This document shows positions 1 through 64,000 of a stretch of DNA of 64,000 bases, one piece after another (position 1 is the stretch's first letter; the number at the start of each line of letters is the position of its first letter). The DNA comes from a virus. The stretch spans positions 1 to 64,000 of IMG/VR virus record IMGVR_UViG_3300025133_000069. One strand, given 5' to 3'. The translations under genes and the position numbers were made by a program. Under the pieces are notes generated by a model. That model searched no databases and was not told the DNA's origin. It was given only the letters and a program-made list of their open reading frames with translations.

Positions 1-1
1 A

Positions 2-688
2 ATGGAAAATAAAATTTGGCAGCAGGCCAGATTGATAGAGTACTACAATCAAGTTCCAATTATCCAGTTTATGTTTAAGAGTACTGAGGCTGATGATGTC
101 ATCGCGTATATTTCTCACATGAAGGGACTAGAGGATACTGAAAAATTAATTGTTTCGAGTGACAAAGACTTTTTTCAGTTGCTTACGACGAAGACGGTGC
201 AGTATCGCCCAATTCAAAAAGAAATTTTAAATCAGAATTCGATTCTTGAAAAATTTAATATCCATCCAGCTAATTTTGCCATGGCCCGAGCGATGGTCGG
301 TGATAAGTCTGATAATATCGATGGGGTTGATGGCTTGGGTTTAAAAACTGTTGCAAAACGTTTCCCTTTCTTGAAAGAAAATAAATCAGCTACATTTACA
401 GATTTATTGGAACATTGTGAACAAAGAGCAGAAGAAACAAATGTTAAAGCATATCAAAAAGTCTTGGAAAACGAAGACATCTTAAGAAGAAACTACCACA
501 TGATGCAACTCTATACTCCGATTCTCAGCATTGACGCAAAAAATATCATTCGTGACACTATTAAAAATCCTGATTGCTCTTTTAACAAAACAGAGTTAAT
601 TAAAATGATGATGAAGGATGGTTTTGGTGAAGTCAATTTTCTAGAACTTTTTCAACATTTTAATAAAATCTCCATAGACAATCGTTAG
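2..688 (+). CDS. 5'-3' exonuclease / flap endonuclease (PolA N-terminal or T4 RNase H-like), probably 5'-truncated by the window edge
   Basis: Motifs EADDVIA, IVSSDKDFFQL and GDKSDNIDGVDGLGLKT (helix-hairpin-helix) of the 5' nuclease family. Confidence 0.9.
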   Translation: MENKIWQQARLIEYYNQVPIIQFMFKSTEADDVIAYISHMKGLEDTEKLIVSSDKDFFQLLTTKTVQYRPIQKEILNQNSILEKFNIHPANFAMARAMVGDKSDNIDGVDGLGLKTVAKRFPFLKENKSATFTDLLEHCEQRAEETNVKAYQKVLENEDILRRNYHMMQLYTPILSIDAKNIIRDTIKNPDCSFNKTELIKMMMKDGFGEVNFLELFQHFNKISIDNR

Positions 689-726
689 ACTGTAACTAAA
701 ATATTAGGTACTGGAGGATAATATAA

Positions 727-2121
727 ATGACTAAAAACCTTGATTTCTCAAGGTACGGGAAACAGTTTCAAGAGTCCCTTGCACAAATGGTGCTTGAAGA
801 CCGTCCGTTTGCTGACCAAATTGAGGAGGTAATTGATACTCAGTTCTTCGAACTAGGTTATCTTCGCGTATTCGTATCAAAAATCTACGATTATCGTAGA
901 AAATATGGAGTGCATCCTACCAAGCAGATCCTAGCATCGATTTTGAGGACTGAGTTAAAAAATCACAACGATGCTGTACAAAAACAAGTAAGGGATTATT
1001 TTGCTAGGGTTTGTATCAAAAGCGTACAAGATGAACAGTATATTAAAGAGACTAGTTTAGATTTTTGTAAGAAACAGAAGCTTAAAGAAGCTTTAATGAA
1101 ATCGGTAGATTTAATACAAAATTCTTCTTATGATGAAGTGCGTCGGATTATCGACGTCGCCCTTAGGCTTGGCACAAATAACGATTTCGGACATGAGTTC
1201 TTGAAAGATTTTGAGTTGAGATATGAAATTAAGTCTAGAAATCCAATTTCTACAGGGTGGGAGAAGATTGACTCTCTAATGAACAACGGCCTAGGGTCTG
1301 GCGAGCTGGGTGTTATAATCGCGCCTACGGGAGCGGGCAAGTCGATGGCTTTATCTCATTTGGGTTCACATGCGGTCAAGGCTGGCAAAAATGTTGTTCA
1401 TTACACACTAGAACTCTCGGAGGCAGCAACTGGTCAAAGGTATGATAGTTGCATTAGCAAAGTGCCTTTGAGTGCCTTGTTTCATCAAAAGGAGGAAGTA
1501 TTGGAGGCGATTAGCGATTTGGAAGGTAGTTTGATTATTAAAGAGTATCCAACAAAGACTGCTTCTTCAAGTACCTTGCGTATGCACCTAGAAAAATTAA
1601 AAAAAAGAAATCATAAAATTGATATGATTTTAGTAGATTACGCTGACTTGCTTAAATCTGCTACAAGTTTTAAGGAGAAGCGTAATGAATTAGAATCTAT
1701 TTATGAAGACCTTCGTGCTATAGCACAAGAATTTAAGTGTCCGATATGGACAGCATCACAAACAAACCGATCAGGACTAAACGCAGAAGTTGTGACTATG
1801 GAATCAATCTCAGAAGCTTTTAACAAATGTTTTGTATCAGACTTTATTTGTTCTATTTCTAGAACAATCAAAGACAAAACTGCTAATACCGGACGGATGT
1901 TCGTTGCTAAAAATAGAAATGGCCCAGATGGACTAGTGTTTCCTATCTTCATGGATACGAGCAACGTACAAATAAAAGTCCTACCCAAGGTTGATAATCC
2001 AGTAATCTCTCTTCAAGCGCCTGGTGATTTAGCAGCTGAGCTTAGTGAGAAATATTTACAACAAAGAAATGCAAAAAAATATATGCGAACAGGAAAAATT
2101 AACAATGGAACTACAAAATAG
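727..2121 (+). CDS. Replicative DNA helicase, DnaB / T4 gp41-like
   Basis: Walker A APTGAGKS, YTLEL, ILVDYADLL, WTASQTNR, VAKNRNG; GGAGG RBS at ~712. Confidence 0.93.
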   Translation: MTKNLDFSRYGKQFQESLAQMVLEDRPFADQIEEVIDTQFFELGYLRVFVSKIYDYRRKYGVHPTKQILASILRTELKNHNDAVQKQVRDYFARVCIKSVQDEQYIKETSLDFCKKQKLKEALMKSVDLIQNSSYDEVRRIIDVALRLGTNNDFGHEFLKDFELRYEIKSRNPISTGWEKIDSLMNNGLGSGELGVIIAPTGAGKSMALSHLGSHAVKAGKNVVHYTLELSEAATGQRYDSCISKVPLSALFHQKEEVLEAISDLEGSLIIKEYPTKTASSSTLRMHLEKLKKRNHKIDMILVDYADLLKSATSFKEKRNELESIYEDLRAIAQEFKCPIWTASQTNRSGLNAEVVTMESISEAFNKCFVSDFICSISRTIKDKTANTGRMFVAKNRNGPDGLVFPIFMDTSNVQIKVLPKVDNPVISLQAPGDLAAELSEKYLQQRNAKKYMRTGKINNGTTK

Positions 2122-3961
2122 AATTCTATCGGATATCATAGTGCATATGAAATATGCAAAATATATTTCGAGCCTTGAAAGAAGAGAGACCTGGGAGGAG
2201 TTGGTAAGTCGGAATAAAAATATGCATCTTAAAAAATATCCTAATTTAGGGAAAGAGATTAAAGAAGCATATAATTATGTCTATGAAAAAAAAGTTTTAC
2301 CATCTATGCGGTCCATGCAATTCAGTGGCAAGCCGATTGAAGTGGCACCTAACAGGATATATAACTGTGCTTACATGCCTATCGATCATATCGCTTCTTT
2401 TTCTGAGTGCATGTTTCTCCTTCTCGGCGGCACTGGTGTTGGATTTTCTGTCCAAAGGCATCATGTTGATAAGCTCCCCGAAATTCAGAAGCCGAATTCG
2501 AAAAGATTTCGAAGGTTTCTTATCGGAGATTCGATCGAAGGGTGGTCCGATTCAATAAAAACCCTAATTCAAACTTACTTTAAAGGAGGGTCAAAAATAA
2601 AATTTGATTTTTCTGATATCCGTCCGAAAGGAAGCAGACTAGTTACTAGCGGAGGCAAAGCTCCCGGCCCTCAGCCGTTGAAAGAATGTCTCCTTAAGAT
2701 TCAGGGTATCCTTGATGAAAAGGATAATGGAGACAAGCTTGAGCCTATCGAAGTACACGACATTGTTTGTTATATTGCTGATGCTGTTCTTGCCGGGGGG
2801 ATTCGCCGGGCTGCTCTTATTTCGCTTTTTTCCGCAGACGATGAGGAGATGCTTGCCGCAAAGACAGGTAATTGGTGGGAAACAAGTCCTCAGCGAGGAA
2901 GAGCCAACAATTCAGTTGTCCTCATGCGACATCTGATTACTCGTGATTTCTTTATGGAAATATGGGACCGTGTTAAAGAATCTGGCTCCGGCGAGCCTGG
3001 TTTTTACTTTTCTAATGACAAGGACTGGGGCACCAACCCTTGTTGTGAGATTGCTCTAAGGCCTTATCAATTTTGTAATTTAACAGAGATAAATGTTTCT
3101 GATGTAGAAACACAAGAAGAATATGAAAACAGAGCAAGAGTGGCGTCTCTTATTGGCACTCTTCAGGCTGGGTATACTGATTTTCATTATCTTAGAGATG
3201 TTTGGAATCGAACCACAGAAAAAGACTCGCTTATTGGCGTGTCAATGACTGGAATTGCATCTGGCAAGGTATTGGATTTAGACATGAAAGCCGCTTCACT
3301 CGTTGTCAAAAAAGAAAATCGTCGGGTGTCGCGCGCTATTGGCATTAAACCCGCAGCGCGTACTACCTGTGTAAAACCAGCTGGAACAACTTCTCTTACT
3401 TTGGGCACTTCTTCTGGTATACACGCCTGGCATAATGACCACTATGTTCGTCGCATGAGAGTTGGTAAAAATGAGACGATTTATGCCCACCTTGCAGCTA
3501 ACCACCCAGAATTGGTCGAGGATGAATATTTTAGGCCACATGACACTGCTGTCATAACGATACCTCAAAAAGCCCCGGAAGGCGCAATCACTCGGTCAGA
3601 AAGTTCTTTACAACTTTTGAAAAGAATTAAGAAAGTTACAGAAGAGTGGGTAAAGCCAGGACATCATAGAGGGCAAAATACACATAACGTTTCTGCAACA
3701 ATTTCTATCAAAGATACTGAATGGATCGATGTCGGAGAGTGGATGTGGGAAAATCGTGATTGCTACAATGGTCTTTCTGTTATCCCGTATACTGATCATG
3801 TTTATAGACAGCCACCTTTTGAGGACTGCTCACCGGAAAAATATGAAGTACTTTCGTCTGCTCTAGGAGAAGTTAATTTAGCACAGATAGTAGAGTTAGA
3901 AGATAGCACAAATTTAGGTGGTGAGCTAGCTTGCTCTGGCGCTTCGTGCGAAATATTTTAA
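2105..3961 (+). CDS. nrdJ: Class II (adenosylcobalamin-dependent, monomeric type) ribonucleotide reductase
   Basis: VLPSMR, YNCAY, GTGVGFS, TNPCCEI, CNLTE, TCVKPAGTTS, C-terminal ACSGASCE; likely start ATG 2105 overlapping the helicase end. Confidence 0.92.
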   Translation: MELQNRILSDIIVHMKYAKYISSLERRETWEELVSRNKNMHLKKYPNLGKEIKEAYNYVYEKKVLPSMRSMQFSGKPIEVAPNRIYNCAYMPIDHIASFSECMFLLLGGTGVGFSVQRHHVDKLPEIQKPNSKRFRRFLIGDSIEGWSDSIKTLIQTYFKGGSKIKFDFSDIRPKGSRLVTSGGKAPGPQPLKECLLKIQGILDEKDNGDKLEPIEVHDIVCYIADAVLAGGIRRAALISLFSADDEEMLAAKTGNWWETSPQRGRANNSVVLMRHLITRDFFMEIWDRVKESGSGEPGFYFSNDKDWGTNPCCEIALRPYQFCNLTEINVSDVETQEEYENRARVASLIGTLQAGYTDFHYLRDVWNRTTEKDSLIGVSMTGIASGKVLDLDMKAASLVVKKENRRVSRAIGIKPAARTTCVKPAGTTSLTLGTSSGIHAWHNDHYVRRMRVGKNETIYAHLAANHPELVEDEYFRPHDTAVITIPQKAPEGAITRSESSLQLLKRIKKVTEEWVKPGHHRGQNTHNVSATISIKDTEWIDVGEWMWENRDCYNGLSVIPYTDHVYRQPPFEDCSPEKYEVLSSALGEVNLAQIVELEDSTNLGGELACSGASCEIF

Positions 3962-4008
3962 CATTTTTATATAAGTTACTATATTATCTGTACCTAAGGA
4001 GGTAAAAA

Positions 4009-4251
4009 ATGAGTGATTTAACTACTGAAGAATACGTTGTGGAGTACATTAAGGCTTTTAAGGCTGTCGAAGATGAAATGGAACCCTATAAGGAACACAA
4101 GAGAGATTTACGAAAGAACTACGTACAAAATGGCTGGCTTTCCAAGGATGAAGTGCGCCAGGCTGTTCGTGCTTATCGTATGCTGTCTAAAGGTGACGAT
4201 ATTAACCAGTTTGCTGATTATTATGATAAACTAAGTAAGAAGATTTCGTAA
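4009..4251 (+). CDS. Small helical protein, possibly a GapR/DUF2312- or T4 DsbA-like dsDNA-binding protein
   Basis: 80 aa helical pattern; strong AAGGAGG RBS; family call is weak. Confidence 0.4.
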   Translation: MSDLTTEEYVVEYIKAFKAVEDEMEPYKEHKRDLRKNYVQNGWLSKDEVRQAVRAYRMLSKGDDINQFADYYDKLSKKIS

Positions 4252-4258
4252 GTCTGTT

Positions 4259-4525
4259 ATGTTATATCCTTTAAACAAATATTTGGTGGTAAAACCAATC
4301 GATGAGGTCAAAAAGCAATCAGGCATTTTAGTGCCTGAGGGCGCCGAGCTTGAAGCTTCAACATTCAAGCTCGTGCAGATAGTGCAGCCTAATCTAGATT
4401 CTAGATTGGATATTGGAATGAAAATTTTAGTACCGACTCATATGATTGAAGAAGCTTCTTTTTTCGGAGAACAATACTATTTAGTAACAGAAAATCATGT
4501 AGTTGGCTTCTACAAAGAGAAATAA
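4259..4525 (+). CDS. groES: Co-chaperonin GroES (cpn10)-like
   Basis: LYPLNKYLVVKP...SGILVP N-terminus, 88 aa, terminal YLVTENHVVG. Confidence 0.8.
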   Translation: MLYPLNKYLVVKPIDEVKKQSGILVPEGAELEASTFKLVQIVQPNLDSRLDIGMKILVPTHMIEEASFFGEQYYLVTENHVVGFYKEK

Positions 4526-4542
4526 GCCGCGTTGGTGTAGTT

Positions 4543-5196
4543 ATGAGATATATATTATTAGTGTTGTTGACAGCATCTGTTGCTGTCCCTTCTCCTGCCG
4601 TTGCAAGGGGTTTTGTCAAACCCATCCAGAGCGTGGAAACCGAGAAAGGACCCAGCTACGATGAGCTTCATGACGAGGCTTTGTTCAGTTGTCCTTGGGC
4701 AAAAATGACCCATGAAAAGGAAGGCATTATTTCTCAACTAATCGAGATTGAGAAGTCTTTTAACCCCCCGCCTAAGATGCGTGGTATGCTCTTGGCAGCT
4801 GCATGCATGGAGTCCGGTTATAACCCGTCCGCCAAGGGCGATCGAAAATTTAGTAAATCTAAAAAGAAGCCCATGGCCATCGGGCTTCTGCAGCAGTGGC
4901 CAATCTATGAAAAGATGTACCCAGGCATGGACAGGACTAACCCGAAAGATGCTGCGAATACCTGGATGAAACATATTATTAAAATGATTCCCAGGGTAAA
5001 GAGGGATTGCAAATACAGGACGGATGCAAGAATCTGGCTAGCGGCATGGGTGACTGGGATTCGCTCTAAGAAGGTCGGCGGGCGATGCAACGAAAGGCCC
5101 CTTCACTATCGTCTGCTTCAACGTTGGCACAAGAATATCAAAAAAGCTCGCAAGGCTGCAACTGACTGTGAGGGCCAGGATGGACGCGGCTGTTGA
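4543..5196 (+). CDS. Secreted lytic transglycosylase (SLT / lysozyme-like fold)
   Basis: Signal peptide; MESGYNPSAKGD (catalytic Glu motif) and AIGLLQ. Confidence 0.75.
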   Translation: MRYILLVLLTASVAVPSPAVARGFVKPIQSVETEKGPSYDELHDEALFSCPWAKMTHEKEGIISQLIEIEKSFNPPPKMRGMLLAAACMESGYNPSAKGDRKFSKSKKKPMAIGLLQQWPIYEKMYPGMDRTNPKDAANTWMKHIIKMIPRVKRDCKYRTDARIWLAAWVTGIRSKKVGGRCNERPLHYRLLQRWHKNIKKARKAATDCEGQDGRGC

Positions 5197-5827
5197 TTAT
5201 GAGTGGGGAATTGTTGTTATCGGTGCTGATTTGGATGCTATTAGATTCGCTCACGACAACAAACACTTTCTGATTAGGAACCGGTTGCCCCATCATCACT
5301 CATACGAGGGTGCTGAACAGGAGTGGGCTGAGAAAATTTACCAGCTTTACGAAATAGCTCTTGTACCATTTACAGATAAATCGAACAATATAAGAATATT
5401 CCCAGAAGAAAAAATTCTTAAGGTTTTTACAGATCGTAACGTATACACAGTAAGCTACGATAAATTACATTTATATGATGATGAAAATGTCGAAGGCCTT
5501 TCGTTAGATCGAGATCTAATTCATTATCGTGTGGTTGATTGGTTTGATTGCCAGGGTCTATACGATCTAGATTTTGACGAGATCACAACTGATGATAAAT
5601 TTGTTCATTTGATAAGGTTTTTCAAGACTCGTCGCATTGATGGTGATCAGAGATACCTTGACCTGTTATGTGAGTCATTTTTAACTGATTATCAGTTAAA
5701 AAACTTTGATTACAGCGATACTATGGCCAGGTTTAAGATCGCGGATTTGCTTAAAAAACGTGGGATTAGCAAGATCAAGATGTCTCTATGGAAAAGAGAT
5801 ATATATCCAGTTTACAAGACTATTTAG
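5180..5827 (+). CDS. Hypothetical protein with a degenerate Rossmann-like start
   Basis: ORF track; IVVIGADLDA resembles a beta-alpha nucleotide-binding start. Confidence 0.6.
   Translation: MDAAVDYEWGIVVIGADLDAIRFAHDNKHFLIRNRLPHHHSYEGAEQEWAEKIYQLYEIALVPFTDKSNNIRIFPEEKILKVFTDRNVYTVSYDKLHLYDDENVEGLSLDRDLIHYRVVDWFDCQGLYDLDFDEITTDDKFVHLIRFFKTRRIDGDQRYLDLLCESFLTDYQLKNFDYSDTMARFKIADLLKKRGISKIKMSLWKRDIYPVYKTI
5819..5826 (+). promoter_or_regulatory. Putative late promoter box ACTATTTA (leaderless configuration)
   Basis: 12 nt before ATG 5831 with no SD; the box recurs before many genes. Confidence 0.6.
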
Positions 5828-5830
5828 AGT

Positions 5831-6616
5831 ATGCAGTTTATAACAAAGTCCAAACTCAAACAAATAATACAAGAAGAGCTATCTGCAACGCTATTTGGCC
5901 AATGGACTTCGGGCGGTTTGCAAGCTGCTATAGATCGTGGAGATAAACCACGAAGACCGAACGATATTAGTGATTATATGTGGGAAGAAAGCATTAGTCG
6001 ATGTCTGAATGGTGAAAGTGAATATTGCCCTATGAACCATGGTGTTATAAGAAGGTCAGAAGTACCAGCTGAAAGAAGGCCTAGGCGCGGTATTGAACCC
6101 ACACCGAAACCTAAAAGACGTGTGTACACAGAAGATGACGAAGTATACCCAGATATTACAGATCATATACTAGGAAATATTTGGTTTCACGCTACTAGAA
6201 GACACCAGGGATATCCGTTGGTGCGCCAGTTGTCACCCGACGGTTACGTGGCGTACGCGCCGCTATGGCGCCGGCGCCCGTCGAAGTTTACGCGGTGGGT
6301 TGAGCGCATGGTGAGGGCCGATCTGGGGCATCCGGACCTTCTGGAGATCTTCGGTACTGATATCGGATCCGGATCCGGCGAGGGCGCGTCGGAAACTGGT
6401 AATGATCGGCAAAAACTGGCCTATTATTTAATTATATGGAATAAGCTAGCATGGTGGGCGCGCAGAAATGGTTATAGGCGATTAATAAAATATCCGTCGT
6501 GGGAAGCACGGTTCGCCCGGGAGCTTAAACATCATTATCGTGCCGGCTCCGAGGAGACAAAAGCATGGGAGAAAGCAACCAAACGTGGATCTTGGCGCCC
6601 AAAAACTAATTACTAG
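5831..6616 (+). CDS. Leader-A cargo protein, function unknown
   Basis: Starts MQFITKSKLKQIIQEEL; Cys module RCLNGESEYCP shared with the 8016 ORF. Confidence 0.8.
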   Translation: MQFITKSKLKQIIQEELSATLFGQWTSGGLQAAIDRGDKPRRPNDISDYMWEESISRCLNGESEYCPMNHGVIRRSEVPAERRPRRGIEPTPKPKRRVYTEDDEVYPDITDHILGNIWFHATRRHQGYPLVRQLSPDGYVAYAPLWRRRPSKFTRWVERMVRADLGHPDLLEIFGTDIGSGSGEGASETGNDRQKLAYYLIIWNKLAWWARRNGYRRLIKYPSWEARFARELKHHYRAGSEETKAWEKATKRGSWRPKTNY

Positions 6617-6617
6617 C

Positions 6618-7832
6618 ATGAAACTCATACTTGAAAACTGGCGATCATATTTAAACGAACTTGAGACCGATACCGGAGAGGCTAGCGTTGGCTTGGAAAA
6701 GAAGTCAATGTATGAGAAAGACAGAGAAGTACATAAAGTTAAAGTTGAACGAGAAATACGCAAAGCAAAAAAGAAATATTCTCATTCTTTGTCTGTTGGC
6801 CGATCTTATAAAAAGATTATAGAATTTTTGGTTCGAACCACAAAATTGAGCAAACAAGAAGCAAAGTTCCACTATTTGGGATCTATTTTGCCGGCCCTGC
6901 TGCACGAAATAAAAAATGTTAAATACGATTTTGAACAGCTCCCTGGAAAAACGACATATGGCGCGTTTACAGTAGAAGGTGGAGCACGTATAATAATTGA
7001 TGTAAGGTTTACTGATCCTTGGCATGAAGACTGGAAACGGTGGGCGCCTAGGTCGAGGGCGACAGAAAAGCCAACTCTAGAGAATACTTACCCTTCGAAG
7101 GGCGTACCATGGCCAATGGGTGTTTCCGCGGATACGCCGGCGGTGGAGGAGTGGCCACTTAAAATGGGAGGCAATCTGGTATTAACGACTTTTATTCATG
7201 AGCTTGGGCACTTTATTGATTACCTCTGGACCACGGAAAAGATTAAATATCCTGGTAAAGCTTGTGATGCGTTGCCCTATTTTGATATGCATTCAGATAA
7301 AGAATGGAAAATGCAGCATTGCACGCCGGCTGAATTACAAAGAAAAGATTTGGGGAGGCTTTATAAGGATTTTCTGGAACTTACGTACGGCGAAAGGAAA
7401 ACAGGTAAACTAACAAGAACAAAAGCAGAATATAAATCTGATCTGCACGAAGCTGCCGCACATGTAAGAGAAATTTTTATTACTTTGGACCGCGATGTCA
7501 CACTTAAAGAATTAAAGCTTGTGTGTGAATTTAAAGAGTGGACTAGGCAGGCCGATGCCGAGGGTCAAGCGGCAGGCCGGCCGGTCATCGATTGGGAGAA
7601 AATATCAAAAACATGGCAGCTTAGGGGGCGGGGCTATGGGGGCGCGCCGCGGACAAAGACCAGCAGGATGGGCACGCCATTGTTCCGCGCTGGCTGGGAC
7701 TATTCTCTATTATTTAAAAATCAGTTTATTCAACAACTCAACTGTAAGCGCTTAACGAAAGAACGAGTCGACGCGTTGAATCGAGTAACAAAAGTCGATC
7801 CTTCTAAGTTGCCTGGTAGGGAATACGCATAA
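6618..7832 (+). CDS. Leader-B cargo protein with zincin HExxH metallopeptidase motif
   Basis: True start ATG 6618 MKLILENWRSYLNE; TFIHELGH and downstream HEAAA; ACTAATTA box at 6605. Confidence 0.75.
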   Translation: MKLILENWRSYLNELETDTGEASVGLEKKSMYEKDREVHKVKVEREIRKAKKKYSHSLSVGRSYKKIIEFLVRTTKLSKQEAKFHYLGSILPALLHEIKNVKYDFEQLPGKTTYGAFTVEGGARIIIDVRFTDPWHEDWKRWAPRSRATEKPTLENTYPSKGVPWPMGVSADTPAVEEWPLKMGGNLVLTTFIHELGHFIDYLWTTEKIKYPGKACDALPYFDMHSDKEWKMQHCTPAELQRKDLGRLYKDFLELTYGERKTGKLTRTKAEYKSDLHEAAAHVREIFITLDRDVTLKELKLVCEFKEWTRQADAEGQAAGRPVIDWEKISKTWQLRGRGYGGAPRTKTSRMGTPLFRAGWDYSLLFKNQFIQQLNCKRLTKERVDALNRVTKVDPSKLPGREYA

Positions 7833-7835
7833 TTT

Positions 7836-7934
7836 TTAGTACTTATCTTTTAAGGCTGCATATACAAAAACTAATATAGCACTTAAGTAAAGCAATACTT
7901 CAAATCCTATCTTAAGCCATTCAACCCTGTTCAT
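7836..7934 (-). CDS. 32-aa single-TM micropeptide MNRVEWLKIGFEVLLYLSAILVFVYAALKDKY
   Basis: Hand-translated; fills the intergenic gap; hydrophobic core. Confidence 0.45.
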   Translation of the reverse strand: MNRVEWLKIGFEVLLYLSAILVFVYAALKDKY

Positions 7935-8015
7935 ACTATAAAAAGCATCTCATATAAAAAAATACCCAGTAATATTTTAAAAACTAATTAATATTGCAAA
8001 CTCGGGATCTTTATT

Positions 8016-9788
8016 ATGAAAATTACCAAGCCTCTTATACGACTAATCGAAGAAGAGCTAGCAGCTGTTTTGGAAGAGCAAATAACTGATCCGGACGCAC
8101 CACTCATGACCGTCCCTGATGCTGCAGCTGGTCCGGACGAATATTCGCATGAACTTCCTGATCCTGTGGAACATCGGCCGGGCGATGAGGTTGATTTGTA
8201 TGTATATGCTGGTGAGCAGGACGGAGAGGAGGACGTTGCAACCAAAGAAGCCGTGAGGTGGCTTAGGGAGGAAGGGTACCCTTTCTGGTATTATGACGTC
8301 ATGGGAGGACCTTCTGATCAGCCCGCCATGGCTTTTCAAGGGGAGCGCTATAATCAAGAAGAGTATGAAGCAAGTGAATATTATTCACCTTGGGAGGATG
8401 AAGGAGACTTGGTGGATAGTCTAAGGAATCCCGCGGCGGTGGCGCGAGATGATGCAATGCGAGCTTTTTCGGAATTGAAAACTCATATAGGCATATGCAA
8501 TAGATATCCTGTTAACACGGTACCAGGCTGTGCATATGCCGATCCGATAGGAGCGGGATGGCCAGTCTTTTTATTTACTAAAAAAGGCGCATCTAAAATA
8601 TCTCGCCCTCCTGAGTTTCGTCGAGGTTGGAGTGAGGAAGTGAAAGGCTGGTTGCAAGGTATGTTTGGTTCGGGGTATATAAAAAGGAAAAAATTACCGC
8701 GACATCCCCGGAGATCGAGGCCACCAACGCGCTGGCCTGAGCATATTCTTGAGCCATTACTGAAGACACATGGTGGAAAACAGGAAAAAATTACTGAAAC
8801 AACTCTCAAACAATTAATTAAAGAAATACTTGATGATGCATTCAATCCTGAATATTCAGGTTTGAATTTATATACCCCCGAAGAAATTTTGCGAGATGAC
8901 CCTATGGCACCGCCTGGTTTTGATCCTGAAGTTTGGGAAACAGCCAAGAGAAGATGCGTGGATGGTGAAACATGGTATTGCCCGCATAAAAGAAGCGGCT
9001 CACGTCGTGGGGTCCGTTGGGAAGAAGAGCCTCGTCGATCCAGGCGTGGTATAGAATATCCTGTCCCTCGTCCTCCTGTTCCCGTGCAATGGTACCCTAA
9101 AGTAGGGGCGCTTGCAAAAGTTATGGCGAAGATCGAGTGGTGTGATCAGATCTACGATCGGCATGGGGTTCCGGCGCGTGGCGAGCGAGGGTCGCCGGCA
9201 TATAGGCGAGAGCAACGTAAATGTGATAAAAGTGCACTGGCAGCTGCTGTGGGTTCAGATTTTATTCCTATCTTTAAAAAAGGAAGGGAAGGAAGCTATA
9301 ACTTGGAAGCTTGGACGTCAATTTCACCTCATCCCGGAATGACTTATGATTGGGGTGGGTCTCCGGTGGAGAAAGGAACGCCGGGGGAGCGATGGGCGGA
9401 AGCTTCGGAATTTGATGATTGGGGTTGGCACGGCGCCGAAACGTTAAGTTTGGCCAGGGAGATATTGCAATATCGACATGGAATCGATCGCGAAGCGGAG
9501 TGGGATGACCCGCGGCAATATGCCATGTCACCTGAAGAAAGACAATTAAAATTTAAAAAAGGCCGCCATCCAATGAGCAAGAAGCTGGCGCCTTGGTTGT
9601 ATGATGTGGATAATGTACCTGATCATGAAGTGGTTGGTCGGCACATGGCAAGATATCCACACTATGCTGAATATCTGTTGGAGTATTATTTGGATCTCGT
9701 GCGTTATCAAGGTGGCGATGCAAATAAAAAGCCACCAGGGATCTCAAGCAGAAAATGGAATAAGCTTAAACCATCAATCCCAGAATGA
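8016..9788 (+). CDS. Leader-A cargo protein, apparent fusion of two cassettes; N-half possibly glutaredoxin-like without CxxC
   Basis: MKITKPLIRLIEEEL; internal second leader KITETTLKQLIKEIL at ~8787; ACTAATTA at 7983. Confidence 0.75.
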   Translation: MKITKPLIRLIEEELAAVLEEQITDPDAPLMTVPDAAAGPDEYSHELPDPVEHRPGDEVDLYVYAGEQDGEEDVATKEAVRWLREEGYPFWYYDVMGGPSDQPAMAFQGERYNQEEYEASEYYSPWEDEGDLVDSLRNPAAVARDDAMRAFSELKTHIGICNRYPVNTVPGCAYADPIGAGWPVFLFTKKGASKISRPPEFRRGWSEEVKGWLQGMFGSGYIKRKKLPRHPRRSRPPTRWPEHILEPLLKTHGGKQEKITETTLKQLIKEILDDAFNPEYSGLNLYTPEEILRDDPMAPPGFDPEVWETAKRRCVDGETWYCPHKRSGSRRGVRWEEEPRRSRRGIEYPVPRPPVPVQWYPKVGALAKVMAKIEWCDQIYDRHGVPARGERGSPAYRREQRKCDKSALAAAVGSDFIPIFKKGREGSYNLEAWTSISPHPGMTYDWGGSPVEKGTPGERWAEASEFDDWGWHGAETLSLAREILQYRHGIDREAEWDDPRQYAMSPEERQLKFKKGRHPMSKKLAPWLYDVDNVPDHEVVGRHMARYPHYAEYLLEYYLDLVRYQGGDANKKPPGISSRKWNKLKPSIPE

Positions 9789-9831
9789 ACCTTTATAACT
9801 ATATAGTATTAAGCCCTTGGAGAAACTAAAT

Positions 9832-11067
9832 ATGAAAATTACCGAAAAAGTTCTTAAGCAATTGATCAAAGAAGAGTTAGCTAAAATATTTGAAGGAGAC
9901 GACGGAGACGTCATTAAGGGCCCATGGGGCGACAAACCCCCCGGAAGTACTGAAGATTGGCTCGACCAGTGGGATGACTCTCTTGATAAGCTGGACACTG
10001 AAAAACAGCGGATGTTCGATCAGTGGCAGAAAGATCCAAATTCAGTACCGGAGAAATGGCGTAAGTTCTTTGAGCCGAATGTGACACAGTTGCCCGGGCG
10101 TGAGCGTATTGCAATACAGCCCCCGGAATCGGGCGCCCCAGGACGAGTAGTTCAGGGCCCATGGGGAGATATTCCAGCTCTTGAACCGCAGAGAGGCAGA
10201 CCGGTCTCTGATTACATGGAAGTTGCTAAAATATTCAAAGGAGATCCTGATGCTATAAAAGATCTTCCGGTTCCACCTGGGCAGCCAAAATTAAATGTGA
10301 ATTCAACAACAGAAGAAATTGCAGCTGCCTTAAAATACGATGAGGACCTTTACTGGAGCGCTAAAGACGCGCCGACGAAGAAGAAGAGTGGTCGTGGTAC
10401 CGCTGCAAGCTTGCATGGAAAAGCAGGGGATCCCATGAACCCCGACGCTCGACGCGAAACTCTTAGAAATGTAAGAGCAATGGAACAGCGTACGCCAGAA
10501 TTAAAAGGTAAGATATTAGAACATCCAAATGTAAAAGATAGAGTGAGAGCTTCTGTAAAGAAAAAAATAGCTGCCGGCGCTTTTATTGGTATTCTTGTAT
10601 GGCAATTGCTGGAAGGCTTGGCCAACGCAACGGAAACACATGGCCATTTATTAGATGAAGAAGGAAATATTAACGAAGATAGTGTTAAAGCCCATGGGAT
10701 AGAACTGGGAAAATTTGGGATTAGCGCGGTGGATCCAACTGGTATAGCAGACGTCGGCTTCGGCATACACGAGATTCTTAGCGCCGATGATCCAAAGTAT
10801 ATGAGTGAGGTACATGGTCAGGCCATGGCTGAGATGTTTGGTATTCCTACTCCATCGGATGCAGGACCAGAAGGAATAAAACCGGGAAGTGCTACTGCGC
10901 CGGGCGAGGTTATTGCGACGGTCGCTCCAGATTGGCTAGAAATATGGAATCCAGTTGGTGAAGAAGAGGGTTTCACGATGGAATGGGAACCGGGGCCCGA
11001 AGATCCGCGTATGCAAGTCCGCGAATCTAAAAAGAACACCAGAAAAATTAAAATATTAATTAAATAA
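9832..11067 (+). CDS. Leader-A cargo protein with hydrophobic segment and basic C-terminal tail
   Basis: Start ATG 9832 MKITEKVLKQLIKEEL; AAGAFIGILVWQLL; ends VRESKKNTRKIKILIK. Confidence 0.8.
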   Translation: MKITEKVLKQLIKEELAKIFEGDDGDVIKGPWGDKPPGSTEDWLDQWDDSLDKLDTEKQRMFDQWQKDPNSVPEKWRKFFEPNVTQLPGRERIAIQPPESGAPGRVVQGPWGDIPALEPQRGRPVSDYMEVAKIFKGDPDAIKDLPVPPGQPKLNVNSTTEEIAAALKYDEDLYWSAKDAPTKKKSGRGTAASLHGKAGDPMNPDARRETLRNVRAMEQRTPELKGKILEHPNVKDRVRASVKKKIAAGAFIGILVWQLLEGLANATETHGHLLDEEGNINEDSVKAHGIELGKFGISAVDPTGIADVGFGIHEILSADDPKYMSEVHGQAMAEMFGIPTPSDAGPEGIKPGSATAPGEVIATVAPDWLEIWNPVGEEEGFTMEWEPGPEDPRMQVRESKKNTRKIKILIK

Positions 11068-11097
11068 TACGAACAGTCTCAAGCTTGTATATGCGAT

Positions 11098-11105
11098 ACT
11101 ATTTA
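11098..11105 (+). promoter_or_regulatory. Putative late promoter box ACTATTTA (leaderless configuration)
   Basis: 12 nt before ATG 11110, no SD. Confidence 0.6.
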
Positions 11106-11109
11106 TAAT

Positions 11110-13011
11110 ATGCAAAAACTTTTCGAAAATTGGCGTAACTTTGAAAAATTAATTTTATCCGAAGCTCGGGATCCTTTTGGTATTACTGTAGCTAATGAAA
11201 TTACTAAGCATGTACTGGCATTTCTCAAGACTCGTAGCGATGAGTTTTGGGAGAACACCCGACCAGGCGTGGCTCCGCCAGAGCCGGAGGATGCAAGAAG
11301 ATTTCCTTATCCTGTCACTACAACAGTTGAAAGACAACAGGGCCCGCTATTACCTCAACTGACAGATTACAAAAGAATAATAGTAATACCAAAAAATGTT
11401 TTTATTCGGAAATTTAAAGCAAAAAAACTTCCTTCTTCACCTGGGCCAGGAACAATGCAAGCGGCGGGAATTCACGATGTTCGTAATTTGAAAGATGCCT
11501 TTGCGAAGTTTCCTGATTTAGAAAATGTTATTGTAAAAATTGATTTCGTATCAGATAGAATGATGAGCAAGGTCATCAAGGCCGAGGGCGAAGCGGGCGC
11601 ATTACTACCAACGAGACATAGTAAGTTTTTTATGGACGGCGCGGCAGGGAGTAGGTCAGCAAAAGCAGCTTGGAATCCGGAGCATCCTTATTCTCCGAGC
11701 CATCCGCCGCATGGAGGCTCTGGAGATTTAACACTGGAAATCACTCTCTCTGACGACTTTTTCCGTGCAGAATCGAAAGAGTTATTTTTAATTGATTTAA
11801 TAAAACCGTTGCGCGCAGGTCTAATATTCACGACCACTCATGAGTTAGAACACTTTCAACAAGGTTTGCCTCATCCTCTTCGCGGAAAGACTAGTAGACA
11901 TCCTGCTGGACATCTTGAAAAATTTGAAGAGCCTTATAGTCCTGAAGTTGCTGACCGAGGGCGCCCGGGCCCGGGAGAGTCGCCAGCGGCCCCTCCGGGA
12001 AGTGCATGGCGAATATTTGTGTATGAATTATTACCAGATGAATTTGAAGCCAATATAAAAGGGTTGATAAACACAGCTAGAAAAACTGGGTATCCCCTAA
12101 TAAGCAATTACGAAACTGTGTATGGCGCGGCCTCGCAGGTCGACCTCCGCGTCGCCGGCGGCTTTCATCTGGAGACGGGAAGAGGTTTATTTGAACTTTG
12201 GCTTAAGCAGAGAATTAATTCGTATTATCGACTACTTCGACAGACGGGGACAGCAGTCTTGACCGTTGAGAATCATACAAAAATAATTATGGAGAAAGGT
12301 CGTGAACTATTAATAAAATATGCCAAACAAAATCTTCCAAAAATTCATGCTGCTATAATGTCGCAGGTGGAAAAAATTGCAAAGAATAGACAGTTATTGG
12401 CGGATCCCCGAATGCGATTGGAAATTGAGGATGCCGTGGGTCGTCCCACTCCTAAAGGTGAGGCTGTCTTAAAAAGCAAAAAGTCATTTTCTACAAGTCT
12501 TCGAGGCGCGCCCCTTATGGCACTAGACTTATCTTTGAGATTAGAATTTGCAGGCCCAGAAGTAGAAGAGAAGGCCATGGCCGTCTTTGAATGGGGTCGA
12601 GATACCGCTATATGGACAGCTATCGGGGCTGCATCGACCGCTGTCGTTGGTGCTGCATCTCCTGGTGTATTAGCTGGTATGATTATTTCTTGTATGGTTG
12701 ATCCGACATGTCACCCACCAAAATCGCGAAAGGAAGCGCATAGAGAAAAAATAAAAACATCAGAAGCTGGTATCGATGCTGCAATTGATATGTGTAGAAA
12801 ATCTGGAATGGTGCCTGATCCTTTAAATCCCCGGGGCTTAAAATATCGTTCGGGCAAACCTATAGGTGGTGTAGAGTGTGTGACACCCGAAGAAGCTGAA
12901 GAAAGAAAGAAAGAATTACCTTGCTGGGAGCGTCCAGAAGGTTGTAGTCATTTGGAATCTGTTAGAGAAAATAAATCAGTTCATAAAATCAAAATTAAAT
13001 TGTTAAAATAA
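11110..13011 (+). CDS. Leader-B cargo protein: HExxH metallopeptidase plus C-terminal hydrophobic region
   Basis: MQKLFENWRNFEKLILSE; TTHELEHFQQ...PDEFEAN; TAIWTAIGAASTAVVGAASPGVLAGMII; ends VRENKSVHKIKIKLLK. Confidence 0.8.
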   Translation: MQKLFENWRNFEKLILSEARDPFGITVANEITKHVLAFLKTRSDEFWENTRPGVAPPEPEDARRFPYPVTTTVERQQGPLLPQLTDYKRIIVIPKNVFIRKFKAKKLPSSPGPGTMQAAGIHDVRNLKDAFAKFPDLENVIVKIDFVSDRMMSKVIKAEGEAGALLPTRHSKFFMDGAAGSRSAKAAWNPEHPYSPSHPPHGGSGDLTLEITLSDDFFRAESKELFLIDLIKPLRAGLIFTTTHELEHFQQGLPHPLRGKTSRHPAGHLEKFEEPYSPEVADRGRPGPGESPAAPPGSAWRIFVYELLPDEFEANIKGLINTARKTGYPLISNYETVYGAASQVDLRVAGGFHLETGRGLFELWLKQRINSYYRLLRQTGTAVLTVENHTKIIMEKGRELLIKYAKQNLPKIHAAIMSQVEKIAKNRQLLADPRMRLEIEDAVGRPTPKGEAVLKSKKSFSTSLRGAPLMALDLSLRLEFAGPEVEEKAMAVFEWGRDTAIWTAIGAASTAVVGAASPGVLAGMIISCMVDPTCHPPKSRKEAHREKIKTSEAGIDAAIDMCRKSGMVPDPLNPRGLKYRSGKPIGGVECVTPEEAEERKKELPCWERPEGCSHLESVRENKSVHKIKIKLLK

Positions 13012-13084
13012 GGCAGAAAGTCTTTTGAGGGTTTATAACATTTACTTACTATTTAATATTAGCCTCTTTTGAAAGGGAAAAAAT

Positions 13085-13552
13085 ATGAAAATTACAAAAA
13101 GACAACTTCAACGAATTATTAAAGAAGAACTTGAAAAAGTTTTGAAAGAAGCCGAAAAAGGTTGGGCCGGCGGAATAGGTGATATTATCCGTCGTGGTCT
13201 CGAAGAACTTATAAAAATAGCACAAGGATTGACTCAGGCACTTAAAGCAGCATGTGCACAAAAAGATTTAATTTTAATGGCGGTTAACAATCCAAAGATG
13301 ATTAAATTAATTGTTAGTACTGCTAACCCAGCAGAGGCCGCGGCTGCAATTACTCTAGCTGCACAGGAGGCCGGCATTCCCGTACCGGGAGACGCGACGA
13401 AGGCTTTGACTATGGTGATTACAGAAATGAAGAAAGATACATTTTTCTGGGATCAGCTTGTAAAAGCCATGAAAGATGAAAGTGTACGTAAAACAGTAGT
13501 GGCCACTATTTCAGCAGCGTGCCCGAAACCAACGACGGAGCCGGTACCATAA
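13085..13552 (+). CDS. Leader-A cargo protein, helical
   Basis: MKITKRQLQRIIKEELEKVLKE; ACTATTTA at 13048. Confidence 0.8.
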   Translation: MKITKRQLQRIIKEELEKVLKEAEKGWAGGIGDIIRRGLEELIKIAQGLTQALKAACAQKDLILMAVNNPKMIKLIVSTANPAEAAAAITLAAQEAGIPVPGDATKALTMVITEMKKDTFFWDQLVKAMKDESVRKTVVATISAACPKPTTEPVP

Positions 13553-13580
13553 AAATAATCATTTTATAAAGGAGCAAAAA

Positions 13581-13856
13581 ATGAAAGTTACCAAAAATTA
13601 CCTTAGACGATTAATTGAACAAGAATTAAGAAATATACATGAAGATGATGATGATCCTCTCTCTGCTGAGCCTGGTGGTCTCGGTGGTCTCGGTGGTGAG
13701 AAACCTTCATTACCGCCTGATGCTGGTGGGGTGGCTGAGCCAGAAACAGCAGAAGCAATGTTAGAGAAGGTTCATGCAGATCTTGAAAGGTGGTTGGGAG
13801 GCCATGGCGGCGATGTTTCACCAAGTACAGATGTAGAAGACGAAGACGAATTTTAA
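13581..13856 (+). CDS. Leader-A small acidic protein
   Basis: MKVTKNYLRRLIEQEL; AAGGAG RBS. Confidence 0.8.
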   Translation: MKVTKNYLRRLIEQELRNIHEDDDDPLSAEPGGLGGLGGEKPSLPPDAGGVAEPETAEAMLEKVHADLERWLGGHGGDVSPSTDVEDEDEF

Positions 13857-13862
13857 ATCAGT

Positions 13863-14174
13863 TCACCACCAACATTCTGAACTGATATATTCCCATTCAC
13901 ATGTATCCCAATAAAAGCACCACTCATATTCACAAATCCAGGAATCTGAATGTTCTTGCTTCCAAACACAGCATTCCGCATTTGAATATGAATCGCAATA
14001 GCGCATGCCTGTTTCTAAAGGCAGAGGATCATACATGCAATAGTCTACCACTATTGCAGCCTCTTCGTAATAAACTGGCGTATTATCATCAGGATCTGAG
14101 GGGACTAGTCTCAGAGTGCAGCTTGTTGCTAACAAACTTAGCATGCCTAGCATGCAAATAAATAAATTTTTCAT
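13863..14174 (-). CDS. Small Cys/Trp-rich lipoprotein
   Basis: Signal peptide ending LLATSC (lipobox-like); C-terminal half rich in Cys and Trp. Confidence 0.7.
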   Translation of the reverse strand: MKNLFICMLGMLSLLATSCTLRLVPSDPDDNTPVYYEEAAIVVDYCMYDPLPLETGMRYCDSYSNAECCVWKQEHSDSWICEYEWCFYWDTCEWEYISSECWW

Positions 14175-14232
14175 ACTATCAATATAATAACAGTTTAGAA
14201 AGAATTAACTAATTATTTATGAGAACACCAAT

Positions 14233-14994
14233 ATGAAATTATTATTCGAAAGCTGGCGTCAATTTATATCTGAAGAAGAATCACCGCGAATTATCGCTAT
14301 TGGTGACAGTATTACAGCGATGAAAGGATCTTATATTGATCTCTTGGGCGGCGAGAAGTTTGCTAAAGGAGGACAGACAAGCAGACAGCGTATACTTTTT
14401 AATAAAGTTAAAGATGCTACAGCTGGAAGGTCTGATTATCCAGATTATATAATTCTTTTTATGGGTACTAATAATATTGGTGCTGGCGATAGACGTTATG
14501 GTGCTAGATTCGCCAAGCCAGAAGACGAGAATCCAAAATTCGTTAGTGAGTTAATAGCTGATTTAGGGAAATATTATGGTTGGGCCAAAACTGGCTGTGC
14601 GTTTGAAGGGAAGACGTCAAGAGAAACGAAATGTATTCCACAAGACCATTCAGCTACAGTTATTGTATTGCCATTGTTTCCTGCTTATGATTATTGGTTT
14701 AAACGATATAATACGTTGAACGAGAAGAAGAAGATAAGGTATGCTGGTTGGGAACCTAATTTAATGATGAAAAATTTAAATAAAGTTAATCAAGCGATCG
14801 CTGAAATATCAGATATACCTATAAGCAATGAATCAATGTTAGAAGTTGCTGTTAACTGGAAGGATGACGGAAGTGGTTTGGTAGGAAAAAACATCCAAGA
14901 ACAATACAGAGGAAGAAAAGGCAATGATTATATTCATCCCAACAAAGCAGGTCATGCAGCATTAAAAGCCCTAATTAAAGAGAGGCTGTTTTAA
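14233..14994 (+). CDS. Leader-B cargo protein: SGNH/GDSL esterase
   Basis: MKLLFESWRQFISEE; AIGDSIT, MGTNN, DYIHPNKAGH; ACTAATTA at 14208. Confidence 0.85.
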   Translation: MKLLFESWRQFISEEESPRIIAIGDSITAMKGSYIDLLGGEKFAKGGQTSRQRILFNKVKDATAGRSDYPDYIILFMGTNNIGAGDRRYGARFAKPEDENPKFVSELIADLGKYYGWAKTGCAFEGKTSRETKCIPQDHSATVIVLPLFPAYDYWFKRYNTLNEKKKIRYAGWEPNLMMKNLNKVNQAIAEISDIPISNESMLEVAVNWKDDGSGLVGKNIQEQYRGRKGNDYIHPNKAGHAALKALIKERLF

Positions 14995-15001
14995 TAATAA
15001 T

Positions 15002-18000
15002 ATGAAAAAAAGAACTATCACCAAATCTCAATTAGAAAATGTCATCTCTGAACGCTTGACTGGTCTATTGCAGGAAGAAAAAATAATTCCTGTAAAGAAA
15101 AGAACTATCACTAAGTCCCAATTAGAGAGCGTTATATCCGAACGTTTAACAAATCTCTTAAAAGAATCGAATCCTGTATTCAAAAATCCCGCCACAGGGC
15201 GTGTGAGGGGTGGGCGCACTGTGACGTCGGCCCGTGGCCTGGAGTTCGTCGAGGCTCACCTGACACACAGAGGGATTGCGCGCGGGCTCCAATTCGGAGT
15301 TAGTACAGAGGGACCACCCGAACAGTATTATTTAAAGGGTAATAATCCCAAAGATTGGCATTGGCCAACTTTAACGAATCGTGATTATGAAAAAGCGCTG
15401 CAGGCGGCCCATGACTTCCTGGGCTTCGAACCAATGCATGGAGAGGTTGGTCCCCATGGGGAGAAGCGCCGGATGATGCTCGCTGAAATGAGTTCGAAAC
15501 AATATTGGACAAGAGTTGCAGCATTACAGGATAAATATGAAAAGATATTACGTGAACACTTTGAAAAACATCCACTTGTTATTAAAGATCCAGTTCTCCG
15601 TCTCGGGAAAACGGCGCCGAGCAAAGCTGCCAAGCGCGCGGCGAGGAGAAGACTTGCTAAGGCGGGGCTCGCAATTGAGAAGCCGGCATATCATGCAGCG
15701 CGAACAGGGGCTGAGCAGCTACCAGCGGTTAAACCGGGCCGCGGCCAACCAGCCAGCAAAGCTGAAATAAAGAAGATGACAATTCCCGAACTAAAAGCTA
15801 AGCTGACGGGTATGGATGAAACGACACTTGCAAAACATCAATTGTCAGCAGAAGAAATAGTTAATGAAAGAATTAAACGAATGTCTTTTGGCAGAGCAAT
15901 AATTCAAGCAGATTCAGAGTGGATTGCAACAAACTTTATGAAAACAAAAGTGCCTGTTATACCACCATTCTTTGAATTAATGAAACTTGAATCTGAATGG
16001 AAAATACGTGAATTTTATCGCGTCATGGGGAGCCGCGGTCAGCGGAAGGGACGTTTGGATCTGCGGCCGGGTGATATTCTTGAAAATAAAGTAGAAACGC
16101 TTCGAGACGCTATGCGTTGGCTTAGTGGAATGGAAGAGATACCAGGGATGAAGGCCGGGATGACTGGAGAAAAATCCGCCATTGAATTAAGGAAAGAAAT
16201 TTGGAAAGGTAATATATCTGGTGAGTTAGAAGAAACAAAGCGTCAAGATCGCCATGGCGCGCACAGGAGCGAAATAGAAAAACAGTTACACACACTTGAG
16301 AAGCAAACGAATGCACTTGAAAAAGAGCTGGGGTATAAGAAGGGTAAAATATGGGAAGAATTATTATTAGACTATAAAGAAACACCGGTAATAGAGAAAG
16401 AAACAAGAGGAGAGCGTCGAAAAAGAGGATATCCAGAAAAGAAAGAAAAAAAAGGCACGCCCCAAGCAAAAAAGAAACTTCCAAGAAGAGTACGTACACT
16501 TGAACAACCAGGATGGCGTTATAGATCAGACCTGAGATTTCACGCCACGGCTCCGACTGCCTCCCCTAGAGAAATGTGGTCACCAACTTTGCAACGCTCT
16601 CCTTCAGCTGAGCCTTCAATGCCTGGTAAAAGGTATTTTGGAAACGAACAATTCCAGATAATGACAGCCTTACGTTCTTTAGGTGATCCTATAATTTTAC
16701 CAGATGAACTTTGGAATAATTTATATGGAGAAGGACCAATTTGGGGTGTTAAACTTCTAGGTACCCCGACGGAGCCGGTCCTGCGCGAAGAAGGATTATT
16801 TGGTAGATTTCCCAGTGGCCGCGGCTTGCCTGAAGAAATAATATCAGATTTAACATTTTGGAAAGATAATACGATATCAGAAAGTAAAGTTCGAGAACGT
16901 TTCAAACGTCTGCCTGAAGTGTTTGGTACTTTAAGAGACCTTCGGATTGCGGCGCCACAGGCCTGGCTCCCGAAAAAAATTGCAGATGTAGTATCTCCCA
17001 GGGGTCGTGACCCGGGTAGGTATGTTACCGATAAAATAATAAATGAATTTATTGATGCGTATTCTTTGAACTTGGGAACAACAGGAACTTCTGATATTCT
17101 TATTAGTGAAGATGGAACTATAAGATTTCTTGATAAAAAAGGCCGTCTGTCCCCCACAAAAAAATTGACACGAGGGAAGAATTTATTACAAGGTAAATTA
17201 CTAGAAGAAGTCGCAGATCTCATTGAAGAATTACATAAAGAAAGTGTAGCCAAAATAACAAGAGAAGAAGTTGTAAAAGCAACCCCAAGAGAAGGTGACC
17301 ACCTTCATTACCGTATTAACTTGGAGCGCGAACAGAGAGTCCGACCGACCTGGGGGGCAGGCGAGACGTTTGAGAGCAGGTATCCCGGTGGGAGCGCGCA
17401 TCCGCCGCGAACTGATCGAGGTGCTGGTATGCGTCCCAAATGGGAAAGATGGCATATAGGTGAACAGTATGTTCCAGATCTATTTCATGGAGAACGATTT
17501 GATATCGAAGGCACCACGGTCGGCGACCGGTCGTCGCGCCTGCAGCAGCTTTTGGCAATGCGAGGAGAAGATTCTGTTTGGGATGCTAAGCCATTAGAAA
17601 ATTTCAAAAATGACCCACGTCTCGGGAAACAACCTATAGGCCCCGATGGTAGGCCGATGGACTCCAACGCGTGGCATGATCAAGTGGTTTACCATTGGCC
17701 AGAGGAGGTGGCGGCCCGAAGAGCTCTGCGGGGCGCGGCTATAAACATGCGTAATAAGATACGTTATAGAGATGGGATCCCCCCGACGTCGGGGGGACGG
17801 CTCGTGATTGGTGCCAACTTACTTGAAGAAGCCAAGTTTGGACCAAGAGATATGAAATTAAAAGATGGCACAATTATATTCTTAGAAGATTATCTAATGC
17901 TAAAAGAAGGCGAGGGTATCTTGATGGGAGAATATGGGAAAAGATATGTTTATCCTATCCCCGTCAAAGCAAGGGAACACCACCCGGGAACCCAGCGTTG

Positions 18001-21000
18001 GGCAGAAAAAAACCTTCCCGATACTCCGTTGGCCCGGGCAAGGGCCCGGGCTATAGCCATAATAGGAGCAAATGCGTATGAAGGCGTTTATATGCCCTCC
18101 GGACCGTCTGGCGAAGGATCCCGTGTGGGCAACGCCTGGTACTTCGAGTCTGGCATGGAATCGTCGGTGTGGGAAACGAACCCTAACTGGATTGCGATTG
18201 AAGGTGATTCAACGTGGATGCACCAAGGCCAAATTGATAGGATTAAAAAACATATATTGGGAACTGAAAATGGTACGGCAAGATGGAATAGAGTAGAAAG
18301 GGATGTAGTACACTGGTTAAAGGATGGCATACCAAGTTATATAAAAGAAGAGTGGGTTGAAACAAATAAAAAAATCATCTACCTCCACCGGCGCCGGCTG
18401 AGCACGGCGTACGGTCCGGACGTGGATCGTGGGCGCGTGAGACGCGAAGTTGTGAAACTGATCGGGGAGATAGAGAAGGGTGAGGGTCCAGGTGTCTTAC
18501 GAGGCGCACAGATCAGTCCTATGACTCCCACGTGGAAGGCACCGAATGGAGCATTGATCCACGCAGGATTTCGAGATGATATGTACGAACTTTTGGAACT
18601 ATATGATCTTGAAAGTTCACATAAAATAGAAAAAGAGATTTTAACGCAAAAAGCATATAGTGACGCAATAAAAAATATGGAAAGACGTTGGCTTACTAAT
18701 AACTTCAAAGAACAATCTGTATATTTTGGTGGTCAATCGCGAGCGGAGAAGAGTTTGGGGCGTGCGAGGTTTGAGGTTACCTTGAGCCCTGAGGCGCGTA
18801 TTCTGTGGGTATTGCAAGATAGAGATTTATTAGAAATTATAGAATTTATGAATGAAAATCCAGGGGAGCGTGTTTTCATACCTAGAATAGTACAACATTA
18901 TTGGGGATCAGTTAGTACTTATCCTACAGGAAGAGCACTGCCAGAAGAAATATTAAATGATGTGAGGCTTTTAATCCATGATAAAATGACATCTGTTGAA
19001 GATGCCTTGCTACACACTGAACGGCGATGGGGTGGCGGCAAAACTACAAAAGAATGGAAGAACGATAAATTATGGGAAGAATATGTTAGAGAAAATATGC
19101 GCCTTGGAAGTAGGGGGTTTGGAGTTTGGCAAAAGGGTATTTGGGATCCCGAGACCGGTGATCCTGTATATGATGAGAAGGGTAAACAGAAATTTCGGCT
19201 AGAAGAAATTCATGATGAAGGCAAAGCTAAAAGAATAAAGAAGATTAATGAAGCAAGAGCGGAGAGACGGCGCGCAGCGGCGGAGAGACGGCGCCCGTCG
19301 CCCCAATCGCCGCGCCTCGACGTGACGTCCGGGCGTGGACTCGTACCTTCGGGTTTGCACGCGGAGCCCGTGCCCGGGTTTGGCGCGAGGTCTAATATAG
19401 TTTTGGCGACCGGCGAAATTGTGTCGGTAAATGTTGAATGGGCCCGGGAGTGGATTGAATCTGAATTATGGAAAAAATTAAACCCTGGTCGCGTGGAACC
19501 GCTCCTTAACCCCGTGGGGGAAGTGGAAAAAATGTATAATCAGCTTCTTCTTTATCCTGATTTGCCTGAGGGGGCAGCAAGAGTAGTACTCACTAACAAA
19601 GCTATAGCGGTTGAAGAACAAGTGTTGATCAATTTGATGCAAGGCCATACGAGCAGAGAATTTCACTTATTAGAATTTGAAAAGATTCTACGTCGGGAAA
19701 TGATTCCACAAGTAGAAGCTGGAAAAATTTCGCCGGCTAAAGCTGATGCTTTGGCGGCGAGATTGTCGCGACAGGCATGGGAAAAAGGCCTGAATCGTCA
19801 TATAATCCAATTGGAAATTCGAGCGCGGTCGGAAGCTGGAGCGTATGAAAGTGCAGAAGCATTAATGGCAAGAATTAATAATTCTGGCAATATACCTCCT
19901 TCTGTAAAGAAGGCTCTTAAGGGGGTTAAAAAAACTTTGCCTCCAGCAATGTTTATTTTGATAGGATACGGCATGTGGGAGATTTGGTATGATCCTGGAG
20001 CTGATCTTACCGATGATGATACAGTTTTTGAAAAAATTAGGCAGACTTCAATTCTGTTGGATCCAACAATTTTTGGTGTTCAAGCAGTTACAGGTGTTGT
20101 TGACATATTATATGAAGACAATCCAGAATGGCGCTGGGATGATCCGTGGCATCTTATTCCTGGACATATTCTTTGGAGTCGACTTGGCAAAATACGTGAA
20201 CCGGAAGAAGCAAAACGAAAAAGTAGAGAACACGCAGAGGCCGGCAAGGGCGTCCTCGATTGGGTTAGCAGGTATCGACCATGGTGGGGACAGCCGACAG
20301 GTCGAACGTTTGGAGGTGAGCATGCGCCTGGCGGGGCACATGTCCTGGGCCAGCATGATCGCTATGGTGGTATATCACCAGGTACATTAAAATTCTGTTT
20401 AGACCAACCAGATGATGGATGGTGTAAAGAATATGCACCAAATATATGGCCAGAATTTTGTTTGCAATATCCTGAGAGCGCAGAATGTAAAGATATCAAA
20501 GAGAAGATTAAGAATTATCGACAAGATATATTTGACAGATTTATGGATCCAATTAAAGAAAAAGCGCTAGAAGAATTAATAGGTGAACCATTTGAGCTTC
20601 CAGAAGATATATGTAAAGATGCAAAAGGAAGTACAGAAGAAGAGAAAAAGAAAGATTGTAAACGTCTTAAAAATTTAGCGTTCAAGCAACATCTTATGAA
20701 AGGTGTTTTTAAACAAATAGAACAAGATAAGGAACTCACACCTAAACGAGCATTTAAAAAACTATTAGATGAATGGACGTCTATGACCCTTGAAGGATGT
20801 AAAGATATTCCTGGCAATCCATGTAAAGCTGGATCTACCACATTACCCTTTAAGGATTGGGATGCCCGCGCGGCCAAAAAGAGATTGCCTAAACCTGTAG
20901 CTGAATTAGGACCTGAAGAAGAATTTGAAATGACTTTCGAACCAGATCCAATGGTGCCTCAAGATTATGATCCTGATACAGGGAAACCGAAAGCTAGACC

Positions 21001-21289
21001 TAAACCATCAGAATATGATCCAAAGGGCAAGGAACAAATGAAACGTAGAAGACAAAGCATACAAAAATATAAAGAAGCAACAGTCAGAACGTTGGTTAAA
21101 CGCATGTTAACAGGCGTTCGTGGAGCAGAGAGGGAAAAGAGAATAAAGCAAATAAAAGATTTGCAAAAAATTGACTTACCGTGGGATATGAAATGGCCAA
21201 GTAAACAGAGGTCCGTAAAAGAAAATCTTAATCTAGATATTGCAGAAATCGCAAAAATAATAATTGAAGAAACTAAAAAACTTTTCTAA
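15002..21289 (+). CDS. Giant (2095 aa) leader-A protein with doubled leader and C-terminal hydrophobic segments
   Basis: KKRTITKSQLENVISERL repeated twice; PPAMFILIGYGMW and ILLDPTIFGVQAVTGVVDIL; no recognised catalytic family. Confidence 0.8.
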   Translation: MKKRTITKSQLENVISERLTGLLQEEKIIPVKKRTITKSQLESVISERLTNLLKESNPVFKNPATGRVRGGRTVTSARGLEFVEAHLTHRGIARGLQFGVSTEGPPEQYYLKGNNPKDWHWPTLTNRDYEKALQAAHDFLGFEPMHGEVGPHGEKRRMMLAEMSSKQYWTRVAALQDKYEKILREHFEKHPLVIKDPVLRLGKTAPSKAAKRAARRRLAKAGLAIEKPAYHAARTGAEQLPAVKPGRGQPASKAEIKKMTIPELKAKLTGMDETTLAKHQLSAEEIVNERIKRMSFGRAIIQADSEWIATNFMKTKVPVIPPFFELMKLESEWKIREFYRVMGSRGQRKGRLDLRPGDILENKVETLRDAMRWLSGMEEIPGMKAGMTGEKSAIELRKEIWKGNISGELEETKRQDRHGAHRSEIEKQLHTLEKQTNALEKELGYKKGKIWEELLLDYKETPVIEKETRGERRKRGYPEKKEKKGTPQAKKKLPRRVRTLEQPGWRYRSDLRFHATAPTASPREMWSPTLQRSPSAEPSMPGKRYFGNEQFQIMTALRSLGDPIILPDELWNNLYGEGPIWGVKLLGTPTEPVLREEGLFGRFPSGRGLPEEIISDLTFWKDNTISESKVRERFKRLPEVFGTLRDLRIAAPQAWLPKKIADVVSPRGRDPGRYVTDKIINEFIDAYSLNLGTTGTSDILISEDGTIRFLDKKGRLSPTKKLTRGKNLLQGKLLEEVADLIEELHKESVAKITREEVVKATPREGDHLHYRINLEREQRVRPTWGAGETFESRYPGGSAHPPRTDRGAGMRPKWERWHIGEQYVPDLFHGERFDIEGTTVGDRSSRLQQLLAMRGEDSVWDAKPLENFKNDPRLGKQPIGPDGRPMDSNAWHDQVVYHWPEEVAARRALRGAAINMRNKIRYRDGIPPTSGGRLVIGANLLEEAKFGPRDMKLKDGTIIFLEDYLMLKEGEGILMGEYGKRYVYPIPVKAREHHPGTQRWAEKNLPDTPLARARARAIAIIGANAYEGVYMPSGPSGEGSRVGNAWYFESGMESSVWETNPNWIAIEGDSTWMHQGQIDRIKKHILGTENGTARWNRVERDVVHWLKDGIPSYIKEEWVETNKKIIYLHRRRLSTAYGPDVDRGRVRREVVKLIGEIEKGEGPGVLRGAQISPMTPTWKAPNGALIHAGFRDDMYELLELYDLESSHKIEKEILTQKAYSDAIKNMERRWLTNNFKEQSVYFGGQSRAEKSLGRARFEVTLSPEARILWVLQDRDLLEIIEFMNENPGERVFIPRIVQHYWGSVSTYPTGRALPEEILNDVRLLIHDKMTSVEDALLHTERRWGGGKTTKEWKNDKLWEEYVRENMRLGSRGFGVWQKGIWDPETGDPVYDEKGKQKFRLEEIHDEGKAKRIKKINEARAERRRAAAERRRPSPQSPRLDVTSGRGLVPSGLHAEPVPGFGARSNIVLATGEIVSVNVEWAREWIESELWKKLNPGRVEPLLNPVGEVEKMYNQLLLYPDLPEGAARVVLTNKAIAVEEQVLINLMQGHTSREFHLLEFEKILRREMIPQVEAGKISPAKADALAARLSRQAWEKGLNRHIIQLEIRARSEAGAYESAEALMARINNSGNIPPSVKKALKGVKKTLPPAMFILIGYGMWEIWYDPGADLTDDDTVFEKIRQTSILLDPTIFGVQAVTGVVDILYEDNPEWRWDDPWHLIPGHILWSRLGKIREPEEAKRKSREHAEAGKGVLDWVSRYRPWWGQPTGRTFGGEHAPGGAHVLGQHDRYGGISPGTLKFCLDQPDDGWCKEYAPNIWPEFCLQYPESAECKDIKEKIKNYRQDIFDRFMDPIKEKALEELIGEPFELPEDICKDAKGSTEEEKKKDCKRLKNLAFKQHLMKGVFKQIEQDKELTPKRAFKKLLDEWTSMTLEGCKDIPGNPCKAGSTTLPFKDWDARAAKKRLPKPVAELGPEEEFEMTFEPDPMVPQDYDPDTGKPKARPKPSEYDPKGKEQMKRRRQSIQKYKEATVRTLVKRMLTGVRGAEREKRIKQIKDLQKIDLPWDMKWPSKQRSVKENLNLDIAEIAKIIIEETKKLF
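15005..15166 (+). repeat. Tandem duplication of the leader-coding segment (90-nt period)
   Basis: aaaagaactatcac..aa.tc.caattaga.a..gt.at.tc.gaacg at 15005 and 15095. Confidence 0.85.
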
Positions 21290-21312
21290 TTATAAGTCAT
21301 GGAGGTTTTAAA

Positions 21313-21402
21313 ATGGATAAAGTACTAACTGCCCTTAAAAAACATTGGTGGGTTGTTCCTGCTGTTGTCGCAGCTGCCGTTGTTGTAAATCATTGTTTAT
21401 AG
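21313..21402 (+). CDS. 29-aa TM micropeptide MDKVLTALKKHWWVVPAVVAAAVVVNHCL
   Basis: GGAGG RBS at 21301; hand-translated. Confidence 0.65.
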   Translation: MDKVLTALKKHWWVVPAVVAAAVVVNHCL

Positions 21403-21411
21403 GAAACTACT

Positions 21412-21588
21412 ATGTGTTTAATTTGTACACAAATCATACAAGATAAATTGACAGTTAAAGAAGCTCGCCACAACCTTGGTGAACTTTATCTTAATATGGA
21501 TAAAGAACATATCCATGAAGTTTTAAAACTTATTTGGCAGAAAGAAGACGAGGAATATGAATCTTTAAGTGATGTTGGTTCGGACTAG
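21412..21588 (+). CDS. 58-aa hypothetical protein starting MCLIC (CxxC)
   Basis: Hand-translated; below the track cutoff. Confidence 0.6.
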   Translation: MCLICTQIIQDKLTVKEARHNLGELYLNMDKEHIHEVLKLIWQKEDEEYESLSDVGSD

Positions 21589-21884
21589 CTCATTACTTTC
21601 AACACTGTCCACAAATGTCTTACGGCTTTGTTATCAAAATAGAGGTAGGCGCCCTCTGGGAGCACCTCTACCGACCTAATACCCTTGCGGCATCTTTTGA
21701 TGGCGTTACATAGATCAGAATTTGTTGCATAGAAGCAGACAACTCCTTCTTCTTTTACTTCTCTCTTGTTTCTTGTAACGATTGTTTCACAATCCGAATC
21801 TCCTGCCAAATTAAAATAACGTTCGCATAGCATATCGAGTGTTTCTTCAAATTTTGGACTTGAACGAGAAATCTTTTTTGTCAT
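21585..21884 (-). CDS. Hypothetical protein
   Basis: ORF track; AAGGA RBS on the minus strand. Confidence 0.65.
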   Translation of the reverse strand: MTKKISRSSPKFEETLDMLCERYFNLAGDSDCETIVTRNKREVKEEGVVCFYATNSDLCNAIKRCRKGIRSVEVLPEGAYLYFDNKAVRHLWTVLKVMS

Positions 21885-21948
21885 ATTGATTTTTCCTTAA
21901 CGAAAATAAAATTTTATTGTACCTTTAATGTAGGTACTAGTTATTAGT

Positions 21949-22041
21949 ATGGAAACAGTTTTATTAGTGGCAGCAATGTTCTCAGTTTTTTTTATGGGAA
22001 TCATAATTGGAATAATCGTAGGAGCGGCAATTTATAAATGA
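21949..22041 (+). CDS. 30-aa TM micropeptide METVLLVAAMFSVFFMGIIIGIIVGAAIYK
   Basis: ACTAGTTA box 13 nt upstream; ATGA overlap with the next gene. Confidence 0.6.
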   Translation: METVLLVAAMFSVFFMGIIIGIIVGAAIYK

Positions 22042-22334
22042 AAATAGGTTTTCGAAAATACGACGATGGTTTAAAAAATAAAATCTTTCTTGATAATAAA
22101 CTTATCGGTGAAGTAGGACTAAACATTTGGAATCAAAAATGGAAGATGACTCCATATTTTAGTTTTAGTCCGATGGAACAAGGAATTTTATATTCTGAAT
22201 ATGGATCCTGTTATAAAGCAGGGAAAGCTTTAGTAAAATTATATTCTGATACTTATATGGTATTTGAAGAAGACGATTTAGATGATACGCAAGAGATAGA
22301 TATGAGGAGTATAATTAAACGTCGTCGTCCGTGA
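22038..22334 (+). CDS. Hypothetical protein
   Basis: ORF track; translationally coupled to its neighbours. Confidence 0.65.
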   Translation: MKIGFRKYDDGLKNKIFLDNKLIGEVGLNIWNQKWKMTPYFSFSPMEQGILYSEYGSCYKAGKALVKLYSDTYMVFEEDDLDDTQEIDMRSIIKRRRP

Positions 22335-22345
22335 GGATTCAAAGT

Positions 22346-24241
22346 ATGAAAAAAATAGCGCTAGCTTTTATGATATTTACTTTTTTGCAAATCGGTTGCA
22401 GCAATGTAGAACAAGGAGCTGGTTCTAATGATTTAGATGTTGCGGAAGATATCTCTGAAGATGTACACAAAGAAGAAATAGTTATTGTACCTTGGGAAGA
22501 AGAGGAACCCGAACCAGATCCAGAATGTATTGACTGTGCAATGTATTTCTGTCCTCCATTAGATGCAATTTGGAGAAAAGAAATATGCATGAATATATGC
22601 GATGATCCTCCTACACTTTACTCTGAATCTGAATGCATACAATATATGGAGTGTGATCCAACGCAATATCTTATTGACGAAGTTGAATGTATGACTGAAG
22701 ATGGATATCCTGGTACCCAAGAAAAGGTTTGTAATAAAGGGTTAATACAATATACAGACTGTACTACTGCCTGTGAAGAAGAGTTGTGTAATTATGAAGA
22801 CGACGACTGTGACGGTGAGATTGACGAAGGACAATTAAACGACTGTAACGAATGTGGGATTGTTCCTACAGAAGAATGTAATGGCGTCGATGATAATTGT
22901 GATGGGGATACAGACGAAGATTTAATTCAACCCTGCATCACAGCATGCGGTGCGGGATATGAAATGTGTTATGAGGGCAATTGGATATCTTGTACGGCGC
23001 CGCCGGAGAGTGATGAGATATGTGATGGCTTGGACAATGATTGTGATGGTCAAATAGACGAAAACTTAGATTGTGTATGTACCATACAAGATATTGGAGT
23101 GTTGTTTCCATGTCAAGATGATCCTCTTATATGTGGTCAAGGATATAAAACTTGTCAGTGTTTAGACCCTGATTGTATAGATCTTGTAATGACAGAATGT
23201 TATGCTTTGTGTTACTGGGCGCCTTCTGGCGATCCAAACGCTGTTTGTGACCCACTGATTGGTATGGAATTAGCACAGGAAAAATGTAATAATTTTGATG
23301 ATAATTGTAATCAAGAGATTGATGAAGATCTTTATGGCGCTTGCTACACAGGGCCAGAAGGCACCCTTATGGTTGGTATTTGTGTTCCTGGAGAGATGAC
23401 TTGTGATGCTGGGACTTGGGGAAATTATGATGAGGAAAATTTTATTCCATATTATTGTAAAGATGAAATAGTACCTCAAGATGAAATATGTAATGGATTA
23501 GATGATGATTGTGACGGTATAGCAGACTGGGGTGAAGAGATGAAAGAGACCGATGTCCTCTTCATCGTTGATTGGTCTGGATCGATGGGTGATGAGATGA
23601 GCGCTGTTATGATAGCATTAAATCAGTTTGCACAAAATTTCAGCGATGAGGATGTTATTAAGTGGGCATTTATGCGGGGCCCAGTGGCCGTGTTACCTTC
23701 AACTTATGATGAACGTTTGGAGCTAATACAAGATTTAATTGGATTTTCTGATTATTTAGTTTCATTAGCTGGAATGGATACCAGCATGCAATCAATGAGT
23801 ACTGCTTACGAGATGTTATTGGACGCGATTTATATATCAGTCCATAATATAACAGCTACGTTACCACAACCTATCTCCAATTTTGTTTGGCCCGGGGCAG
23901 CTAACTTTGGTACAAGTGTAATTGAATCGGAGCCTCCATTACAAAATTTCGATATCAGTTGGCGTTCGGGGGCTGATCGCATCATCATTGTTTTTAGTGA
24001 CGAAGTACCGCAAAGTTATTTAGAACCAAATTTAAGTATAGAAGAAGTCAAAACAGCTGTTTCCGGGACACCTCAACTTAAATTATTTACATTTTCTAGG
24101 ACGTCCGGGTCGTCCCAGTGGGAAGATATAGCTGTTGCCGGCAATGGCGCTTGGTACAAACTTACAAATAATCCTACAGAAATGTATGCTAGCTTAATGG
24201 AAATTCTTGATGAAATATGTAAAGGTGATACAAATGAATAA
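22346..24241 (+). CDS. Cys-rich, Ca/metal-binding-repeat lipoprotein with C-terminal vWA domain (myxobacterial adhesin-like)
   Basis: Start ATG 22346 MKKIALAFMIFTFLQIGC; five C(N/D)xxD(D/N)xC(D/N)xxxD repeats; MIDAS DVLFIVDWSGSM and RIIIVFSDE. Confidence 0.85.
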   Translation: MKKIALAFMIFTFLQIGCSNVEQGAGSNDLDVAEDISEDVHKEEIVIVPWEEEEPEPDPECIDCAMYFCPPLDAIWRKEICMNICDDPPTLYSESECIQYMECDPTQYLIDEVECMTEDGYPGTQEKVCNKGLIQYTDCTTACEEELCNYEDDDCDGEIDEGQLNDCNECGIVPTEECNGVDDNCDGDTDEDLIQPCITACGAGYEMCYEGNWISCTAPPESDEICDGLDNDCDGQIDENLDCVCTIQDIGVLFPCQDDPLICGQGYKTCQCLDPDCIDLVMTECYALCYWAPSGDPNAVCDPLIGMELAQEKCNNFDDNCNQEIDEDLYGACYTGPEGTLMVGICVPGEMTCDAGTWGNYDEENFIPYYCKDEIVPQDEICNGLDDDCDGIADWGEEMKETDVLFIVDWSGSMGDEMSAVMIALNQFAQNFSDEDVIKWAFMRGPVAVLPSTYDERLELIQDLIGFSDYLVSLAGMDTSMQSMSTAYEMLLDAIYISVHNITATLPQPISNFVWPGAANFGTSVIESEPPLQNFDISWRSGADRIIIVFSDEVPQSYLEPNLSIEEVKTAVSGTPQLKLFTFSRTSGSSQWEDIAVAGNGAWYKLTNNPTEMYASLMEILDEICKGDTNE

Positions 24242-24461
24242 AGTTGATGAATTAGAAGAAGAGATTGAAAAATTAGAAGAGTTAATAACAAAAGCTAAAA
24301 AAGAAAACGCAGAGCTTAAAGATGAGGTCGATTCGCTTTGGTCAATGATGGATGAAATAACAAAATCTGATATTGAAAATTTTTCTCATATTCTAGAAGA
24401 TCTGAAAGCTGATATTATTACAAAGACGCTGATGATAACAAAGAAAGTAGCAGACTGTTAA
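24234..24461 (+). CDS. Small coiled-coil protein
   Basis: MNKVDELEEEIEKLEELITKAKKENAELKDEV heptads. Confidence 0.65.
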   Translation: MNKVDELEEEIEKLEELITKAKKENAELKDEVDSLWSMMDEITKSDIENFSHILEDLKADIITKTLMITKKVADC

Positions 24462-24473
24462 GAGGAAGAATGT

Positions 24474-25079
24474 TTGTTTAAAAAAATAGTAATATTATTA
24501 TCTATATTTTCCTGTTTTACATGTTCAGGCCATGGCCCTGGTGTTTTTTTATTAAATGAGAATAAACCTATTTATAAACGTTCAGTATGTGATCCAGAAA
24601 AATCTTTTCCTCAAATGATTATAATTCCTTTTTTTGAGAACGCTTCTCAGGTCGTACCGAATTGTCAAACATATCCCAAACATGAAACTACTTTGGCTTT
24701 ATTTGTTTTTTATCATAATTGGACTGAATATTTTGGTGATAGTAATTACGCTGTTAGAGGAATGCTTGAGAAGGTTATGATTCAGTGGGGTACTGATAAG
24801 AGGGTTAGTAAAAGAGGTTATAACCTCAAAGGAAAACCTTTTGAAAATCGCAATATTATAGGACGAGTTGAATCTGATACCATGACTTGGGTTTGGCAAG
24901 GTTATCATCATAGAATTTCACAAAGTGCTTTGTTTCATGAATTAGTTCATTTAGCATTGCGTGCCAAGTATGGCACTGCAGATCCAGACCACGAAGGTTC
25001 GAAATATCGTGGATGGACGCCGGCCCACTCTGCAATGATCGTTGAATCTAAACAAATGTTATCTGCCTTTAATTTATAG
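24474..25079 (+). CDS. Secreted or lipoprotein HExxH metallopeptidase-like protein
   Basis: Hydrophobic N-terminus with Cys; SALFHELVHLAL...DPDH; TTG start with GAGGA RBS. Confidence 0.7.
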   Translation: MFKKIVILLSIFSCFTCSGHGPGVFLLNENKPIYKRSVCDPEKSFPQMIIIPFFENASQVVPNCQTYPKHETTLALFVFYHNWTEYFGDSNYAVRGMLEKVMIQWGTDKRVSKRGYNLKGKPFENRNIIGRVESDTMTWVWQGYHHRISQSALFHELVHLALRAKYGTADPDHEGSKYRGWTPAHSAMIVESKQMLSAFNL

Positions 25080-25091
25080 GAGGGTTTATGA

Positions 25092-25337
25092 TTGAAATAT
25101 TTTATTAGTTTTACTATTTTCCTTTTTATTTTTTTAAATGCGACTGCTACTGTCGCCAAACAGCCTAAATCTAAATTTTATGATTTTAATGAACAGATTA
25201 TTGATGGCGAAGTAAAAAAACCGACGACCCTCTACACAAATGCCAGACAACAAGTAAAATTTGATCGACTTATGAAACTAAAAAAAAGTTTTTTACCAAA
25301 ATTATTTGCTACTGCCAAAGAAAGAGTTTTCAAATAA
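25092..25337 (+). CDS. CglF/GltF-like secreted gliding-motility protein
   Basis: Signal peptide, then YDFNEQIIDGEVKKP...Y..AR..VKF..L..L...F..K, matching my recollection of the myxobacterial CglF core; GGAGG RBS. Confidence 0.75.
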   Translation: MKYFISFTIFLFIFLNATATVAKQPKSKFYDFNEQIIDGEVKKPTTLYTNARQQVKFDRLMKLKKSFLPKLFATAKERVFK

Positions 25338-25369
25338 GAAAAACTATTTATATAGATCTGGAGCGTAAA

Positions 25370-27541
25370 ATGAAATCATATCACGATAATTGGCGTAATT
25401 TTTTAACAGAGGCGACCCCAATAAGACAAGACGATGGCGGTCCTGTCATGGTGGATAGTAGTTCGCTAGAGGAAGGCAGATATACTGCTGAAGCCTTGAC
25501 GAGAGTGGCCGAAGACACAGGGGTTAACCCAGCCTGGCTATGGGGCTTAATGGGCGCGGAATCAGGCGGCGGTAGAGGTAAATTTAGAGGTGGAAAATGT
25601 CAGGCGCGCGCATTCAATAATTATTTGCTTAAAGATCGCTGGGTGACGTACGAAAGTGGAAAGCGCGTTTTTAAAAGAGGCTATACCACCATATATAATG
25701 AAGATATTAAAGCCGTAAGAAATGCCGGCGTGAGAACTCGTGGTCAAACTTATGGTGATTCTCGCAAAGATCGATCTGCCGATTCACAGTTTCATAAATG
25801 TTTTAAAGTTGCGCCCAAGAGCGCAATTGCGGTTGCTGCCTGGGGCGCCAATCAAGTAATGGGTTTCAACATTAAAGAAATGTGGGAAAATGACCCACAA
25901 GGCTTCTATGATCGATGGTATGGTAACAATGGAGCAAACCAGTGTGCGATGAGTGAAGAAGCAAGTAGGGTTTATAATGCAGCGCCGCGGCGGAATGCGA
26001 AGCTTCAGAGATACTCTAATAATGCTGTTTTTGGGGGAATCAATGGTGCATATAGAAGTTGGCAGAGCATTGTACAAATATATCATGGGTCATCGCCCGG
26101 AAGTGAAAAAAATACAAGATATGTAAGTTCGGCCAGAAAAGCAGCAAAACAATTTATAGCAAAGTTCCCCAACCAGATGAGACAGTGGTGGAAAGATCGT
26201 GGCAAAAGCGAAGAAGAAATCAATACTTTTTTCAGAAGATGGAGGGTTAATCCCGGCGAGGCCTCAGTTGCAACACCAGCTTCTCCAGAATTGCCAATTG
26301 AGCCTGTATCAGAAATCAAACATAGAAAAATTCTTGTAATTGGTGATTCCAACACAGCTCGTATGAAAGCAGCTCTAACCCAAAAATATGGCGGGGATCC
26401 AAATACTGAAATAAAAGTTTGGGGCAGGGGTGTTGAAGATGGTGTGGCTACAACGACGAAATATATCTATAAAAATATAAAAGATCCAAATTCTAAATTA
26501 AAAAAACTCATTAATAACTTTAATCCAACTCATATTGTTATAGGTTCATTAGGTGGAAATGATTGGGCATATGCTTGTCCCGGTCGAGAAGAGACACTAC
26601 AAAGTTATATTAAAAATTATGTAAAACCACTTATGATATATATTAAAGCGCACAATGGATCATGGGGGGGTTTACCGCCGGCTGGGCCGGAGGCGACAAG
26701 AAAGTGTAAAGGTAAGTCTATACTTTTTCAACCAATGAGGGCTAAAATTAATGATAGATATAAACAAGTTGCAGAAGACATAGGCTTAGAATATCGCGAT
26801 GTTATAGGTTCAGGCTTTTTCAATCCTCCAGGTGATAAATATCATATTCCACAAAAAAAGTGGATAGACTATTTTAAAGATAATACTCTTGTGAGAAAAA
26901 AAATAAAAAAGAAATTCCCATTACGTTTAGATGTACCTGGTACAATTGTAGTTAAAACACATCCTCCACATGGAACTTCATGGGAAAGACCCTTCCCAGA
27001 AAAAGGATTACCATGGGGCATGAAGTGGCCTGAAGATCAAATCAACTTAGATATATCACAAATAGATGATTTCGAAGTAGCTTGTCATTTCTGGAACAAT
27101 CCTGAACATGAAAGTTTCTGGGGTTTTACAAATTATAAAAAGAAAGGTATGATTCTTAACAGAGAAGATCCATATGGTGAGATCCATGATGCGATAGAGG
27201 AATTATGGGAAGAGGCGATCGCTAGTGTAACTGAAGATTGCCCTGAAGGTACAAACTGCCGCGTTGATACAACTCCCTGGGTCACTAAACAAATTAACAA
27301 ACGTATTAAAAGAGGTGATTTAGAAAGTCCCGTAATTACTCATTGGAAGACAGAAGATATTATTGAACTTTTTAATAAAACAAGAAGTCGTTATCCAACA
27401 CGCTGGAAGCCTTGGTTTAAAGCAGGAATGTGTGATGGCGACTATGAATCAAAAATTAAAAGTCTTCTCGACCAAGAAGAAATAGAAGAGAGAGAAAGAG
27501 AAAAACACCGAAAACTATTCCGGCGTATGATGAACCGATAA
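25370..27541 (+). CDS. Leader-B cargo protein: N-acetylmuramidase-like domain plus SGNH hydrolase domain
   Basis: MKSYHDNWRNFLTE; GAESGG and AWGANQVMGFN (muramidase-like); LVIGDSN, LGGND, DKYH (SGNH); ACTATTTA at 25343. Confidence 0.8.
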   Translation: MKSYHDNWRNFLTEATPIRQDDGGPVMVDSSSLEEGRYTAEALTRVAEDTGVNPAWLWGLMGAESGGGRGKFRGGKCQARAFNNYLLKDRWVTYESGKRVFKRGYTTIYNEDIKAVRNAGVRTRGQTYGDSRKDRSADSQFHKCFKVAPKSAIAVAAWGANQVMGFNIKEMWENDPQGFYDRWYGNNGANQCAMSEEASRVYNAAPRRNAKLQRYSNNAVFGGINGAYRSWQSIVQIYHGSSPGSEKNTRYVSSARKAAKQFIAKFPNQMRQWWKDRGKSEEEINTFFRRWRVNPGEASVATPASPELPIEPVSEIKHRKILVIGDSNTARMKAALTQKYGGDPNTEIKVWGRGVEDGVATTTKYIYKNIKDPNSKLKKLINNFNPTHIVIGSLGGNDWAYACPGREETLQSYIKNYVKPLMIYIKAHNGSWGGLPPAGPEATRKCKGKSILFQPMRAKINDRYKQVAEDIGLEYRDVIGSGFFNPPGDKYHIPQKKWIDYFKDNTLVRKKIKKKFPLRLDVPGTIVVKTHPPHGTSWERPFPEKGLPWGMKWPEDQINLDISQIDDFEVACHFWNNPEHESFWGFTNYKKKGMILNREDPYGEIHDAIEELWEEAIASVTEDCPEGTNCRVDTTPWVTKQINKRIKRGDLESPVITHWKTEDIIELFNKTRSRYPTRWKPWFKAGMCDGDYESKIKSLLDQEEIEEREREKHRKLFRRMMNR

Positions 27542-27546
27542 AGCAT

Positions 27547-28134
27547 ATGACACGTAAAAAGAAACAAATTGATGAACAGATTCAGGGTTCAAATAGATCA
27601 AGACCGGGCAGCGCCATGGCTTCTTTTGAACAGCCAAATGAGCCATGGATGGAACCATGGGACGATTTTAAAAGTGATGCGCAAGAACCAAGTAGTGGTA
27701 GCATAATGAAAATTGTCTTACACAGGAATGGCTTTTGTTTATTTCTTCGTAATGAGCAGGGTTTGGATTTACCGGGGGGCCATATGGAAAGGGATGATTT
27801 TACTAAGATTGAGGCGCTCAGGAGAGAGGTTCTTGAAGAGACTGGTTTAACACTTTCAACTGATGATCGTGATATAGTTGAACTATTTGGTTTAGAACTA
27901 GCACATCCTAGAAAGCACTATTATGTGGGCCCGTTGCCGGGCGGCAAGTGTCACGCAAGCGGGGAACACATAGGAGGTTGTGAAGAAGTTAGATTAGAAG
28001 ATGTAGAAAATAGGGACGATATTTCTGCAGAATATAAAGAAGTTATACGTAAAGTACTAAATACAATTGTAGATAGAAGTGGTGACGACCTTCAACCCTT
28101 TGCCCCGGGCGTTGGTTTAATGGGAAAGCGTTAA
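27547..28134 (+). CDS. NUDIX hydrolase
   Basis: Nudix box LPGGHMERDD...EALRREVLEETGL. Confidence 0.88.
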   Translation: MTRKKKQIDEQIQGSNRSRPGSAMASFEQPNEPWMEPWDDFKSDAQEPSSGSIMKIVLHRNGFCLFLRNEQGLDLPGGHMERDDFTKIEALRREVLEETGLTLSTDDRDIVELFGLELAHPRKHYYVGPLPGGKCHASGEHIGGCEEVRLEDVENRDDISAEYKEVIRKVLNTIVDRSGDDLQPFAPGVGLMGKR

Positions 28135-28135
28135 T

Positions 28136-30406
28136 ATGAAAAATTTAATTAAAGAAAACTTACTGGCTGTTAGTAACAAAACTTACCTTAAAGAAAATTT
28201 ATTGGCTGTTAATAAAGAAACTGCCGATCTTCTTCTTGAAGTACAACTTGACGCAGAACAACAGGAATGGCGTAAAAAAATAAATGCTATGGCTCCACCA
28301 GATGTGGTGAAAGGAGGCAATGGCTCGCTTACGGAACCGCAATGGAAACAAGCAAGAAGGATGGTCTATAAAAAGGACTGGGAAGGAATAAAAAAGATAA
28401 TTGAGAGGGGAACGTTCCAGAAAAATGTACCTGGTGCGGCTGCAACATACAAAGGCGGCGCGGTTAAGCAGTGTCCAAAAGGAGAATTTAGGTCAGGAGG
28501 TGAATGTGTTAAACTTCCTCCAATTAAAAGTTTCGCGGACGCGGACGCGGTGGATGCTTACGTGAAAAGAGTAGGGCGCCGGCCGTCCTTTATATTCTTA
28601 AAATCATTAAAAAAAGTTTATAGATGGGATGAGGAAGCAAAGAAATGGACTGAGGCTCCTCAGCTCACAGCTGCTGTTGCAGCGGACCCAGCTGTTGTTT
28701 CAGCTCCTGCTGCTGCACCGACAGCAGCAGCAGATATCCAAAAGAACTTTATTAAAAAATGCGGACCAGGGAGCAAAGAACATGGCACTCCGGTGTGTAA
28801 CCAACTTAATAAATTGACAGCGCTGTGGTCCGTGCATGCCTTCGACTTCACCCATGTGAAGGACGGGGCCATATATAGAAAAGGCTTAGCAGACTTTGAT
28901 CAAACTTTAGGAACTCATGGCCATATAAAAGCTGCACAACTTCTTGCAAGCCTGTTTAAGGAAGGAGAAGCTAAAAACAAAGCAAATGCAATTTTAGAAG
29001 AAATTGGAACAATTCCAATTGCTGCTGCTCCGACAGCTGAGCCTGCCGATAAAGGCGAATTAATAGGAGTTCCTCTTCTAGGTTATCAGTTTAAATCAGA
29101 TGAACCTTGGAAAGTAGAGAAATTGGAAATTTGGAATAGGCCGGATACAAAGAATAGAGAAGGCAAGATTGTTAAAAAAGGAATTAATTTGCTTAAATAT
29201 GGGGGCGCCGAATTTTCTTTAGATTCTCATTTGAAAGAAACAATGGGCTTTGCTTCTTGGGCAGCTTATAAAGGACTTAATAAAGAAGATCTTAAAAATA
29301 GAAATATCAAACCTTTCCATCTTGTCTTTATCTTTTTGGAGTATAGAAAGAATAAGAGAGCGGAAGCCGGAGAATTTATTTCTATAAATCTTAATGAGCC
29401 TAATATCGTTGAGAGAGACAAGATCGTAGCGAACCGAATTCATCAAACTAGATTAAAATTTAAAGATTTAGTGAACACAGAAATTCTTGATGGCTATACC
29501 AATCATAAAACAATAAAAGATATAGTAAGAATGCACTTTGAGGGAGCAGATACAGTTCAATTTACTATCGGTGGTGGTGGCACAATACAAATTCCCAAAT
29601 CGGCGAAGGCGGCCTTTGATCCAGAGGGCGGAAAAGGTAGTTATTTTACTCGTGCTGAGTTGACACTAGCTAAAAGAATCGGTATCAGTGCTATTCCGGT
29701 GAAGGGGGAAGTTACGCCTGGGACGCCGGTCGGTAAAGGGCCCGAAGCGCCGGTGCTCGGGCCGCCTGCGCAGGATACCCCGCCAGGCGAGCAGCCCGGG
29801 CCCGACGAGGAACCCAAGGCCGACGAGGAACCCAAGGCCGACGAGGAACCCAAGGCCGACGAGGAGCCCTCAGAAGGGAAACCAATATTAGAGGATACTC
29901 CTTATATGAAGGCAAGAGAAATAGTTAAGAGCAATACTAGAGAGACGGCAAAGAAGTCTAAGTTAAGAAAAATTGTTAACAGCCTGGCACCTCGATTTCT
30001 TGGAGGAGATACCGATAAAAAAGTTAAAGGAGGCAGAGGCTGGTTTACAGAAAAGGACTGGAGATTGGCGAGGCGAGCGCTTAAGCGCAACAAATTCAAG
30101 GAAGTAGCTCAGCTTATTCTTGACAGGGCTCAAACTGGTTCCGAGAATTCAGGTCCTTCGATGGACAATCTCTATGACCAAGCCAAAGATGAAGCAAAAA
30201 GATTATTAAGAGATAAACCGGTTCCGGCGAGCTGGTACTCTGACGATGACGAGGACGAGGAGGCAGAGTGGGGAGTTGTGCCTGACCCACGGATGGTGGG
30301 GAGAATGTTGCTCGCAATAAAAGATAAAGATGATATTTATAGAATGCCCGAGCCAGGATGGAAGTGGCTGAATTCGGAGAAAAAGGAGAAAGTAGTAAAG
30401 AGATAA
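28136..30406 (+). CDS. Large protein with variant doubled leader, Ala/Pro linkers and an internal repeat
   Basis: IKENLLAV repeated twice; LTEPQWKQARR and FTEKDWRLARR modules; EEPKAD repeats. Confidence 0.75.
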   Translation: MKNLIKENLLAVSNKTYLKENLLAVNKETADLLLEVQLDAEQQEWRKKINAMAPPDVVKGGNGSLTEPQWKQARRMVYKKDWEGIKKIIERGTFQKNVPGAAATYKGGAVKQCPKGEFRSGGECVKLPPIKSFADADAVDAYVKRVGRRPSFIFLKSLKKVYRWDEEAKKWTEAPQLTAAVAADPAVVSAPAAAPTAAADIQKNFIKKCGPGSKEHGTPVCNQLNKLTALWSVHAFDFTHVKDGAIYRKGLADFDQTLGTHGHIKAAQLLASLFKEGEAKNKANAILEEIGTIPIAAAPTAEPADKGELIGVPLLGYQFKSDEPWKVEKLEIWNRPDTKNREGKIVKKGINLLKYGGAEFSLDSHLKETMGFASWAAYKGLNKEDLKNRNIKPFHLVFIFLEYRKNKRAEAGEFISINLNEPNIVERDKIVANRIHQTRLKFKDLVNTEILDGYTNHKTIKDIVRMHFEGADTVQFTIGGGGTIQIPKSAKAAFDPEGGKGSYFTRAELTLAKRIGISAIPVKGEVTPGTPVGKGPEAPVLGPPAQDTPPGEQPGPDEEPKADEEPKADEEPKADEEPSEGKPILEDTPYMKAREIVKSNTRETAKKSKLRKIVNSLAPRFLGGDTDKKVKGGRGWFTEKDWRLARRALKRNKFKEVAQLILDRAQTGSENSGPSMDNLYDQAKDEAKRLLRDKPVPASWYSDDDEDEEAEWGVVPDPRMVGRMLLAIKDKDDIYRMPEPGWKWLNSEKKEKVVKR
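29802..29865 (+). repeat. 18-bp tandem repeat (~3.5 copies) encoding DEEPKA
   Basis: ccgacgaggaacccaagg x3 plus a partial copy. Confidence 0.95.
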
Positions 30407-30409
30407 ATT

Positions 30410-31264
30410 ATGAGTTGGAGAATAAACAGATATAATAAAAAATCTTCAAAACGTTTTGGTTGGCATCCAAATTGGTTTGGTGCTTTCTTGGAAGATTTTA
30501 ATGATCACTTAACTAAAGCAATCATATCTTTTCAAGAAAGACATGAAATCAAAGTTGATGGATTGGTTGGCCCTCAAACGTTTAGAAGAATATTAACATC
30601 TCGACCAGAAGAAGTCAAGCAAAAAAATCATATTTTAATTAATGGTTTGAACGTTGCAATCGATTGGGATGTTAAAATCGATCTAATGAAGCCTAGTTGT
30701 TACAGACATCATAACTATGTTAGAAAACCAAATATGATTGTAACTCATTGGGATGCAACAACTTCTGCTGCAAAATGCAGGAGAGTTTTAGAGGCAAGAA
30801 ATATTTCATCACACTTTTGTATTGATAACGATGGCATCATTTATCAATATGTTGATACAAATAATACTGCCTGGCATGCACGAGGTGTGAACAAATATGC
30901 AATAGGTATTGATTTTAGTAATGCCTATTACTTAAAATATCAAGATAGGTATACTTCACACATGGGTTTGAACACGAGACCTGTCTGCAATAGCAGCACC
31001 GTCCATGGCGTAAAACTGAAACCGCATTTAGGATATTACCCTGTGCAGATCGAAGCTTACAAAAAACTAGTAAAAGTTTTATGCAACCATTACGACATTC
31101 CTTTGCAGGTTCCTGTCGATGAAGATAATAAGTTACTTACAAAAGTTCACAAAGAATCATCGAAAGGTAAATTCAAAGGTATCGTTTGTCATTATCACCT
31201 TACAAGAAATAAGATTGATTGTGCAGGATTGGAATTAAAACGAATTATCGATTCGCTTTGCTGA
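30410..31264 (+). CDS. N-acetylmuramoyl-L-alanine amidase endolysin with N-terminal peptidoglycan-binding domain
   Basis: FQERHEIKVDGLVGPQT (PG-binding); IVTHWD, SSHFCID, AWHARGVN, HYHLTRNKIDC (Amidase_2). Confidence 0.88.
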   Translation: MSWRINRYNKKSSKRFGWHPNWFGAFLEDFNDHLTKAIISFQERHEIKVDGLVGPQTFRRILTSRPEEVKQKNHILINGLNVAIDWDVKIDLMKPSCYRHHNYVRKPNMIVTHWDATTSAAKCRRVLEARNISSHFCIDNDGIIYQYVDTNNTAWHARGVNKYAIGIDFSNAYYLKYQDRYTSHMGLNTRPVCNSSTVHGVKLKPHLGYYPVQIEAYKKLVKVLCNHYDIPLQVPVDEDNKLLTKVHKESSKGKFKGIVCHYHLTRNKIDCAGLELKRIIDSLC

Positions 31265-31448
31265 TTACTTCTATCTTTTTTGGTTGAAGAATATTATGTA
31301 CAGCGAACCTTTGAGCTATTTTTTTATTAAGCCAGAATACCTCAATGTCTTTTGTCGCCCACTTCCTTTTAACCAATCCAATAGGTTTCTCTAATAATTT
31401 GGACATCCCTTTTAAAGTAACGAGATCTCCCACTTGTATTTCTGTCAT
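31245..31448 (-). CDS. Small SH3/KOW-like hypothetical protein
   Basis: IQVGDLVTLK...IGLV pattern common in phage small ORFs. Confidence 0.55.
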   Translation of the reverse strand: MTEIQVGDLVTLKGMSKLLEKPIGLVKRKWATKDIEVFWLNKKIAQRFAVHNILQPKKIEVISKANR

Positions 31449-31500
31449 ATTAAGATTATTCCGTACTATTTAAAAATAGCATGCTGGAGCTAATTTAAAT

Positions 31501-31707
31501 ATGTTTTGTAATAAAAAAGTTTTTAGTAAATTTCTATTATTTTCGATAATATTGTTACTGTCTAGTTTTTGTTGCAATGCTATTTTTGTTTCTGCCTCAC
31601 CCCCCAAACATACAACGACTTCTTTAGAAAAAAGAGTAAATGTTGAAGTTCAACAGCGAACTATAATTCAAAACCTAAGACGTATTGAAGATAAGTTGGA
31701 TCGTTAA
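31501..31707 (+). CDS. Small membrane-anchored coiled-coil protein (possible lysis accessory)
   Basis: N-terminal hydrophobic stretch, C-terminal LRRIEDKLDR; next to the amidase; ACTATTTA at 31465. Confidence 0.5.
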   Translation: MFCNKKVFSKFLLFSIILLLSSFCCNAIFVSASPPKHTTTSLEKRVNVEVQQRTIIQNLRRIEDKLDR

Positions 31708-31711
31708 AAAC

Positions 31712-31942
31712 ATGGCAAATAATATTAATTTTCAAAGTGTTAAAGATTGGATTACCTTTAGTATTGCAGTGGTCGCTTGTGTTACTGCTACAATATTTTG
31801 GGTTCAAACTTCTCATGATTCAGAATTGGCTCGAATTGATACCAAGGTGGAAAAAATTCAAGAGCAAATTGATAAAATTCGCGATAATAACAACGAGATC
31901 TTACGCATCATTGGTCGCTTAGAGGGCAAGATTGATGGCTAA
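31712..31942 (+). CDS. Single-TM coiled-coil protein, possible holin-like
   Basis: WITFSIAVVACVTATIFWV followed by heptad repeats; next to the endolysin. Confidence 0.55.
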   Translation: MANNINFQSVKDWITFSIAVVACVTATIFWVQTSHDSELARIDTKVEKIQEQIDKIRDNNNEILRIIGRLEGKIDG

Positions 31943-32044
31943 TCAGTTCCAGGCCAATACGTAAAGAAGCAGAATTATCGGTGCGCCGATGACAACTGCC
32001 AATGTCCAGAAAATTCCCTTTGCAATACCTTTTATAATACTCAT
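31943..32044 (-). CDS. 33-aa TM micropeptide MSIIKGIAKGIFWTLAVVIGAPIILLLYVLAWN
   Basis: GGAGGA RBS and a sigma70-like AT-rich upstream region on the minus strand. Confidence 0.65.
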   Translation of the reverse strand: MSIIKGIAKGIFWTLAVVIGAPIILLLYVLAWN

Positions 32045-32130
32045 ATTGTTATCCTCCATATTTATAATATAAATACATTGATGTATAAGTTAAAATTAAT
32101 AACTATTTAATATGTAAAAAGGAGAAAAAA

Positions 32131-33069
32131 ATGAAAGTTGATGGTATCTTACAGATTAACGATGAATTAAATTCAATTCTTTGGAAAAATGAACAACTTT
32201 CTCCTATAGTTCATGGTAGATTATTAGAAATTGCTGAAAATTTCTTTTCTAAACTTGATTTAGGGGTTGATTTAGAAGATATCACAATTACCGGGTCTAT
32301 GGCAAATTATAATTGGACTAAATATTCGGATATAGATCTTCATATTGTAATCGACTTTTCAGAAATTGATGATAATAGAGAACTTGTAAGAGAATTTTTT
32401 AGCTCTAAAACATCTAATTGGAATAAAAATCATAATATTTCATTTTTTGGACATGAAATTGAAATTTATGTACAAAATCTTAATGAAAAACACTTCTCAA
32501 CTGGAGTGTATTCCCTGTTAAATAACGAATGGAGTATTGTACCAACCAAGGTTGATCCAAAAGTCGATGTAGAGATGGTGAAAAGAAAAGCGAACTCTCT
32601 TATTGACATGATTGAACGCGCAGAAGACATGTACCTTGACAGGGATTATAGCGATGCTTATGATTTCTCATTAAGATTGATAGAGAGAATCAAAAAGTTT
32701 CGACAATCAGGACTAGAGGGTGTAGGGGAGTACTCGAATGAAAACCTGACCTTTAAATACCTAAGGAATCACAAATATACCGACATCCTTTTTGGCATCC
32801 GAAACAACTCTTACGACAGAATGATGTCTTTAGACGGCGATCATGATAGAAAATTCAAAATTTTCATACAAAAAGAAGATGCTCCGGAAGAATCTGGGTT
32901 TCATAGGCTTAATGAGATAGGAAAGTTTCAAAAATCAGTGAGAAGAAGGCACATGCGTCAGAAAAAACGATTATTAAGGCGCGGACCACAAAATCCTGGG
33001 GGCGCCTTTCCGAAAAAGCCTAGTTATAAGAGATCAAAGTCCTCGCCGGCGGGTTTTGGAGGGACTTAA
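32131..33069 (+). CDS. Pol-beta superfamily nucleotidyltransferase
   Basis: ITGSMANYNWTKYSDIDLHI (GS...DxD) and EIEIYVQ; ACTATTTA at 32102 plus AAGGAG RBS. Confidence 0.85.
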   Translation: MKVDGILQINDELNSILWKNEQLSPIVHGRLLEIAENFFSKLDLGVDLEDITITGSMANYNWTKYSDIDLHIVIDFSEIDDNRELVREFFSSKTSNWNKNHNISFFGHEIEIYVQNLNEKHFSTGVYSLLNNEWSIVPTKVDPKVDVEMVKRKANSLIDMIERAEDMYLDRDYSDAYDFSLRLIERIKKFRQSGLEGVGEYSNENLTFKYLRNHKYTDILFGIRNNSYDRMMSLDGDHDRKFKIFIQKEDAPEESGFHRLNEIGKFQKSVRRRHMRQKKRLLRRGPQNPGGAFPKKPSYKRSKSSPAGFGGT

Positions 33070-33128
33070 AATGAAAATTTCCAAAAAATTGGCTAAAAAT
33101 CACTTTTTAAGCAAAATTGGAGCTAAAA

Positions 33129-34289
33129 ATGTTTAAAATTATTGGAAATGAACAAAATTTTCCAGAATTTCATCAATTTTATGAATTGGGCAACAAATTT
33201 GTGCCTTTTGCACAAAAAAAGCTTGGTTTTGATAAGCCAGTTGACATTGATTTGGTCTCAGACCCGGAAAATGCCAAAGATCCCCTTGGAAAGACGGCTT
33301 ATTATGACCCAAGCATGATGAAAATCACTTTATTTGTCGATAAACGGCATGTAAAAGATATTTTGCGGTCTTTATCACATGAACTCGTTCATCATGCTCA
33401 AAATTGCCGAGGAGAGTTCAATAAAGGCCACGATCTCGGTGAAGGGTCATTTTCAACGAATAAAGAGCTTCAAAGGCTAGAACTTGAAGCATATGCTAAA
33501 GGAAATGGTGATATTGTGCGTAGATTTGAAGATTTACAAAAAGAATCAAGAAAGGAGGTTTCAGAAATGAAATTAGAAGAAAATAAAAAAGAAATTATTA
33601 ATGAAAAGTTCGAATGGCCGTTTCGAAGTCGGTGGTGGGATAATCTTATTGGTAAACTCATGAAATGGATGAGAAAAAGATCAGAACAGTTAAAAAAAGC
33701 ATCCGATGAAGAAAAAGAGGCCGAGGTGCAAAGAACTCTAAATGAAATAGAGATAAAATATAGAATAGAACTTAATCTACCGGGGAAGCCAAACACACAG
33801 TCGTACCGGTACGAAAAAACTTTTCAAGAGAAACCAAAGGTTTATAGTGAGCCTATAAAACCTGAACGACGGGGGCGGGAACCAGAAAGTAAATACGAGA
33901 AAGTAGTGCCTGAATCAATAGATCATTTTGTGGAATCGATTCTAAATGAACTAAACTATTTACCTAAGCAAGATATTCTAAAGGAGAATAATGATATGTC
34001 AGTAAAAGAAGAAGGAAAAGGGCCGCATCCTGGTTTAACCTGTGCAGAAGCGCACAAAGGAACTCCTTGTCCAAGTGAAGATGTAGTTGAAGAAGGCGCC
34101 CCCACTTGTCCGGACGGTAAAGAGCCCGAACTAGGCGATGATGGCCATCCGACGGGTAGATGTGTGAAGAGAAGACAAATGGATGCTCCTATGGGCGAAA
34201 ATATTGAAGAAGAAGTCAATGAAAATTGGCGTTTTGCTAACAAAGATCAACTTCTATTTGAAGAATTAGTCAAAAAATGGACTAAATAA
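33129..34289 (+). CDS. HExxH metallopeptidase-domain protein with internal start sites
   Basis: LRSLSHELVHHAQ...LELEAY; in-frame RBS+ATG at 33567 and 33996. Confidence 0.75.
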   Translation: MFKIIGNEQNFPEFHQFYELGNKFVPFAQKKLGFDKPVDIDLVSDPENAKDPLGKTAYYDPSMMKITLFVDKRHVKDILRSLSHELVHHAQNCRGEFNKGHDLGEGSFSTNKELQRLELEAYAKGNGDIVRRFEDLQKESRKEVSEMKLEENKKEIINEKFEWPFRSRWWDNLIGKLMKWMRKRSEQLKKASDEEKEAEVQRTLNEIEIKYRIELNLPGKPNTQSYRYEKTFQEKPKVYSEPIKPERRGREPESKYEKVVPESIDHFVESILNELNYLPKQDILKENNDMSVKEEGKGPHPGLTCAEAHKGTPCPSEDVVEEGAPTCPDGKEPELGDDGHPTGRCVKRRQMDAPMGENIEEEVNENWRFANKDQLLFEELVKKWTK

Positions 34290-34298
34290 GGGGTAGTT

Positions 34299-37157
34299 AT
34301 GGGCGGTTCAGCTGGACATATGGCGCATCCCTTTGATTGCCGCGAGGTAAGAAATGGTCAAGATTTAATCAATTTTTATATAAAAGCGATTAGTAATATA
34401 CCTCTTTATCAAGGAGAGATGTCTCGTGATGATTGGTTAGCTGATTTTGGTGGTGTTAACCCTTCTTCAGTTAAATTTGATGGGGTTAATGCCTCTTTTC
34501 GTCTTGAAAAGACTAACACTCCTGCAGGGTTCATGTTTGTGCACGATCGTGGCGCGGCAAGTGACAAATCTGATGTTGGAAAAATAGATTATAAGGGTAT
34601 CACCTCTGATAATGCTCACGAGCGGTTTCCAAGTAAGCCTTTTGAACCAGAAACGAACGAACAAGGCGAACAAGTTTGTCCAGAAGATGCTGAAATTGTT
34701 AACGTTGATGGAAAAATGATGTGTTCAAAACAACACGGCATGATTCATGTTGTGGAGATAATGTCTAAGATATTAAACCATGATTTAATGAAAGTCAAAC
34801 CCTATATTGAAGCGCTTGGTATATTTGAGAATGGTATCGGGCCCGAAGGTGTTACTTTTAATGCAGAGTTTTATTCAAATGAGGATCCGGAAAAAGATAT
34901 TAAATCAATTAAAAATGTAACTGATTACAACCAAAATTTTATTGCTATTCACAATTTACAAGATTTTCACACTGAAGAGAAGGTTTCAGCAAGAGGGAAA
35001 GTGGCTACTAGCCGTAAAACTAGAGGGTATTATTGGCAAACGCAAGAAGAATTACAGCAATTATTTGATCAGAAAGATCAACTGCAAGCTCAAAGACAAG
35101 ATACAGTTGAAATTGATACACTAATAGGTGAAAAAAACCAAGATCTTTATAGAAGACAAAATGAACACCAAGAAATTATCAATAAGTTCGCCGAAGCTTT
35201 AGCAGATAACGCAAATGCTTTGGATCTTCCGTTTAACGTACATACACAAGTTGGTTTACAATTCAAAGAAGGTTTAACAAGAGAAATCGTTATTAGAAGA
35301 ATTGAAGAAGCTCTAGAAACTAAAGTTCCTTACAATTATGAGAAAATAGATGATAATACAAGTATAGGCCCCACTGCAATTAATGAACAAACTAATGAAG
35401 TAGAGCCTAGAAAATTAGGGGATCTTTTATTGCAGATAAAAGAAAATCCGGCGCATGCGGCATATTTTCCTGATGAGTTTAAAAAAACTAAAAAAGACGG
35501 TACACGAAAACCAGAATTAGCGGCTATTAAGGTAAGTTCAGACTTTAGTAAACGACATGCGAGTCCATCAGGCAAATTATTAAACACCAAACAAAGTGCT
35601 TTTGCAGTAAAACTCTATACGGATATTATAGTTGATGGACCACATACTGGCATCGGAGTCGGAGATGTTGCTGGAGATGCAGATAAGAGTTTTGAAGCAA
35701 TTAACAGTGCGGTAATATTATGGCATGCAGTAAGATTACTTGGCAATGTTTTAAAAGAGTCTGTTTTATCTAAAGTCGACTTTGGATTGCCAATGTCAGA
35801 ACAAGAAGGAATTGTTATACAATCAGAAAAAATGTGTGATGGGATTCCATTTAAGTTTACAGGTGAATTTATTGTTCAAGGCCGAGAATCTCCACATAGA
35901 AAAGATGCACCTCCACAAATAAATGAAGTTAAATTAAAATATGGTGAGTTATTAGAAAGATTTGTAGTTGAGCAAGAAGATGTTCCTGCTGAAGAAAAAC
36001 GAACACAGTACGTAGTTCTCGTTCCAGGTGGTTTTAAACCTCCAACTGGTGGCCATTATTCAATGATTCGACAATATGAAGAGAGACCAGACGTCGCAAA
36101 AGTGATTGTTGTTACTGGGTTTAAACCCAGAACAGGTCAAGGCATGACTATTACTTATCAACAAAGTAAAGCTATTTTTGATTTATATGGTGGTTTTGGA
36201 GATAAAGTAGAATTTAGAGATCAGGGGCCATGGCCGACGCCAATGAGAACTTGTTATGAGCTTATGAATGATGAAAGATTTATATCTGAATTCCACGGTG
36301 CAGTTTTTGCTTTAGGCGCTAGCGACAAAGATGATGACGAAGCAAGAATTGGTGAATTTGCAAATTATTTTCAAAACAATCCAACGAAAACCGGTGTGCA
36401 AGTTGCTAGCGCAGGTCCCGCTAAAGCTCTCGAAGTACGTGGAGAGGCAGCTAGTGCTTCCCGTATGAGAAAAGCCTTTATTGAAGGAGATTGGGAACTT
36501 TTTAAGGAACTATTACCAGATGATAATTTTTATGATGACGTCGTCCAAATTTTGAATGGCCAGGTAACAAATATTGTACTCGGCCAAGGGGAGGAACAAG
36601 TGAATGAAAATTTTTTTTCAGCGGACTCCCTATTTTCTCTGGTTGATGATGTCTTATTAGAATATGCATGTAAGAGCGGTAAAAAGTGGACAGTATGTAG
36701 TCATGAAACCAAAAAGGTAATTCCAACAGCAGGCAAATTTTCTTCTAAGGGAGCCGCAAAAAAAAGAGCTGCGCAAATGCATGCACATTCTAATCAAGAA
36801 AGCTTAAAACAAAAAGAAAAGAACGTTATACTTACCGAAAGGGAAGATGAGGCACTTAACGTTATGTTAAACAAGATGGTCCAAGACGCTTTAAAAAATA
36901 AAACAATAACTAATTTACCTGAATTCATTAAAAGCCTTACAGGAGACGCTGTTGAAGCGGTATTAGCTCAATTTCAAAATATCGCACCAGAAGAAGTAAC
37001 AGGAACAGAAGAACCAACAGTTGTAAGTCAGATAGCAGAAGAAGAACCATTAGAAGAAATATCAGCCATGGGCGCAGGTGGCGCTGGTGGGGGTGCTGTT
37101 GAAGGCGCCGGGGGAGGATGGATTAATGACAAAAAAAGAATTAATGCAGGAATTTAA
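34299..37157 (+). CDS. Fusion: ATP-dependent ligase-like (KxDG) domain plus HxGH cytidylyltransferase-like domain
   Basis: GHMAHPFD, SVKFDGVN, FNAEFY, EQEGIVI, FKFTGEF; then VPGGFKPPTGGH and ASASRMRK. Confidence 0.75.
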   Translation: MGGSAGHMAHPFDCREVRNGQDLINFYIKAISNIPLYQGEMSRDDWLADFGGVNPSSVKFDGVNASFRLEKTNTPAGFMFVHDRGAASDKSDVGKIDYKGITSDNAHERFPSKPFEPETNEQGEQVCPEDAEIVNVDGKMMCSKQHGMIHVVEIMSKILNHDLMKVKPYIEALGIFENGIGPEGVTFNAEFYSNEDPEKDIKSIKNVTDYNQNFIAIHNLQDFHTEEKVSARGKVATSRKTRGYYWQTQEELQQLFDQKDQLQAQRQDTVEIDTLIGEKNQDLYRRQNEHQEIINKFAEALADNANALDLPFNVHTQVGLQFKEGLTREIVIRRIEEALETKVPYNYEKIDDNTSIGPTAINEQTNEVEPRKLGDLLLQIKENPAHAAYFPDEFKKTKKDGTRKPELAAIKVSSDFSKRHASPSGKLLNTKQSAFAVKLYTDIIVDGPHTGIGVGDVAGDADKSFEAINSAVILWHAVRLLGNVLKESVLSKVDFGLPMSEQEGIVIQSEKMCDGIPFKFTGEFIVQGRESPHRKDAPPQINEVKLKYGELLERFVVEQEDVPAEEKRTQYVVLVPGGFKPPTGGHYSMIRQYEERPDVAKVIVVTGFKPRTGQGMTITYQQSKAIFDLYGGFGDKVEFRDQGPWPTPMRTCYELMNDERFISEFHGAVFALGASDKDDDEARIGEFANYFQNNPTKTGVQVASAGPAKALEVRGEAASASRMRKAFIEGDWELFKELLPDDNFYDDVVQILNGQVTNIVLGQGEEQVNENFFSADSLFSLVDDVLLEYACKSGKKWTVCSHETKKVIPTAGKFSSKGAAKKRAAQMHAHSNQESLKQKEKNVILTEREDEALNVMLNKMVQDALKNKTITNLPEFIKSLTGDAVEAVLAQFQNIAPEEVTGTEEPTVVSQIAEEEPLEEISAMGAGGAGGGAVEGAGGGWINDKKRINAGI

Positions 37158-38043
37158 ATTACGAAGATTAATTCGTGGTGCAATTAAAATCCGAGAACGA
37201 AAATTAAAAACGCAAGATCTCAATAAATTAGAAGATGAACAGAAGCTTCGTAAAATAGTACGTTATTTTCTAAAAGAAGCAAAAGATGTTGATGCGTCAA
37301 CAAATCCTGTTGGTTATGGTTCAACAGCTTTAAACGCGGTAGCAACTGCTTTTAACGATATTCTTAAAACTGTCAAAGAGGGATTTCGCTTTTTGGAAGA
37401 GCCAGAAGAAAGAGAATCTTTTAGAATCCATACTTTAGAAAAAATGAAAAGTATTCTTGATCACCTAGAAGCATTAGATTTTCAAGGCGCCGAAGCAGCG
37501 GAAGGGGGAGTTGTAGGTGAAGATAGCATTGCTGAGCAAGAAAGAGATGAAGAAAAAATAGAAATTGATATTGAGAAAGTTGATGATCCGGATGCGAGAA
37601 TAATTCCAGATTTTGAGAAAGAAAGGTATACTCCAGATGAAGAAACAGATGAAGAAACAGAAAAAAAAGAATTTGGAGAGTTTTCTATTTCTGAGTTGGA
37701 CGTAACTGGAGCGAGAAAAGCTTTTGAGATGTTTAATAATTCAAATATACAAGATACCATTACTAAAAATAGAAAAACTATTGAAGATAAGCCGGGCGCA
37801 GCAAAAGAATATAGAGAGTTTGTTTTATATAATATAGATTTGTGGTTATTGACTTATGAAGAAGAATATGCCAAGGAACTTGGGCAAGAACCAGCGTTCA
37901 CAGAGACAATTATGGACAGGCCAGAATCTGCTGTTGAAATAGGTAAAGGTAGACAATACGGCCCTCCAGGAGCTGGAGAGGTAGCAGCTGGCATGGAAGA
38001 ACCTACTGAGGCAGAGGAAGGTTTGCCTCCGTTAGGGATGTAA
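37126..38043 (+). CDS. Acidic helical protein with leader-like N-terminus (scaffold/core-like)
   Basis: GGAGGA RBS at ~37113; KLRRLIR...KLRKIVRYFLKE; very Glu-rich. Confidence 0.7.
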   Translation: MTKKELMQEFKLRRLIRGAIKIRERKLKTQDLNKLEDEQKLRKIVRYFLKEAKDVDASTNPVGYGSTALNAVATAFNDILKTVKEGFRFLEEPEERESFRIHTLEKMKSILDHLEALDFQGAEAAEGGVVGEDSIAEQERDEEKIEIDIEKVDDPDARIIPDFEKERYTPDEETDEETEKKEFGEFSISELDVTGARKAFEMFNNSNIQDTITKNRKTIEDKPGAAKEYREFVLYNIDLWLLTYEEEYAKELGQEPAFTETIMDRPESAVEIGKGRQYGPPGAGEVAAGMEEPTEAEEGLPPLGM

Positions 38044-38523
38044 ATGTTAACTTTCTTATCCTATGTTTCTGCTATAGTTTGTGCAATCTTATATTCCAAT
38101 ATAGTAGAATGGCTGGCGCATAAGCATTTTTTGCATGGCTTTGGCAAAAGCAAAAGTAGCATATGGTCTTTTCATTGGCACCAACATCATAAAAAAGCAA
38201 GAAAAAATGATTTCTATGATGAAGATTATTTAGATGGATGGGTTGGTGCACCTTTAAGAGAGAAAATTGGATTGTTTTCTTTACTGGTCCTTCATTCTCC
38301 TTTACTTTTTACAGCACCTGTATTTTATATAACTTTGGTTCTATGTTCTATTAGATACTATAGAATTCATAAATATGCTCATTTATTTCCTAGTTGGGGA
38401 AAAGTTTATTTAAGATGTCATTATGATCACCATATGGGTAAAAATCAAGATGCCAATTGGGGCGTTACAACAAGTTGGGTTGATAAATTACTTGGCACGA
38501 GAATAGAATATGTGGGAGAGTAA
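38044..38523 (+). CDS. Fatty acid hydroxylase / sterol desaturase family membrane protein
   Basis: His boxes EWLAHKHFLH, HWHQHH, IHKYAH, HYDHH and terminal NWGVT; TM helices. Confidence 0.85.
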   Translation: MLTFLSYVSAIVCAILYSNIVEWLAHKHFLHGFGKSKSSIWSFHWHQHHKKARKNDFYDEDYLDGWVGAPLREKIGLFSLLVLHSPLLFTAPVFYITLVLCSIRYYRIHKYAHLFPSWGKVYLRCHYDHHMGKNQDANWGVTTSWVDKLLGTRIEYVGE

Positions 38524-38872
38524 AAGAAGCAGATTTAAGAGGCCTGATCATGATTATTATAGTATTGCAAATAAACTGAAAGCTGAAGGCAAAATCAATG
38601 AAAAATTTGAAATTATGCTTTCATCTCTTACTTTAGAAGAAATAATAGGTCTGAGATTGGAGCTAGCTGCTAAGTCTGTTAATTATAAGCTTTATGGCTT
38701 AAATATTTGGAGTTCTGTTCCAAATATGGTACGAGATGGTATATTAAAATATGTGTATTCTGCAGCTCGTACAAAAGGAGAAATGGCTAGTTTTTTGGGT
38801 ATAGATAAAAATACACTCAAAAGATTGCTCAAGAAATATGATATTACTAATTATTTTAGTAAAGAGGGGTAA
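38510..38872 (+). CDS. Fis-type HTH DNA-binding protein
   Basis: C-terminal TKGEMASFLGIDKNTLKRLLKKY. Confidence 0.65.
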   Translation: MWESKRSRFKRPDHDYYSIANKLKAEGKINEKFEIMLSSLTLEEIIGLRLELAAKSVNYKLYGLNIWSSVPNMVRDGILKYVYSAARTKGEMASFLGIDKNTLKRLLKKYDITNYFSKEG

Positions 38873-38876
38873 TTTC

Positions 38877-39575
38877 ATGAAAATAACAAAATCACAATTA
38901 AAACAAATTATTAAAGAAGAACTGAAAAGTGTTTTAAGTGAACAATTGCCACGTCGCTCGGCTGAGCGCCGGCGACAAGACCGCGAGAAGTTTAAAAAGT
39001 GTCTTAAGACTTTCAATCCTGAAAAAGAAGGTACTAATTTTTCGTATGAAAATATAGCTTTAAATCTTAAAATGGCTTTAATCCTTAATGATCTTAGAAC
39101 ATCGACGAACAGCGGAAAATCTCTCAAAAAATGGAAAATTGATCCGTTAATAAGTTTAAATCCCGGGCATGTTGAAGAAATTAAAGAACGTTATATAGAA
39201 ATGCGTTGTCAGGATCCTGATCAGAGTCCTGCTAGAGTTCGAAGAAGGGCTGGTGCAATTGGTGGCGATAGTAGCTTTTTTAGGGACCAGAGCAGTGGCC
39301 TGGGTGCTGGCGTGCGGCGATTTCATAAGGGCCCGCTGTCGCGCGGGTCCATAACTAATATTTTTGATGGTTTTGGGGATCCCGGCGGATATTCGCCTTT
39401 GAGAGATGAGCTTAACGATCTTCTAGAAAAAACAGGTGCATGGAAAAAAATGCGCATGGATGACCCTGTACGTAAACAATATAAAAATTGGATTCAAACA
39501 AGATTAGGGCGATGTGAAAAGGGGGGTGGAAAAACCCTCCCAGATGGTAGTTGTTCGAAAGATGTAGTGCATTAA
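38877..39575 (+). CDS. Leader-A cargo protein
   Basis: True start ATG 38877 MKITKSQLKQIIKEELKSVLSE; ACTAATTA at 38846, GAGGGG RBS. Confidence 0.8.
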   Translation: MKITKSQLKQIIKEELKSVLSEQLPRRSAERRRQDREKFKKCLKTFNPEKEGTNFSYENIALNLKMALILNDLRTSTNSGKSLKKWKIDPLISLNPGHVEEIKERYIEMRCQDPDQSPARVRRRAGAIGGDSSFFRDQSSGLGAGVRRFHKGPLSRGSITNIFDGFGDPGGYSPLRDELNDLLEKTGAWKKMRMDDPVRKQYKNWIQTRLGRCEKGGGKTLPDGSCSKDVVH

Positions 39576-39591
39576 CAATGGAGGTGAACTA

Positions 39592-39954
39592 ATGAAAATC
39601 ACAAAATCACAATTAAAACAAATTATTAAAGAAGAGCTGGAAAGTGTTAAGATACACGAGCGGAAGGCGAAAGCAGGAGAGGAATACGGTGACTTCGTCG
39701 TCGTCAAAACAGTCGACGGGGGTACAGCCGCGGTCCGCAAGGATGTTTATAAATATTTTGGCCCTATTTCTACTATACTTCCGACTGACACGCTTATGAA
39801 TGCTTTAGAACAGGCTATGAAAAAAAATAATATTCCTTTAGATATCGTCGGTTCCGGGGTTGGTAGAATAGGTGCGGACTCGGGCGGCAGATTCACGTTT
39901 AAATTTAGTGTAGATCTCGAACCTGCCAAACTGCCGGCCCCAGAAGAAAAATAA
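39592..39954 (+). CDS. Leader-A cargo protein
   Basis: MKITKSQLKQIIKEELESVKIHE; GGAGGT RBS. Confidence 0.8.
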   Translation: MKITKSQLKQIIKEELESVKIHERKAKAGEEYGDFVVVKTVDGGTAAVRKDVYKYFGPISTILPTDTLMNALEQAMKKNNIPLDIVGSGVGRIGADSGGRFTFKFSVDLEPAKLPAPEEK

Positions 39955-39973
39955 ACAATACGGGGATAAACTA

Positions 39974-40228
39974 ATGAAAATCACAAAATCACAATTAAAA
40001 CAAATTATTAAAGAAGAGATGGAAAGTGTCTTAAAAGAACAAGAGGTGCTGCGAGGGGCGAGAATAACGAAGAAGAAACAAGACGGGGACTATTGGATTG
40101 TAACTGTGTGTCTAAGAGACACTTGTGCAGAAGGAAAAGCAAAAGGAGCTACTACCAGCATCGCGATCCGCGCGGCCGAGCAGAAGGCCCGGACTAATTT
40201 GTTAAAGAAACTAAAGGGAAATGACTAA
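39974..40228 (+). CDS. Leader-A small basic cargo protein
   Basis: MKITKSQLKQIIKEEMESVLKE. Confidence 0.8.
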   Translation: MKITKSQLKQIIKEEMESVLKEQEVLRGARITKKKQDGDYWIVTVCLRDTCAEGKAKGATTSIAIRAAEQKARTNLLKKLKGND

Positions 40229-40231
40229 TAC

Positions 40232-40580
40232 GGGGGTGAACTGGTATCGACTGAGTATTGAAAATATAACGTGCAAGGCTGTGATGAGTGAAGGCACAGC
40301 ATAAAACACTCAAAATTTAAACGCCAACGATAACGTTGAGTTTGATTACGCCCTAGCGGCGTAGTCATGGGGAATGACGAGAGCCTTATTAACCAAAGAC
40401 TGTTCATCGATGGTTTTCTTCGGAAAGTAGATGTAAGAGGGTTTTTCCAAGTTAGGCCCATAGGATAAACTTGGTGGTGCGCGGTGCGAGTTTGTCAGAG
40501 TTCATAAACTGACTAACCTTGTGAATGACGTTGTATTAGAAATATTCAGGACCCGGGTTCGACTCCCGGCACCTCCACCA
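40232..40580 (+). ncRNA. ssrA: tmRNA; tag reading frame 40323-40364 encodes ANDNVEFDYALAA*
   Basis: 5' GGGGGTG pairs with 3' CACCTCC-ACCA including G3-U70; T-arm CCGGG TTCGACT CCCGG; tag ends YALAA; 349 nt. Confidence 0.96.
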
Positions 40581-40593
40581 ACTATTTAATAAT

Positions 40594-41649
40594 ATGCAGA
40601 AACTATTTGAAAATTGGCGGAGATTCGTAGAAGAAGACAATAAAGCTTTAGAATCTAAAATACGCGCGGCATTAGCTGAAGAAGGCGGCGCTGCTGATAT
40701 GGAAACATTGAAAGAGTATACTGGAGCGACCGAGGAAGAAATCAAATCTGCCATGGGGGATTGGGAGGGCATAGAAGAGCATCCGGGATCGTCTGACTTT
40801 AGAAAAAATATTTTATTAGAAGGCCAACGCGAAAATCTTCCAGAATGGTTTAAAGAGTGGCTTGGGGATTTTCTAGAAAAAGATTTAGATGCACCTGGCG
40901 CGAAAGAATATTTTCGTAATAGGTCGGCACCTATGCCGCCGGCGACGGATCTTGAAGGATATCGTGGAAGAGGAGGAGGCTTCCCCGCGCGATGGGACCG
41001 ACCGCCGATTCCGCCGATCCACGCGAGTAGCACGGGCCGGCAGGCGCCGCATTTGGATCTGCAGGGCCGGCCAAAGGCGCCGGGCGAGCAGAGGTGGCGG
41101 CGATGGGCTGACCGAGCGCTCGGGCTTCCACCTCATCCTGAACCTGTCGCCGGTGCTGGCCATCGCGCAGTGCCTGCTAGCCGGCGAGAGCTTCGATCTG
41201 CGCACAACAAGAACAAAAGTAGATTAGTAAATGATATTAGAAGAGAAGCCACGATTATAGAAAAAGCTGTTCCAAGACGTCCCGGGGCCTTTAAACAATT
41301 TTTGCAAAAAGCTAGGAATATTCCATTTTTAGGTAATTTTTTCAAACTTGCACTTCTTGGGTATGTAGGTACTGATATTCTAACTAGAGCTGATAATGCG
41401 TATGCTAGCCAGGGAGTAATAGGAGTATCTAAAACTATAGCAGAAGAAAGTCTTTTATTTTTACCTAGCTATATAGAAATAAGCTTAATAGCTTCTGCGT
41501 TGGAAGAGGCATTCCCAGATATTGTGTTCCCAGGAAAATGGAAACGTGATAAATATTGGAAGTCTTCAAAATATGATGTTGAAGATTATCCCGGTGGATC
41601 AGAAGAAGAAACACCTGAAGAAGACGTGGGGCCTCTACCAGATGTATAA
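40594..41649 (+). CDS. Leader-B cargo protein with C-terminal hydrophobic segments
   Basis: MQKLFENWRRFVEE; NIPFLGNFFKLALLGYVG; ACTATTTA at 40581, directly after the tmRNA CCA. Confidence 0.8.
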   Translation: MQKLFENWRRFVEEDNKALESKIRAALAEEGGAADMETLKEYTGATEEEIKSAMGDWEGIEEHPGSSDFRKNILLEGQRENLPEWFKEWLGDFLEKDLDAPGAKEYFRNRSAPMPPATDLEGYRGRGGGFPARWDRPPIPPIHASSTGRQAPHLDLQGRPKAPGEQRWRRWADRALGLPPHPEPVAGAGHRAVPASRRELRSAHNKNKSRLVNDIRREATIIEKAVPRRPGAFKQFLQKARNIPFLGNFFKLALLGYVGTDILTRADNAYASQGVIGVSKTIAEESLLFLPSYIEISLIASALEEAFPDIVFPGKWKRDKYWKSSKYDVEDYPGGSEEETPEEDVGPLPDV

Positions 41650-41681
41650 TAGAGATAACGTGACACCAACTATTTATTAAT

Positions 41682-41834
41682 ATGAAACTTGATTTTAAAA
41701 CACTAATTACTTTACTAACTATAGCGGCTACTTTAGGTGGATTTTATTATACAACACAAGCAAGATTAGATAGTCTAGAGCAAGAAGTTACAAAATTGCA
41801 AAAACAAGTTAAAAGGGTAACTAGGAAAAAGTAA
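41682..41834 (+). CDS. 50-aa TM plus coiled-coil micro-protein MKLDFKTLITLLTIAATLGGFYY...
   Basis: Hand-translated; ACTATTTA 13 nt upstream; abuts the next ATG. Confidence 0.7.
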   Translation: MKLDFKTLITLLTIAATLGGFYYTTQARLDSLEQEVTKLQKQVKRVTRKK

Positions 41835-42152
41835 ATGAAGAATTTATTCGAAAATTGGCAAAATTATTTACAAGAAGATAGTGAAGAAAAAACGGATAAA
41901 CCAAAAGTAGTATGTAACTGTCTTTGTACTGATTGTATTTTTAATAAAAGTGAACAATGTATAACTGAAGAAATTAATCTAGATTTTGCACAAACGAAAC
42001 AAGGTAAATGGATATGTGAATGTTTGACTTATGAGGTTGATGAAGGAAAAGAAAAAGGCCCAGAAGATTCTACTGTGCGTGGAAGAGAAGAAGTAGATGA
42101 ATCTGCTTGGTCAGGTTCTGGACCGTTAAAAGAACCAATTGAAGAAATGTGA
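41835..42152 (+). CDS. Leader-B small Cys-rich (metal-binding) protein
   Basis: MKNLFENWQNYLQE; VVCNCLCTDCIFN...C...CECLTY (DUF1540-like spacing). Confidence 0.75.
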   Translation: MKNLFENWQNYLQEDSEEKTDKPKVVCNCLCTDCIFNKSEQCITEEINLDFAQTKQGKWICECLTYEVDEGKEKGPEDSTVRGREEVDESAWSGSGPLKEPIEEM

Positions 42153-42186
42153 CCAGACAATGATTCCTAGTTAAGGATATTTATTA

Positions 42187-44442
42187 ATGAAAGAAATATA
42201 TGAAAATTGGAGATTGTTTACTGAAGCAGCAGATCCTTTAAGTGACGCCGAAATTGTTAAAGCGTTTCAAAAACTAGATATTGTTGCTGATATAGATCTG
42301 CCATCGGCCGATGCGCCGGAAGAGGTCTGGGGGAGATACGGGCGCTCGGGGACCCCGGAAGCTCGCGAAGAACTTTCCCGTGTTGCCCGACGTTTTTTAG
42401 ATCAAGGAACACCAAAAATAAGAATTCTTGAACTAGCACATCGCAGTGGACTTCGTCGATGGTTATTAAAAGATCTTGCAACGGAACTTGGTGTGCCACT
42501 GGAGGCGCTTCAGACTCGTCAGTTTGCCGACGACAAGGTGATGCCCAAGAGCAAGCGCGCAAAAAGACGGCGAAGGAAGGGCCTGTCAAAAAAGGAGATG
42601 TTGCGTCTTCCTGATATAGAGGATCCTTTTTTTGATATACCAGAAGCAGAGAGAGAATACTTAGAAGTATTACATGGGGCGCCAGGTGAAGCGCCCGATG
42701 GATGGATTCGAGCGGGAAGTCCTTCACATATGACACAGGATCCTGGTCGGTTTTTGGAAACGATACGAAGGGATGTAGCAGATCTTTCTGGCGGTAGCAA
42801 TCTTTTTAATCCCGATGAAGATTACCTTTATTATAATTATAAGACTAAAAAGATTGCCATTGCTAAAGCACATCCAGAAGTTAGAGGAATAATTGTGCTA
42901 CCAGATAATATAAGATGGGATTATAATACTGGAAGATGGTCTGGTACTGTCAGTATAGAGACGTTAACAGATTGGGTGCCTGAATATATACCAAAAGAAC
43001 ACAATCCTCTTTGGACAGGCGCAGTTGATACGCGTATCAATATGCCTGAAGTTCATGAACCTAGGCCAGGTTGGGGACGTGGTCCGGAGCTGGATCACCT
43101 GGATGATCCTGGGTCGAAAAGATGGACAGAAGTCAAAGAGAGATATGTCCCTAAAGATTATGAAGTCGGAGATAGTTATGAGACGGAGGCTCAAAGAAAT
43201 GAACGTCTTATCAGAAATGAAGAACTAGGTCCAGAGCATGCAAGACTTGCACAAGACGAGCGCGCACGTGCCGAACTGCTGGCGGAGCAATCTCTAGATG
43301 ATTCCAGGCTTCGAGCCAGTTTAGATAAAAAAGAAAAAAAACTTTTTAATAAAAGCTTCAAGAAGTTTGTTAAAAAAACCAAAGATGTCGGTCAAGCTGA
43401 GAGCATGGCCCTCCAGGCTATTCGTACAAGAAGAAAGCTAATAGCTGATTTAGAAAAGATGCCATTTCTTCCAAAGAGTATGAAAACGTTGATCTCGATG
43501 GGCAAACGAACACTCCTGATTTTAGCAATTATACTCACGCTCTCAGGGGTCTGGATAGCTATAGATTGGAAGAGTTTCATGAAGTACGGTCCGCCGGGGT
43601 GGATTGCGTTTCTACTTGGAGCCGTATGGGAAGCGATAGTTGGCATAGAATGGAGCACGTGGGTACAATCAAATGGTGTTAAACCACCTGAAACTCTTGA
43701 AGAAATGAAAGCAATGTTAGATCGCGAATTGCATCCAGATCAAAAAGCAGAACTTAGAGATATAGCACTAGCAGGTATAGGCACTAGTCTCACAGTAGGT
43801 TTAGTTGATCTTGCTGATGTAACCGCTACCATACAAGTAGAAGAAGCGCTTAAGGATTTTCGATTCAAATGGTCTCTATGGAATGCACAGATTGGTAGAG
43901 AAAACAAAAAATTCATGATCCTCGATCCGAAAGATTATCATCGCAGCGAGGTGATCGCTTCTCCAACCGCTAAAGATCCACGTGGTTTTACAACACCTGA
44001 TAAAACAACAGAACTTAAATTACAATGTGCAGAACATCAAAGATTTAAAATTAGAACTTTACCTAGAGTCAAAGATATGGTACGTCTTGGAATTGTCCCT
44101 ACTCCAGAACTGATCGATCTGGCTAGTAAGGTTGGTTATCGTTATGAAGGTAGCAACGCTGATGGTTCTCCAGCTTGGAGAGGTATACCTCCGGATAGCC
44201 CGGGCGCTAAATCCTGCAAAGAATTAGCAAAGAGAGGTATACCGGTGCCTGTACCAGGTAAATGGATGGGGCCTGAAGATCCGATAAGATCTACACCTGG
44301 ACCTAGGCCAGAAGACACACGATTGCATGAAAACATTAAACATAAAGTAATTAAATTAAAAATTTTAAAAGAACGTAAAGTAGCTGAACATAAAGTAATT
44401 AAATTGAAAATTATAAAAGAACGTAAGAAATATAAGAAATAA
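42187..44442 (+). CDS. Leader-B cargo protein with TM hairpin and duplicated basic tail
   Basis: MKEIYENWRLFTEA; LLILAIILTLSGVWIAI and GWIAFLLGAVWEAIVGI; HKVIKLKI(L/I)KERK twice. Confidence 0.8.
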   Translation: MKEIYENWRLFTEAADPLSDAEIVKAFQKLDIVADIDLPSADAPEEVWGRYGRSGTPEAREELSRVARRFLDQGTPKIRILELAHRSGLRRWLLKDLATELGVPLEALQTRQFADDKVMPKSKRAKRRRRKGLSKKEMLRLPDIEDPFFDIPEAEREYLEVLHGAPGEAPDGWIRAGSPSHMTQDPGRFLETIRRDVADLSGGSNLFNPDEDYLYYNYKTKKIAIAKAHPEVRGIIVLPDNIRWDYNTGRWSGTVSIETLTDWVPEYIPKEHNPLWTGAVDTRINMPEVHEPRPGWGRGPELDHLDDPGSKRWTEVKERYVPKDYEVGDSYETEAQRNERLIRNEELGPEHARLAQDERARAELLAEQSLDDSRLRASLDKKEKKLFNKSFKKFVKKTKDVGQAESMALQAIRTRRKLIADLEKMPFLPKSMKTLISMGKRTLLILAIILTLSGVWIAIDWKSFMKYGPPGWIAFLLGAVWEAIVGIEWSTWVQSNGVKPPETLEEMKAMLDRELHPDQKAELRDIALAGIGTSLTVGLVDLADVTATIQVEEALKDFRFKWSLWNAQIGRENKKFMILDPKDYHRSEVIASPTAKDPRGFTTPDKTTELKLQCAEHQRFKIRTLPRVKDMVRLGIVPTPELIDLASKVGYRYEGSNADGSPAWRGIPPDSPGAKSCKELAKRGIPVPVPGKWMGPEDPIRSTPGPRPEDTRLHENIKHKVIKLKILKERKVAEHKVIKLKIIKERKKYKK
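44341..44426 (+). repeat. 48-nt-period duplication encoding HKVIKLKI(L/I)KERK twice
   Basis: cataaagtaattaaatt(a/g)aaaatt(t/a)taaaagaacgtaa at 44341 and 44389. Confidence 0.9.
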
Positions 44443-44524
44443 ATTTAACTATTATATATAATGTATTTATAATAGTCATTAAGCAAGTGAGCAGACTTGC
44501 TTTACTATTATAAGGAAAAGAAGA

Positions 44525-44686
44525 ATGGCAGTAAAGGAAAATTCTGAGAAAATTGAAAAACTACAAAGTAGAGTCAATAAATTAGTAGATGAAGTATTTG
44601 TACTTAATAATAATGTAGCTACTTTCAAAGTAGCAGTGGCTGAAGATATTAAGCAAGTACTTAAAGCTATTAGAGAAAAGAAATAA
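44525..44686 (+). CDS. 53-aa coiled-coil protein MAVKENSEKIEKLQSRV...
   Basis: Hand-translated; AAGGA RBS; TAATG coupling to the next gene; 5' hairpin AAGCAAGT/ACTTGCTT at 44481-44502. Confidence 0.65.
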   Translation: MAVKENSEKIEKLQSRVNKLVDEVFVLNNNVATFKVAVAEDIKQVLKAIREKK

Positions 44687-44964
44687 TGACCACTGGTAAA
44701 CTCTGGAAGAATGAATCATATCATTCCAGCTTCGAAGATGCTGATATTAAAAGAAATAAATTAATTGTAAATTGGTCTGAAGACGAAAAGCATAAAGGTA
44801 TGCAAGTCAAGGTTAAAGCTTTGTCAGAAGGTCGTTTCGTTGTAAAAACTAGGTTACATCCAGATTTCGAAGAAAAGAAGGAGAATAAGAAACGTGGGAA
44901 AAATCGCAAGAGAAATAAAAAAAATCCAGACACAAGAATGTTTGACGCTTCCTCAGGTGTTTGA
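44686..44964 (+). CDS. Basic hypothetical protein
   Basis: ORF track. Confidence 0.65.
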   Translation: MTTGKLWKNESYHSSFEDADIKRNKLIVNWSEDEKHKGMQVKVKALSEGRFVVKTRLHPDFEEKKENKKRGKNRKRNKKNPDTRMFDASSGV

Positions 44965-45064
44965 GAAGTATCCTCATTTAGCTAGTCTTCAATATGAAGA
45001 ATTAAATGAGGAATCTCAATTGAATGAAGAGTCAAATAAACAAATTCAACTTTTGTTGGATTGA
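44894..45064 (+). CDS. 56-aa hypothetical protein (GTG start) MGKIAREIKKIQTQECL...
   Basis: Hand-translated; AAGGAG RBS. Confidence 0.55.
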   Translation: MGKIAREIKKIQTQECLTLPQVFEKYPHLASLQYEELNEESQLNEESNKQIQLLLD

Positions 45065-45083
45065 TTAAGAAAGGAGGTTTTCT

Positions 45084-45167
45084 ATGGAAAGCTTAGTAGT
45101 CCTTGTTTGCGTAGGCGTCTGTGGCGCTGTCGTAGGCTGGGTATTAGCTAAAAAGAATGTTCTTTAG
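45084..45167 (+). CDS. 27-aa TM micropeptide MESLVVLVCVGVCGAVVGWVLAKKNVL
   Basis: AAGGAGGT RBS at 45071; followed by a terminator. Confidence 0.7.
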   Translation: MESLVVLVCVGVCGAVVGWVLAKKNVL

Positions 45168-45179
45168 CTAATTTTGTAT

Positions 45180-45216
45180 GACCCCCCAATGGTTAATATC
45201 TTTGGGGGGTCTTTTT
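45180..45216 (+). terminator. Rho-independent terminator
   Basis: GACCCCCCAA / TTGGGGGGTC 10-bp stem followed by a T-run. Confidence 0.85.
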
Positions 45217-45260
45217 ATTTACCTTTTAAAAAAACGAGCTTATTATTATAGTATAATTAA

Positions 45261-45336
45261 TGGCCCGTAGCTCAGAGGTTAGAGCACCATTCTTATAAAG
45301 TGGGAGTCCCGGGTTCAAGTCCCGGCGGGCCGACCA
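45261..45336 (+). tRNA. tRNA-Ile (anticodon UAU)
   Basis: Cloverleaf; anticodon stem CCATT/AGTGG, loop CT-TAT-AA (45294-45296); encoded CCA; U1-G72 wobble. Confidence 0.92.
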
Positions 45337-45352
45337 CACAAAAGGAAAAAAA

Positions 45353-46369
45353 ATGATTGCAGATATTGTTGTTGGATTACAGCATGGAGACGAAGCAAAA
45401 GGAAAAGTGACTCACCATCTTTGTTCAGAAGGTGGCTATACACATGTATTGAGATTTAATGGCGGTGGAAATGCTGGCCATACCATTTATCATAATGGTC
45501 GCAAGTTTGTAACACACTATATTCCAGCAGGTGTTTTTTATGGTATTAAAAGCATTATTGGAAGTGGATGTGTATTAAATATTCAGCATTTCTTCGAAGA
45601 GGTAGAAGAACTAAGAAAAGCAGATATTGATACATCTTTAATTAAAATAGCTAAAAATTGTCATATTATTACCAGTGATCATCTAAGTGAAGACAATAAA
45701 GATAAAAAAATTGGTACAACAAAAAGAGGCAATGGACCAGCTTATCGTAACAAATACAATCGTACAGGTTATCAAGCAAAAGATACTGTTGAATTACAAC
45801 CATTTTTGATCGATCTTTATGACGAATTTTTTAATAATGAAAACGAGGTTAAGATCTTATGTGAGGGTGCTCAGGGATTTGAGCTTGATATTGATTGGGG
45901 TGACTATCCATATGTTACTTCTAGTCATTGTACATCTGCCAGCGCGCTGTTGAACAGTATCCCCGCATCTGCAGTTAGAAATATTTGGGGTGTTGGAAAA
46001 GTATATGATACATATGTGGGAACAAAACATTTTGAGCCAAATGATGATGTATTCAATAAAATTAGAGAAGTTGGCGAAGAATATGGAGCAACGACCGGCC
46101 GTAACCGACAATGCAACTGGTTGGATATTAATCGACTGATTAAATCTATTAATATTAATGGTATTACCCACTTGGTGTTGAACAAGGTTGATGTATTAGA
46201 AAAAATTGGTGTTCATGCTTTATATGATCAGGAGAGGACACTTAAATTTAATGACGGCGCCGACATGCGGGCCTATATTTTAGGGCGCTTAGAGACACCA
46301 GATCTTCTTAGCGAATTACAAGAAGTATATTTTTCTGGTAATAAAAATAACTTAAACATGCCCTCTTAG
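45353..46369 (+). CDS. purA: Adenylosuccinate synthetase (short form)
   Basis: GLQHGDEAKGK, GGGNAGHT, IGTTKRGNGPAY, EGAQG, YPYVTSS, GATTGRNR, LNKVD. Confidence 0.95.
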   Translation: MIADIVVGLQHGDEAKGKVTHHLCSEGGYTHVLRFNGGGNAGHTIYHNGRKFVTHYIPAGVFYGIKSIIGSGCVLNIQHFFEEVEELRKADIDTSLIKIAKNCHIITSDHLSEDNKDKKIGTTKRGNGPAYRNKYNRTGYQAKDTVELQPFLIDLYDEFFNNENEVKILCEGAQGFELDIDWGDYPYVTSSHCTSASALLNSIPASAVRNIWGVGKVYDTYVGTKHFEPNDDVFNKIREVGEEYGATTGRNRQCNWLDINRLIKSININGITHLVLNKVDVLEKIGVHALYDQERTLKFNDGADMRAYILGRLETPDLLSELQEVYFSGNKNNLNMPS

Positions 46370-46435
46370 CTCAGTTGGTAGAGCATCGGACTCTTAATCC
46401 GCAGGTCGTAGGTTCGATCCCTACAGGGGGTACCA
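46360..46435 (+). tRNA. tRNA-Lys (anticodon CUU)
   Basis: Cloverleaf GCCCTCT...AGGGGGT-ACCA; loop CT-CTT-AA; overlaps the last 10 nt of purA. Confidence 0.92.
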
Positions 46436-46442
46436 CACACAG

Positions 46443-46772
46443 GTGAATATGAATTATAAATTAAAAAAAGATGAATACCTTTCTTCCAAAAAATATGTCT
46501 GGAAAGAAGGGGTATGCCTAGGACATATATATTCAGAAGTAAAAGAGAAACAAGGCATTAATTGGTCGAAATATAAACAAGATAAAACTCTTAGGATGAC
46601 AGTTAATGACAGGTTGATCGTAAAGTATAACGCGATATGTTATCCAAATGAAAGTTGTGGACAATATTCATCGTTAAAAGAAGCGATTACAGCTATTGAA
46701 AATAAACAACTAGAATTATTTGACAATTTAGAAAATTTTGATATAATTACTATTGGAAACGATAATGTCTGA
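46443..46772 (+). CDS. Hypothetical protein
   Basis: ORF track. Confidence 0.6.
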   Translation: MNMNYKLKKDEYLSSKKYVWKEGVCLGHIYSEVKEKQGINWSKYKQDKTLRMTVNDRLIVKYNAICYPNESCGQYSSLKEAITAIENKQLELFDNLENFDIITIGNDNV

Positions 46773-47397
46773 TCGGTGGAGTATGTGGACACGCAATGTT
46801 ATTGACAGATATAAAAATTGGTCTACTGAATCAATACGGAAAGATTTGCAGAGAACCGCAAATCCCTTCGCAGTTTGCATGGAACACTGGCAAGGCGATT
46901 TCAACATTAGTACGCTCATTCGTAACGCAAATGCGTTTAACGCTAAAAAAGTTTTTTATTTGGGCAAGAGACGCTTTGATCGCCGCGGAACGGTGGGTAC
47001 ACATCATTATGTGGATCTTGTTTTTCTTGGTGACAATCATAACTCACTGGTAGGCCTTAAAGATGAGTATACTTTCGTTGCGATTGACAACAACGTATCA
47101 AATACGCGCAAATTGAGTGAATTTGATTGGAATATGCTACAAAAACCACCTCTTATGCTCTTTGGTGAGGAGGGAGTAGGTTTAACTAGTGAGACTTTAG
47201 CTCTGGCTGATTATACGGTAGAGGTTCCTCAATATGGTTCGGTTCGGAGTTTGAACGTAGGCACTTGTTCGGGGATATTGATGTATGATTATATGATGAA
47301 TTTACAAAATTCCAAAGATTTCTGTGAGTCACAGACAAAGAAATGTGATGAAATCTGTAATGGACAGAATGAATCATCCCAACTACTTCTCCTTTAA
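46765..47397 (+). CDS. TrmH/SpoU-family RNA 2'-O-methyltransferase
   Basis: FNISTLIRNANAF, LMLFGEEGVGL, VPQYGSVRSLNVG (SPOUT motifs). Confidence 0.9.
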   Translation: MSDRWSMWTRNVIDRYKNWSTESIRKDLQRTANPFAVCMEHWQGDFNISTLIRNANAFNAKKVFYLGKRRFDRRGTVGTHHYVDLVFLGDNHNSLVGLKDEYTFVAIDNNVSNTRKLSEFDWNMLQKPPLMLFGEEGVGLTSETLALADYTVEVPQYGSVRSLNVGTCSGILMYDYMMNLQNSKDFCESQTKKCDEICNGQNESSQLLLL

Positions 47398-48001
47398 CAT
47401 TTAATACCGCTGATCCGGAAGATCCGCCAATCACTGGAATACTATAAAACGCCCTATTATTACTTATGCCAAAAAAGAAACCTTCATATAATGGTACCAT
47501 TTCGCCATCTGCTATTCCTACAGGTGCTGAAATATTGTATACTCTATCACCATATTCTGGCTTTACAGGAGATACTTCGATTGCACTCATTGGTAACTTT
47601 TCTGCGTTTAGTAGACAAACATCTAAATCTACATCATATTTTATTACATCTACATAGAATTTTTTATTATCGCGATCAATTGCTCGAAGAACAATCTTTG
47701 CACCCTCAAATGATCCTAACATGCCCTTAAATTCATCAACTTTGCAAACATGAGCTGCTGTCAAAATAACTTTACTATTATTATGGCGAATCACCATCCC
47801 AGAACCAGATGAAAATAACATGTAGGGATCACAAAGTGCTGGGTCTTCTTCTAGCTCACAAACTTTAAATTTGACTAGTGTTTCTATTTTCACAAAAGAT
47901 TTTTTAGCTGTTGTTAAATTCTTTAGAGCGTTGATTTGCAACGCGCAGCTATTTATTATGAATGAAAATAACAATATAAAAATTAAAGAAAAATATTTCA
48001 T
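47186..48001 (-). CDS. Trypsin-like serine protease, lipoprotein-like
   Basis: LTAAHVC, DLDVCLL, GGSSGS catalytic triad motifs; signal ending FIINSC; ACTAGTTA box at 48010-48017 (minus strand). Confidence 0.88.
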   Translation of the reverse strand: MKYFSLIFILLFSFIINSCALQINALKNLTTAKKSFVKIETLVKFKVCELEEDPALCDPYMLFSSGSGMVIRHNNSKVILTAAHVCKVDEFKGMLGSFEGAKIVLRAIDRDNKKFYVDVIKYDVDLDVCLLNAEKLPMSAIEVSPVKPEYGDRVYNISAPVGIADGEMVPLYEGFFFGISNNRAFYSIPVIGGSSGSAVLNVKGEVVGMIHSVHYRFHHISLSVTHRNLWNFVNSSYNHTSISPNKCLRSNSEPNHIEEPLPYNQPELKSH

Positions 48002-48038
48002 TGTATTTATAACTAGTGGCTGAACATCTGAGAATTTT

Positions 48039-49346
48039 ATGAAAAAAATTTATATTCTTGATACAAACGTTTTTTTGACAAACGCTAAATCAATTTTTGA
48101 GTTTAAAAACAACGATATAGTCGTTCCTCTTAAGGTTCTTGACGAAATTGATAAACACAAAAAAAGACAAGATGGCGTTGGTTTAAACGCTCGTGCTGTT
48201 ATTCGTACGTTGGACAACTTAAGAAGTCGAGGAAATTTGCATAAAGGCGTGCGAATCGCGAAAGGAAGAGGAATATTATTTGTAAGAGGATACGATATAG
48301 AAGATATTCCTCTTGGATGTGATTTAAAGAGCGCAGATAACGAAATTATTACAACAGCGATTACTGAACAAAAAAAGAACCTTAAAAGAAAAGTGATCGT
48401 TGTAACACGCGATATTAACATGCGTGTGAAGTGTGATTCACTTGAAATATTAACTGAAGATTATATCACTAACAAGGTTGTAACAGATCACAATAAATTA
48501 TTTGCTGGATTTTCAAAACATTTAGTTGACGATCAAATAGTTGATCATGTATACGAAGGACAAGAAGTCGTTTTTGATAAAGAAGAAGGAAAATTTAACC
48601 CAAATCAATTTTTAATGTTGGTATCTAACGCAAATGAAAAGAAAACAGCTTTAGTAAGATTTAAAAATTACAACGTACCTTTACATAAAGTTTCTGAATA
48701 TAAGAATGGCGTTTGGGGACTGAAGCCTAGAAACAAAGAACAAATGTTCGCTTTAGACGTTCTATTAGATCCAAACATACCTATCGTTACATTAGTTGGA
48801 AAAGCTGGTTGCGGTAAAACTCTTTTGGCAATTGCAGCTGGTTTAGATCAAGTATTAGACCAAGAAAGATATAAAAAATTGGTTGTGTCTAGGCCGGTGC
48901 AGCCATTAGGAAAAGATATAGGTTATCTTCCCGGGACAATGGAAGAAAAAATGAGACCATGGCTAATGCCGATCCAAGATAACTTGGATCACTTGTTAGA
49001 TGGTAAAAAAGAGTCTATGTCTATGTTTTTTGAAAATGGCACTATTCAGATAGAGGCACTTACATACATCAGAGGTAGATCGATATCTAATGCATTTATT
49101 ATTGTTGATGAAGCACAAAATTTAACAATACATGAATTAAAGACTATAATCACTAGAGTGGGTGAAAATACTAAAATAGTCCTTACAGGCGACATAGAAC
49201 AAATTGATAGTGTTTATTTAGATTCAACATCTAATGGGCTATCCTATGCAGTAGAAAAACTTAAAGCGCATGATCTATCTGGTCATATGACTTTAATAAA
49301 AGGTGAAAGATCAAAAGTAGCTACTTTAGCTTCAAGGGTGTTATAA
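48039..49346 (+). CDS. phoH: PhoH-family ATPase with N-terminal PIN domain
   Basis: YILDTNV (PIN), GKAGCGKT, GYLPGT, YIRGRS, IVDEAQN, TGDIEQID. Confidence 0.95.
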   Translation: MKKIYILDTNVFLTNAKSIFEFKNNDIVVPLKVLDEIDKHKKRQDGVGLNARAVIRTLDNLRSRGNLHKGVRIAKGRGILFVRGYDIEDIPLGCDLKSADNEIITTAITEQKKNLKRKVIVVTRDINMRVKCDSLEILTEDYITNKVVTDHNKLFAGFSKHLVDDQIVDHVYEGQEVVFDKEEGKFNPNQFLMLVSNANEKKTALVRFKNYNVPLHKVSEYKNGVWGLKPRNKEQMFALDVLLDPNIPIVTLVGKAGCGKTLLAIAAGLDQVLDQERYKKLVVSRPVQPLGKDIGYLPGTMEEKMRPWLMPIQDNLDHLLDGKKESMSMFFENGTIQIEALTYIRGRSISNAFIIVDEAQNLTIHELKTIITRVGENTKIVLTGDIEQIDSVYLDSTSNGLSYAVEKLKAHDLSGHMTLIKGERSKVATLASRVL

Positions 49347-49657
49347 TGGAAATAATGAAAGCAAAGGAACTTGAAAAAAACCCAACATTAAAACAGGTAG
49401 TAGAGCCTGAAAACGATTTAAAAAATTTTTTAGTTGAATATGTTGGTGAAAAAGCAAGCCCTAACGACCAAAATGTTACGGTTGAGATGATAATTGAGAC
49501 AATGGCTAATGAATTCCCAGAATTTCTTCTTGCCATGGCAGAAGAGAACTGGATTCGAGGCTATCAACAAGCACTTGACGATGTTGACCTTGGAAAAGGT
49601 ATATTTGAGAAAATCGATGACAAACAGAAAAAACATTGTAAATTATGTGAAAAATAA
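49346..49657 (+). CDS. Hypothetical protein
   Basis: ORF track; coupled to phoH. Confidence 0.7.
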   Translation: MEIMKAKELEKNPTLKQVVEPENDLKNFLVEYVGEKASPNDQNVTVEMIIETMANEFPEFLLAMAEENWIRGYQQALDDVDLGKGIFEKIDDKQKKHCKLCEK

Positions 49658-50315
49658 GAAAAATAGCCTAAAACAGCAGAAAATTGGTGATATAAGCATC
49701 TTTATAAAGGATAATATCACGAATAACGTTAAATATGAGACTGTTTTTGAGCATATTAATTTTATTTTACCTTATAAGATATTAAATTTGATTGATGTGG
49801 TGTATATTGGTGATTTTGATTTTTTTGAACATCGAGCAATCAATGCAGTATATATGGACCGTGCTATCTATGTTTCTAATGAACAGAGTAATAAAGAAGA
49901 CATGATTGACGATATAGTGCATGAAGTTGCACATGCTGTTGAAGAAACACATAAATATTTTATTTATAATGATAAATTAGTAGAAAATGAGTTTTTAGGC
50001 AAAAGAAACAAATTGGAACTAATGTTAAACCATGAAGGGTATAATACTGATCATTTAGACTTTTTAAATCTGGCTTATGAAAAAGAGTTAGATCTTTTTT
50101 TGTATGATGAGGTAGGAAATGCAAATTTAAATAAATTAATTAATGGACTCTTCATGAGAGGATATTCAGCTGTTTCACTGAGAGAATATTTCGCTACTAC
50201 TTTTGAAGAATACTATTTAGGAAATAACTTTGATGTAAAAGGAATATCACCTTTTTTATATGAAAAAATAAATTTAATAAACGAAGAACAGGAACTTAAT
50301 AAAAATGAATTTTAA
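49617..50315 (+). CDS. HExxH zinc metallopeptidase-like protein
   Basis: IVHEVAHAVE...SLREYFA; start uncertain. Confidence 0.7.
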   Translation: MTNRKNIVNYVKNKKNSLKQQKIGDISIFIKDNITNNVKYETVFEHINFILPYKILNLIDVVYIGDFDFFEHRAINAVYMDRAIYVSNEQSNKEDMIDDIVHEVAHAVEETHKYFIYNDKLVENEFLGKRNKLELMLNHEGYNTDHLDFLNLAYEKELDLFLYDEVGNANLNKLINGLFMRGYSAVSLREYFATTFEEYYLGNNFDVKGISPFLYEKINLINEEQELNKNEF

Positions 50316-50712
50316 TATTGATATTGATAAAGAAAAAAATGTACTTACTATTACTGTAATACTGCCAACTCGGAGAGTGGCAAAAACACCAAAAAAGAAG
50401 GTTGGTTATCGTACTATGAAAAAACTTTTAGATGAAAATTTGAAGCTTCCTAAAAATTATACTTTAGGAAAATGTATTAATCCTCATGTAACGGTTGATA
50501 ATTCTCCTGATACTTCGACAAAAGCGGTTTGGAGTTTTAATCTCCTATCAGACGTAAAGCCCTCGCAGAAAAAAGTAGTCGCACCGAAAAAGACTCTCCT
50601 ATCAGACGTAAAGCCCTCGAAGAAAAAAGTAGTCGCACCGAAAAAGACGGTGACAAAATCTCAACCTTCCCTGAAAAAGAAAAAAACGAAAAAGCCTGTG
50701 GAGGAAAAGTGA
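50305..50712 (+). CDS. Lys-rich hypothetical protein
   Basis: ORF track; contains an 18-aa duplication. Confidence 0.65.
   Translation: MNFNIDIDKEKNVLTITVILPTRRVAKTPKKKVGYRTMKKLLDENLKLPKNYTLGKCINPHVTVDNSPDTSTKAVWSFNLLSDVKPSQKKVVAPKKTLLSDVKPSKKKVVAPKKTVTKSQPSLKKKKTKKPVEEK
50542..50649 (+). repeat. 54-bp tandem duplication (LLSDVKPS(Q/K)KKVVAPKKT twice)
   Basis: Two near-identical 54-nt units. Confidence 0.95.
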
Positions 50713-51488
50713 GTCATATATCTTTTTCCGAATTAAAAAACTGGAATGATTGTCCTTTTAAACATAAATTAGTATATGTTGATAAGATAAAAAAGTTTGT
50801 TGGGAATGAATACACTGCTTTTGGAAAAGCAATTCACGATACTTGTGAAAAGATGATTCTTTCTGAAACTGTAGTACCTAATTTGAGTACATTTTTCGAT
50901 CTCCAATTTTTAGATGAGTTGCAAAGACTAAAAGAAGAAAATATAGAACTTAAACAAAATTTGATCAACGATATGAGAGAGCAAGGTAGTTCTTTAACCA
51001 ACTTCATCCTTCCGGCGGTCAAAGAAACTTTTGTAGAATATGAAGTTATTTCAGCAGAAGAAGCGCTTTATGAAGATATAGAAAACTCTGAATTTAAATT
51101 TAAAGGGTACATTGATTTAGTCTTAAAAACAAAAGATGGCAAATACCATATTATTGATTGGAAAACTTGTTCGTGGGGATGGGACAGGAAAAGAAAAGCG
51201 GATAGAATGACAACATATCAGCTAACTTTGTATAAGTATTATTTTGCAAAAAAGCATAATGTTGATTTGTCTAATATCGAAACTCACTTTGCTTTATTAA
51301 AAAGAACTGCCAAGAAAAACAAAGTAGAGATATTTCGTGTAACTAGTGGACCAAAAAAAACAGAAAATGCTGTTAACTTATTGAACAAAGCGCTTTATAA
51401 TATAGAACATAAGAAATATATAAAAAATCGTTTATCTTGTACACAAGGATACGGTTGCGAATTTTATAAAACAGAACATTGTAGGTAG
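50709..51488 (+). CDS. PD-(D/E)XK nuclease (RecB/Cas4-like exonuclease)
   Basis: ISFS...CP, FGKAIH, KGYIDLV, IIDWKT, QLTLY, C-terminal Cys cluster. Confidence 0.88.
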   Translation: MSHISFSELKNWNDCPFKHKLVYVDKIKKFVGNEYTAFGKAIHDTCEKMILSETVVPNLSTFFDLQFLDELQRLKEENIELKQNLINDMREQGSSLTNFILPAVKETFVEYEVISAEEALYEDIENSEFKFKGYIDLVLKTKDGKYHIIDWKTCSWGWDRKRKADRMTTYQLTLYKYYFAKKHNVDLSNIETHFALLKRTAKKNKVEIFRVTSGPKKTENAVNLLNKALYNIEHKKYIKNRLSCTQGYGCEFYKTEHCR

Positions 51489-51491
51489 TAT

Positions 51492-52745
51492 ATGAAAAGA
51501 CTTAAGATTTTTGTAATATCCGATCATCCTTTTTCTCCATCGGGCGTTGGTATACAGACTCGAAATATGATTGAGAACTTGCTTGAAACTGGCAAATATA
51601 TATTTAGATGCTTTGGTGGAGCAATCAAACATCAAAACTATGAGCCCCAAAAAACAGAAAAATATGGAGATGATTTAATCGTTTACCCTGTCGATGGTTA
51701 CGGTAGCCAAGAAACAGTAAGATCCATGATAAGAACGGAAAGACCAGATATGCTTTGGTTCATGACTGATCCAAGGTTTTTTCCGTGGCTTTGGGAAATA
51801 GAAGATGAAATTCGCTCGTTGATACCGATGGTATATTATCATGTATGGGATAATTACCCATATCCAGATTTCAATGGTCAGTGGTACAATTCAACAGATG
51901 TAATAACTTGTATATCAAAAGTAACTCATGATATAGTAAAAAATGTTGCGCCAGCAGTAGAAAGTCATTATCTCCCACATGCTGTTGCTTCTGATATATT
52001 TAAGCCTTTAAGCGAAGAAGAAATATTAGATTTTCGAAAAACTCATGTTGGCGTTGACGAAAATAAATTTATTGTTTTTTGGAATAATCGAAACGCTCGT
52101 CGCAAACAACCAGGTACTTTGATTCATTGGTTTAAAGAGTTTTTGGAAAAAGTTGGAAAAGATAAAGCGATGCTTATAATGCATACTGATCCATCTGATC
52201 CCAATGGGCCAAACTTAACCAATATAATTGAAAATTTAGGGCTTACTGATGGCGAAGTAAAATTTTCAACTCAAAAAGTTGAATTTCATCATTTAGCCGC
52301 AATGTATAATATAGCAGATGTCACTGTTAACATATCAGACGCAGAGGGTTTTGGTTTAGCAACACTAGAGTCTCTTTCGTGTGGAACACCAATCATTGTG
52401 ACAATGACCGGAGGTTTACAAGAGCAAGTAACTGATGGAGAAGAGTGGTTCGGTGTAGGAATTGAACCAAATTCTAAAGCTGTTATAGGATCTCAAGATG
52501 TACCATATATCTATGAAGATCGAATTGGAAAAGAGGATTTTGTTAGTGCTCTTATAAAAATCTATGAGTTAAACAGACCTCAAAGAAGAGAATTTGGTCT
52601 TAAAGGCCGCGAACATGTTATAAAAAACTATAATTTTGAAACTTATCACAAGAGATGGGATGAGCTATTACAAAATATACATGAAAAATATGGCTCTTGG
52701 GATACAAGAAAGCATTACAAAACTTGGGAGTTCACAGAGGTATAA
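51492..52745 (+). CDS. GT-B (GT4-like) glycosyltransferase
   Basis: NRNARRKQP, YNIADV, AEGFGLATLESLSCGTPII. Confidence 0.9.
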   Translation: MKRLKIFVISDHPFSPSGVGIQTRNMIENLLETGKYIFRCFGGAIKHQNYEPQKTEKYGDDLIVYPVDGYGSQETVRSMIRTERPDMLWFMTDPRFFPWLWEIEDEIRSLIPMVYYHVWDNYPYPDFNGQWYNSTDVITCISKVTHDIVKNVAPAVESHYLPHAVASDIFKPLSEEEILDFRKTHVGVDENKFIVFWNNRNARRKQPGTLIHWFKEFLEKVGKDKAMLIMHTDPSDPNGPNLTNIIENLGLTDGEVKFSTQKVEFHHLAAMYNIADVTVNISDAEGFGLATLESLSCGTPIIVTMTGGLQEQVTDGEEWFGVGIEPNSKAVIGSQDVPYIYEDRIGKEDFVSALIKIYELNRPQRREFGLKGREHVIKNYNFETYHKRWDELLQNIHEKYGSWDTRKHYKTWEFTEV

Positions 52746-52748
52746 AAT

Positions 52749-54002
52749 ATGCGAAAGAAAATACTTTTAAAAGGCCCGGTTTTAACTCAATCTGGATATG
52801 GTCATCACGCACGTACGGTTTTAAGAGCTTTACGAACACGAGAAGACCTTTTCGATATTTATATCCAAGCTATAACCTGGGGAAATTGCAGTTGGCAGTG
52901 GGAAGATTCAGAAGAAAGAAGATGGATTGACACAATTTTGCAAAAGACTTTGGTCCATATAAAGGAGCAAGGGCATTTTGATATATCTTTACAAGTCACT
53001 ATACCTAACGAGTGGGAAAAATTGGCTCCTGTAAACATTGGTATAACAGCAGGCATCGAAACTACAAAAGTGTCGTCGCAATGGATTGAAAAATCCTTTT
53101 TAATGGATAAAATCATAACCATCTCAGAACATTCTAAATGGTCTTATGAAAGCACAGTATATCAAGCACAAGACCCAGATACTGGTCAAATTTTTGAAGC
53201 TAAATGTGAAACTCCAATAGAAGTTGTACATTATCCTGTGCGAAAATTTGAACCTGCTAAATTAGACTTGAATTTGTCTACTGACTTCAATTTTTTGAGC
53301 GTAGCTCAATGGAGCCCTAGGAAAAATATTCAACAATTAATAAAATGTTTTGTTGAACAATATAAAGAAGATGAGAACGTAGGTTTAATTCTTAAACTTA
53401 ATATCGCTAAAAATTCCCTAATTGATCGTATCCATTTAAACCATCAAGTTAAAAGCTTTTTACACGAATTCTCAGAGAGAAAATGTAAAATTTATACTTT
53501 ACATGGTTATATGACCGATGAAGAAATGGCTGGTTTATACAACCATCCAAAAATCAAGGCTTATGCCACAACAACACATGGCGAGGGTTTTGGTTTACCA
53601 TTATTTGAAGCAGCATATTACGGCATGCCAGTTGTTGCACCCGATTGGAGTGGTCATTTAGACTTTCTTTACATGCCAAAAAAAGACAAAAAAGGTACAT
53701 TTAAGAAGAAACCGATGTTTTCAAGAGTTGGATACACTCTACAACCAATTGAACCATCCTCGGTTTGGGATGGCGTTCTTCAGGCCGATTCAAAGTGGGC
53801 CATCCCAGAAGACGGCTCTCTTAAGATGGCAATGAGTGATCTGACTAACGATTATGGTAGACATGTTAAGAGAGCAAAAGAGCTTCAAAAATGGATTTGT
53901 GAAGAATTTAATGAAGAAAAACAATATGAAAACTTTATCTCCTCAATTCATGATTTCGTGGGCGATCTAGAATCTGAAGAAGCAATTAAAATCTTTTCAT
54001 GA
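52749..54002 (+). CDS. GT-B (GT4-like) glycosyltransferase
   Basis: SGYG, PRKN, GEGFGLPLFEAAYYGMPVVAPDWSGH. Confidence 0.9.
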   Translation: MRKKILLKGPVLTQSGYGHHARTVLRALRTREDLFDIYIQAITWGNCSWQWEDSEERRWIDTILQKTLVHIKEQGHFDISLQVTIPNEWEKLAPVNIGITAGIETTKVSSQWIEKSFLMDKIITISEHSKWSYESTVYQAQDPDTGQIFEAKCETPIEVVHYPVRKFEPAKLDLNLSTDFNFLSVAQWSPRKNIQQLIKCFVEQYKEDENVGLILKLNIAKNSLIDRIHLNHQVKSFLHEFSERKCKIYTLHGYMTDEEMAGLYNHPKIKAYATTTHGEGFGLPLFEAAYYGMPVVAPDWSGHLDFLYMPKKDKKGTFKKKPMFSRVGYTLQPIEPSSVWDGVLQADSKWAIPEDGSLKMAMSDLTNDYGRHVKRAKELQKWICEEFNEEKQYENFISSIHDFVGDLESEEAIKIFS

Positions 54003-55627
54003 AATTTGTTTTCATAGCTGATTTTTTTTCTAATGAAATTTGTGGAGGCGGCGAACTCAATAATCAATATTTAATTGAATCTTTGAGAAAAAAAGGCCAT
54101 GAAGTTGAAGAGAAGAAATCAGTTGATGTAATATATAAATTTTTAGAAGACAATTGTGAATCTAATTTTATAATTGCTAATTTTGTACAATTAAATCCTG
54201 TATTTATACAAAAAATACAAAAATTAAAATATATTATATATGAGCATGACCACAAATATATAAAATCTAGAAATCCGGCGTTATATCATAACTACAAAGT
54301 ACCTAAAAACCAATTAATCAACGAAAACTTCTATAAAAATGCAATTTCGGTTTTTTGCCAAAGCGATTTACATGCAGAAATCGTAAATAAAAATCTTAAT
54401 ATAGAAAATATCAAGAATTTAAGCGGCAACATGTGGTCTACCGAAACCCTTGATTTGCTTGAAAAACTGTCTAAAAATTCCAAAAAAGATCGTTTTTCAG
54501 TGATGGAATCTTCAATTTCACATAAAAATACGCCTGGTGCCGTTAGATATTGTGAATCTAAAGAAGAAGAATACCAGTTGATAAGATCTTCAGATTATTA
54601 TAATTTTTTAGAGCAATTATCGGGTAATAATAAGTTTGCTTTCTTTCCGCAAACACCAGAAACCCTATCTAGAGTATCTGTAGAGGCGCGCATGCTCAAT
54701 GTTGAGGTGCATATAAATTCTAAAGTCGGCGCAGCAGGAGAGCCTTGGTTTAAACTTAAAGGCAAAAAGCTGATTGATTTTATGCGTAAGAGAAAATCTG
54801 AAATTACAAGTGCTGTTGAACACGTATTCGAAGGTGGGAAAATAACAAGGTCTTTAAAGGAAGCGCCCCTACCAAAAATTTCTTTAATTACATCTCTGTA
54901 TAAAGGAGATGACCATATTGAAGCTTTTATGAAGAATATAACGTCACAAAGCATATTTGAAGAATGTGAATTGATTATAATTAATGCTAATTCTCCTGGG
55001 AGTGAGTCAGAAGTTATAGAAAAGTATATGAAAAAGCATTCGAATATCATATACGAGAAATTAGATAAAGATCCAGGAATCTATGGCTGTTGGAATCTAG
55101 CCATAGAAAAATCATCGGGAGAATTTATATCTAACGCAAACTTAGATGATAGAAGATCAAAACAGCATGTTGAAATATTAGCTACGAAACTTATGAACAA
55201 TCCAGATGTTGATTTGGTCTATTCGGAATGCTTTCTAACTAAAAAAGATCATGAAAGCTATATAAATAACTCTTCTGATGGGGAAACATATCCAATAATT
55301 GATTTCTCCCCCGAAGCAATGATAAAGTGTCTACCTGGCTGTATGCCTATTTGGCGAAGATCAATGCATAAAAAAGTTGGGAATTTTAATGAAAAGTATA
55401 AATTTGCTGGCGACTGGGATATGTGGTTGCGGGCAGTTAAGAATGGTTCACGCTTTAAACGAATTGAAGGTGCCCATGGACTTTATTACTTCAATCCGAA
55501 AGGTCTGTCAACAGATAAAACGAAAGAACATGAAAAATATAAAGAGGAAAAAGTTGTATTTCACGAGTATGCCGAGGTATTTGGAAAAGAAAACTGCAAT
55601 CGGTATAGAGAATATTTTTCACAATGA
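53999..55627 (+). CDS. Glycosyltransferase fusion (GT-B-like N-half plus GT2 C-half)
   Basis: GGGE...ETLSRVSVEA; KISLITSLY, GIYGCWN, NANLDD, AGDWDMWLR. Confidence 0.85.
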   Translation: MKFVFIADFFSNEICGGGELNNQYLIESLRKKGHEVEEKKSVDVIYKFLEDNCESNFIIANFVQLNPVFIQKIQKLKYIIYEHDHKYIKSRNPALYHNYKVPKNQLINENFYKNAISVFCQSDLHAEIVNKNLNIENIKNLSGNMWSTETLDLLEKLSKNSKKDRFSVMESSISHKNTPGAVRYCESKEEEYQLIRSSDYYNFLEQLSGNNKFAFFPQTPETLSRVSVEARMLNVEVHINSKVGAAGEPWFKLKGKKLIDFMRKRKSEITSAVEHVFEGGKITRSLKEAPLPKISLITSLYKGDDHIEAFMKNITSQSIFEECELIIINANSPGSESEVIEKYMKKHSNIIYEKLDKDPGIYGCWNLAIEKSSGEFISNANLDDRRSKQHVEILATKLMNNPDVDLVYSECFLTKKDHESYINNSSDGETYPIIDFSPEAMIKCLPGCMPIWRRSMHKKVGNFNEKYKFAGDWDMWLRAVKNGSRFKRIEGAHGLYYFNPKGLSTDKTKEHEKYKEEKVVFHEYAEVFGKENCNRYREYFSQ

Positions 55628-56271
55628 AAAAAATTATATCATTTAGCTTATGGGGTGATAAACCGATGTATACCATCGGCGCCATTAAAAATGCAGATTT
55701 GGCTCTGGATGTTTATCCCGATTGGATTTGTCGTTACTATGTTGGTAAGTCTGTACCAATTGATATAATTACATCGCTTGTGGAGAGAAAAAATACCGAA
55801 GTATTTGTGATGAACGAACAAGGTGACTGGACGGGAATGTTTTGGAGATTCTATCCAGCATCAGATGCTGATGTTGACATCATGATTTCTCGTGATACGG
55901 ATAGTCGCTTGAACTTAAGAGAAAAAGCAGCAGTTGAAGAATGGCTAACAAGCGATAAAGATTTCCATATCATGAGAGATCATCCTCATCACGCAACAGA
56001 GATCTTGGGAGGTATGTGGGGAATACGGGGTAACAGGTTATCAAACATGAAACAAATGATTCGTGATTATACGAAGGGTGATTTTTGGCAAATTGATCAA
56101 AATTTCTTAAAAGAAAGGGTATATCCTGTTATAATAAATCATGTTTGTGTGCATGATGAATATTTTGAAAAAAAACCATTTCCAACTAAAAGAGTACCAA
56201 AAAGCTTTGTAGGCCAAGCTTATAATAAAAACGATGAAATAATGTATCCAGAGCATGCGAAGATGTTATGA
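55624..56271 (+). CDS. Putative GT-A-like glycan-modifying protein
   Basis: KIISFSLWG, MFWRF, ISRDTDSR (DxD), MRDHP, GGMWG, DQNFL. Confidence 0.65.
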   Translation: MKKIISFSLWGDKPMYTIGAIKNADLALDVYPDWICRYYVGKSVPIDIITSLVERKNTEVFVMNEQGDWTGMFWRFYPASDADVDIMISRDTDSRLNLREKAAVEEWLTSDKDFHIMRDHPHHATEILGGMWGIRGNRLSNMKQMIRDYTKGDFWQIDQNFLKERVYPVIINHVCVHDEYFEKKPFPTKRVPKSFVGQAYNKNDEIMYPEHAKML

Positions 56272-56286
56272 AAATAAGGAGTAATA

Positions 56287-56535
56287 ATGGGCGTAATACA
56301 AAAAATACTTTCAGTTGCGAAAATAAGTGAAAAACGAGGATCACAAGTTGAAATTGAATTAAATGAAAATGATCATCATTCTGCTCCAAAAGTAAATGGA
56401 TTGGGAGGCGTTATTCATCTTCAAAACGATGTTTGGAGGATTGAAATGTTTCTTCCTGAATTCATAGAGTTCGCCACATGTTGTGTTGAGGCAGGCCAAA
56501 AATTGAAAAAAAATAAGAATATAACAAATGAATAA
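56287..56535 (+). CDS. Small hypothetical protein, paralogous to the N-terminus of 57178
   Basis: IHLQNDVWRIEMFLPEFIEFATCC versus IHIHYNNIRLDYSIKELLSFATAC. Confidence 0.65.
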   Translation: MGVIQKILSVAKISEKRGSQVEIELNENDHHSAPKVNGLGGVIHLQNDVWRIEMFLPEFIEFATCCVEAGQKLKKNKNITNE

Positions 56536-57157
56536 AATTCAACTAATAGAGCAGACATTTAGCGAAATAGATAAACAGTTCCAATTTATTACTTTAAGGA
56601 ATTTTCATTTAATTCCTGCGCAGTCCTCTAAAAAAAATGATATAGACATATTAATATCAAAAGCTGACTCTAAAAAACTAATGAAACTTATGTCGGACAT
56701 GGATTACCAAGTATTTTATGATTGGAATACAGAATATCTTTATGGCGCCAATAGTCATATTCATTGTGTAAATGATAAAATTGATGTACATTTTGATGTA
56801 GTCCCCGGACTTTATTATAGAAGTTTGCAACAAAGAAATTTATTTATAGGCGGATATGAAAAGCTAGAACAAAGTATGTGGGAAAACAAGAAATGTGTTG
56901 CTGAATGTTATCGATATATCCCCGCCACAGAAGATTTATTAACTCATCTTTGTTGTCATTCTATTTTTGATAAGATGGAAATAACGCAGACTTATAATGA
57001 AATGATAGAAAAATTATATGCCGACGCAGACAAGAAAAAACTAAAAGAATTATTTTCTATAGCTTTTCATAAAGTGGCGGATCATCTAATATCTGTTGTG
57101 GAATCAGGGGATATATCACAATTAGTTAGGGAATATACTCAATACAATGATTATTAA
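56528..57157 (+). CDS. Nucleotidyltransferase-like protein
   Basis: TLRN...NDIDILI, HFDV, LCCHSIFDK. Confidence 0.6.
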   Translation: MNKIQLIEQTFSEIDKQFQFITLRNFHLIPAQSSKKNDIDILISKADSKKLMKLMSDMDYQVFYDWNTEYLYGANSHIHCVNDKIDVHFDVVPGLYYRSLQQRNLFIGGYEKLEQSMWENKKCVAECYRYIPATEDLLTHLCCHSIFDKMEITQTYNEMIEKLYADADKKKLKELFSIAFHKVADHLISVVESGDISQLVREYTQYNDY

Positions 57158-57177
57158 AAAGTAAAAAAGGAGAAAAA

Positions 57178-58134
57178 ATGAGTACCAATACGGGTGTAAT
57201 TCTTTTGGCGTCGAGGTCTAAAGGAGATTATAGGCTTGATATAGAAGATAATATTGGAGAGGGGATTCATATCCATTATAATAATATTAGGCTTGATTAC
57301 AGTATTAAAGAATTGTTAAGTTTTGCAACTGCATGTCAGAAAGCTTTAGAAGAGTTAGGTTTCAATCAGGTGACAAATAAAAAACAAAAACTTTCAGTCT
57401 TTATTTCTGGTCAAGGCTATGTTGAAAAAGAATTTGTGGTAGAAAAATCACTAACTATATGGTCCCCTGGTCCATCATTATCAAAAAGAACTTATGAAAT
57501 TTGGAAGGATTTGGACAATAATAAATATTGGGCTTTGATAAATCAACAAATAGACGCCAGAGTTACTGATAATAAAGAAGTCAATGAGGCTATATTAGAA
57601 TATTCACAACAAAACAATTGGGCTATAGAAACCTATAGATTAGCATCAGATTATACTTTAACAAAATATTATGATGGATATTATCCTGTCGTTATTAACG
57701 AGCCAAGTACTTGGTTTTATAGCGCCAAAGAGTACCAAGATCGCGTTATTTCACACTATTATTCATTTGGCAATCCATATAGAACTGTGCATTATAATGA
57801 CAATGGTACAGATAAAGAGTTGCCTAAATCAGAACATGCGATTGAAAATAGGACAAAGTTTTATAATGAGGCAGTCAAACAACACCAGCAGTTTTCTGAT
57901 GCAACAGATTGTTTCTTTGGAGATATACAGCCAAATAATTTTTTAGCTAATCATGATTTTAGTGACATTAAAATTATTGATGTTTGTTCAATTGAAGTCG
58001 GACACATTAAAGATTTTGTATGTCAGGGTGGAGAAGGAAAGTGGCCTCTACCAGAAAGTCGGTTCGTTGGGCCCAAATCGAACGATCATTTTTATAGAAA
58101 CAAATATCACGCGCCAGGATCCAGGTCACGATAA
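57178..58134 (+). CDS. Protein with C-terminal kinase-like motifs
   Basis: FGDIQPNNFL...IKIIDV resembles the catalytic loop and DFG region of the PK/APH-like superfamily. Confidence 0.5.
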   Translation: MSTNTGVILLASRSKGDYRLDIEDNIGEGIHIHYNNIRLDYSIKELLSFATACQKALEELGFNQVTNKKQKLSVFISGQGYVEKEFVVEKSLTIWSPGPSLSKRTYEIWKDLDNNKYWALINQQIDARVTDNKEVNEAILEYSQQNNWAIETYRLASDYTLTKYYDGYYPVVINEPSTWFYSAKEYQDRVISHYYSFGNPYRTVHYNDNGTDKELPKSEHAIENRTKFYNEAVKQHQQFSDATDCFFGDIQPNNFLANHDFSDIKIIDVCSIEVGHIKDFVCQGGEGKWPLPESRFVGPKSNDHFYRNKYHAPGSRSR

Positions 58135-58151
58135 AAATATGGTGACATAAA

Positions 58152-58343
58152 ATGAAAGAATTATGTATACATCACCATTTAGGCTTAGGAGATCATTTTG
58201 TTTGTAATGGCCTTGTACATGAAGTTTCCAAAAAATATTCTAAAATTCATCTTCCAACAAAGATAAAGAGGTCAAACAGGGGTCTAAGTTTGAAAAGTTT
58301 CAGAGAAACGTTGATACAAAGCTTAAACAGAAAGGCCTTTTAA
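58152..58343 (+). pseudogene. N-terminal fragment of a glycosyltransferase-like gene
   Basis: HHHLGLGDHFVCNGLV start, then the reading loses family character and stops at 63 aa. Confidence 0.55.
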
Positions 58344-58347
58344 GGTA

Positions 58348-59412
58348 ATGAAATTTTTTAATCTAGATTTGCATATTTCTGTTATTTCAGATATAAAATA
58401 TATATTTGAAAAACTAGGTCACCAAGTCGATAATTGGAGTATATCTGGTCATGCGCATATAATGGGCTGGCCCCAAAAAGATTTAGAACATATCAACCAA
58501 AATACTTGGAGAGATATTAATGAAAATTTAATTGAAAAATTTTATGATTCTCATAAGCAAGAACTAGAGAAATATGATGGATTTATTGTTACACATACAC
58601 CTTGTTTTTCTTTGCTATATGAAAAATTTAACAAACCAATTATAACCATTGCTAGTACGAGATACGAGGATCCGTTTTCTAAAGATCGATCTCGTTGGCA
58701 CGGTTTCAATTCTTATCTTAAGAAAAAGATAGACAGCGGCATGATCATACCTGTTGCTAATAATAAATATGATAAAAAATATACAGAGCTTTTTACTAAT
58801 AGACAATGGGAACACATACCTAGTCTTTGCGAATATACAAATTCAAAGTACACTGGACATAAAAAACAGTTTATTTATTCATCAAAGCTGAGAATCAATA
58901 CTTCTTTTCTAGAAAATCTTCTAGAAAAGAACCTCGCCCTAGGCCAAAATTATAAATGGCAAGATCTAGCAGATTATTCTGGTATTGTTAATATACCTTA
59001 TAATGCATCAACAATGTCTTTGTTCGAACAGTATACTTCTAATATCCCCCTGTTCTTTCCTTCGCATAAGTTCCTTTCTCAGCTGAGGGAGACTTTTTTT
59101 AGAAATGGTGTTTTATCTGAACTTTCCTGGAACCAAATCCATGGCTTAGAGTCTAAATCATATATCGTTGACGATAAAAACGATCCAAATAATTTTCTAG
59201 ATAATCAAATCATGATGGAGTGGGCAAAACTTTCTGACTACTATGATCAAGAAAACATGCCGTATATACAATATTTTAATTCTTTTGATCATCTTAAGAA
59301 AATATTAAAAGATACGAATTTAGATATCGTATCACAGAAAATGAAAAAACACAATAATTTTAGAAAAGAAATGGTTTACGATAGATGGAAAACAATATTA
59401 AAAAAGCTTTAG
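58348..59412 (+). CDS. Glycosyltransferase-like protein
   Basis: FNLDLHISVI, IPYNASTMSLFE..NIPLFFP; island context. Confidence 0.6.
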   Translation: MKFFNLDLHISVISDIKYIFEKLGHQVDNWSISGHAHIMGWPQKDLEHINQNTWRDINENLIEKFYDSHKQELEKYDGFIVTHTPCFSLLYEKFNKPIITIASTRYEDPFSKDRSRWHGFNSYLKKKIDSGMIIPVANNKYDKKYTELFTNRQWEHIPSLCEYTNSKYTGHKKQFIYSSKLRINTSFLENLLEKNLALGQNYKWQDLADYSGIVNIPYNASTMSLFEQYTSNIPLFFPSHKFLSQLRETFFRNGVLSELSWNQIHGLESKSYIVDDKNDPNNFLDNQIMMEWAKLSDYYDQENMPYIQYFNSFDHLKKILKDTNLDIVSQKMKKHNNFRKEMVYDRWKTILKKL

Positions 59413-59633
59413 ATAAAAGAATATTAGGAAAAGTGTTAAATATTGATACAGGAATGAACTATAATATACTAGAGTTGGTAAAAATGGTAGAAGGAAAATA
59501 TAAATTTATTCCTCCCCGACCGGGAGAATCTAGAGAAACCTTAGCGGATAACAGCAAAGCAAGAGAATTTCTTTGCTGGCATCCAGAAATTAATTTAAAA
59601 AAATGGATAAAACAGGAGAAAAAACATGCTTAA
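59385..59633 (+). pseudogene. C-terminal remnant of an NAD-dependent sugar epimerase/dehydratase
   Basis: VLNIDTGMNYNILEL...PPRPGESRETLADNSKAREFLCWHP; no Rossmann N-terminus. Confidence 0.75.
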
Positions 59634-59841
59634 ATTATCAAATGAAGCCTTAGGAGCCTTAATGATGGCCTTACAAAAATCATTGCTTGAACAATCAGAT
59701 ATTGTTCCTGTTTTGAAAGGCTTTGATTTCAAAGTTAACGAAGAAAAAGAACTTTATATTATGAATCCTCCAATTGTTAATTATGGCAATGTTAACGAAT
59801 TTGATGAAGAAGACTATCCTATCGACAGCAGCACTGATTGA
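59626..59841 (+). CDS. Hypothetical protein
   Basis: ORF track; AGGAG RBS. Confidence 0.7.
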   Translation: MLKLSNEALGALMMALQKSLLEQSDIVPVLKGFDFKVNEEKELYIMNPPIVNYGNVNEFDEEDYPIDSSTD

Positions 59842-60104
59842 TGCCAAAGTATCGGTATAAATGTAATAGTTGTGAGGTTACCTTTTTTAAACACCATTCT
59901 GTTTCAAATATCTTGGAAAATTGTGAGCATTGTGGTATAGAAGGCTCTTTAAATAAGATCCCTACTAGTTTTAGAGTGACGGAAGCTTTTGATGGCAAAG
60001 TTTCGACTGGCCAAATTGTAAAAAAATCAATTGAAGAGTTCCGTGAAGATTTAAAAGAAGAAAAGCGTCGCTTAAAAGAAAAAGAGTGGCTAGTAGATGA
60101 ATAG
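59841..60104 (+). CDS. FmdB-family zinc-ribbon protein
   Basis: MPKYRYKCNSC...CEHCG. Confidence 0.8.
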   Translation: MPKYRYKCNSCEVTFFKHHSVSNILENCEHCGIEGSLNKIPTSFRVTEAFDGKVSTGQIVKKSIEEFREDLKEEKRRLKEKEWLVDE

Positions 60105-60498
60105 ATATATTTTAGGATTTTCATTAATTTTTAATGCAGTATTATTAATAGTATTATTTGGTTTGATTCCTTTTTTGTTATATTTAAGCGTACTTGCAAA
60201 CCTCTTTTTTGTTTGGTTTGTTAAAAAAAGCCTTGATGAAGCGAGTGAGACAAAAGAAGATATGCTTTTTATTCTAGATTCAACAGAATCCTTTGCAAAT
60301 CATCTAGACAAACTACATGAATTGGAGACTTTTTATGGAGATGAAACACTACAACATTTAATCAATCACTCTAGAGAAATAATTAATAATATTGTAGATA
60401 TACAAGAGAAATATTATGATGTTGAAATAGGATTAGAAACATATGACGATGATAACGAAGAAGCCCAAACGCAAGAGGAGGCCTCGGAAGAAGAATGA
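60097..60498 (+). CDS. Membrane protein (two N-terminal TMs)
   Basis: Hydrophobic N-terminus; LETFYGDETL. Confidence 0.7.
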   Translation: MNRYILGFSLIFNAVLLIVLFGLIPFLLYLSVLANLFFVWFVKKSLDEASETKEDMLFILDSTESFANHLDKLHELETFYGDETLQHLINHSREIINNIVDIQEKYYDVEIGLETYDDDNEEAQTQEEASEEE

Positions 60499-61156
60499 AT
60501 ATTTTACTAAAGTACATGAAAGAGCAGTAATAGAATATGCTTTGTCGGATGACAAGGCTGTGCGCACAAGACTTTATATTGAATTCCTCGGCCCTGCCTT
60601 CGATGAGATGGTTGATAAAATTGTTTATACTTACAAGTTTAATAATCTTCCTAATATAGATTATTTAAAGGATGATTGTAAATTGTGGTTGATGACAATT
60701 TTAGACAAATATGATCCAAATAGAAAATCAAAAGCTTTTTCTTATTTTAGCGTCATAACTAAAAATTGGTTTATTCATAAAGTAAAGCAAAATTCTAAAC
60801 GGCTAAAGAGAGATGTCCAGTATGAAGCCTTAGGCGCCGACTCAGCAAAAGAAGAATTAATAATTCATAATGAGTATGAAAGTAAGAGAGAACAAGCAGA
60901 GTTTTGGTTACACTTGTGGAGAGAGATGGATGATTGGCAAAAATTAAAACTTAAAGACAGTGAAAGAAAAGTTTTAGATGCAATAAAGATTCTTTTTGAA
61001 AGCGTGGATGAAATTGAAATTTTTAATAAAAAAGCTATTTATCTATATATGCGAGAAATAACCGGCATGAATACTAAACAAGTGGTTAATAATTTAAATC
61101 GTATTAGGAAAAGATATAGGAATTTTAAAAGCGAATGGGAAAAGGGAAACGTATAA
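60443..61156 (+). CDS. Phage sigma factor, T4 gp55-like (late transcription)
   Basis: EYFT...AVIEY and region-2-like LDKYDPNRKSKAFSYFSVITKNWF. Confidence 0.75.
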   Translation: MTMITKKPKRKRRPRKKNEYFTKVHERAVIEYALSDDKAVRTRLYIEFLGPAFDEMVDKIVYTYKFNNLPNIDYLKDDCKLWLMTILDKYDPNRKSKAFSYFSVITKNWFIHKVKQNSKRLKRDVQYEALGADSAKEELIIHNEYESKREQAEFWLHLWREMDDWQKLKLKDSERKVLDAIKILFESVDEIEIFNKKAIYLYMREITGMNTKQVVNNLNRIRKRYRNFKSEWEKGNV

Positions 61157-61434
61157 GTTCAGAAGAGTATGTTCAAGAGGCAATCGTTAATATTCGCGAT
61201 GATCGGGCGATCGCGTCGACTTTGCTTATTGATCTAATGAAAGTTCTAAAAGAAGATACAACAAAACATCAATATTCAGGCCCAGTTGCCGCAAAATATT
61301 TAGAAACCCTACAAAGATCGAATGAGCAATTAGTTAAATTGGCTTCTTTAATAGCTAAGAAAGAAGGCGCCGACAGCAGTTTGTCTTCACTTGACAAATC
61401 TGAGATATATGATCTAATAAACGAAGAAAAATGA
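61135..61434 (+). CDS. Hypothetical protein
   Basis: ORF track. Confidence 0.7.
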   Translation: MGKGKRISSEEYVQEAIVNIRDDRAIASTLLIDLMKVLKEDTTKHQYSGPVAAKYLETLQRSNEQLVKLASLIAKKEGADSSLSSLDKSEIYDLINEEK

Positions 61435-61445
61435 GGATTGAATAG

Positions 61446-64000
61446 ATGGGAATAGATGTATGGAGCATGTTTCGCGGCTTGGACGGACCAGATTTTGATC
61501 CTCTTAACGACTTCACTTATACTGATATGTATAACGATGAAGTTCCGGCAGTTAATTTATTAGCTTCTTTGTTTACTGACCATTTTGAATATGATGTTCT
61601 TTCTGACATGGGTTCTCAATACCCCGCCGTAGTTATAAAAGTTTTATCTGGACCACAGTCAAAAACTGCAGCGCTAGGAGATCTGACATATACATCAGAT
61701 CTTTTTGGTGATTCTACAGAATCCCCATCACTGTGGCAGATGTCTTCGAAACTTAAATTAAAAGAAGGGAAGATAAGAGTACTAGCAAAAGTTCCGCCTA
61801 TCCACAAGTTGGCTTATCCAAAAGATCTTGATGACGAATTTCAAATGAGTCTTTTTCCTGAATTTGTTGCTGCAAGAGATACGGAGGACGATCCATCTTT
61901 AGCTTCAATTAAGGCCGGCGCCATAGTGTGGGTTAGTTTGCCAAGTCCTAACGCTAAATTAGGTACACTTATAGGTGTTCATAGCACAAATTTTATAGCT
62001 AAAATAAAAGAAGCCAGATCAGCGTTAACTGCTTTTACTGCAACTTGTACTCTTCCAAAAGTTTGTACACCCCAAGAAGCAAAAAACTTATATGCCGGCA
62101 ATTCTTCGCATGAATATGAGTCTACTGGACCCCCAATTAGAAAAATAAAAGGTAAAATTAAGACAGGTGTTTATGGAGATGGAACAGAACAAACAAAAAC
62201 ACATTTTGCCGGCTGTTTAAAAGAAGCTTCAGCTTCTTATAAATACAAACTTTCCGGTCCTGCTCCTGGGCCAAAGAATGCTTTTATGTGGGTTGGACAT
62301 TTAGAAGGTAACGGAAGAGGAGATTTAGTTGATAGGCCTCCAGGTCCAGGCAGAGAAACAATTATATATGCTTCAAAAACACTTGATATCACGGAACCAA
62401 TTGAAATAAAATATTATTTTCATGATATTGCAGGTTTTGGTTATTCGTGGATCCACGGCCCAGAAACGACAATTGCGGAATCTGAAAATAGTGTTATGAC
62501 AGCTAACAACGATTTAAGAACAATAGCGGCAAATTTGAAAGACTTAATTCGAGCCGGCCGCAACTTTGTTCTTGTCATCCCTGAAATGCTATATTCAAGA
62601 GGTTTTGGTACTAAATTGGGAGATTCCACAAGAATAAAAAGTTATACGAAATGTACAAGAGTTCTTCGCGGCGATGTTACAAAAACAGACCTTATCAGAA
62701 CAAATCTAGAAGCTGCAGCAAACAGCAGCGCGCTTCCTGCAATTAGGGATTATTTATCTAGCGTTTCGGAAGATGCAACATCAAATTATGTAACATCGGA
62801 TAGAATTCTTTCGACATTTGTTAAAAGCGGCAATTTAGGTACACTTCATAATGAAGTTATCGGTATATTGCATCAACATATATCTAAAAATCTAGAAGTC
62901 GGGTATGTTTCAATTCTGGCAGAAGGAGCAGGCGCCTTATCTTTGGCTGCTATACCAGTAGAAAGCTTAGAAAGTGTTCCTATTAACAGAATAGACTTTA
63001 TTGCAAATGGGTTTGACAGATTAGATAGATATAATTATTTCTTTGAAAGATCAGCGTCCGGCATGCCCGGAGAGTCGGCCTTTTTGCCAAATATACCTTC
63101 TCTTGTTCTCTATAACGATTTTTTACTTAAGAATGCTGATATTAATGATTTAGAATTTAATTATATTGTTAATCAAAATGCAAGTTTCAGCCCACTTGAA
63201 TTCGGAAATAGCGACGGCGCAGTACACTTTTTTGATCATTTAGATAAGGGAACAGAGTTCCAAAATAATTTTAATGGTTCTGTACCCGCCGCGCAGTGGA
63301 AGTTTAATTTTTGGATTGAAAACAACGAAGCAAATCTTACTTCAATTGGATGTTATGTTGGCGGAAACAAACAGGCTGATCACGCTTTTAGCATGATTAA
63401 CAATGAACTATCTGCTTTCGCAAACTTGCCTATCAAATCTGATACTGTTTCAAGAATTGGTTTGGACTCCGTACCGAACCATGCACAAAAAATCTCTGCT
63501 AAACAAAAATCAGCAGCAGTTAGCGGATATAAAGCAAAAAGAGAGAAGCATGAAAAGAAAATAGAAAATTTTGATAAAATGTTAAATTCAATAGGGGGAG
63601 GACTAAATGATTTATGTAAAGATCCTAAATATAAAGTTTATTGTTCACAACTTAGCCCTGAATTCTCTATATTAAAATTTGGTGAAAATTCATTATTTCA
63701 TAAACGATATAAAAATTATATAAATAGCAAAACAGAAATTTCTAAATTAGACCAATTAACAGAAGGTCACATAATATTAATTGAAATTGGAAAAGATAAA
63801 AAACTTATAGATGAACGCCTTAAAGAATATGAAGATTTACTAAAAGAATCAGAGAATGGTATTGAAGATACAAACACTATTTTAACGAGTTTACAAGTGT
63901 TTAAGCCAAGTTTCTTTACATCAGTAAATAAACAGAAAACTTTAAGTTCCTTAGGCCATGCAACAGACCATATCGGACGTCGTCAAGGAATAGAAGAAAT
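61446..64000 (+). CDS. Large ORF (>850 aa) running off the window; possibly a baseplate/tail protein
   Basis: Absent from the track because there is no stop in the window; begins MGIDVWSMFRGLDG...YPAVVIKVLSG...KIRVLAKVP...AGAIVWV (weak OB-fold/gp5-like pattern). Confidence 0.7.
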   Translation, partial: MGIDVWSMFRGLDGPDFDPLNDFTYTDMYNDEVPAVNLLASLFTDHFEYDVLSDMGSQYPAVVIKVLSGPQSKTAALGDLTYTSDLFGDSTESPSLWQMSSKLKLKEGKIRVLAKVPPIHKLAYPKDLDDEFQMSLFPEFVAARDTEDDPSLASIKAGAIVWVSLPSPNAKLGTLIGVHSTNFIAKIKEARSALTAFTATCTLPKVCTPQEAKNLYAGNSSHEYESTGPPIRKIKGKIKTGVYGDGTEQTKTHFAGCLKEASASYKYKLSGPAPGPKNAFMWVGHLEGNGRGDLVDRPPGPGRETIIYASKTLDITEPIEIKYYFHDIAGFGYSWIHGPETTIAESENSVMTANNDLRTIAANLKDLIRAGRNFVLVIPEMLYSRGFGTKLGDSTRIKSYTKCTRVLRGDVTKTDLIRTNLEAAANSSALPAIRDYLSSVSEDATSNYVTSDRILSTFVKSGNLGTLHNEVIGILHQHISKNLEVGYVSILAEGAGALSLAAIPVESLESVPINRIDFIANGFDRLDRYNYFFERSASGMPGESAFLPNIPSLVLYNDFLLKNADINDLEFNYIVNQNASFSPLEFGNSDGAVHFFDHLDKGTEFQNNFNGSVPAAQWKFNFWIENNEANLTSIGCYVGGNKQADHAFSMINNELSAFANLPIKSDTVSRIGLDSVPNHAQKISAKQKSAAVSGYKAKREKHEKKIENFDKMLNSIGGGLNDLCKDPKYKVYCSQLSPEFSILKFGENSLFHKRYKNYINSKTEISKLDQLTEGHIILIEIGKDKKLIDERLKEYEDLLKESENGIEDTNTILTSLQVFKPSFFTSVNKQKTLSSLGHATDHIGRRQGIEE

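What the first reader, a model, noticed from the sequence alone, without database searches (positions are those of the whole stretch)
5831..44442. Leader-tagged cargo arsenal: about 17 unrelated proteins share one of two short N-terminal address tags
Seen in sequence: Leader A (MKITKSQLKQIIKEELxxVLxE-like) starts the ORFs at 5831, 8016, 9832, 13085, 13581, 15002 (twice), 38877, 39592 and 39974, with variants at 28136 and 37126. Leader B (MxxL(F/Y)ENWRxFxxE) starts 6618, 11110, 14233, 25370, 40594, 41835 and 42187. Right after the leader the proteins diverge completely (84 to 2095 aa): HExxH peptidases, SGNH esterases, a muramidase, a Cys-rich protein and membrane-segment proteins. The leaders usually end in hydrophobic-x-E (FLTE/A, ILSE/A, LFTE/A, VLKE/A, VLSE/Q). 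Established: T4 internal proteins carry a ~10-aa capsid-targeting sequence ending in Glu that the gp21 prohead protease removes, and they are injected with the DNA. Inference: this is a greatly expanded, modular head-packaging and injection system in which grafting a tag onto any domain makes it a virion-delivered effector. Two tag classes may mean two docking partners. This is my best candidate for the undescribed system.
Basis: partly seen in the sequence, partly recalled or inferred. Interest (0 to 1): 0.93.

Follow-up and report, generated by a model that had tools for sequence, protein, structure and literature searches.

The report
Shared capsid-loading tags on phage proteins
Sixteen otherwise unrelated genes of an uncultured marine T4-like phage begin with one of two short conserved peptides that look like longer versions of the tag phage T4 uses to load proteins into its head, so they are probably virion-packaged, protease-trimmed cargo, although nobody has shown packaging or cutting.

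Summary
Sixteen + strand ORFs (9 leader A, 7 leader B; 21.8 kb, 29% of the 76-kb contig) start with MKITKSQLKQIIKEEL... or MxxLFENWRxF(L/I)xE. HMMs trained without the window recover 13 of them. The two "variants" (28136, 37126) are not members.

The contig is about 42% of a roughly 180-kb uncultured Far-T4-like marine phage. It holds no prohead protease. A complete syntenic relative has one (Pfam PF03420/S77, the phage T4 gp21 family), with gp22-like scaffold and gp23-like capsid genes. So do all 11 near-complete leader-bearing contigs.

- Leader B conservation stops at [LIV]12-x-E14, the gp21 cutting rule.
- Homologous cargo carries A or B, with homology starting right after L-x-E.
- Close relatives hold different tagged genes in the same islands.
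- A strand-specific promoter-like box links tagged genes with the scaffold gene.
- Selection is on the protein, and both leaders are almost absent from cellular genomes.
- Leader A heads or punctuates at least 11,436 protein clusters.

Best reading (about 0.6): clade-specific capsid-targeting propeptides, analogous to the T4 CTS/internal-protein system. Packaging, cleavage and ejection are inferred. I found no paper describing these leaders. Earlier unchecked notes of this scan report comparable leaders on other T4-like phage DNA.

The parts
5831..6616 (+). Leader A cargo ORF, 261 aa, basic (pI 9.8). The leader is shifted by one residue (MQFITKSKLKQIIQEEL). ACTATTTA box 4 nt upstream of the ATG.
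   Evidence: independent HMM 33 bits.
6618..7832 (+). Leader B cargo ORF, 404 aa, HELGH motif at residue 194. No Pfam or PDB relative.
   Evidence: HMM 24.5 bits. Atlas neighbours are viral hypothetical proteins, a lead only.
8016..9788 (+). Diverged leader A cargo ORF, 590 aa (MKITKPLIRLIEEEL, one-residue deletion). It has an internal leader-like stretch at nt 8787 (KITETTLKQLIKEIL).
   Evidence: (0.1 bits at the start, 7.2 bits internal).
9832..11067 (+). Leader A cargo ORF, 411 aa, one TM-like segment.
   Evidence: HMM 28 bits.
11110..13011 (+). Leader B cargo ORF, 633 aa, HELEH motif, one TM-like segment. ACTATTTA box 4 nt upstream of the ATG. The leader continues to ...KLILSE/A.
   Evidence: HMM 16.6 bits.
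13085..13552 (+). Leader A cargo ORF, 155 aa; leader ends VLKE/A.
   Evidence: HMM 37.7 bits.
13581..13856 (+). Leader A cargo ORF, 91 aa, acidic.
   Evidence: HMM 22.5 bits.
14233..14994 (+). Leader B fused to a GDSL/SGNH esterase, 253 aa. The domain starts at residue 20.
   Evidence: Pfam PF00657 at 34.2 bits, cut-off 23.6; HMM 29.5 bits.
15002..21289 (+). Cargo candidate of 2095 aa with two tandem diverged leader A copies (residues 4-25 and 34-55). [LIVMF]-x-E sites are somewhat enriched (67 against 50 +/- 6 in shuffles).
   Evidence: (5.2 bits each). No Pfam or PDB relative.
25370..27541 (+). Leader B cargo ORF, 723 aa (MKSYHDNWRNFLTE/A). Weak muramidase and SGNH-like hits. ACTATTTA box 19 nt upstream.
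   Evidence: Pfam PF11860 at 21.7 bits, just under the cut-off of 22.3; HMM 10.9 bits.
38877..39575 (+). Leader A cargo ORF, 232 aa. First of three tandem cassettes whose first 57 nt are 91-96% identical.
   Evidence: HMM 42.7 bits.
39592..39954 (+). Leader A cargo ORF, 120 aa; second tandem cassette.
   Evidence: HMM 41.6 bits.
39974..40228 (+). Leader A cargo ORF, 84 aa; third tandem cassette. It ends 4 nt before the tmRNA gene.
   Evidence: HMM 40.2 bits.
40594..41649 (+). Leader B cargo ORF, 351 aa. ACTATTTA box 5 nt upstream of the ATG.
   Evidence: HMM 26.9 bits.
41835..42152 (+). Leader B cargo ORF, 105 aa, 7 Cys. It has a B-tagged homologue in relative G046 (58% identity).
   Evidence: HMM 28.3 bits.
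42187..44442 (+). Diverged leader B cargo ORF, 751 aa (MKEIYENWRLFTE/A), one TM-like segment. It has a distant B-tagged homologue in G046.
   Evidence: HMM 5.6 bits.
28136..30406 (+). Claimed 'variant'; not a member. It has its own tandem N-terminal repeat ((Y/L)(I/L)KENLLAV) but no leader A or B signal.
37126..38043 (+). Claimed 'variant'; not a member. It is a conserved backbone gene with orthologues in G010 (39% identity) and G062 (43% identity).

Best explanation
The two leaders are clade-specific capsid-targeting propeptides of an uncultured, roughly 180-kb Far-T4-like marine phage lineage.

Proposed mechanism:
- Late in infection the tagged genes are transcribed together with the head genes.
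- The amphipathic N-terminal peptide docks the protein onto the scaffolding core of the prohead.
- The gp21-family (S77) prohead protease then cuts after Glu in [L/I/V]-x-E. For leader B this is E14. For leader A it is E14 and, in most copies, a second site around E21-22.
- The mature cargo stays in the head and is likely ejected with the DNA.

Because the tag is a self-contained module, any domain can be recruited, and recombination at the conserved leader and promoter shuffles cassettes between phages.

Shown here: the leaders, their modularity, the protease-type end, restriction to viruses and T4-type genomes, protein-level selection, and hypervariable islands.

Inferred: late timing, docking, cleavage, packaging and ejection.
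For: 1. T4-type head machinery.
- All 11 leader-bearing IMG/VR contigs that are at least 90% complete encode a PF03420/S77 protease, as do 26 of 49 fragments. Every fragment scales to about 180 kb by CheckV.
- The window's syntenic relative G010 shares PhoH at 79% and DnaB and RNR at 77% identity. It has TerL, portal, S77 protease, a gp22-like scaffold and a gp23-like MCP with a conserved ...LL(K/R)E/AS site at residue 59.

2. Protease-type end of the leaders.
- Leader B information content falls to noise right after E14.
- [LIVMF]12-x-E14 is present in 82% of 204 copies, against 1-6% at neighbouring positions. These positions were not used for ascertainment.
- 81% of leader A copies have a further [LIVMF]-x-E ending at residues 17-30.

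3. Modularity.
- Homologous mature domains carry leader A (L264:3411-3638) or leader B (L193:11929-12126) at 56% identity. Homology begins immediately after L-x-E.
- Pfam domains (NUDIX, CTP_transf_like, GDSL) start about 6-9 residues after E14.

4. Hypervariability, as at the T-even internal-protein (IP) loci. Relatives with 80-88% identical PhoH keep the backbone but hold different tagged genes in the same islands.

5. Co-regulation hint.
- ACTA[AT]TTA occurs 18 times on the + strand and 0 times on the - strand.
- It lies within 60 nt upstream of 9 of 16 tagged starts against 3 of 51 untagged starts (p = 4e-5).
- The same box precedes the scaffold gene and other structural-module ORFs in G010 and G002.

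6. Selection on the peptide. All synonymous codons are used at conserved leader residues.

7. Virus-specific distribution. In 596 Gb of cellular genomes there were 10 stretches for A, all on MAG contigs, and 1 for B.

8. Same architecture as the T4 CTS. It starts at Met1 and is 10-19 residues long, with targeting residues upstream and processing residues at P3/P1 (PMC9026906). Leader B has aromatic residues at positions 5 and 8, spaced i and i+3 like T4's targeting residues 4 and 7.
Against: - No experimental datum exists. The clade has no cultured member, so there is no virion proteome.
- The window contig itself lacks the protease and head genes (42% complete).
- There is no detectable sequence homology to the T4 CTS, and no leader-like sequence in the scaffold.
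- Five cultured T4-like phages with S77 proteases lack both leaders, so the link to the protease is clade-level co-occurrence, not specificity.
- Cargo is on the whole acidic (median pI about 5), unlike the basic T4 IPs.
- Some cargo is very large (2095 aa) or has TM-like segments.
- The 'late promoter' reading of the box is inferred. The box also precedes some non-structural genes.
- Internal leader copies in polyproteins show the peptide is not strictly an N-terminal signal.
Confidence: 0.6

Rival explanations
1. The leaders are docking helices for a partner other than the prohead core. Candidates are a tail or baseplate compartment, a membrane site or an intracellular enzyme assembly. The hydrophobic-x-Glu end would then be a helix feature rather than a cleavage site.
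For: - The leaders are amphipathic (leader B helical moment 0.61).
- Some leader B cargo are cytoplasmic-type enzymes: NUDIX, cytidylyltransferase-like and a protein kinase.
- Cargo is mostly acidic.
- Leader A copies occur internally and repeatedly within single chains, as expected for a multivalent binding motif.
Against: - Conservation stops abruptly at [LIV]-x-E14, and homology between A- and B-tagged relatives starts exactly after L-x-E. That is what a removable propeptide predicts.
- The same kind of site is present in the clade's capsid propeptide.
- No candidate partner gene was seen next to the islands.
Confidence: 0.15
2. The leader is a recognition sequence for a modifying or processing enzyme other than the prohead protease, in the manner of a RiPP leader or a degron.
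For: One shared short N-terminal sequence on thousands of unrelated proteins is also the pattern of leader-guided maturases.
Against: - No radical-SAM, SPASM or other maturase-like gene turned up among the window ORFs scanned with Pfam or PHROGs, or beside the islands.
- Cargo are full-size folded enzymes up to 2095 aa, not peptides.
- The only invariant co-occurring processing enzyme found was the S77 protease.
Confidence: 0.08
3. The leaders route envelope-active enzymes (esterase, muramidase, peptidase-like, TM proteins) to the membrane or periplasm at the end of infection. They would be a non-Sec export or lysis-timing signal rather than a virion address.
For: Several window cargo look envelope-directed and lack signal peptides: the GDSL esterase at 14233, the muramidase-like ORF at 25370, and TM-like segments in 9832, 11110 and 42187. 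A dedicated amidase endolysin at 30410 carries no tag.
Against: - The same leader B heads NUDIX, nucleotidyltransferase and kinase domains in relatives.
- The leaders are hydrophilic and amphipathic, not signal-peptide-like (mean hydrophobicity below 0).
- They are absent from cellular genomes.
Confidence: 0.07
4. The conserved start is mainly a nucleic-acid-level feature. It would be a recombination handle for cassette exchange or a translation-initiation element for leaderless late mRNAs, with no role for the peptide itself.
For: - Three tandem cassettes share 91-96% identical first 57 nt.
- The promoter-like box sits 4-5 nt from the ATG in four genes, implying leaderless transcripts.
- Islands differ by whole cassettes between relatives.
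Against: - Across 238 and 251 distinct DNA copies, every synonymous codon is used at conserved residues. Examples are six Leu codons at A8, six Arg codons at B9, and both TCN and AGY for Ser6.
- DNA identity between most window copies is only 44-81%.
- Leaders occur behind ordinary Shine-Dalgarno sites as well.
- Recombination at the leader is a likely consequence of the conserved start, not its function.
Confidence: 0.05

Closest known systems
Phage T4 capsid targeting sequence (CTS) on internal proteins IPI, IPII, IPIII and Alt, removed by the gp21 prohead protease (Mullaney and Black 1996; reviewed in PMC3012670, PMC9026906, PMC5694885)
   Same: - A short peptide starting at Met1.
- Shared by otherwise unrelated, fast-evolving proteins.
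- Ends in hydrophobic-x-Glu.
- The lineage encodes gp21-, gp22- and gp23-type head genes.
- Tagged genes lie in hypervariable loci.
- The T4 literature already suggests the CTS lets T4-like phages pack varied proteins.
   Different: - No detectable sequence similarity to MKTYQEFIAE.
- The leaders are longer (14 and 16-22 residues).
- Two sequence classes coexist in one genome.
- There are 15-16 tagged genes per genome rather than 3-4.
- Cargo includes large enzymes and a 2095-aa protein and is mostly acidic.
- Leader A also occurs as an internal repeat in multi-module chains.
- Nothing has been tested experimentally.
Propeptides of ejection and inner-body proteins of giant phages phiKZ, 201phi2-1 and SPN3US (PMC5694885, PMC10052503)
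   Same: A gp21-related protease trims N-terminal propeptides from many head-packaged ejection proteins. The paralogues gp53 and gp54 share an identical 15-residue start.
   Different: Those propeptides are mostly longer than 100 residues, with a small residue at P3 (A/S/G-x-E). They are not one portable tag shared by unrelated proteins. The genomes here are T4-sized Far-T4-like phages.
Encapsulin cargo-loading peptides
   Same: A short portable peptide addresses diverse enzymes to the lumen of an HK97-fold shell. Grafting the tag is enough for loading.
   Different: They are usually C-terminal and are not removed by a protease. There is no DNA packaging or ejection, and they are cellular rather than viral. 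This is an analogy of principle only (from my own knowledge).
Polyvalent proteins of phages and conjugative elements (Iyer, Burroughs, Anand, de Souza, Aravind 2017; from my own knowledge)
   Same: Multi-module proteins proposed to travel with the DNA into the host and to be processed into effectors. The multi-leader chains (P0002, P0006, P0020) and the 2095-aa ORF resemble this idea. One weak Atlas lead points to LPD1 for ORF 6618.
   Different: No polyvalent-protein signature domain was confirmed here by Pfam. Most tagged genes are single-module.

Membership tests
T4-type CTS / internal-protein system | Short peptide (about 10-20 aa) at the extreme N-terminus, beginning at Met1, shared by otherwise unrelated proteins | tested here: met
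   Sixteen window ORFs carry a leader. Conservation is confined to residues 1-14 for B and 1-16(22) for A. The 386 tagged proteins fall into 260 clusters.
T4-type CTS / internal-protein system | The leader ends in the gp21 cleavage motif (L/I)-x-E | tested here: met
   [LIVMF]12-x-E14 is present in 82% of leader B copies at unascertained positions. Leader A has I12-x-E14, and 81% of copies have a second site. Homology between A- and B-tagged relatives starts right after L-x-E.
T4-type CTS / internal-protein system | The genome encodes a gp21-family (S77) prohead protease, a gp22-type scaffold and a gp23-type capsid protein | tested here: inconclusive
   These genes are absent from the 76-kb contig, which is 42% complete. 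They are present in the complete syntenic relative G010. The S77 protease is also present in 11 of 11 near-complete leader-bearing contigs.
T4-type CTS / internal-protein system | Sequence homology of the tag to the T4 CTS (MKTYQEFIAE) | tested here: not met
   There is only a shared pattern: Met-Lys start, aromatic residues spaced i and i+3, then [IL]-x-E. Five cultured T4-like phages have no match to either leader. The T4 CTS sequence is from my own knowledge. T4's own genome was not scanned.
T4-type CTS / internal-protein system | Tagged genes lie in hyperplastic loci that differ between close relatives | tested here: met
   G062, G046 and G063 (PhoH 80-88% identical) keep the flanking genes but hold different tagged genes. 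The window's cargo has no homologues in G010.
T4-type CTS / internal-protein system | The tag is necessary and sufficient for incorporation into the prohead core; it is cleaved in the head; the cargo is ejected with the DNA | not testable with these tools
   There is no cultured member and no proteome.
T4-type CTS / internal-protein system | Cargo are small basic DNA-associated proteins (T4 IPI-III) | tested here: not met
   Eleven of the 16 tagged window proteins are basic. Across the family, however, the median pI of mature parts is about 5, and sizes reach 2095 aa.
phiKZ/SPN3US-type head propeptides | Long propeptides (over 100 aa) with an A/S/G-x-E cleavage motif | tested here: not met
   The leaders are 14-22 aa with a hydrophobic P3 residue. 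The motif definition is from PMC5694885.
Leader-guided maturase (RiPP-like / radical-SAM) tag | A dedicated maturase gene encoded beside the tagged genes | tested here: not met
   No such family appeared in Pfam or PHROGs scans of the tagged ORFs and most of the larger untagged ORFs. Not every small ORF was scanned.

The most novel reading that the evidence does not exclude
An entire uncultured marine Far-T4-like phage lineage, possibly infecting marine Bacteroidota, uses a two-tag cargo code. Leader A sits on small proteins and as punctuation in multi-module chains. Leader B sits on enzymes such as NUDIX hydrolases, nucleotidyltransferases, kinases and esterases.

Under this reading more than ten thousand unrelated protein families become virion-delivered effectors. 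Each tag class would dock to a different prohead core component. Cassettes would be exchanged by recombination at the leader and promoter.

That would make the tags a sequence-only way to find injected effectors and counter-defence proteins in metagenomes, and a portable packaging tag for engineering.
Probability: 0.3. Interest if true: 0.8.

Novelty: new variant of a known kind. Interest (0 to 1): 0.6.

Why it matters
If the leaders really are capsid addresses, a 14-16-residue motif would mark proteins that a large group of ocean phages inject along with their DNA. Leader A alone heads or punctuates at least 11,436 protein clusters at 50% identity.

Injected proteins act before any phage gene is expressed. 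They are therefore prime candidates for counter-defence and host-takeover functions, and most of those found here have no known relatives.

The result would also show that T4's three-protein curiosity is, in nature, a general and heavily used loading system. It would supply two new portable tags for packing foreign proteins into phage heads.

The principle is already known from T4, and nothing here has been measured. This is an extension of a known system, not a new kind of system.

Tried and rejected
- **Close cultured relatives.** megablast of 8 kb found nothing, and tblastn of an 84-aa tagged protein found nothing. PhoH, protease and MCP searches gave only distant hits, the nearest being Flavobacterium phage immuto, Microcystis phage Mel-JY01 and RM378. 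No virion proteome can therefore be consulted.
- **Leaders in cultured T4-likes.** Five cultured T4-like phages (immuto, Mel-JY01, Melnitz, S-RSM4, Cr30) have no match to relaxed patterns of either leader.
- **Cargo function.** Pfam, PHROGs, PDB sequence search and the ESM Atlas left most tagged proteins unexplained. 'HExxH peptidase' remains a bare motif.
- **Homologues of the GDSL cargo.** The search for homologous proteins returned one fragment only.
- **Leader-like sequence in the scaffold or core proteins.** None scored at 6 bits or more.
- **Basic charge as a cargo hallmark.** It holds in the window but not in the family.
- **RNA- or DNA-level explanation.** Rejected on codon usage.
- **Maturase-tag explanation.** No candidate gene was found.
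- **Literature.** Neither the peptide strings nor a CTS in marine or Far-T4 phages turned up.
- **Not run.** Leader B was not searched against the 1.84-billion-protein library, because only one job was allowed and its scores would be borderline.

Full report
**What is in the window**

All genes of the 76,429-bp record run on the + strand. The window is the first 64 kb of that record.

Sixteen ORFs start with one of two conserved peptides:
- Leader A (MKITKSQLKQIIKEEL, often followed by xxVLxE) starts the ORFs at 5831, 8016, 9832, 13085, 13581, 15002 (two tandem diverged copies), 38877, 39592 and 39974.
- Leader B (M-K-L-L-F-E-N-W-R-x-F/Y-L/I-x-E) starts the ORFs at 6618, 11110, 14233, 25370, 40594, 41835 and 42187.

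Together they cover 21.8 kb, which is 29% of the record.

I trained HMMs on IMG/VR copies only and scanned the six-frame translation. They hit 13 of these starts at 11-43 bits, against noise of at most about 8 bits. Every strong hit sits at an ORF start on the coding strand. The copies at 8016, 15002 and 42187 are diverged. The two 'variants' at 28136 and 37126 get no score. 37126 is a conserved backbone gene.

**What kind of phage this is**

The record is an IMG/VR contig that CheckV rates 42% complete. Its genes include:
- an exonuclease, a DnaB-type helicase, a ribonucleotide reductase and a GroES-like gene;
- a PurZ-like gene, PIN-PhoH, glycosyltransferases and a gp55-like late sigma factor;
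- giant ORFs at the 3' end, which in relatives G062 and G046 are followed by further large ORFs that look like a tail or baseplate module (my reading, not tested).

It has no prohead protease.

G010 (IMGVR_UViG_3300029319_000004) is a complete 180,711-bp relative with terminal repeats and the same gene order. PhoH is 79% identical, and DnaB and RNR are 77% identical. G010 has the following head genes:
- TerL and portal;
- an S77 (gp21-family) protease at 103757-104392;
- a gp22-like scaffold at 113937;
- a gp23-like capsid protein at 115075, whose N-terminal region contains a conserved ...QLLKE/AS at residue 59 (ELLRE/AS in G002). From my own knowledge, this matches the position and type of the T4 gp23 cleavage site.

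The nearest cultured capsid proteins are those of Flavobacterium phage immuto, Microcystis phage Mel-JY01 and RM378, all below 50% identity. The lineage is therefore Far-T4-like and uncultured.

**How widespread the leaders are**

- All 11 leader-bearing contigs that are at least 90% complete encode the S77 protease, as do 26 of 49 fragments. Every fragment's completeness scales to a genome of about 180 kb.
- Leader A fragments carry the protease more often than their completeness predicts: 19 of 29 against about 11 expected. Leader B fragments do not: 7 of 20 against about 10 expected (my arithmetic).
- In 596 Gb of bacterial and archaeal genomes the same patterns found 10 stretches for A, all on MAG contigs, and 1 for B.
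- Five cultured T4-like phages have neither leader.
- A profile of leader A found 11,436 proteins at E <= 0.001 among 1.84 billion cluster representatives.

**Anatomy of the leaders**

I collected 182 distinct A-tagged and 204 distinct B-tagged proteins.
- Leader B is conserved through residue 14 and then drops to background.
- [LIVMF]12-x-E14 occurs in 82% of B copies, against 1-6% at neighbouring positions. Residues 12-14 were not part of the search pattern.
- Leader A is conserved through L16 and contains I12-x-E14. In 81% of copies it has a second [LIVMF]-x-E ending at residues 17-30, most often at 21-22.
- Every synonymous codon is used at conserved residues, so selection acts on the peptide.
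- Leader B is strongly amphipathic as a helix.

**Modularity**

- The mature parts of the 386 tagged proteins form 260 clusters, of which 217 are singletons.
- Homologous mature domains occur behind either leader. L264:3411-3638 (A) and L193:11929-12126 (B) are 56% identical, and the homology starts directly after L-D-E and L-N-E respectively.
- In relatives leader B heads NUDIX, cytidylyltransferase-like and protein-kinase domains. These domains begin about 6-9 residues after E14 where the whole domain is matched. In the window, the GDSL domain of 14233 starts at residue 20.
- Relatives with 80-88% identical PhoH (G062, G046, G063) keep the flanking backbone genes but fill the same islands with different tagged genes. 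Only the leaders match.
- G010 has about 15 tagged starts, so the window's 16 is normal for the clade.
- The three tandem cassettes at 38877, 39592 and 39974 share 91-96% DNA identity over their first 57 nt, while other copies share 44-81%. This points to recent duplication or conversion at the leader.
- The best-scoring database proteins contain 2-4 leader A copies in one chain, and some internal copies lack a Met (P0002, P0006, P0020).
- The window's 15002 (tandem leader) and 8016 (internal leader-like stretch at nt 8787) fit that pattern, as does G010's ORF at 11642.

**Expression hint**

ACTA[AT]TTA occurs 18 times on the + strand and never on the - strand. It lies within 60 nt upstream of 9 of 16 tagged starts but only 3 of 51 others (Fisher p = 4e-5).

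ACTATTTA also precedes the gp22-like scaffold gene and other ORFs in the structural part of the genome in G010 and G002. I read it as a probable late promoter, but it also precedes some non-structural genes. In four window genes it ends 4-5 nt before the ATG, which suggests leaderless transcripts.

**Comparison with what is known**

- In T4, 10-19-residue N-terminal CTS peptides target IPI, IPII, IPIII and Alt to the scaffolding core.
- CTS residues 4 and 7 matter for targeting, and residues 8 and 10 matter for gp21 processing.
- Foreign proteins fused to the CTS are packaged and delivered.
- The IPs of T-even phages are diverse apart from the conserved CTS (PMC9026906, PMC3012670, PMC5694885).

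The leaders here have the same architecture and genomic behaviour but no detectable sequence similarity. They are longer, come in two classes, tag many more and larger proteins, and also occur internally.

Full-text searches for the peptide strings and for a CTS in marine or Far-T4 phages found nothing relevant. Earlier notes of this scan describe comparable CTS-like leaders and protease-jointed polyproteins in other uncultured T4-like phages. One note gives a case where such a tag was reassigned to a radical-SAM partner. These notes are unchecked leads. I looked for a maturase among the scanned window ORFs and found none.

**Verdict**

The most likely function is capsid targeting followed by S77 cleavage, at a confidence of about 0.6. 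Every functional step (late timing, docking, cleavage, packaging, ejection) remains inference, because there is no cultured member and the head genes lie off this contig.

This is a new variant of a known kind of system. It is notable for its scale and for marking a very large set of unknown proteins as candidate injected effectors.

Noticed in passing
window 40232-40580; 45261-45336; 46360-46435: A phage-encoded tmRNA (tag ANDNVEFDYALAA) sits inside the second cargo island, between the A-tagged ORF ending at 40228 and the B-tagged ORF at 40594. tRNA-Ile(TAT) and tRNA-Lys(CTT) flank the PurZ-like gene.
   Followed up: no
window, e.g. 5819, 11098, 13048, 25343, 31465, 32102, 40581, 41669: A strand-specific ACTA[AT]TTA box occurs 18 times on the + strand and 0 times on the - strand. 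In four genes it ends 4-5 nt before the ATG, implying leaderless mRNAs. ACTATTTA also precedes the scaffold gene and other structural-module ORFs in G010 and G002, so it is probably this clade's late promoter. It differs from T4's TATAAATA.
   Followed up: partly
window 45353-46369: A 338-aa adenylosuccinate-synthetase-like gene matches the PHROG annotated as the PurZ-type enzyme (E = 1.5e-65). This raises the possibility of a 2-aminoadenine (Z) genome in a T4-like phage. It is conserved in G062 and G046.
   Followed up: no
P0002, P0006, P0020 (public proteins); G010 11642-12643: Single chains hold 2-4 leader A copies, each followed by a different module. Some internal copies lack Met, so they are real internal repeats and not missed stop codons.
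   Followed up: partly
G000 contig 66558-76427 (begins 2.5 kb beyond the window end): A giant ORF of more than 3290 aa runs off the contig end. Equally large ORFs (3240 and 3199 aa) stand at the same place in G062 and G046, though blastp at E 1e-5 against the ATG-started ORF set linked neither to it. They are followed there by further large ORFs that I read as a tail or baseplate module, which was not tested.
   Followed up: no
window about 53999-59400: The glycosyltransferase and sugar-modification block between conserved genes is a second hypervariable island. Its content differs completely between the window, G062, G046 and G063.
   Followed up: no
window 5831-21289 and 38877-44442: Most tagged genes are richer in G+C than the conserved backbone: 14 of the 16 have 0.40-0.48, 14233 has 0.37 and 41835 has 0.32, against about 0.32-0.36 for the backbone. 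The cause could be composition of the encoded proteins or foreign origin; this was not examined.
   Followed up: no
window 27547-28134 and 32131-33069: The window's NUDIX gene and NTP_transf_2-like gene carry no tag. In related contigs NUDIX carries leader B (L159:11721-12239), and the B-tagged L160:3-896 has only a sub-threshold NTP_transf_2 hit (20.0 bits, cut-off 21). This suggests tags are gained and lost on the same enzyme families.
   Followed up: partly
window 22346-24241: A 631-aa lipoprotein-like ORF with a MopE-type Cys/Asp metal-binding repeat is conserved at 71% identity in G010. It is backbone rather than cargo.
   Followed up: no

What the first reader, a model, noticed from the sequence alone, without database searches (positions are those of the whole stretch)
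22346..24241. Phage-encoded integrin-like (vWA/MIDAS) Cys-rich lipoprotein of myxobacterial type
Seen: a lipoprotein-like signal, five CxxxDxxCxxxxD(E) acidic repeats (for example CDGLDNDCDGQIDE) and a C-terminal vWA domain with intact DxSxS. Established: such repeats are typical of Myxococcota surface proteins, and the M. xanthus gliding adhesins CglB and CglD are vWA-containing outer-membrane lipoproteins. Inference: the phage remodels adhesion or motility of the infected cell. In myxobacteria, OM lipoproteins can also be passed to kin by outer-membrane exchange.
Basis: partly seen in the sequence, partly recalled or inferred. Interest (0 to 1): 0.75.

Follow-up and report, generated by a model that had tools for sequence, protein, structure and literature searches.

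The report
Phage integrin-like cysteine-rich surface lipoprotein
An uncultured marine T4-like phage, probably of myxobacteria-like hosts, encodes a lipid-anchored, disulfide-rich stalk carrying an integrin-beta-type metal-dependent binding head, in one operon with a copied host gliding-machine linker; its role is untested.

Summary
ORF 22346-24241 (631 aa) has a signal peptide ending in an invariant lipobox-like Cys, five CxxxDDxCDGxxDE repeats (Pfam MopE, E 1e-10) and a C-terminal vWA domain with DWSGS. Its fold and a WR..A.RIIIVFSDE motif match integrin beta I-like domains.

It is not CglB or CglD. The CglD model gives no hit, and profile comparisons are weak (76% and 9% probability). It belongs to a mainly phage-borne family with two size classes. 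The long class forms one clade in 180-200 kb marine T4-like phages.

I found one chromosomal counterpart, in 1 of 401 Myxococcota genomes. The stalk's best cellular matches are nearly all Myxococcota.

The gene sits in a six-gene envelope-targeted unit. That unit also holds an HExxH lipoprotein and a GltF/CglF copy that is 75% identical to the gltF of a Myxococcales MAG's gltC-D-E-F cluster, which points to Myxococcota hosts.

The protein is most likely exported to the infected cell's outer membrane as a MIDAS-dependent binder. Whether it remodels adhesion or gliding, or masks a receptor, is untested.

This scan has reported the same family before, on other phage contigs. Interest is moderate.

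The parts
21936..21943 (+). ACTAGTTA box, a candidate phage promoter that opens the transcription unit
   Evidence: The pattern ACTA[TAG]TTA occurs 21 times against 10.1 expected, 18 of them on the + strand and mostly just upstream of starts. The next box is at 25343. Promoter function is inferred.
21949..22041 (+). 30-aa hydrophobic peptide ORF (METVLLVAAMFSVFFMGIIIGIIVGAAIYK) whose stop overlaps the next start (ATGA)
   Evidence: Read from the sequence.
22038..22334 (+). 98-aa ORF of unknown function, without a signal peptide
   Evidence: Searches gave no family hit. Homologues lie next to the vWA gene in some related phages.
22346..22399 (+). Signal peptide and lipobox-like LQIG-C18
   Evidence: Cys invariant in 24/24.
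22400..22519 (+). Acidic low-complexity tether (residues 19-58, 38% D+E)
   Evidence: pLDDT is below 50, and length and sequence vary among orthologues.
22520..22780 (+). N-terminal Cys-rich beta domain (residues 59-145, 11 Cys), highly conserved in the long class
   Evidence: pLDDT 70-88. No PDB fold match.
22781..23539 (+). MopE-repeat stalk (residues 146-398, 30 Cys). The five CxxxDDxCDGxxDE repeats are at 22787-22828, 22877-22918, 23021-23062, 23285-23326 and 23489-23530.
   Evidence: Best cellular matches are Myxococcota MAGs at 29-51% identity. Myxococcota genomes give DNA-level hits of 30-130 nt on four of the repeat patches.
23540..24241 (+). Integrin beta I-like vWA domain (residues 399-631) with MIDAS DWSGS at 23570-23584, WRSGADRIIIVFSDEVPQSY, C-terminal Cys625, and the stop codon
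24234..24461 (+). 75-aa coiled-coil ORF whose ATG overlaps the vWA stop codon
   Evidence: coiled-coil type hits only. Found near the vWA gene in many related phages.
24474..25079 (+). 201-aa lipoprotein-like protein (MFKKIVILLSIFSC) with HELVH, a putative zinc metallopeptidase
   Evidence: Pfam Tox-MPTase3 is only E 0.099. Atlas neighbours are viral, and the nearest named clusters are peptidases at 0.82, a lead only.
25092..25337 (+). 81-aa secreted GltF/CglF-family protein
   Evidence: NF033764 E 4.8e-9. 75% aa and 73% nt identity to the gltF of a gltC-D-E-F cluster in a Myxococcales MAG. 114 genome loci carry relatives at 50-77% identity, nearly all Myxococcota.
25343..25350 (+). Next ACTATTTA box, which starts the following gene (25370)

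Best explanation
The gene encodes a protein made in the infected cell, exported by the Sec pathway and lipid-modified at Cys18. It is then anchored in the host outer membrane, probably facing outward.

A roughly 40-residue acidic tether and a stalk of about 340 residues with about 21 disulfides hold a beta-integrin-type vWA head away from the membrane. The stalk is probably calcium-loaded, being built from MopE-type Cys/Asp modules. The head's MIDAS metal would bind an acidic side chain of a protein ligand.

The gene belongs to a mainly phage-borne family and was acquired once by the ancestor of a clade of 180-200 kb marine T4-like phages. These phages most likely infect uncultured Myxococcota.

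The gene is co-transcribed with other envelope-directed products: a membrane peptide, an HExxH lipoprotein, and a copy of the host's periplasmic GltF linker of the Agl-Glt gliding/focal-adhesion machine. I read the unit as a phage toolkit that re-equips the infected cell's adhesion and gliding surface. In this reading the vWA lipoprotein is a phage-supplied surface adhesin and GltF is a replacement linker.

Shown here: the domain anatomy, conservation, the family's distribution, the operon layout and the GltF copy. Inferred: export, lipidation, surface exposure, calcium binding, the ligand, and the benefit to the phage.
For: Signal peptide and invariant Cys. 42 further Cys, an even number, with one at the C-terminus; such a protein needs an oxidising compartment. 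Stalk model pLDDT 80. vWA fold with beta I-like best hits. The only PDB profile hits are integrin beta-8, aligned at DxSxSM and WR..A..LLV.TD. MIDAS residues are invariant across orthologues of 37-82% identity. More than 2800 marine metagenome homologues and 42 IMG/VR loci. The long class is one clade at 100/100 support. Operon packing with overlapping or SD-coupled starts between two boxes. The other products of the unit also carry export signals. GltF copy and host link. 19 of 41 vWA-carrying virus records, and 7 of 9 that are at least 80% complete, also carry a GltF-like gene. In a complete relative the gene lies about 106 kb from the Gp23 capsid gene. The protein lacks the N-terminal leader tags of its neighbouring genes.
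Against: There is no experimental evidence for export, lipidation or localisation. The lipobox is non-canonical in this and many orthologues (-1 can be F, V, T, Y or N). The ligand is unknown. In several genomes the vWA and GltF genes lie 40-50 kb apart, so they need not act together. The probable host lineage (G340) has no orthologue of this vWA head, so there is no direct link to a host adhesin. Similarity to CglD and CglB is only generic. The host assignment is indirect. RNA evidence is two 151-nt contigs over the operon's 3' end only.
Confidence: 0.5

Rival explanations
1. Receptor masking or superinfection exclusion. The exported lipoprotein binds and blocks the phage's own receptor on the infected cell and its debris, by analogy with T5 Llp or Cor. 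This would prevent secondary infection and the loss of progeny on lysed cells.
For: It has the same anatomy as the best explanation: an outer-membrane lipoprotein with a protein-binding head. It is conserved as a single-copy gene across a lytic T4-like clade. The head carries variable insertions next to a conserved MIDAS, as expected if the ligand co-evolves. Receptor-blocking phage lipoproteins are established knowledge.
Against: Known receptor-blocking lipoproteins are about 60-80 aa, not 630 aa with a long stalk. The receptor is unknown. This reading does not explain co-carriage of a GltF copy unless the Glt outer-membrane platform is the receptor.
Confidence: 0.25
2. Virion-associated or released adhesin. 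The protein decorates the particle, or outer-membrane vesicles and debris, and helps adsorption to host or particles.
For: vWA domains are adhesive. The candidate promoter box is shared with neighbouring genes that carry capsid-targeting-like leaders (earlier notes).
Against: A Sec signal with an invariant lipobox Cys and about 21 disulfides does not fit cytoplasmic virion assembly. The protein lacks the leader tags. The gene lies outside the structural block. There are no PHROG structural hits.
Confidence: 0.06
3. Metal handling. The MopE-type repeats bind copper or calcium, and the protein serves as a periplasmic or surface metal store or scavenger rather than as an adhesin.
For: Pfam names PF11617 a putative metal-binding motif. 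The protein is extremely acidic, with 133 D+E and pI 4.05.
Against: The most strictly conserved functional motif is the MIDAS of the vWA head, which is a ligand-binding device. The repeats look structural, as disulfide and calcium modules like TSP3 or LDLa; that comparison is from established knowledge and was not tested here.
Confidence: 0.06
4. Host-derived passenger gene with no role for the phage.
For: The gene lies in a plastic region where gene order differs between related phages.
Against: All 42 Cys and the MIDAS are kept through divergence down to about 40% identity, the long class descends vertically as one clade, and thousands of variants occur in the ocean.
Confidence: 0.03

Closest known systems
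CglD of Myxococcus xanthus (beta-integrin-like gliding lipoprotein; NCBIfam NF033765; bioRxiv 10.1101/2023.10.19.562135)
   Same: Both are lipoproteins and Cys-rich (46 Cys in CglD, 43 here). Both have an acidic, calcium-type repeat region N-terminal to a beta I-like vWA with DxSxSM, and both share a [WF]R..A....(I/L)(I/L)..D...QS strand motif. The nearest bacterial Atlas look-alike is the TSP3+VWA(+MopE) family of Myxococcota at 0.83, which is a lead only.
   Different: The CglD model gives no hit. hhalign gives only 76% probability over 76 columns, or 24% for the full length. CglD is 1130 aa with TSP3/COMP DxDxDG repeats and an EGF-like stalk after the head. The phage protein is 631 aa, with MopE repeats before the head. 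It is not an orthologue.
CglB of M. xanthus (alpha I-like vWA adhesin of the Glt outer-membrane platform; PMC9946355)
   Same: Outer-membrane lipoprotein, Cys-rich (17 of 416 residues), vWA with MIDAS, surface adhesin.
   Different: In CglB the vWA is N-terminal (D56) and followed by a beta-jellyroll, with no MopE stalk. hhalign against a CglB-like ORF of a Myxococcaceae MAG gives probability 8.7%, covering the MIDAS strand only.
Integrin beta-subunit beta I domain
   Same: Best Foldseek hits (9p95_B, 8xfo_B and others, E about 2e-7). The only PDB profile hits are integrin beta-8 (E 0.0035), aligned at the MIDAS DxSxSM and the WR..A..LLV.TD strand. A Glu (E98) rather than a Thr is the invariant residue at the third MIDAS position; beta integrins use Glu there, which I state from established knowledge and did not test.
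   Different: Sequence identity is 10-13%. There is no hybrid or PSI domain and no alpha-subunit partner. The context is bacterial and phage.
Short-class phage MopE-vWA lipoproteins (about 390-440 aa) and the chromosomal homologue in Myxococcota genome G050
   Same: They have the same architecture: lipobox Cys, MopE repeats, the same vWA and a terminal Cys. hhalign gives probability 100%, E 5e-45. BLASTP to G050 gives 29% identity over 499 columns, E 6e-42.
   Different: The stalk is shorter (3-5 repeats). They lack the N-terminal Cys domain and the roughly 30-residue insertion in the head. The long class is a separate clade.
T5 Llp / Cor-type phage lipoproteins (functional analogy only)
   Same: Phage-encoded outer-membrane lipoproteins made during infection.
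   Different: They are about 60-80 aa, have no vWA, and show no sequence or fold relation. The analogy comes from established knowledge and was not tested.

Membership tests
vWA / MIDAS domain (integrin beta I-like) | Rossmann-like alpha/beta vWA fold | tested here: met
   AF2 pLDDT 70-94 for residues 400-625. Foldseek prob 1.00 to integrin beta, vWF-A3 and TRAP.
vWA / MIDAS domain (integrin beta I-like) | DxSxS plus distal acidic MIDAS residues conserved | tested here: met
   DWSGS, E98 and D161 are invariant in 26 orthologues. Their spatial arrangement was not inspected.
vWA / MIDAS domain (integrin beta I-like) | Pfam VWA gathering score | tested here: not met
   PF00092 scores 14.4 bits against 23.8; PF13519 scores 11.9 against 27. 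The family is too divergent for the sequence model.
PF11617 MopE-type repeat proteins | Pfam gathering score | tested here: met
   41.9 bits against 27, in 4 stretches.
Bacterial lipoprotein (signal peptidase II substrate) | n-region, h-region and lipobox with invariant Cys | tested here: inconclusive
   The Cys is invariant, but the -3 and -1 residues are often non-canonical. Lipidation cannot be tested here.
CglD (NF033765 equivalog) | Model score of at least 400 bits | tested here: not met
   No match at E 0.01 in G000, while the true CglD of G001 and G002 score above 1300 bits. hmmscan also found nothing at E up to 1.
CglD (NF033765 equivalog) | TSP3/COMP-like DxDxDG repeat region | tested here: not met
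   No TSP_3 hit. The repeats are of the MopE type.
CglB | N-terminal vWA followed by a beta-jellyroll, about 416 aa | tested here: not met
   Different architecture. hhalign probability 8.7% to a CglB-like ORF. That ORF's identity as CglB rests on its lipobox, 17 Cys and DxSxS at about residue 55.
GltF/CglF (neighbouring gene 25092-25337) | NF033764 cut-off of 90 bits | tested here: not met
   36 bits. The genuine gltF inside the gltC-D-E-F cluster of G340 also scores only 37 bits.
GltF/CglF (neighbouring gene 25092-25337) | Close homology to a gltF located in a glt gene cluster | tested here: met
   75% aa identity to L230:6949-7125, which is flanked by GltC-like, TPR and GltE-like genes.
Virion structural protein | Location in the structural module, structural PHROG hit, or capsid-targeting leader | tested here: not met
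   Virion proteomics cannot be tested here.

The most novel reading that the evidence does not exclude
The phage installs its own parts in the host's Agl-Glt focal-adhesion machine. A GltF copy keeps or rewires the periplasmic link. The HExxH lipoprotein sheds the host adhesin; CglB is known to be released by an unidentified metalloprotease (PMC9946355). The integrin-like lipoprotein replaces it as the surface adhesin. Together these would redirect what the infected cell sticks to or glides towards, for example kin cells. As an outer-membrane lipoprotein it could also be handed to uninfected kin by outer-membrane exchange.
Probability: 0.1. Interest if true: 0.85.

Novelty: new variant of a known kind. 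Interest (0 to 1): 0.55.

Why it matters
Integrin-like vWA lipoproteins are the substratum adhesins of myxobacterial gliding. If a widespread, abundant clade of marine phages carries its own version together with a copied machine subunit, then phages manipulate host adhesion or motility hardware, not only metabolism. The finding also gives two practical handles. The GltF copy is a host marker that assigns an abundant group of uncultured 180-200 kb marine phages to Myxococcota. The small set of genes could be tested heterologously in Myxococcus xanthus. The function is still unknown, and the same family has already been reported by this scan on other contigs.

Tried and rejected
- tblastn of the protein against INPHARED phages gave no match.
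- PHROGs and NCBIfam gave no hit for the target.
- A full-length profile against PDB sequences gave none at E up to 1.
- The single-sequence vWA domain found nothing in five Myxococcota genomes. The vWA profile found only MIDAS-strand hits of 20-23 bits in G340, G170, G332 and G433.
- The search for related loci with A1 and A4 in genome contigs was driven by the MopE patterns. It returned repeat-only matches, so it says nothing about the head.
- Stalk fold search: Foldseek best E 0.43 and VIA best Z 3.8 over about 40 residues. No fold was assigned, and this does not show that the fold is new.
- tmRNA DNA similarity to Myxococcota covered only the conserved 3' end. The tag ANDNVEFDYALAA resembles the Archangium tag ANDNVELALAA but is weak host evidence.
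- RNA: one metatranscriptome run holds two 151-nt contigs at 24993-25143 and 25165-25312. The vWA gene is not covered, and DNA carry-over cannot be excluded.
- A spanin reading of the lipoprotein plus coiled-coil pair was considered and dropped, because the sizes and domain content do not fit.
- The tree has no outgroup, so the direction of transfer between phages and G050 is unresolved.
- Literature searches for MopE + phage + von Willebrand found nothing. A 2026 preprint on myxophages mentions neither gene.

Full report
**Setting**

The window is the first 64 kb of a 76.4-kb IMG/VR virus record (CheckV completeness 42%). GC is 32-47% and nearly all genes lie on the + strand. It carries DnaB, a class II ribonucleotide reductase and PhoH-PIN with strong PHROG hits. 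It also carries glycosyltransferases, an amidase, a tmRNA and two tRNAs.

Complete relatives of 180-190 kb that carry the same gene encode a T4 Gp23-type capsid protein (E 1e-58 to 1e-62). This is therefore a T4-like marine phage clade.

**The observation**

The ORF runs from ATG 22346, with a GAGGA 8 nt upstream, to the stop at 24241. Its parts in order are:

- a signal peptide ending in LQIG-C18;
- a 40-residue acidic tether;
- a conserved 11-Cys beta domain (residues 59-145);
- a 30-Cys stalk with five CxxxDDxCDGxxDE repeats (residues 148, 178, 226, 314, 382);
- a C-terminal domain with DWSGS at residue 409 and a last Cys at 625.

Pfam MopE is significant (41.9 bits, E 1e-10). Pfam VWA is sub-threshold.

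An AF2 model gives the C-terminal domain pLDDT 70-94. Foldseek places it among vWA domains with probability 1.00, with integrin beta I-like domains as the best hits, then vWF-A3 and TRAP. A profile of the domain finds only integrin beta-8 in the PDB sequence set (E 0.0035). The aligned segments are DxSxSM and the WR..A.R(I/L)4.(S/T)D strand.

Across 26 orthologues of 37-82% identity the DWSGSM motif, a Glu (E98) and the SDE motif are invariant. All 43 Cys are invariant in 24 full-length orthologues. One Cys is the lipid-anchor position. The other 42 allow 21 disulfides, so the C-terminal Cys must pair back into the stalk.

**What family it is**

More than 2800 proteins from marine metagenomes match at 63-91% identity. 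42 IMG/VR loci carry relatives down to 40% identity.

A vWA-only profile searched against 1.84 billion representatives finds 785 proteins. Beyond the long form there is a second class of about 390-440 aa. It has the same plan: lipobox Cys, three MopE repeats, the same head and a terminal Cys. hhalign gives probability 100%, E 5e-45.

The ESM Atlas labels the nearest clusters of both classes as 100% viral, Uroviricota. IMG/VR contigs of GC 0.36-0.58 carry short-class or intermediate forms.

In 401 sampled genomes of the Myxococcota phylum, only one (G050, 3.3 Mb) has a true homologue. That ORF has a lipoprotein signal, five MopE repeats, the vWA and the terminal Cys. It is 29% identical over 499 collinear columns (E 6e-42). 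It lies between an aminoacyl-tRNA synthetase, EF-P, DapD and DapE, which is a chromosomal context.

In a maximum-likelihood tree of the heads, the long class is one clade (100/100). G050 is nested in the diverse short class. The tree is unrooted and its branches are long, so the direction of transfer is open.

**Relation to CglB and CglD**

The CglD model NF033765 finds true CglD in two Myxococcaceae/Archangium genomes at more than 1300 bits but finds nothing in the phage.

Profile-profile comparison of the phage head with CglD and its paralogues gives 76% probability over 76 columns. The full-length comparison gives 24%. The alignments are in register at the MIDAS and at the [WF]R..A....D...QS strand.

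Against a CglB-like lipoprotein the probability is 8.7%. That protein has 17 Cys and DxSxS at about residue 55.

CglD has TSP3/COMP repeats and an EGF-like stalk. CglB has an N-terminal head and a jellyroll. The phage protein works like this kind of adhesin on paper, but it is not a member of either family.

The stalk alone models well (pLDDT 80) but has no recognisable PDB counterpart.

**Host and neighbourhood**

The stalk's best cellular matches are almost all Myxococcota, Bradymonadia or Bdellovibrionota MAGs. At the DNA level, four of the repeat patches hit many Myxococcota genomes.

The target lies in a tightly packed unit bounded by two ACTA[TAG]TTA boxes at 21936 and 25343. The unit holds, in order:

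- a 30-aa membrane peptide;
- a 98-aa ORF;
- the vWA lipoprotein;
- a 75-aa coiled coil whose ATG overlaps the vWA stop;
- a lipoprotein-like HExxH protein;
- an 81-aa secreted protein.

The 81-aa protein hits NCBIfam CglF (E 4.8e-9). Myxococcota genomes carry one true CglF plus weaker paralogues, and 14 control genomes carry none.

A DNA search found 73% nucleotide identity to genome G340. There the 75%-identical protein lies directly after GltC-like, 1118-aa TPR and GltE-like genes. The contig is JABWCM010000181.1, Myxococcales MAG_56. That host gltF scores the same 37 bits as the phage copy, so the low score reflects the lineage, not decay.

114 genome loci encode this GltF type at 50-77% identity, and nearly all are Myxococcota. 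Among vWA-carrying virus records, 19 of 41 also have a GltF-like gene, as do 7 of the 9 that are at least 80% complete. The two genes are sometimes 40-50 kb apart.

G340 and four related genomes lack the phage-type head. So GltF is a recent host capture, while the vWA lipoprotein is an old phage family. GltF is described as the periplasmic bridge between GltC and GltG/GltD. CglF and GltF are the same protein.

**Mechanism**

The signal peptide with an invariant Cys, the 21 potential disulfides and the export signals on the operon partners all argue for a protein placed in the infected cell's envelope rather than a virion part. So do the gene's distance from the capsid gene and the lack of the neighbours' leader tags.

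A MIDAS head on a long rigid stalk is the design of a surface binder. My preferred reading (0.5) is a phage-supplied surface adhesin that, with the GltF copy, re-equips the host's adhesion and gliding surface. Receptor masking (0.25) fits the same anatomy and cannot be excluded.

Export, lipidation, calcium binding, the ligand and the benefit to the phage are all inferred.

A metatranscriptome holds two short contigs over the HExxH/GltF junction and the GltF gene. This is only a weak hint of transcription.

**Novelty**

I found no description in the searched literature. This scan has already reported the family and the GltF copy on other phage contigs. The present window adds several points:

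- the beta-integrin sequence signature;
- the two-class family structure, with a monophyletic long class;
- a chromosomal counterpart in one Myxococcota genome;
- the absence of the head from the GltF-donor lineage;
- the six-gene operon layout.

Noticed in passing
window 25092-25337: An 81-aa secreted GltF/CglF-family protein. It is 75% identical in protein and 73% in DNA to the gltF that follows the gltC-like, TPR and gltE-like genes in Myxococcales MAG_56 (L230/L239). 114 Myxococcota-type genome loci carry this GltF type at 50-77% identity. This is the strongest host clue for the phage clade.
   Followed up: yes
window 24474-25079: A 201-aa lipoprotein-like protein with HELVH, a putative zinc metallopeptidase. 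It recurs next to the vWA gene in about 10 related phage loci. M. xanthus CglB is known to be shed by an unidentified metalloprotease (PMC9946355), so a link is conceivable but untested.
   Followed up: partly
L323:5496-7166 (G050:C131, 9.5-kb contig): A chromosomal full-architecture homologue (lipobox, five MopE repeats, vWA, terminal Cys) in a 3.3-Mb Myxococcota-phylum genome. It lies between an aminoacyl-tRNA synthetase, EF-P, DapD and DapE, and is the only such hit in 401 genomes sampled.
   Followed up: yes
window 29785-29872: A GC-rich tandem 18-nt repeat inside the 756-aa ORF (28136-30406). It encodes DEEPKA three times and has DNA-level hits (75-86% over 50-100 nt) in dozens of Myxococcota genomes, often in tandem there as well.
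   Followed up: partly
window 22771-23072 and 23475-23526: The MopE repeat codons of the AT-rich phage gene match Myxococcota genomes at 81-97% over 30-60 nt. The repeat patches therefore keep GC-rich codons that are unusual for this phage.
   Followed up: partly
window 40232-40580: Phage tmRNA with tag ANDNVEFDYALAA. An Archangium genome has ANDNVELALAA and a TARA proteobacterial MAG has ANDNAFALAA. The shared ANDNVE start is suggestive but is weak host evidence.
   Followed up: partly
window 21936, 25343 and 19 other sites: The ACTA[TAG]TTA box occurs 21 times against 10 expected, 18 of them on the + strand and mostly just upstream of start codons. It brackets the six-gene unit that contains the target.
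   Followed up: partly
window 15002-21289 and 25370-27541: The flanking genes are a 2095-aa protein and a 723-aa muramidase-like protein. They start with short shared leader motifs (MKKRTITKSQLE..., MKSYHDNWRNFLTE) that the target lacks. They resemble capsid-targeting tags of T4 internal proteins.
   Followed up: no
window 24993-25312: One seawater metatranscriptome run holds two 151-nt contigs at 99% identity or more, one of them spanning the HExxH/GltF gene junction. None covers the vWA gene.
   Followed up: partly
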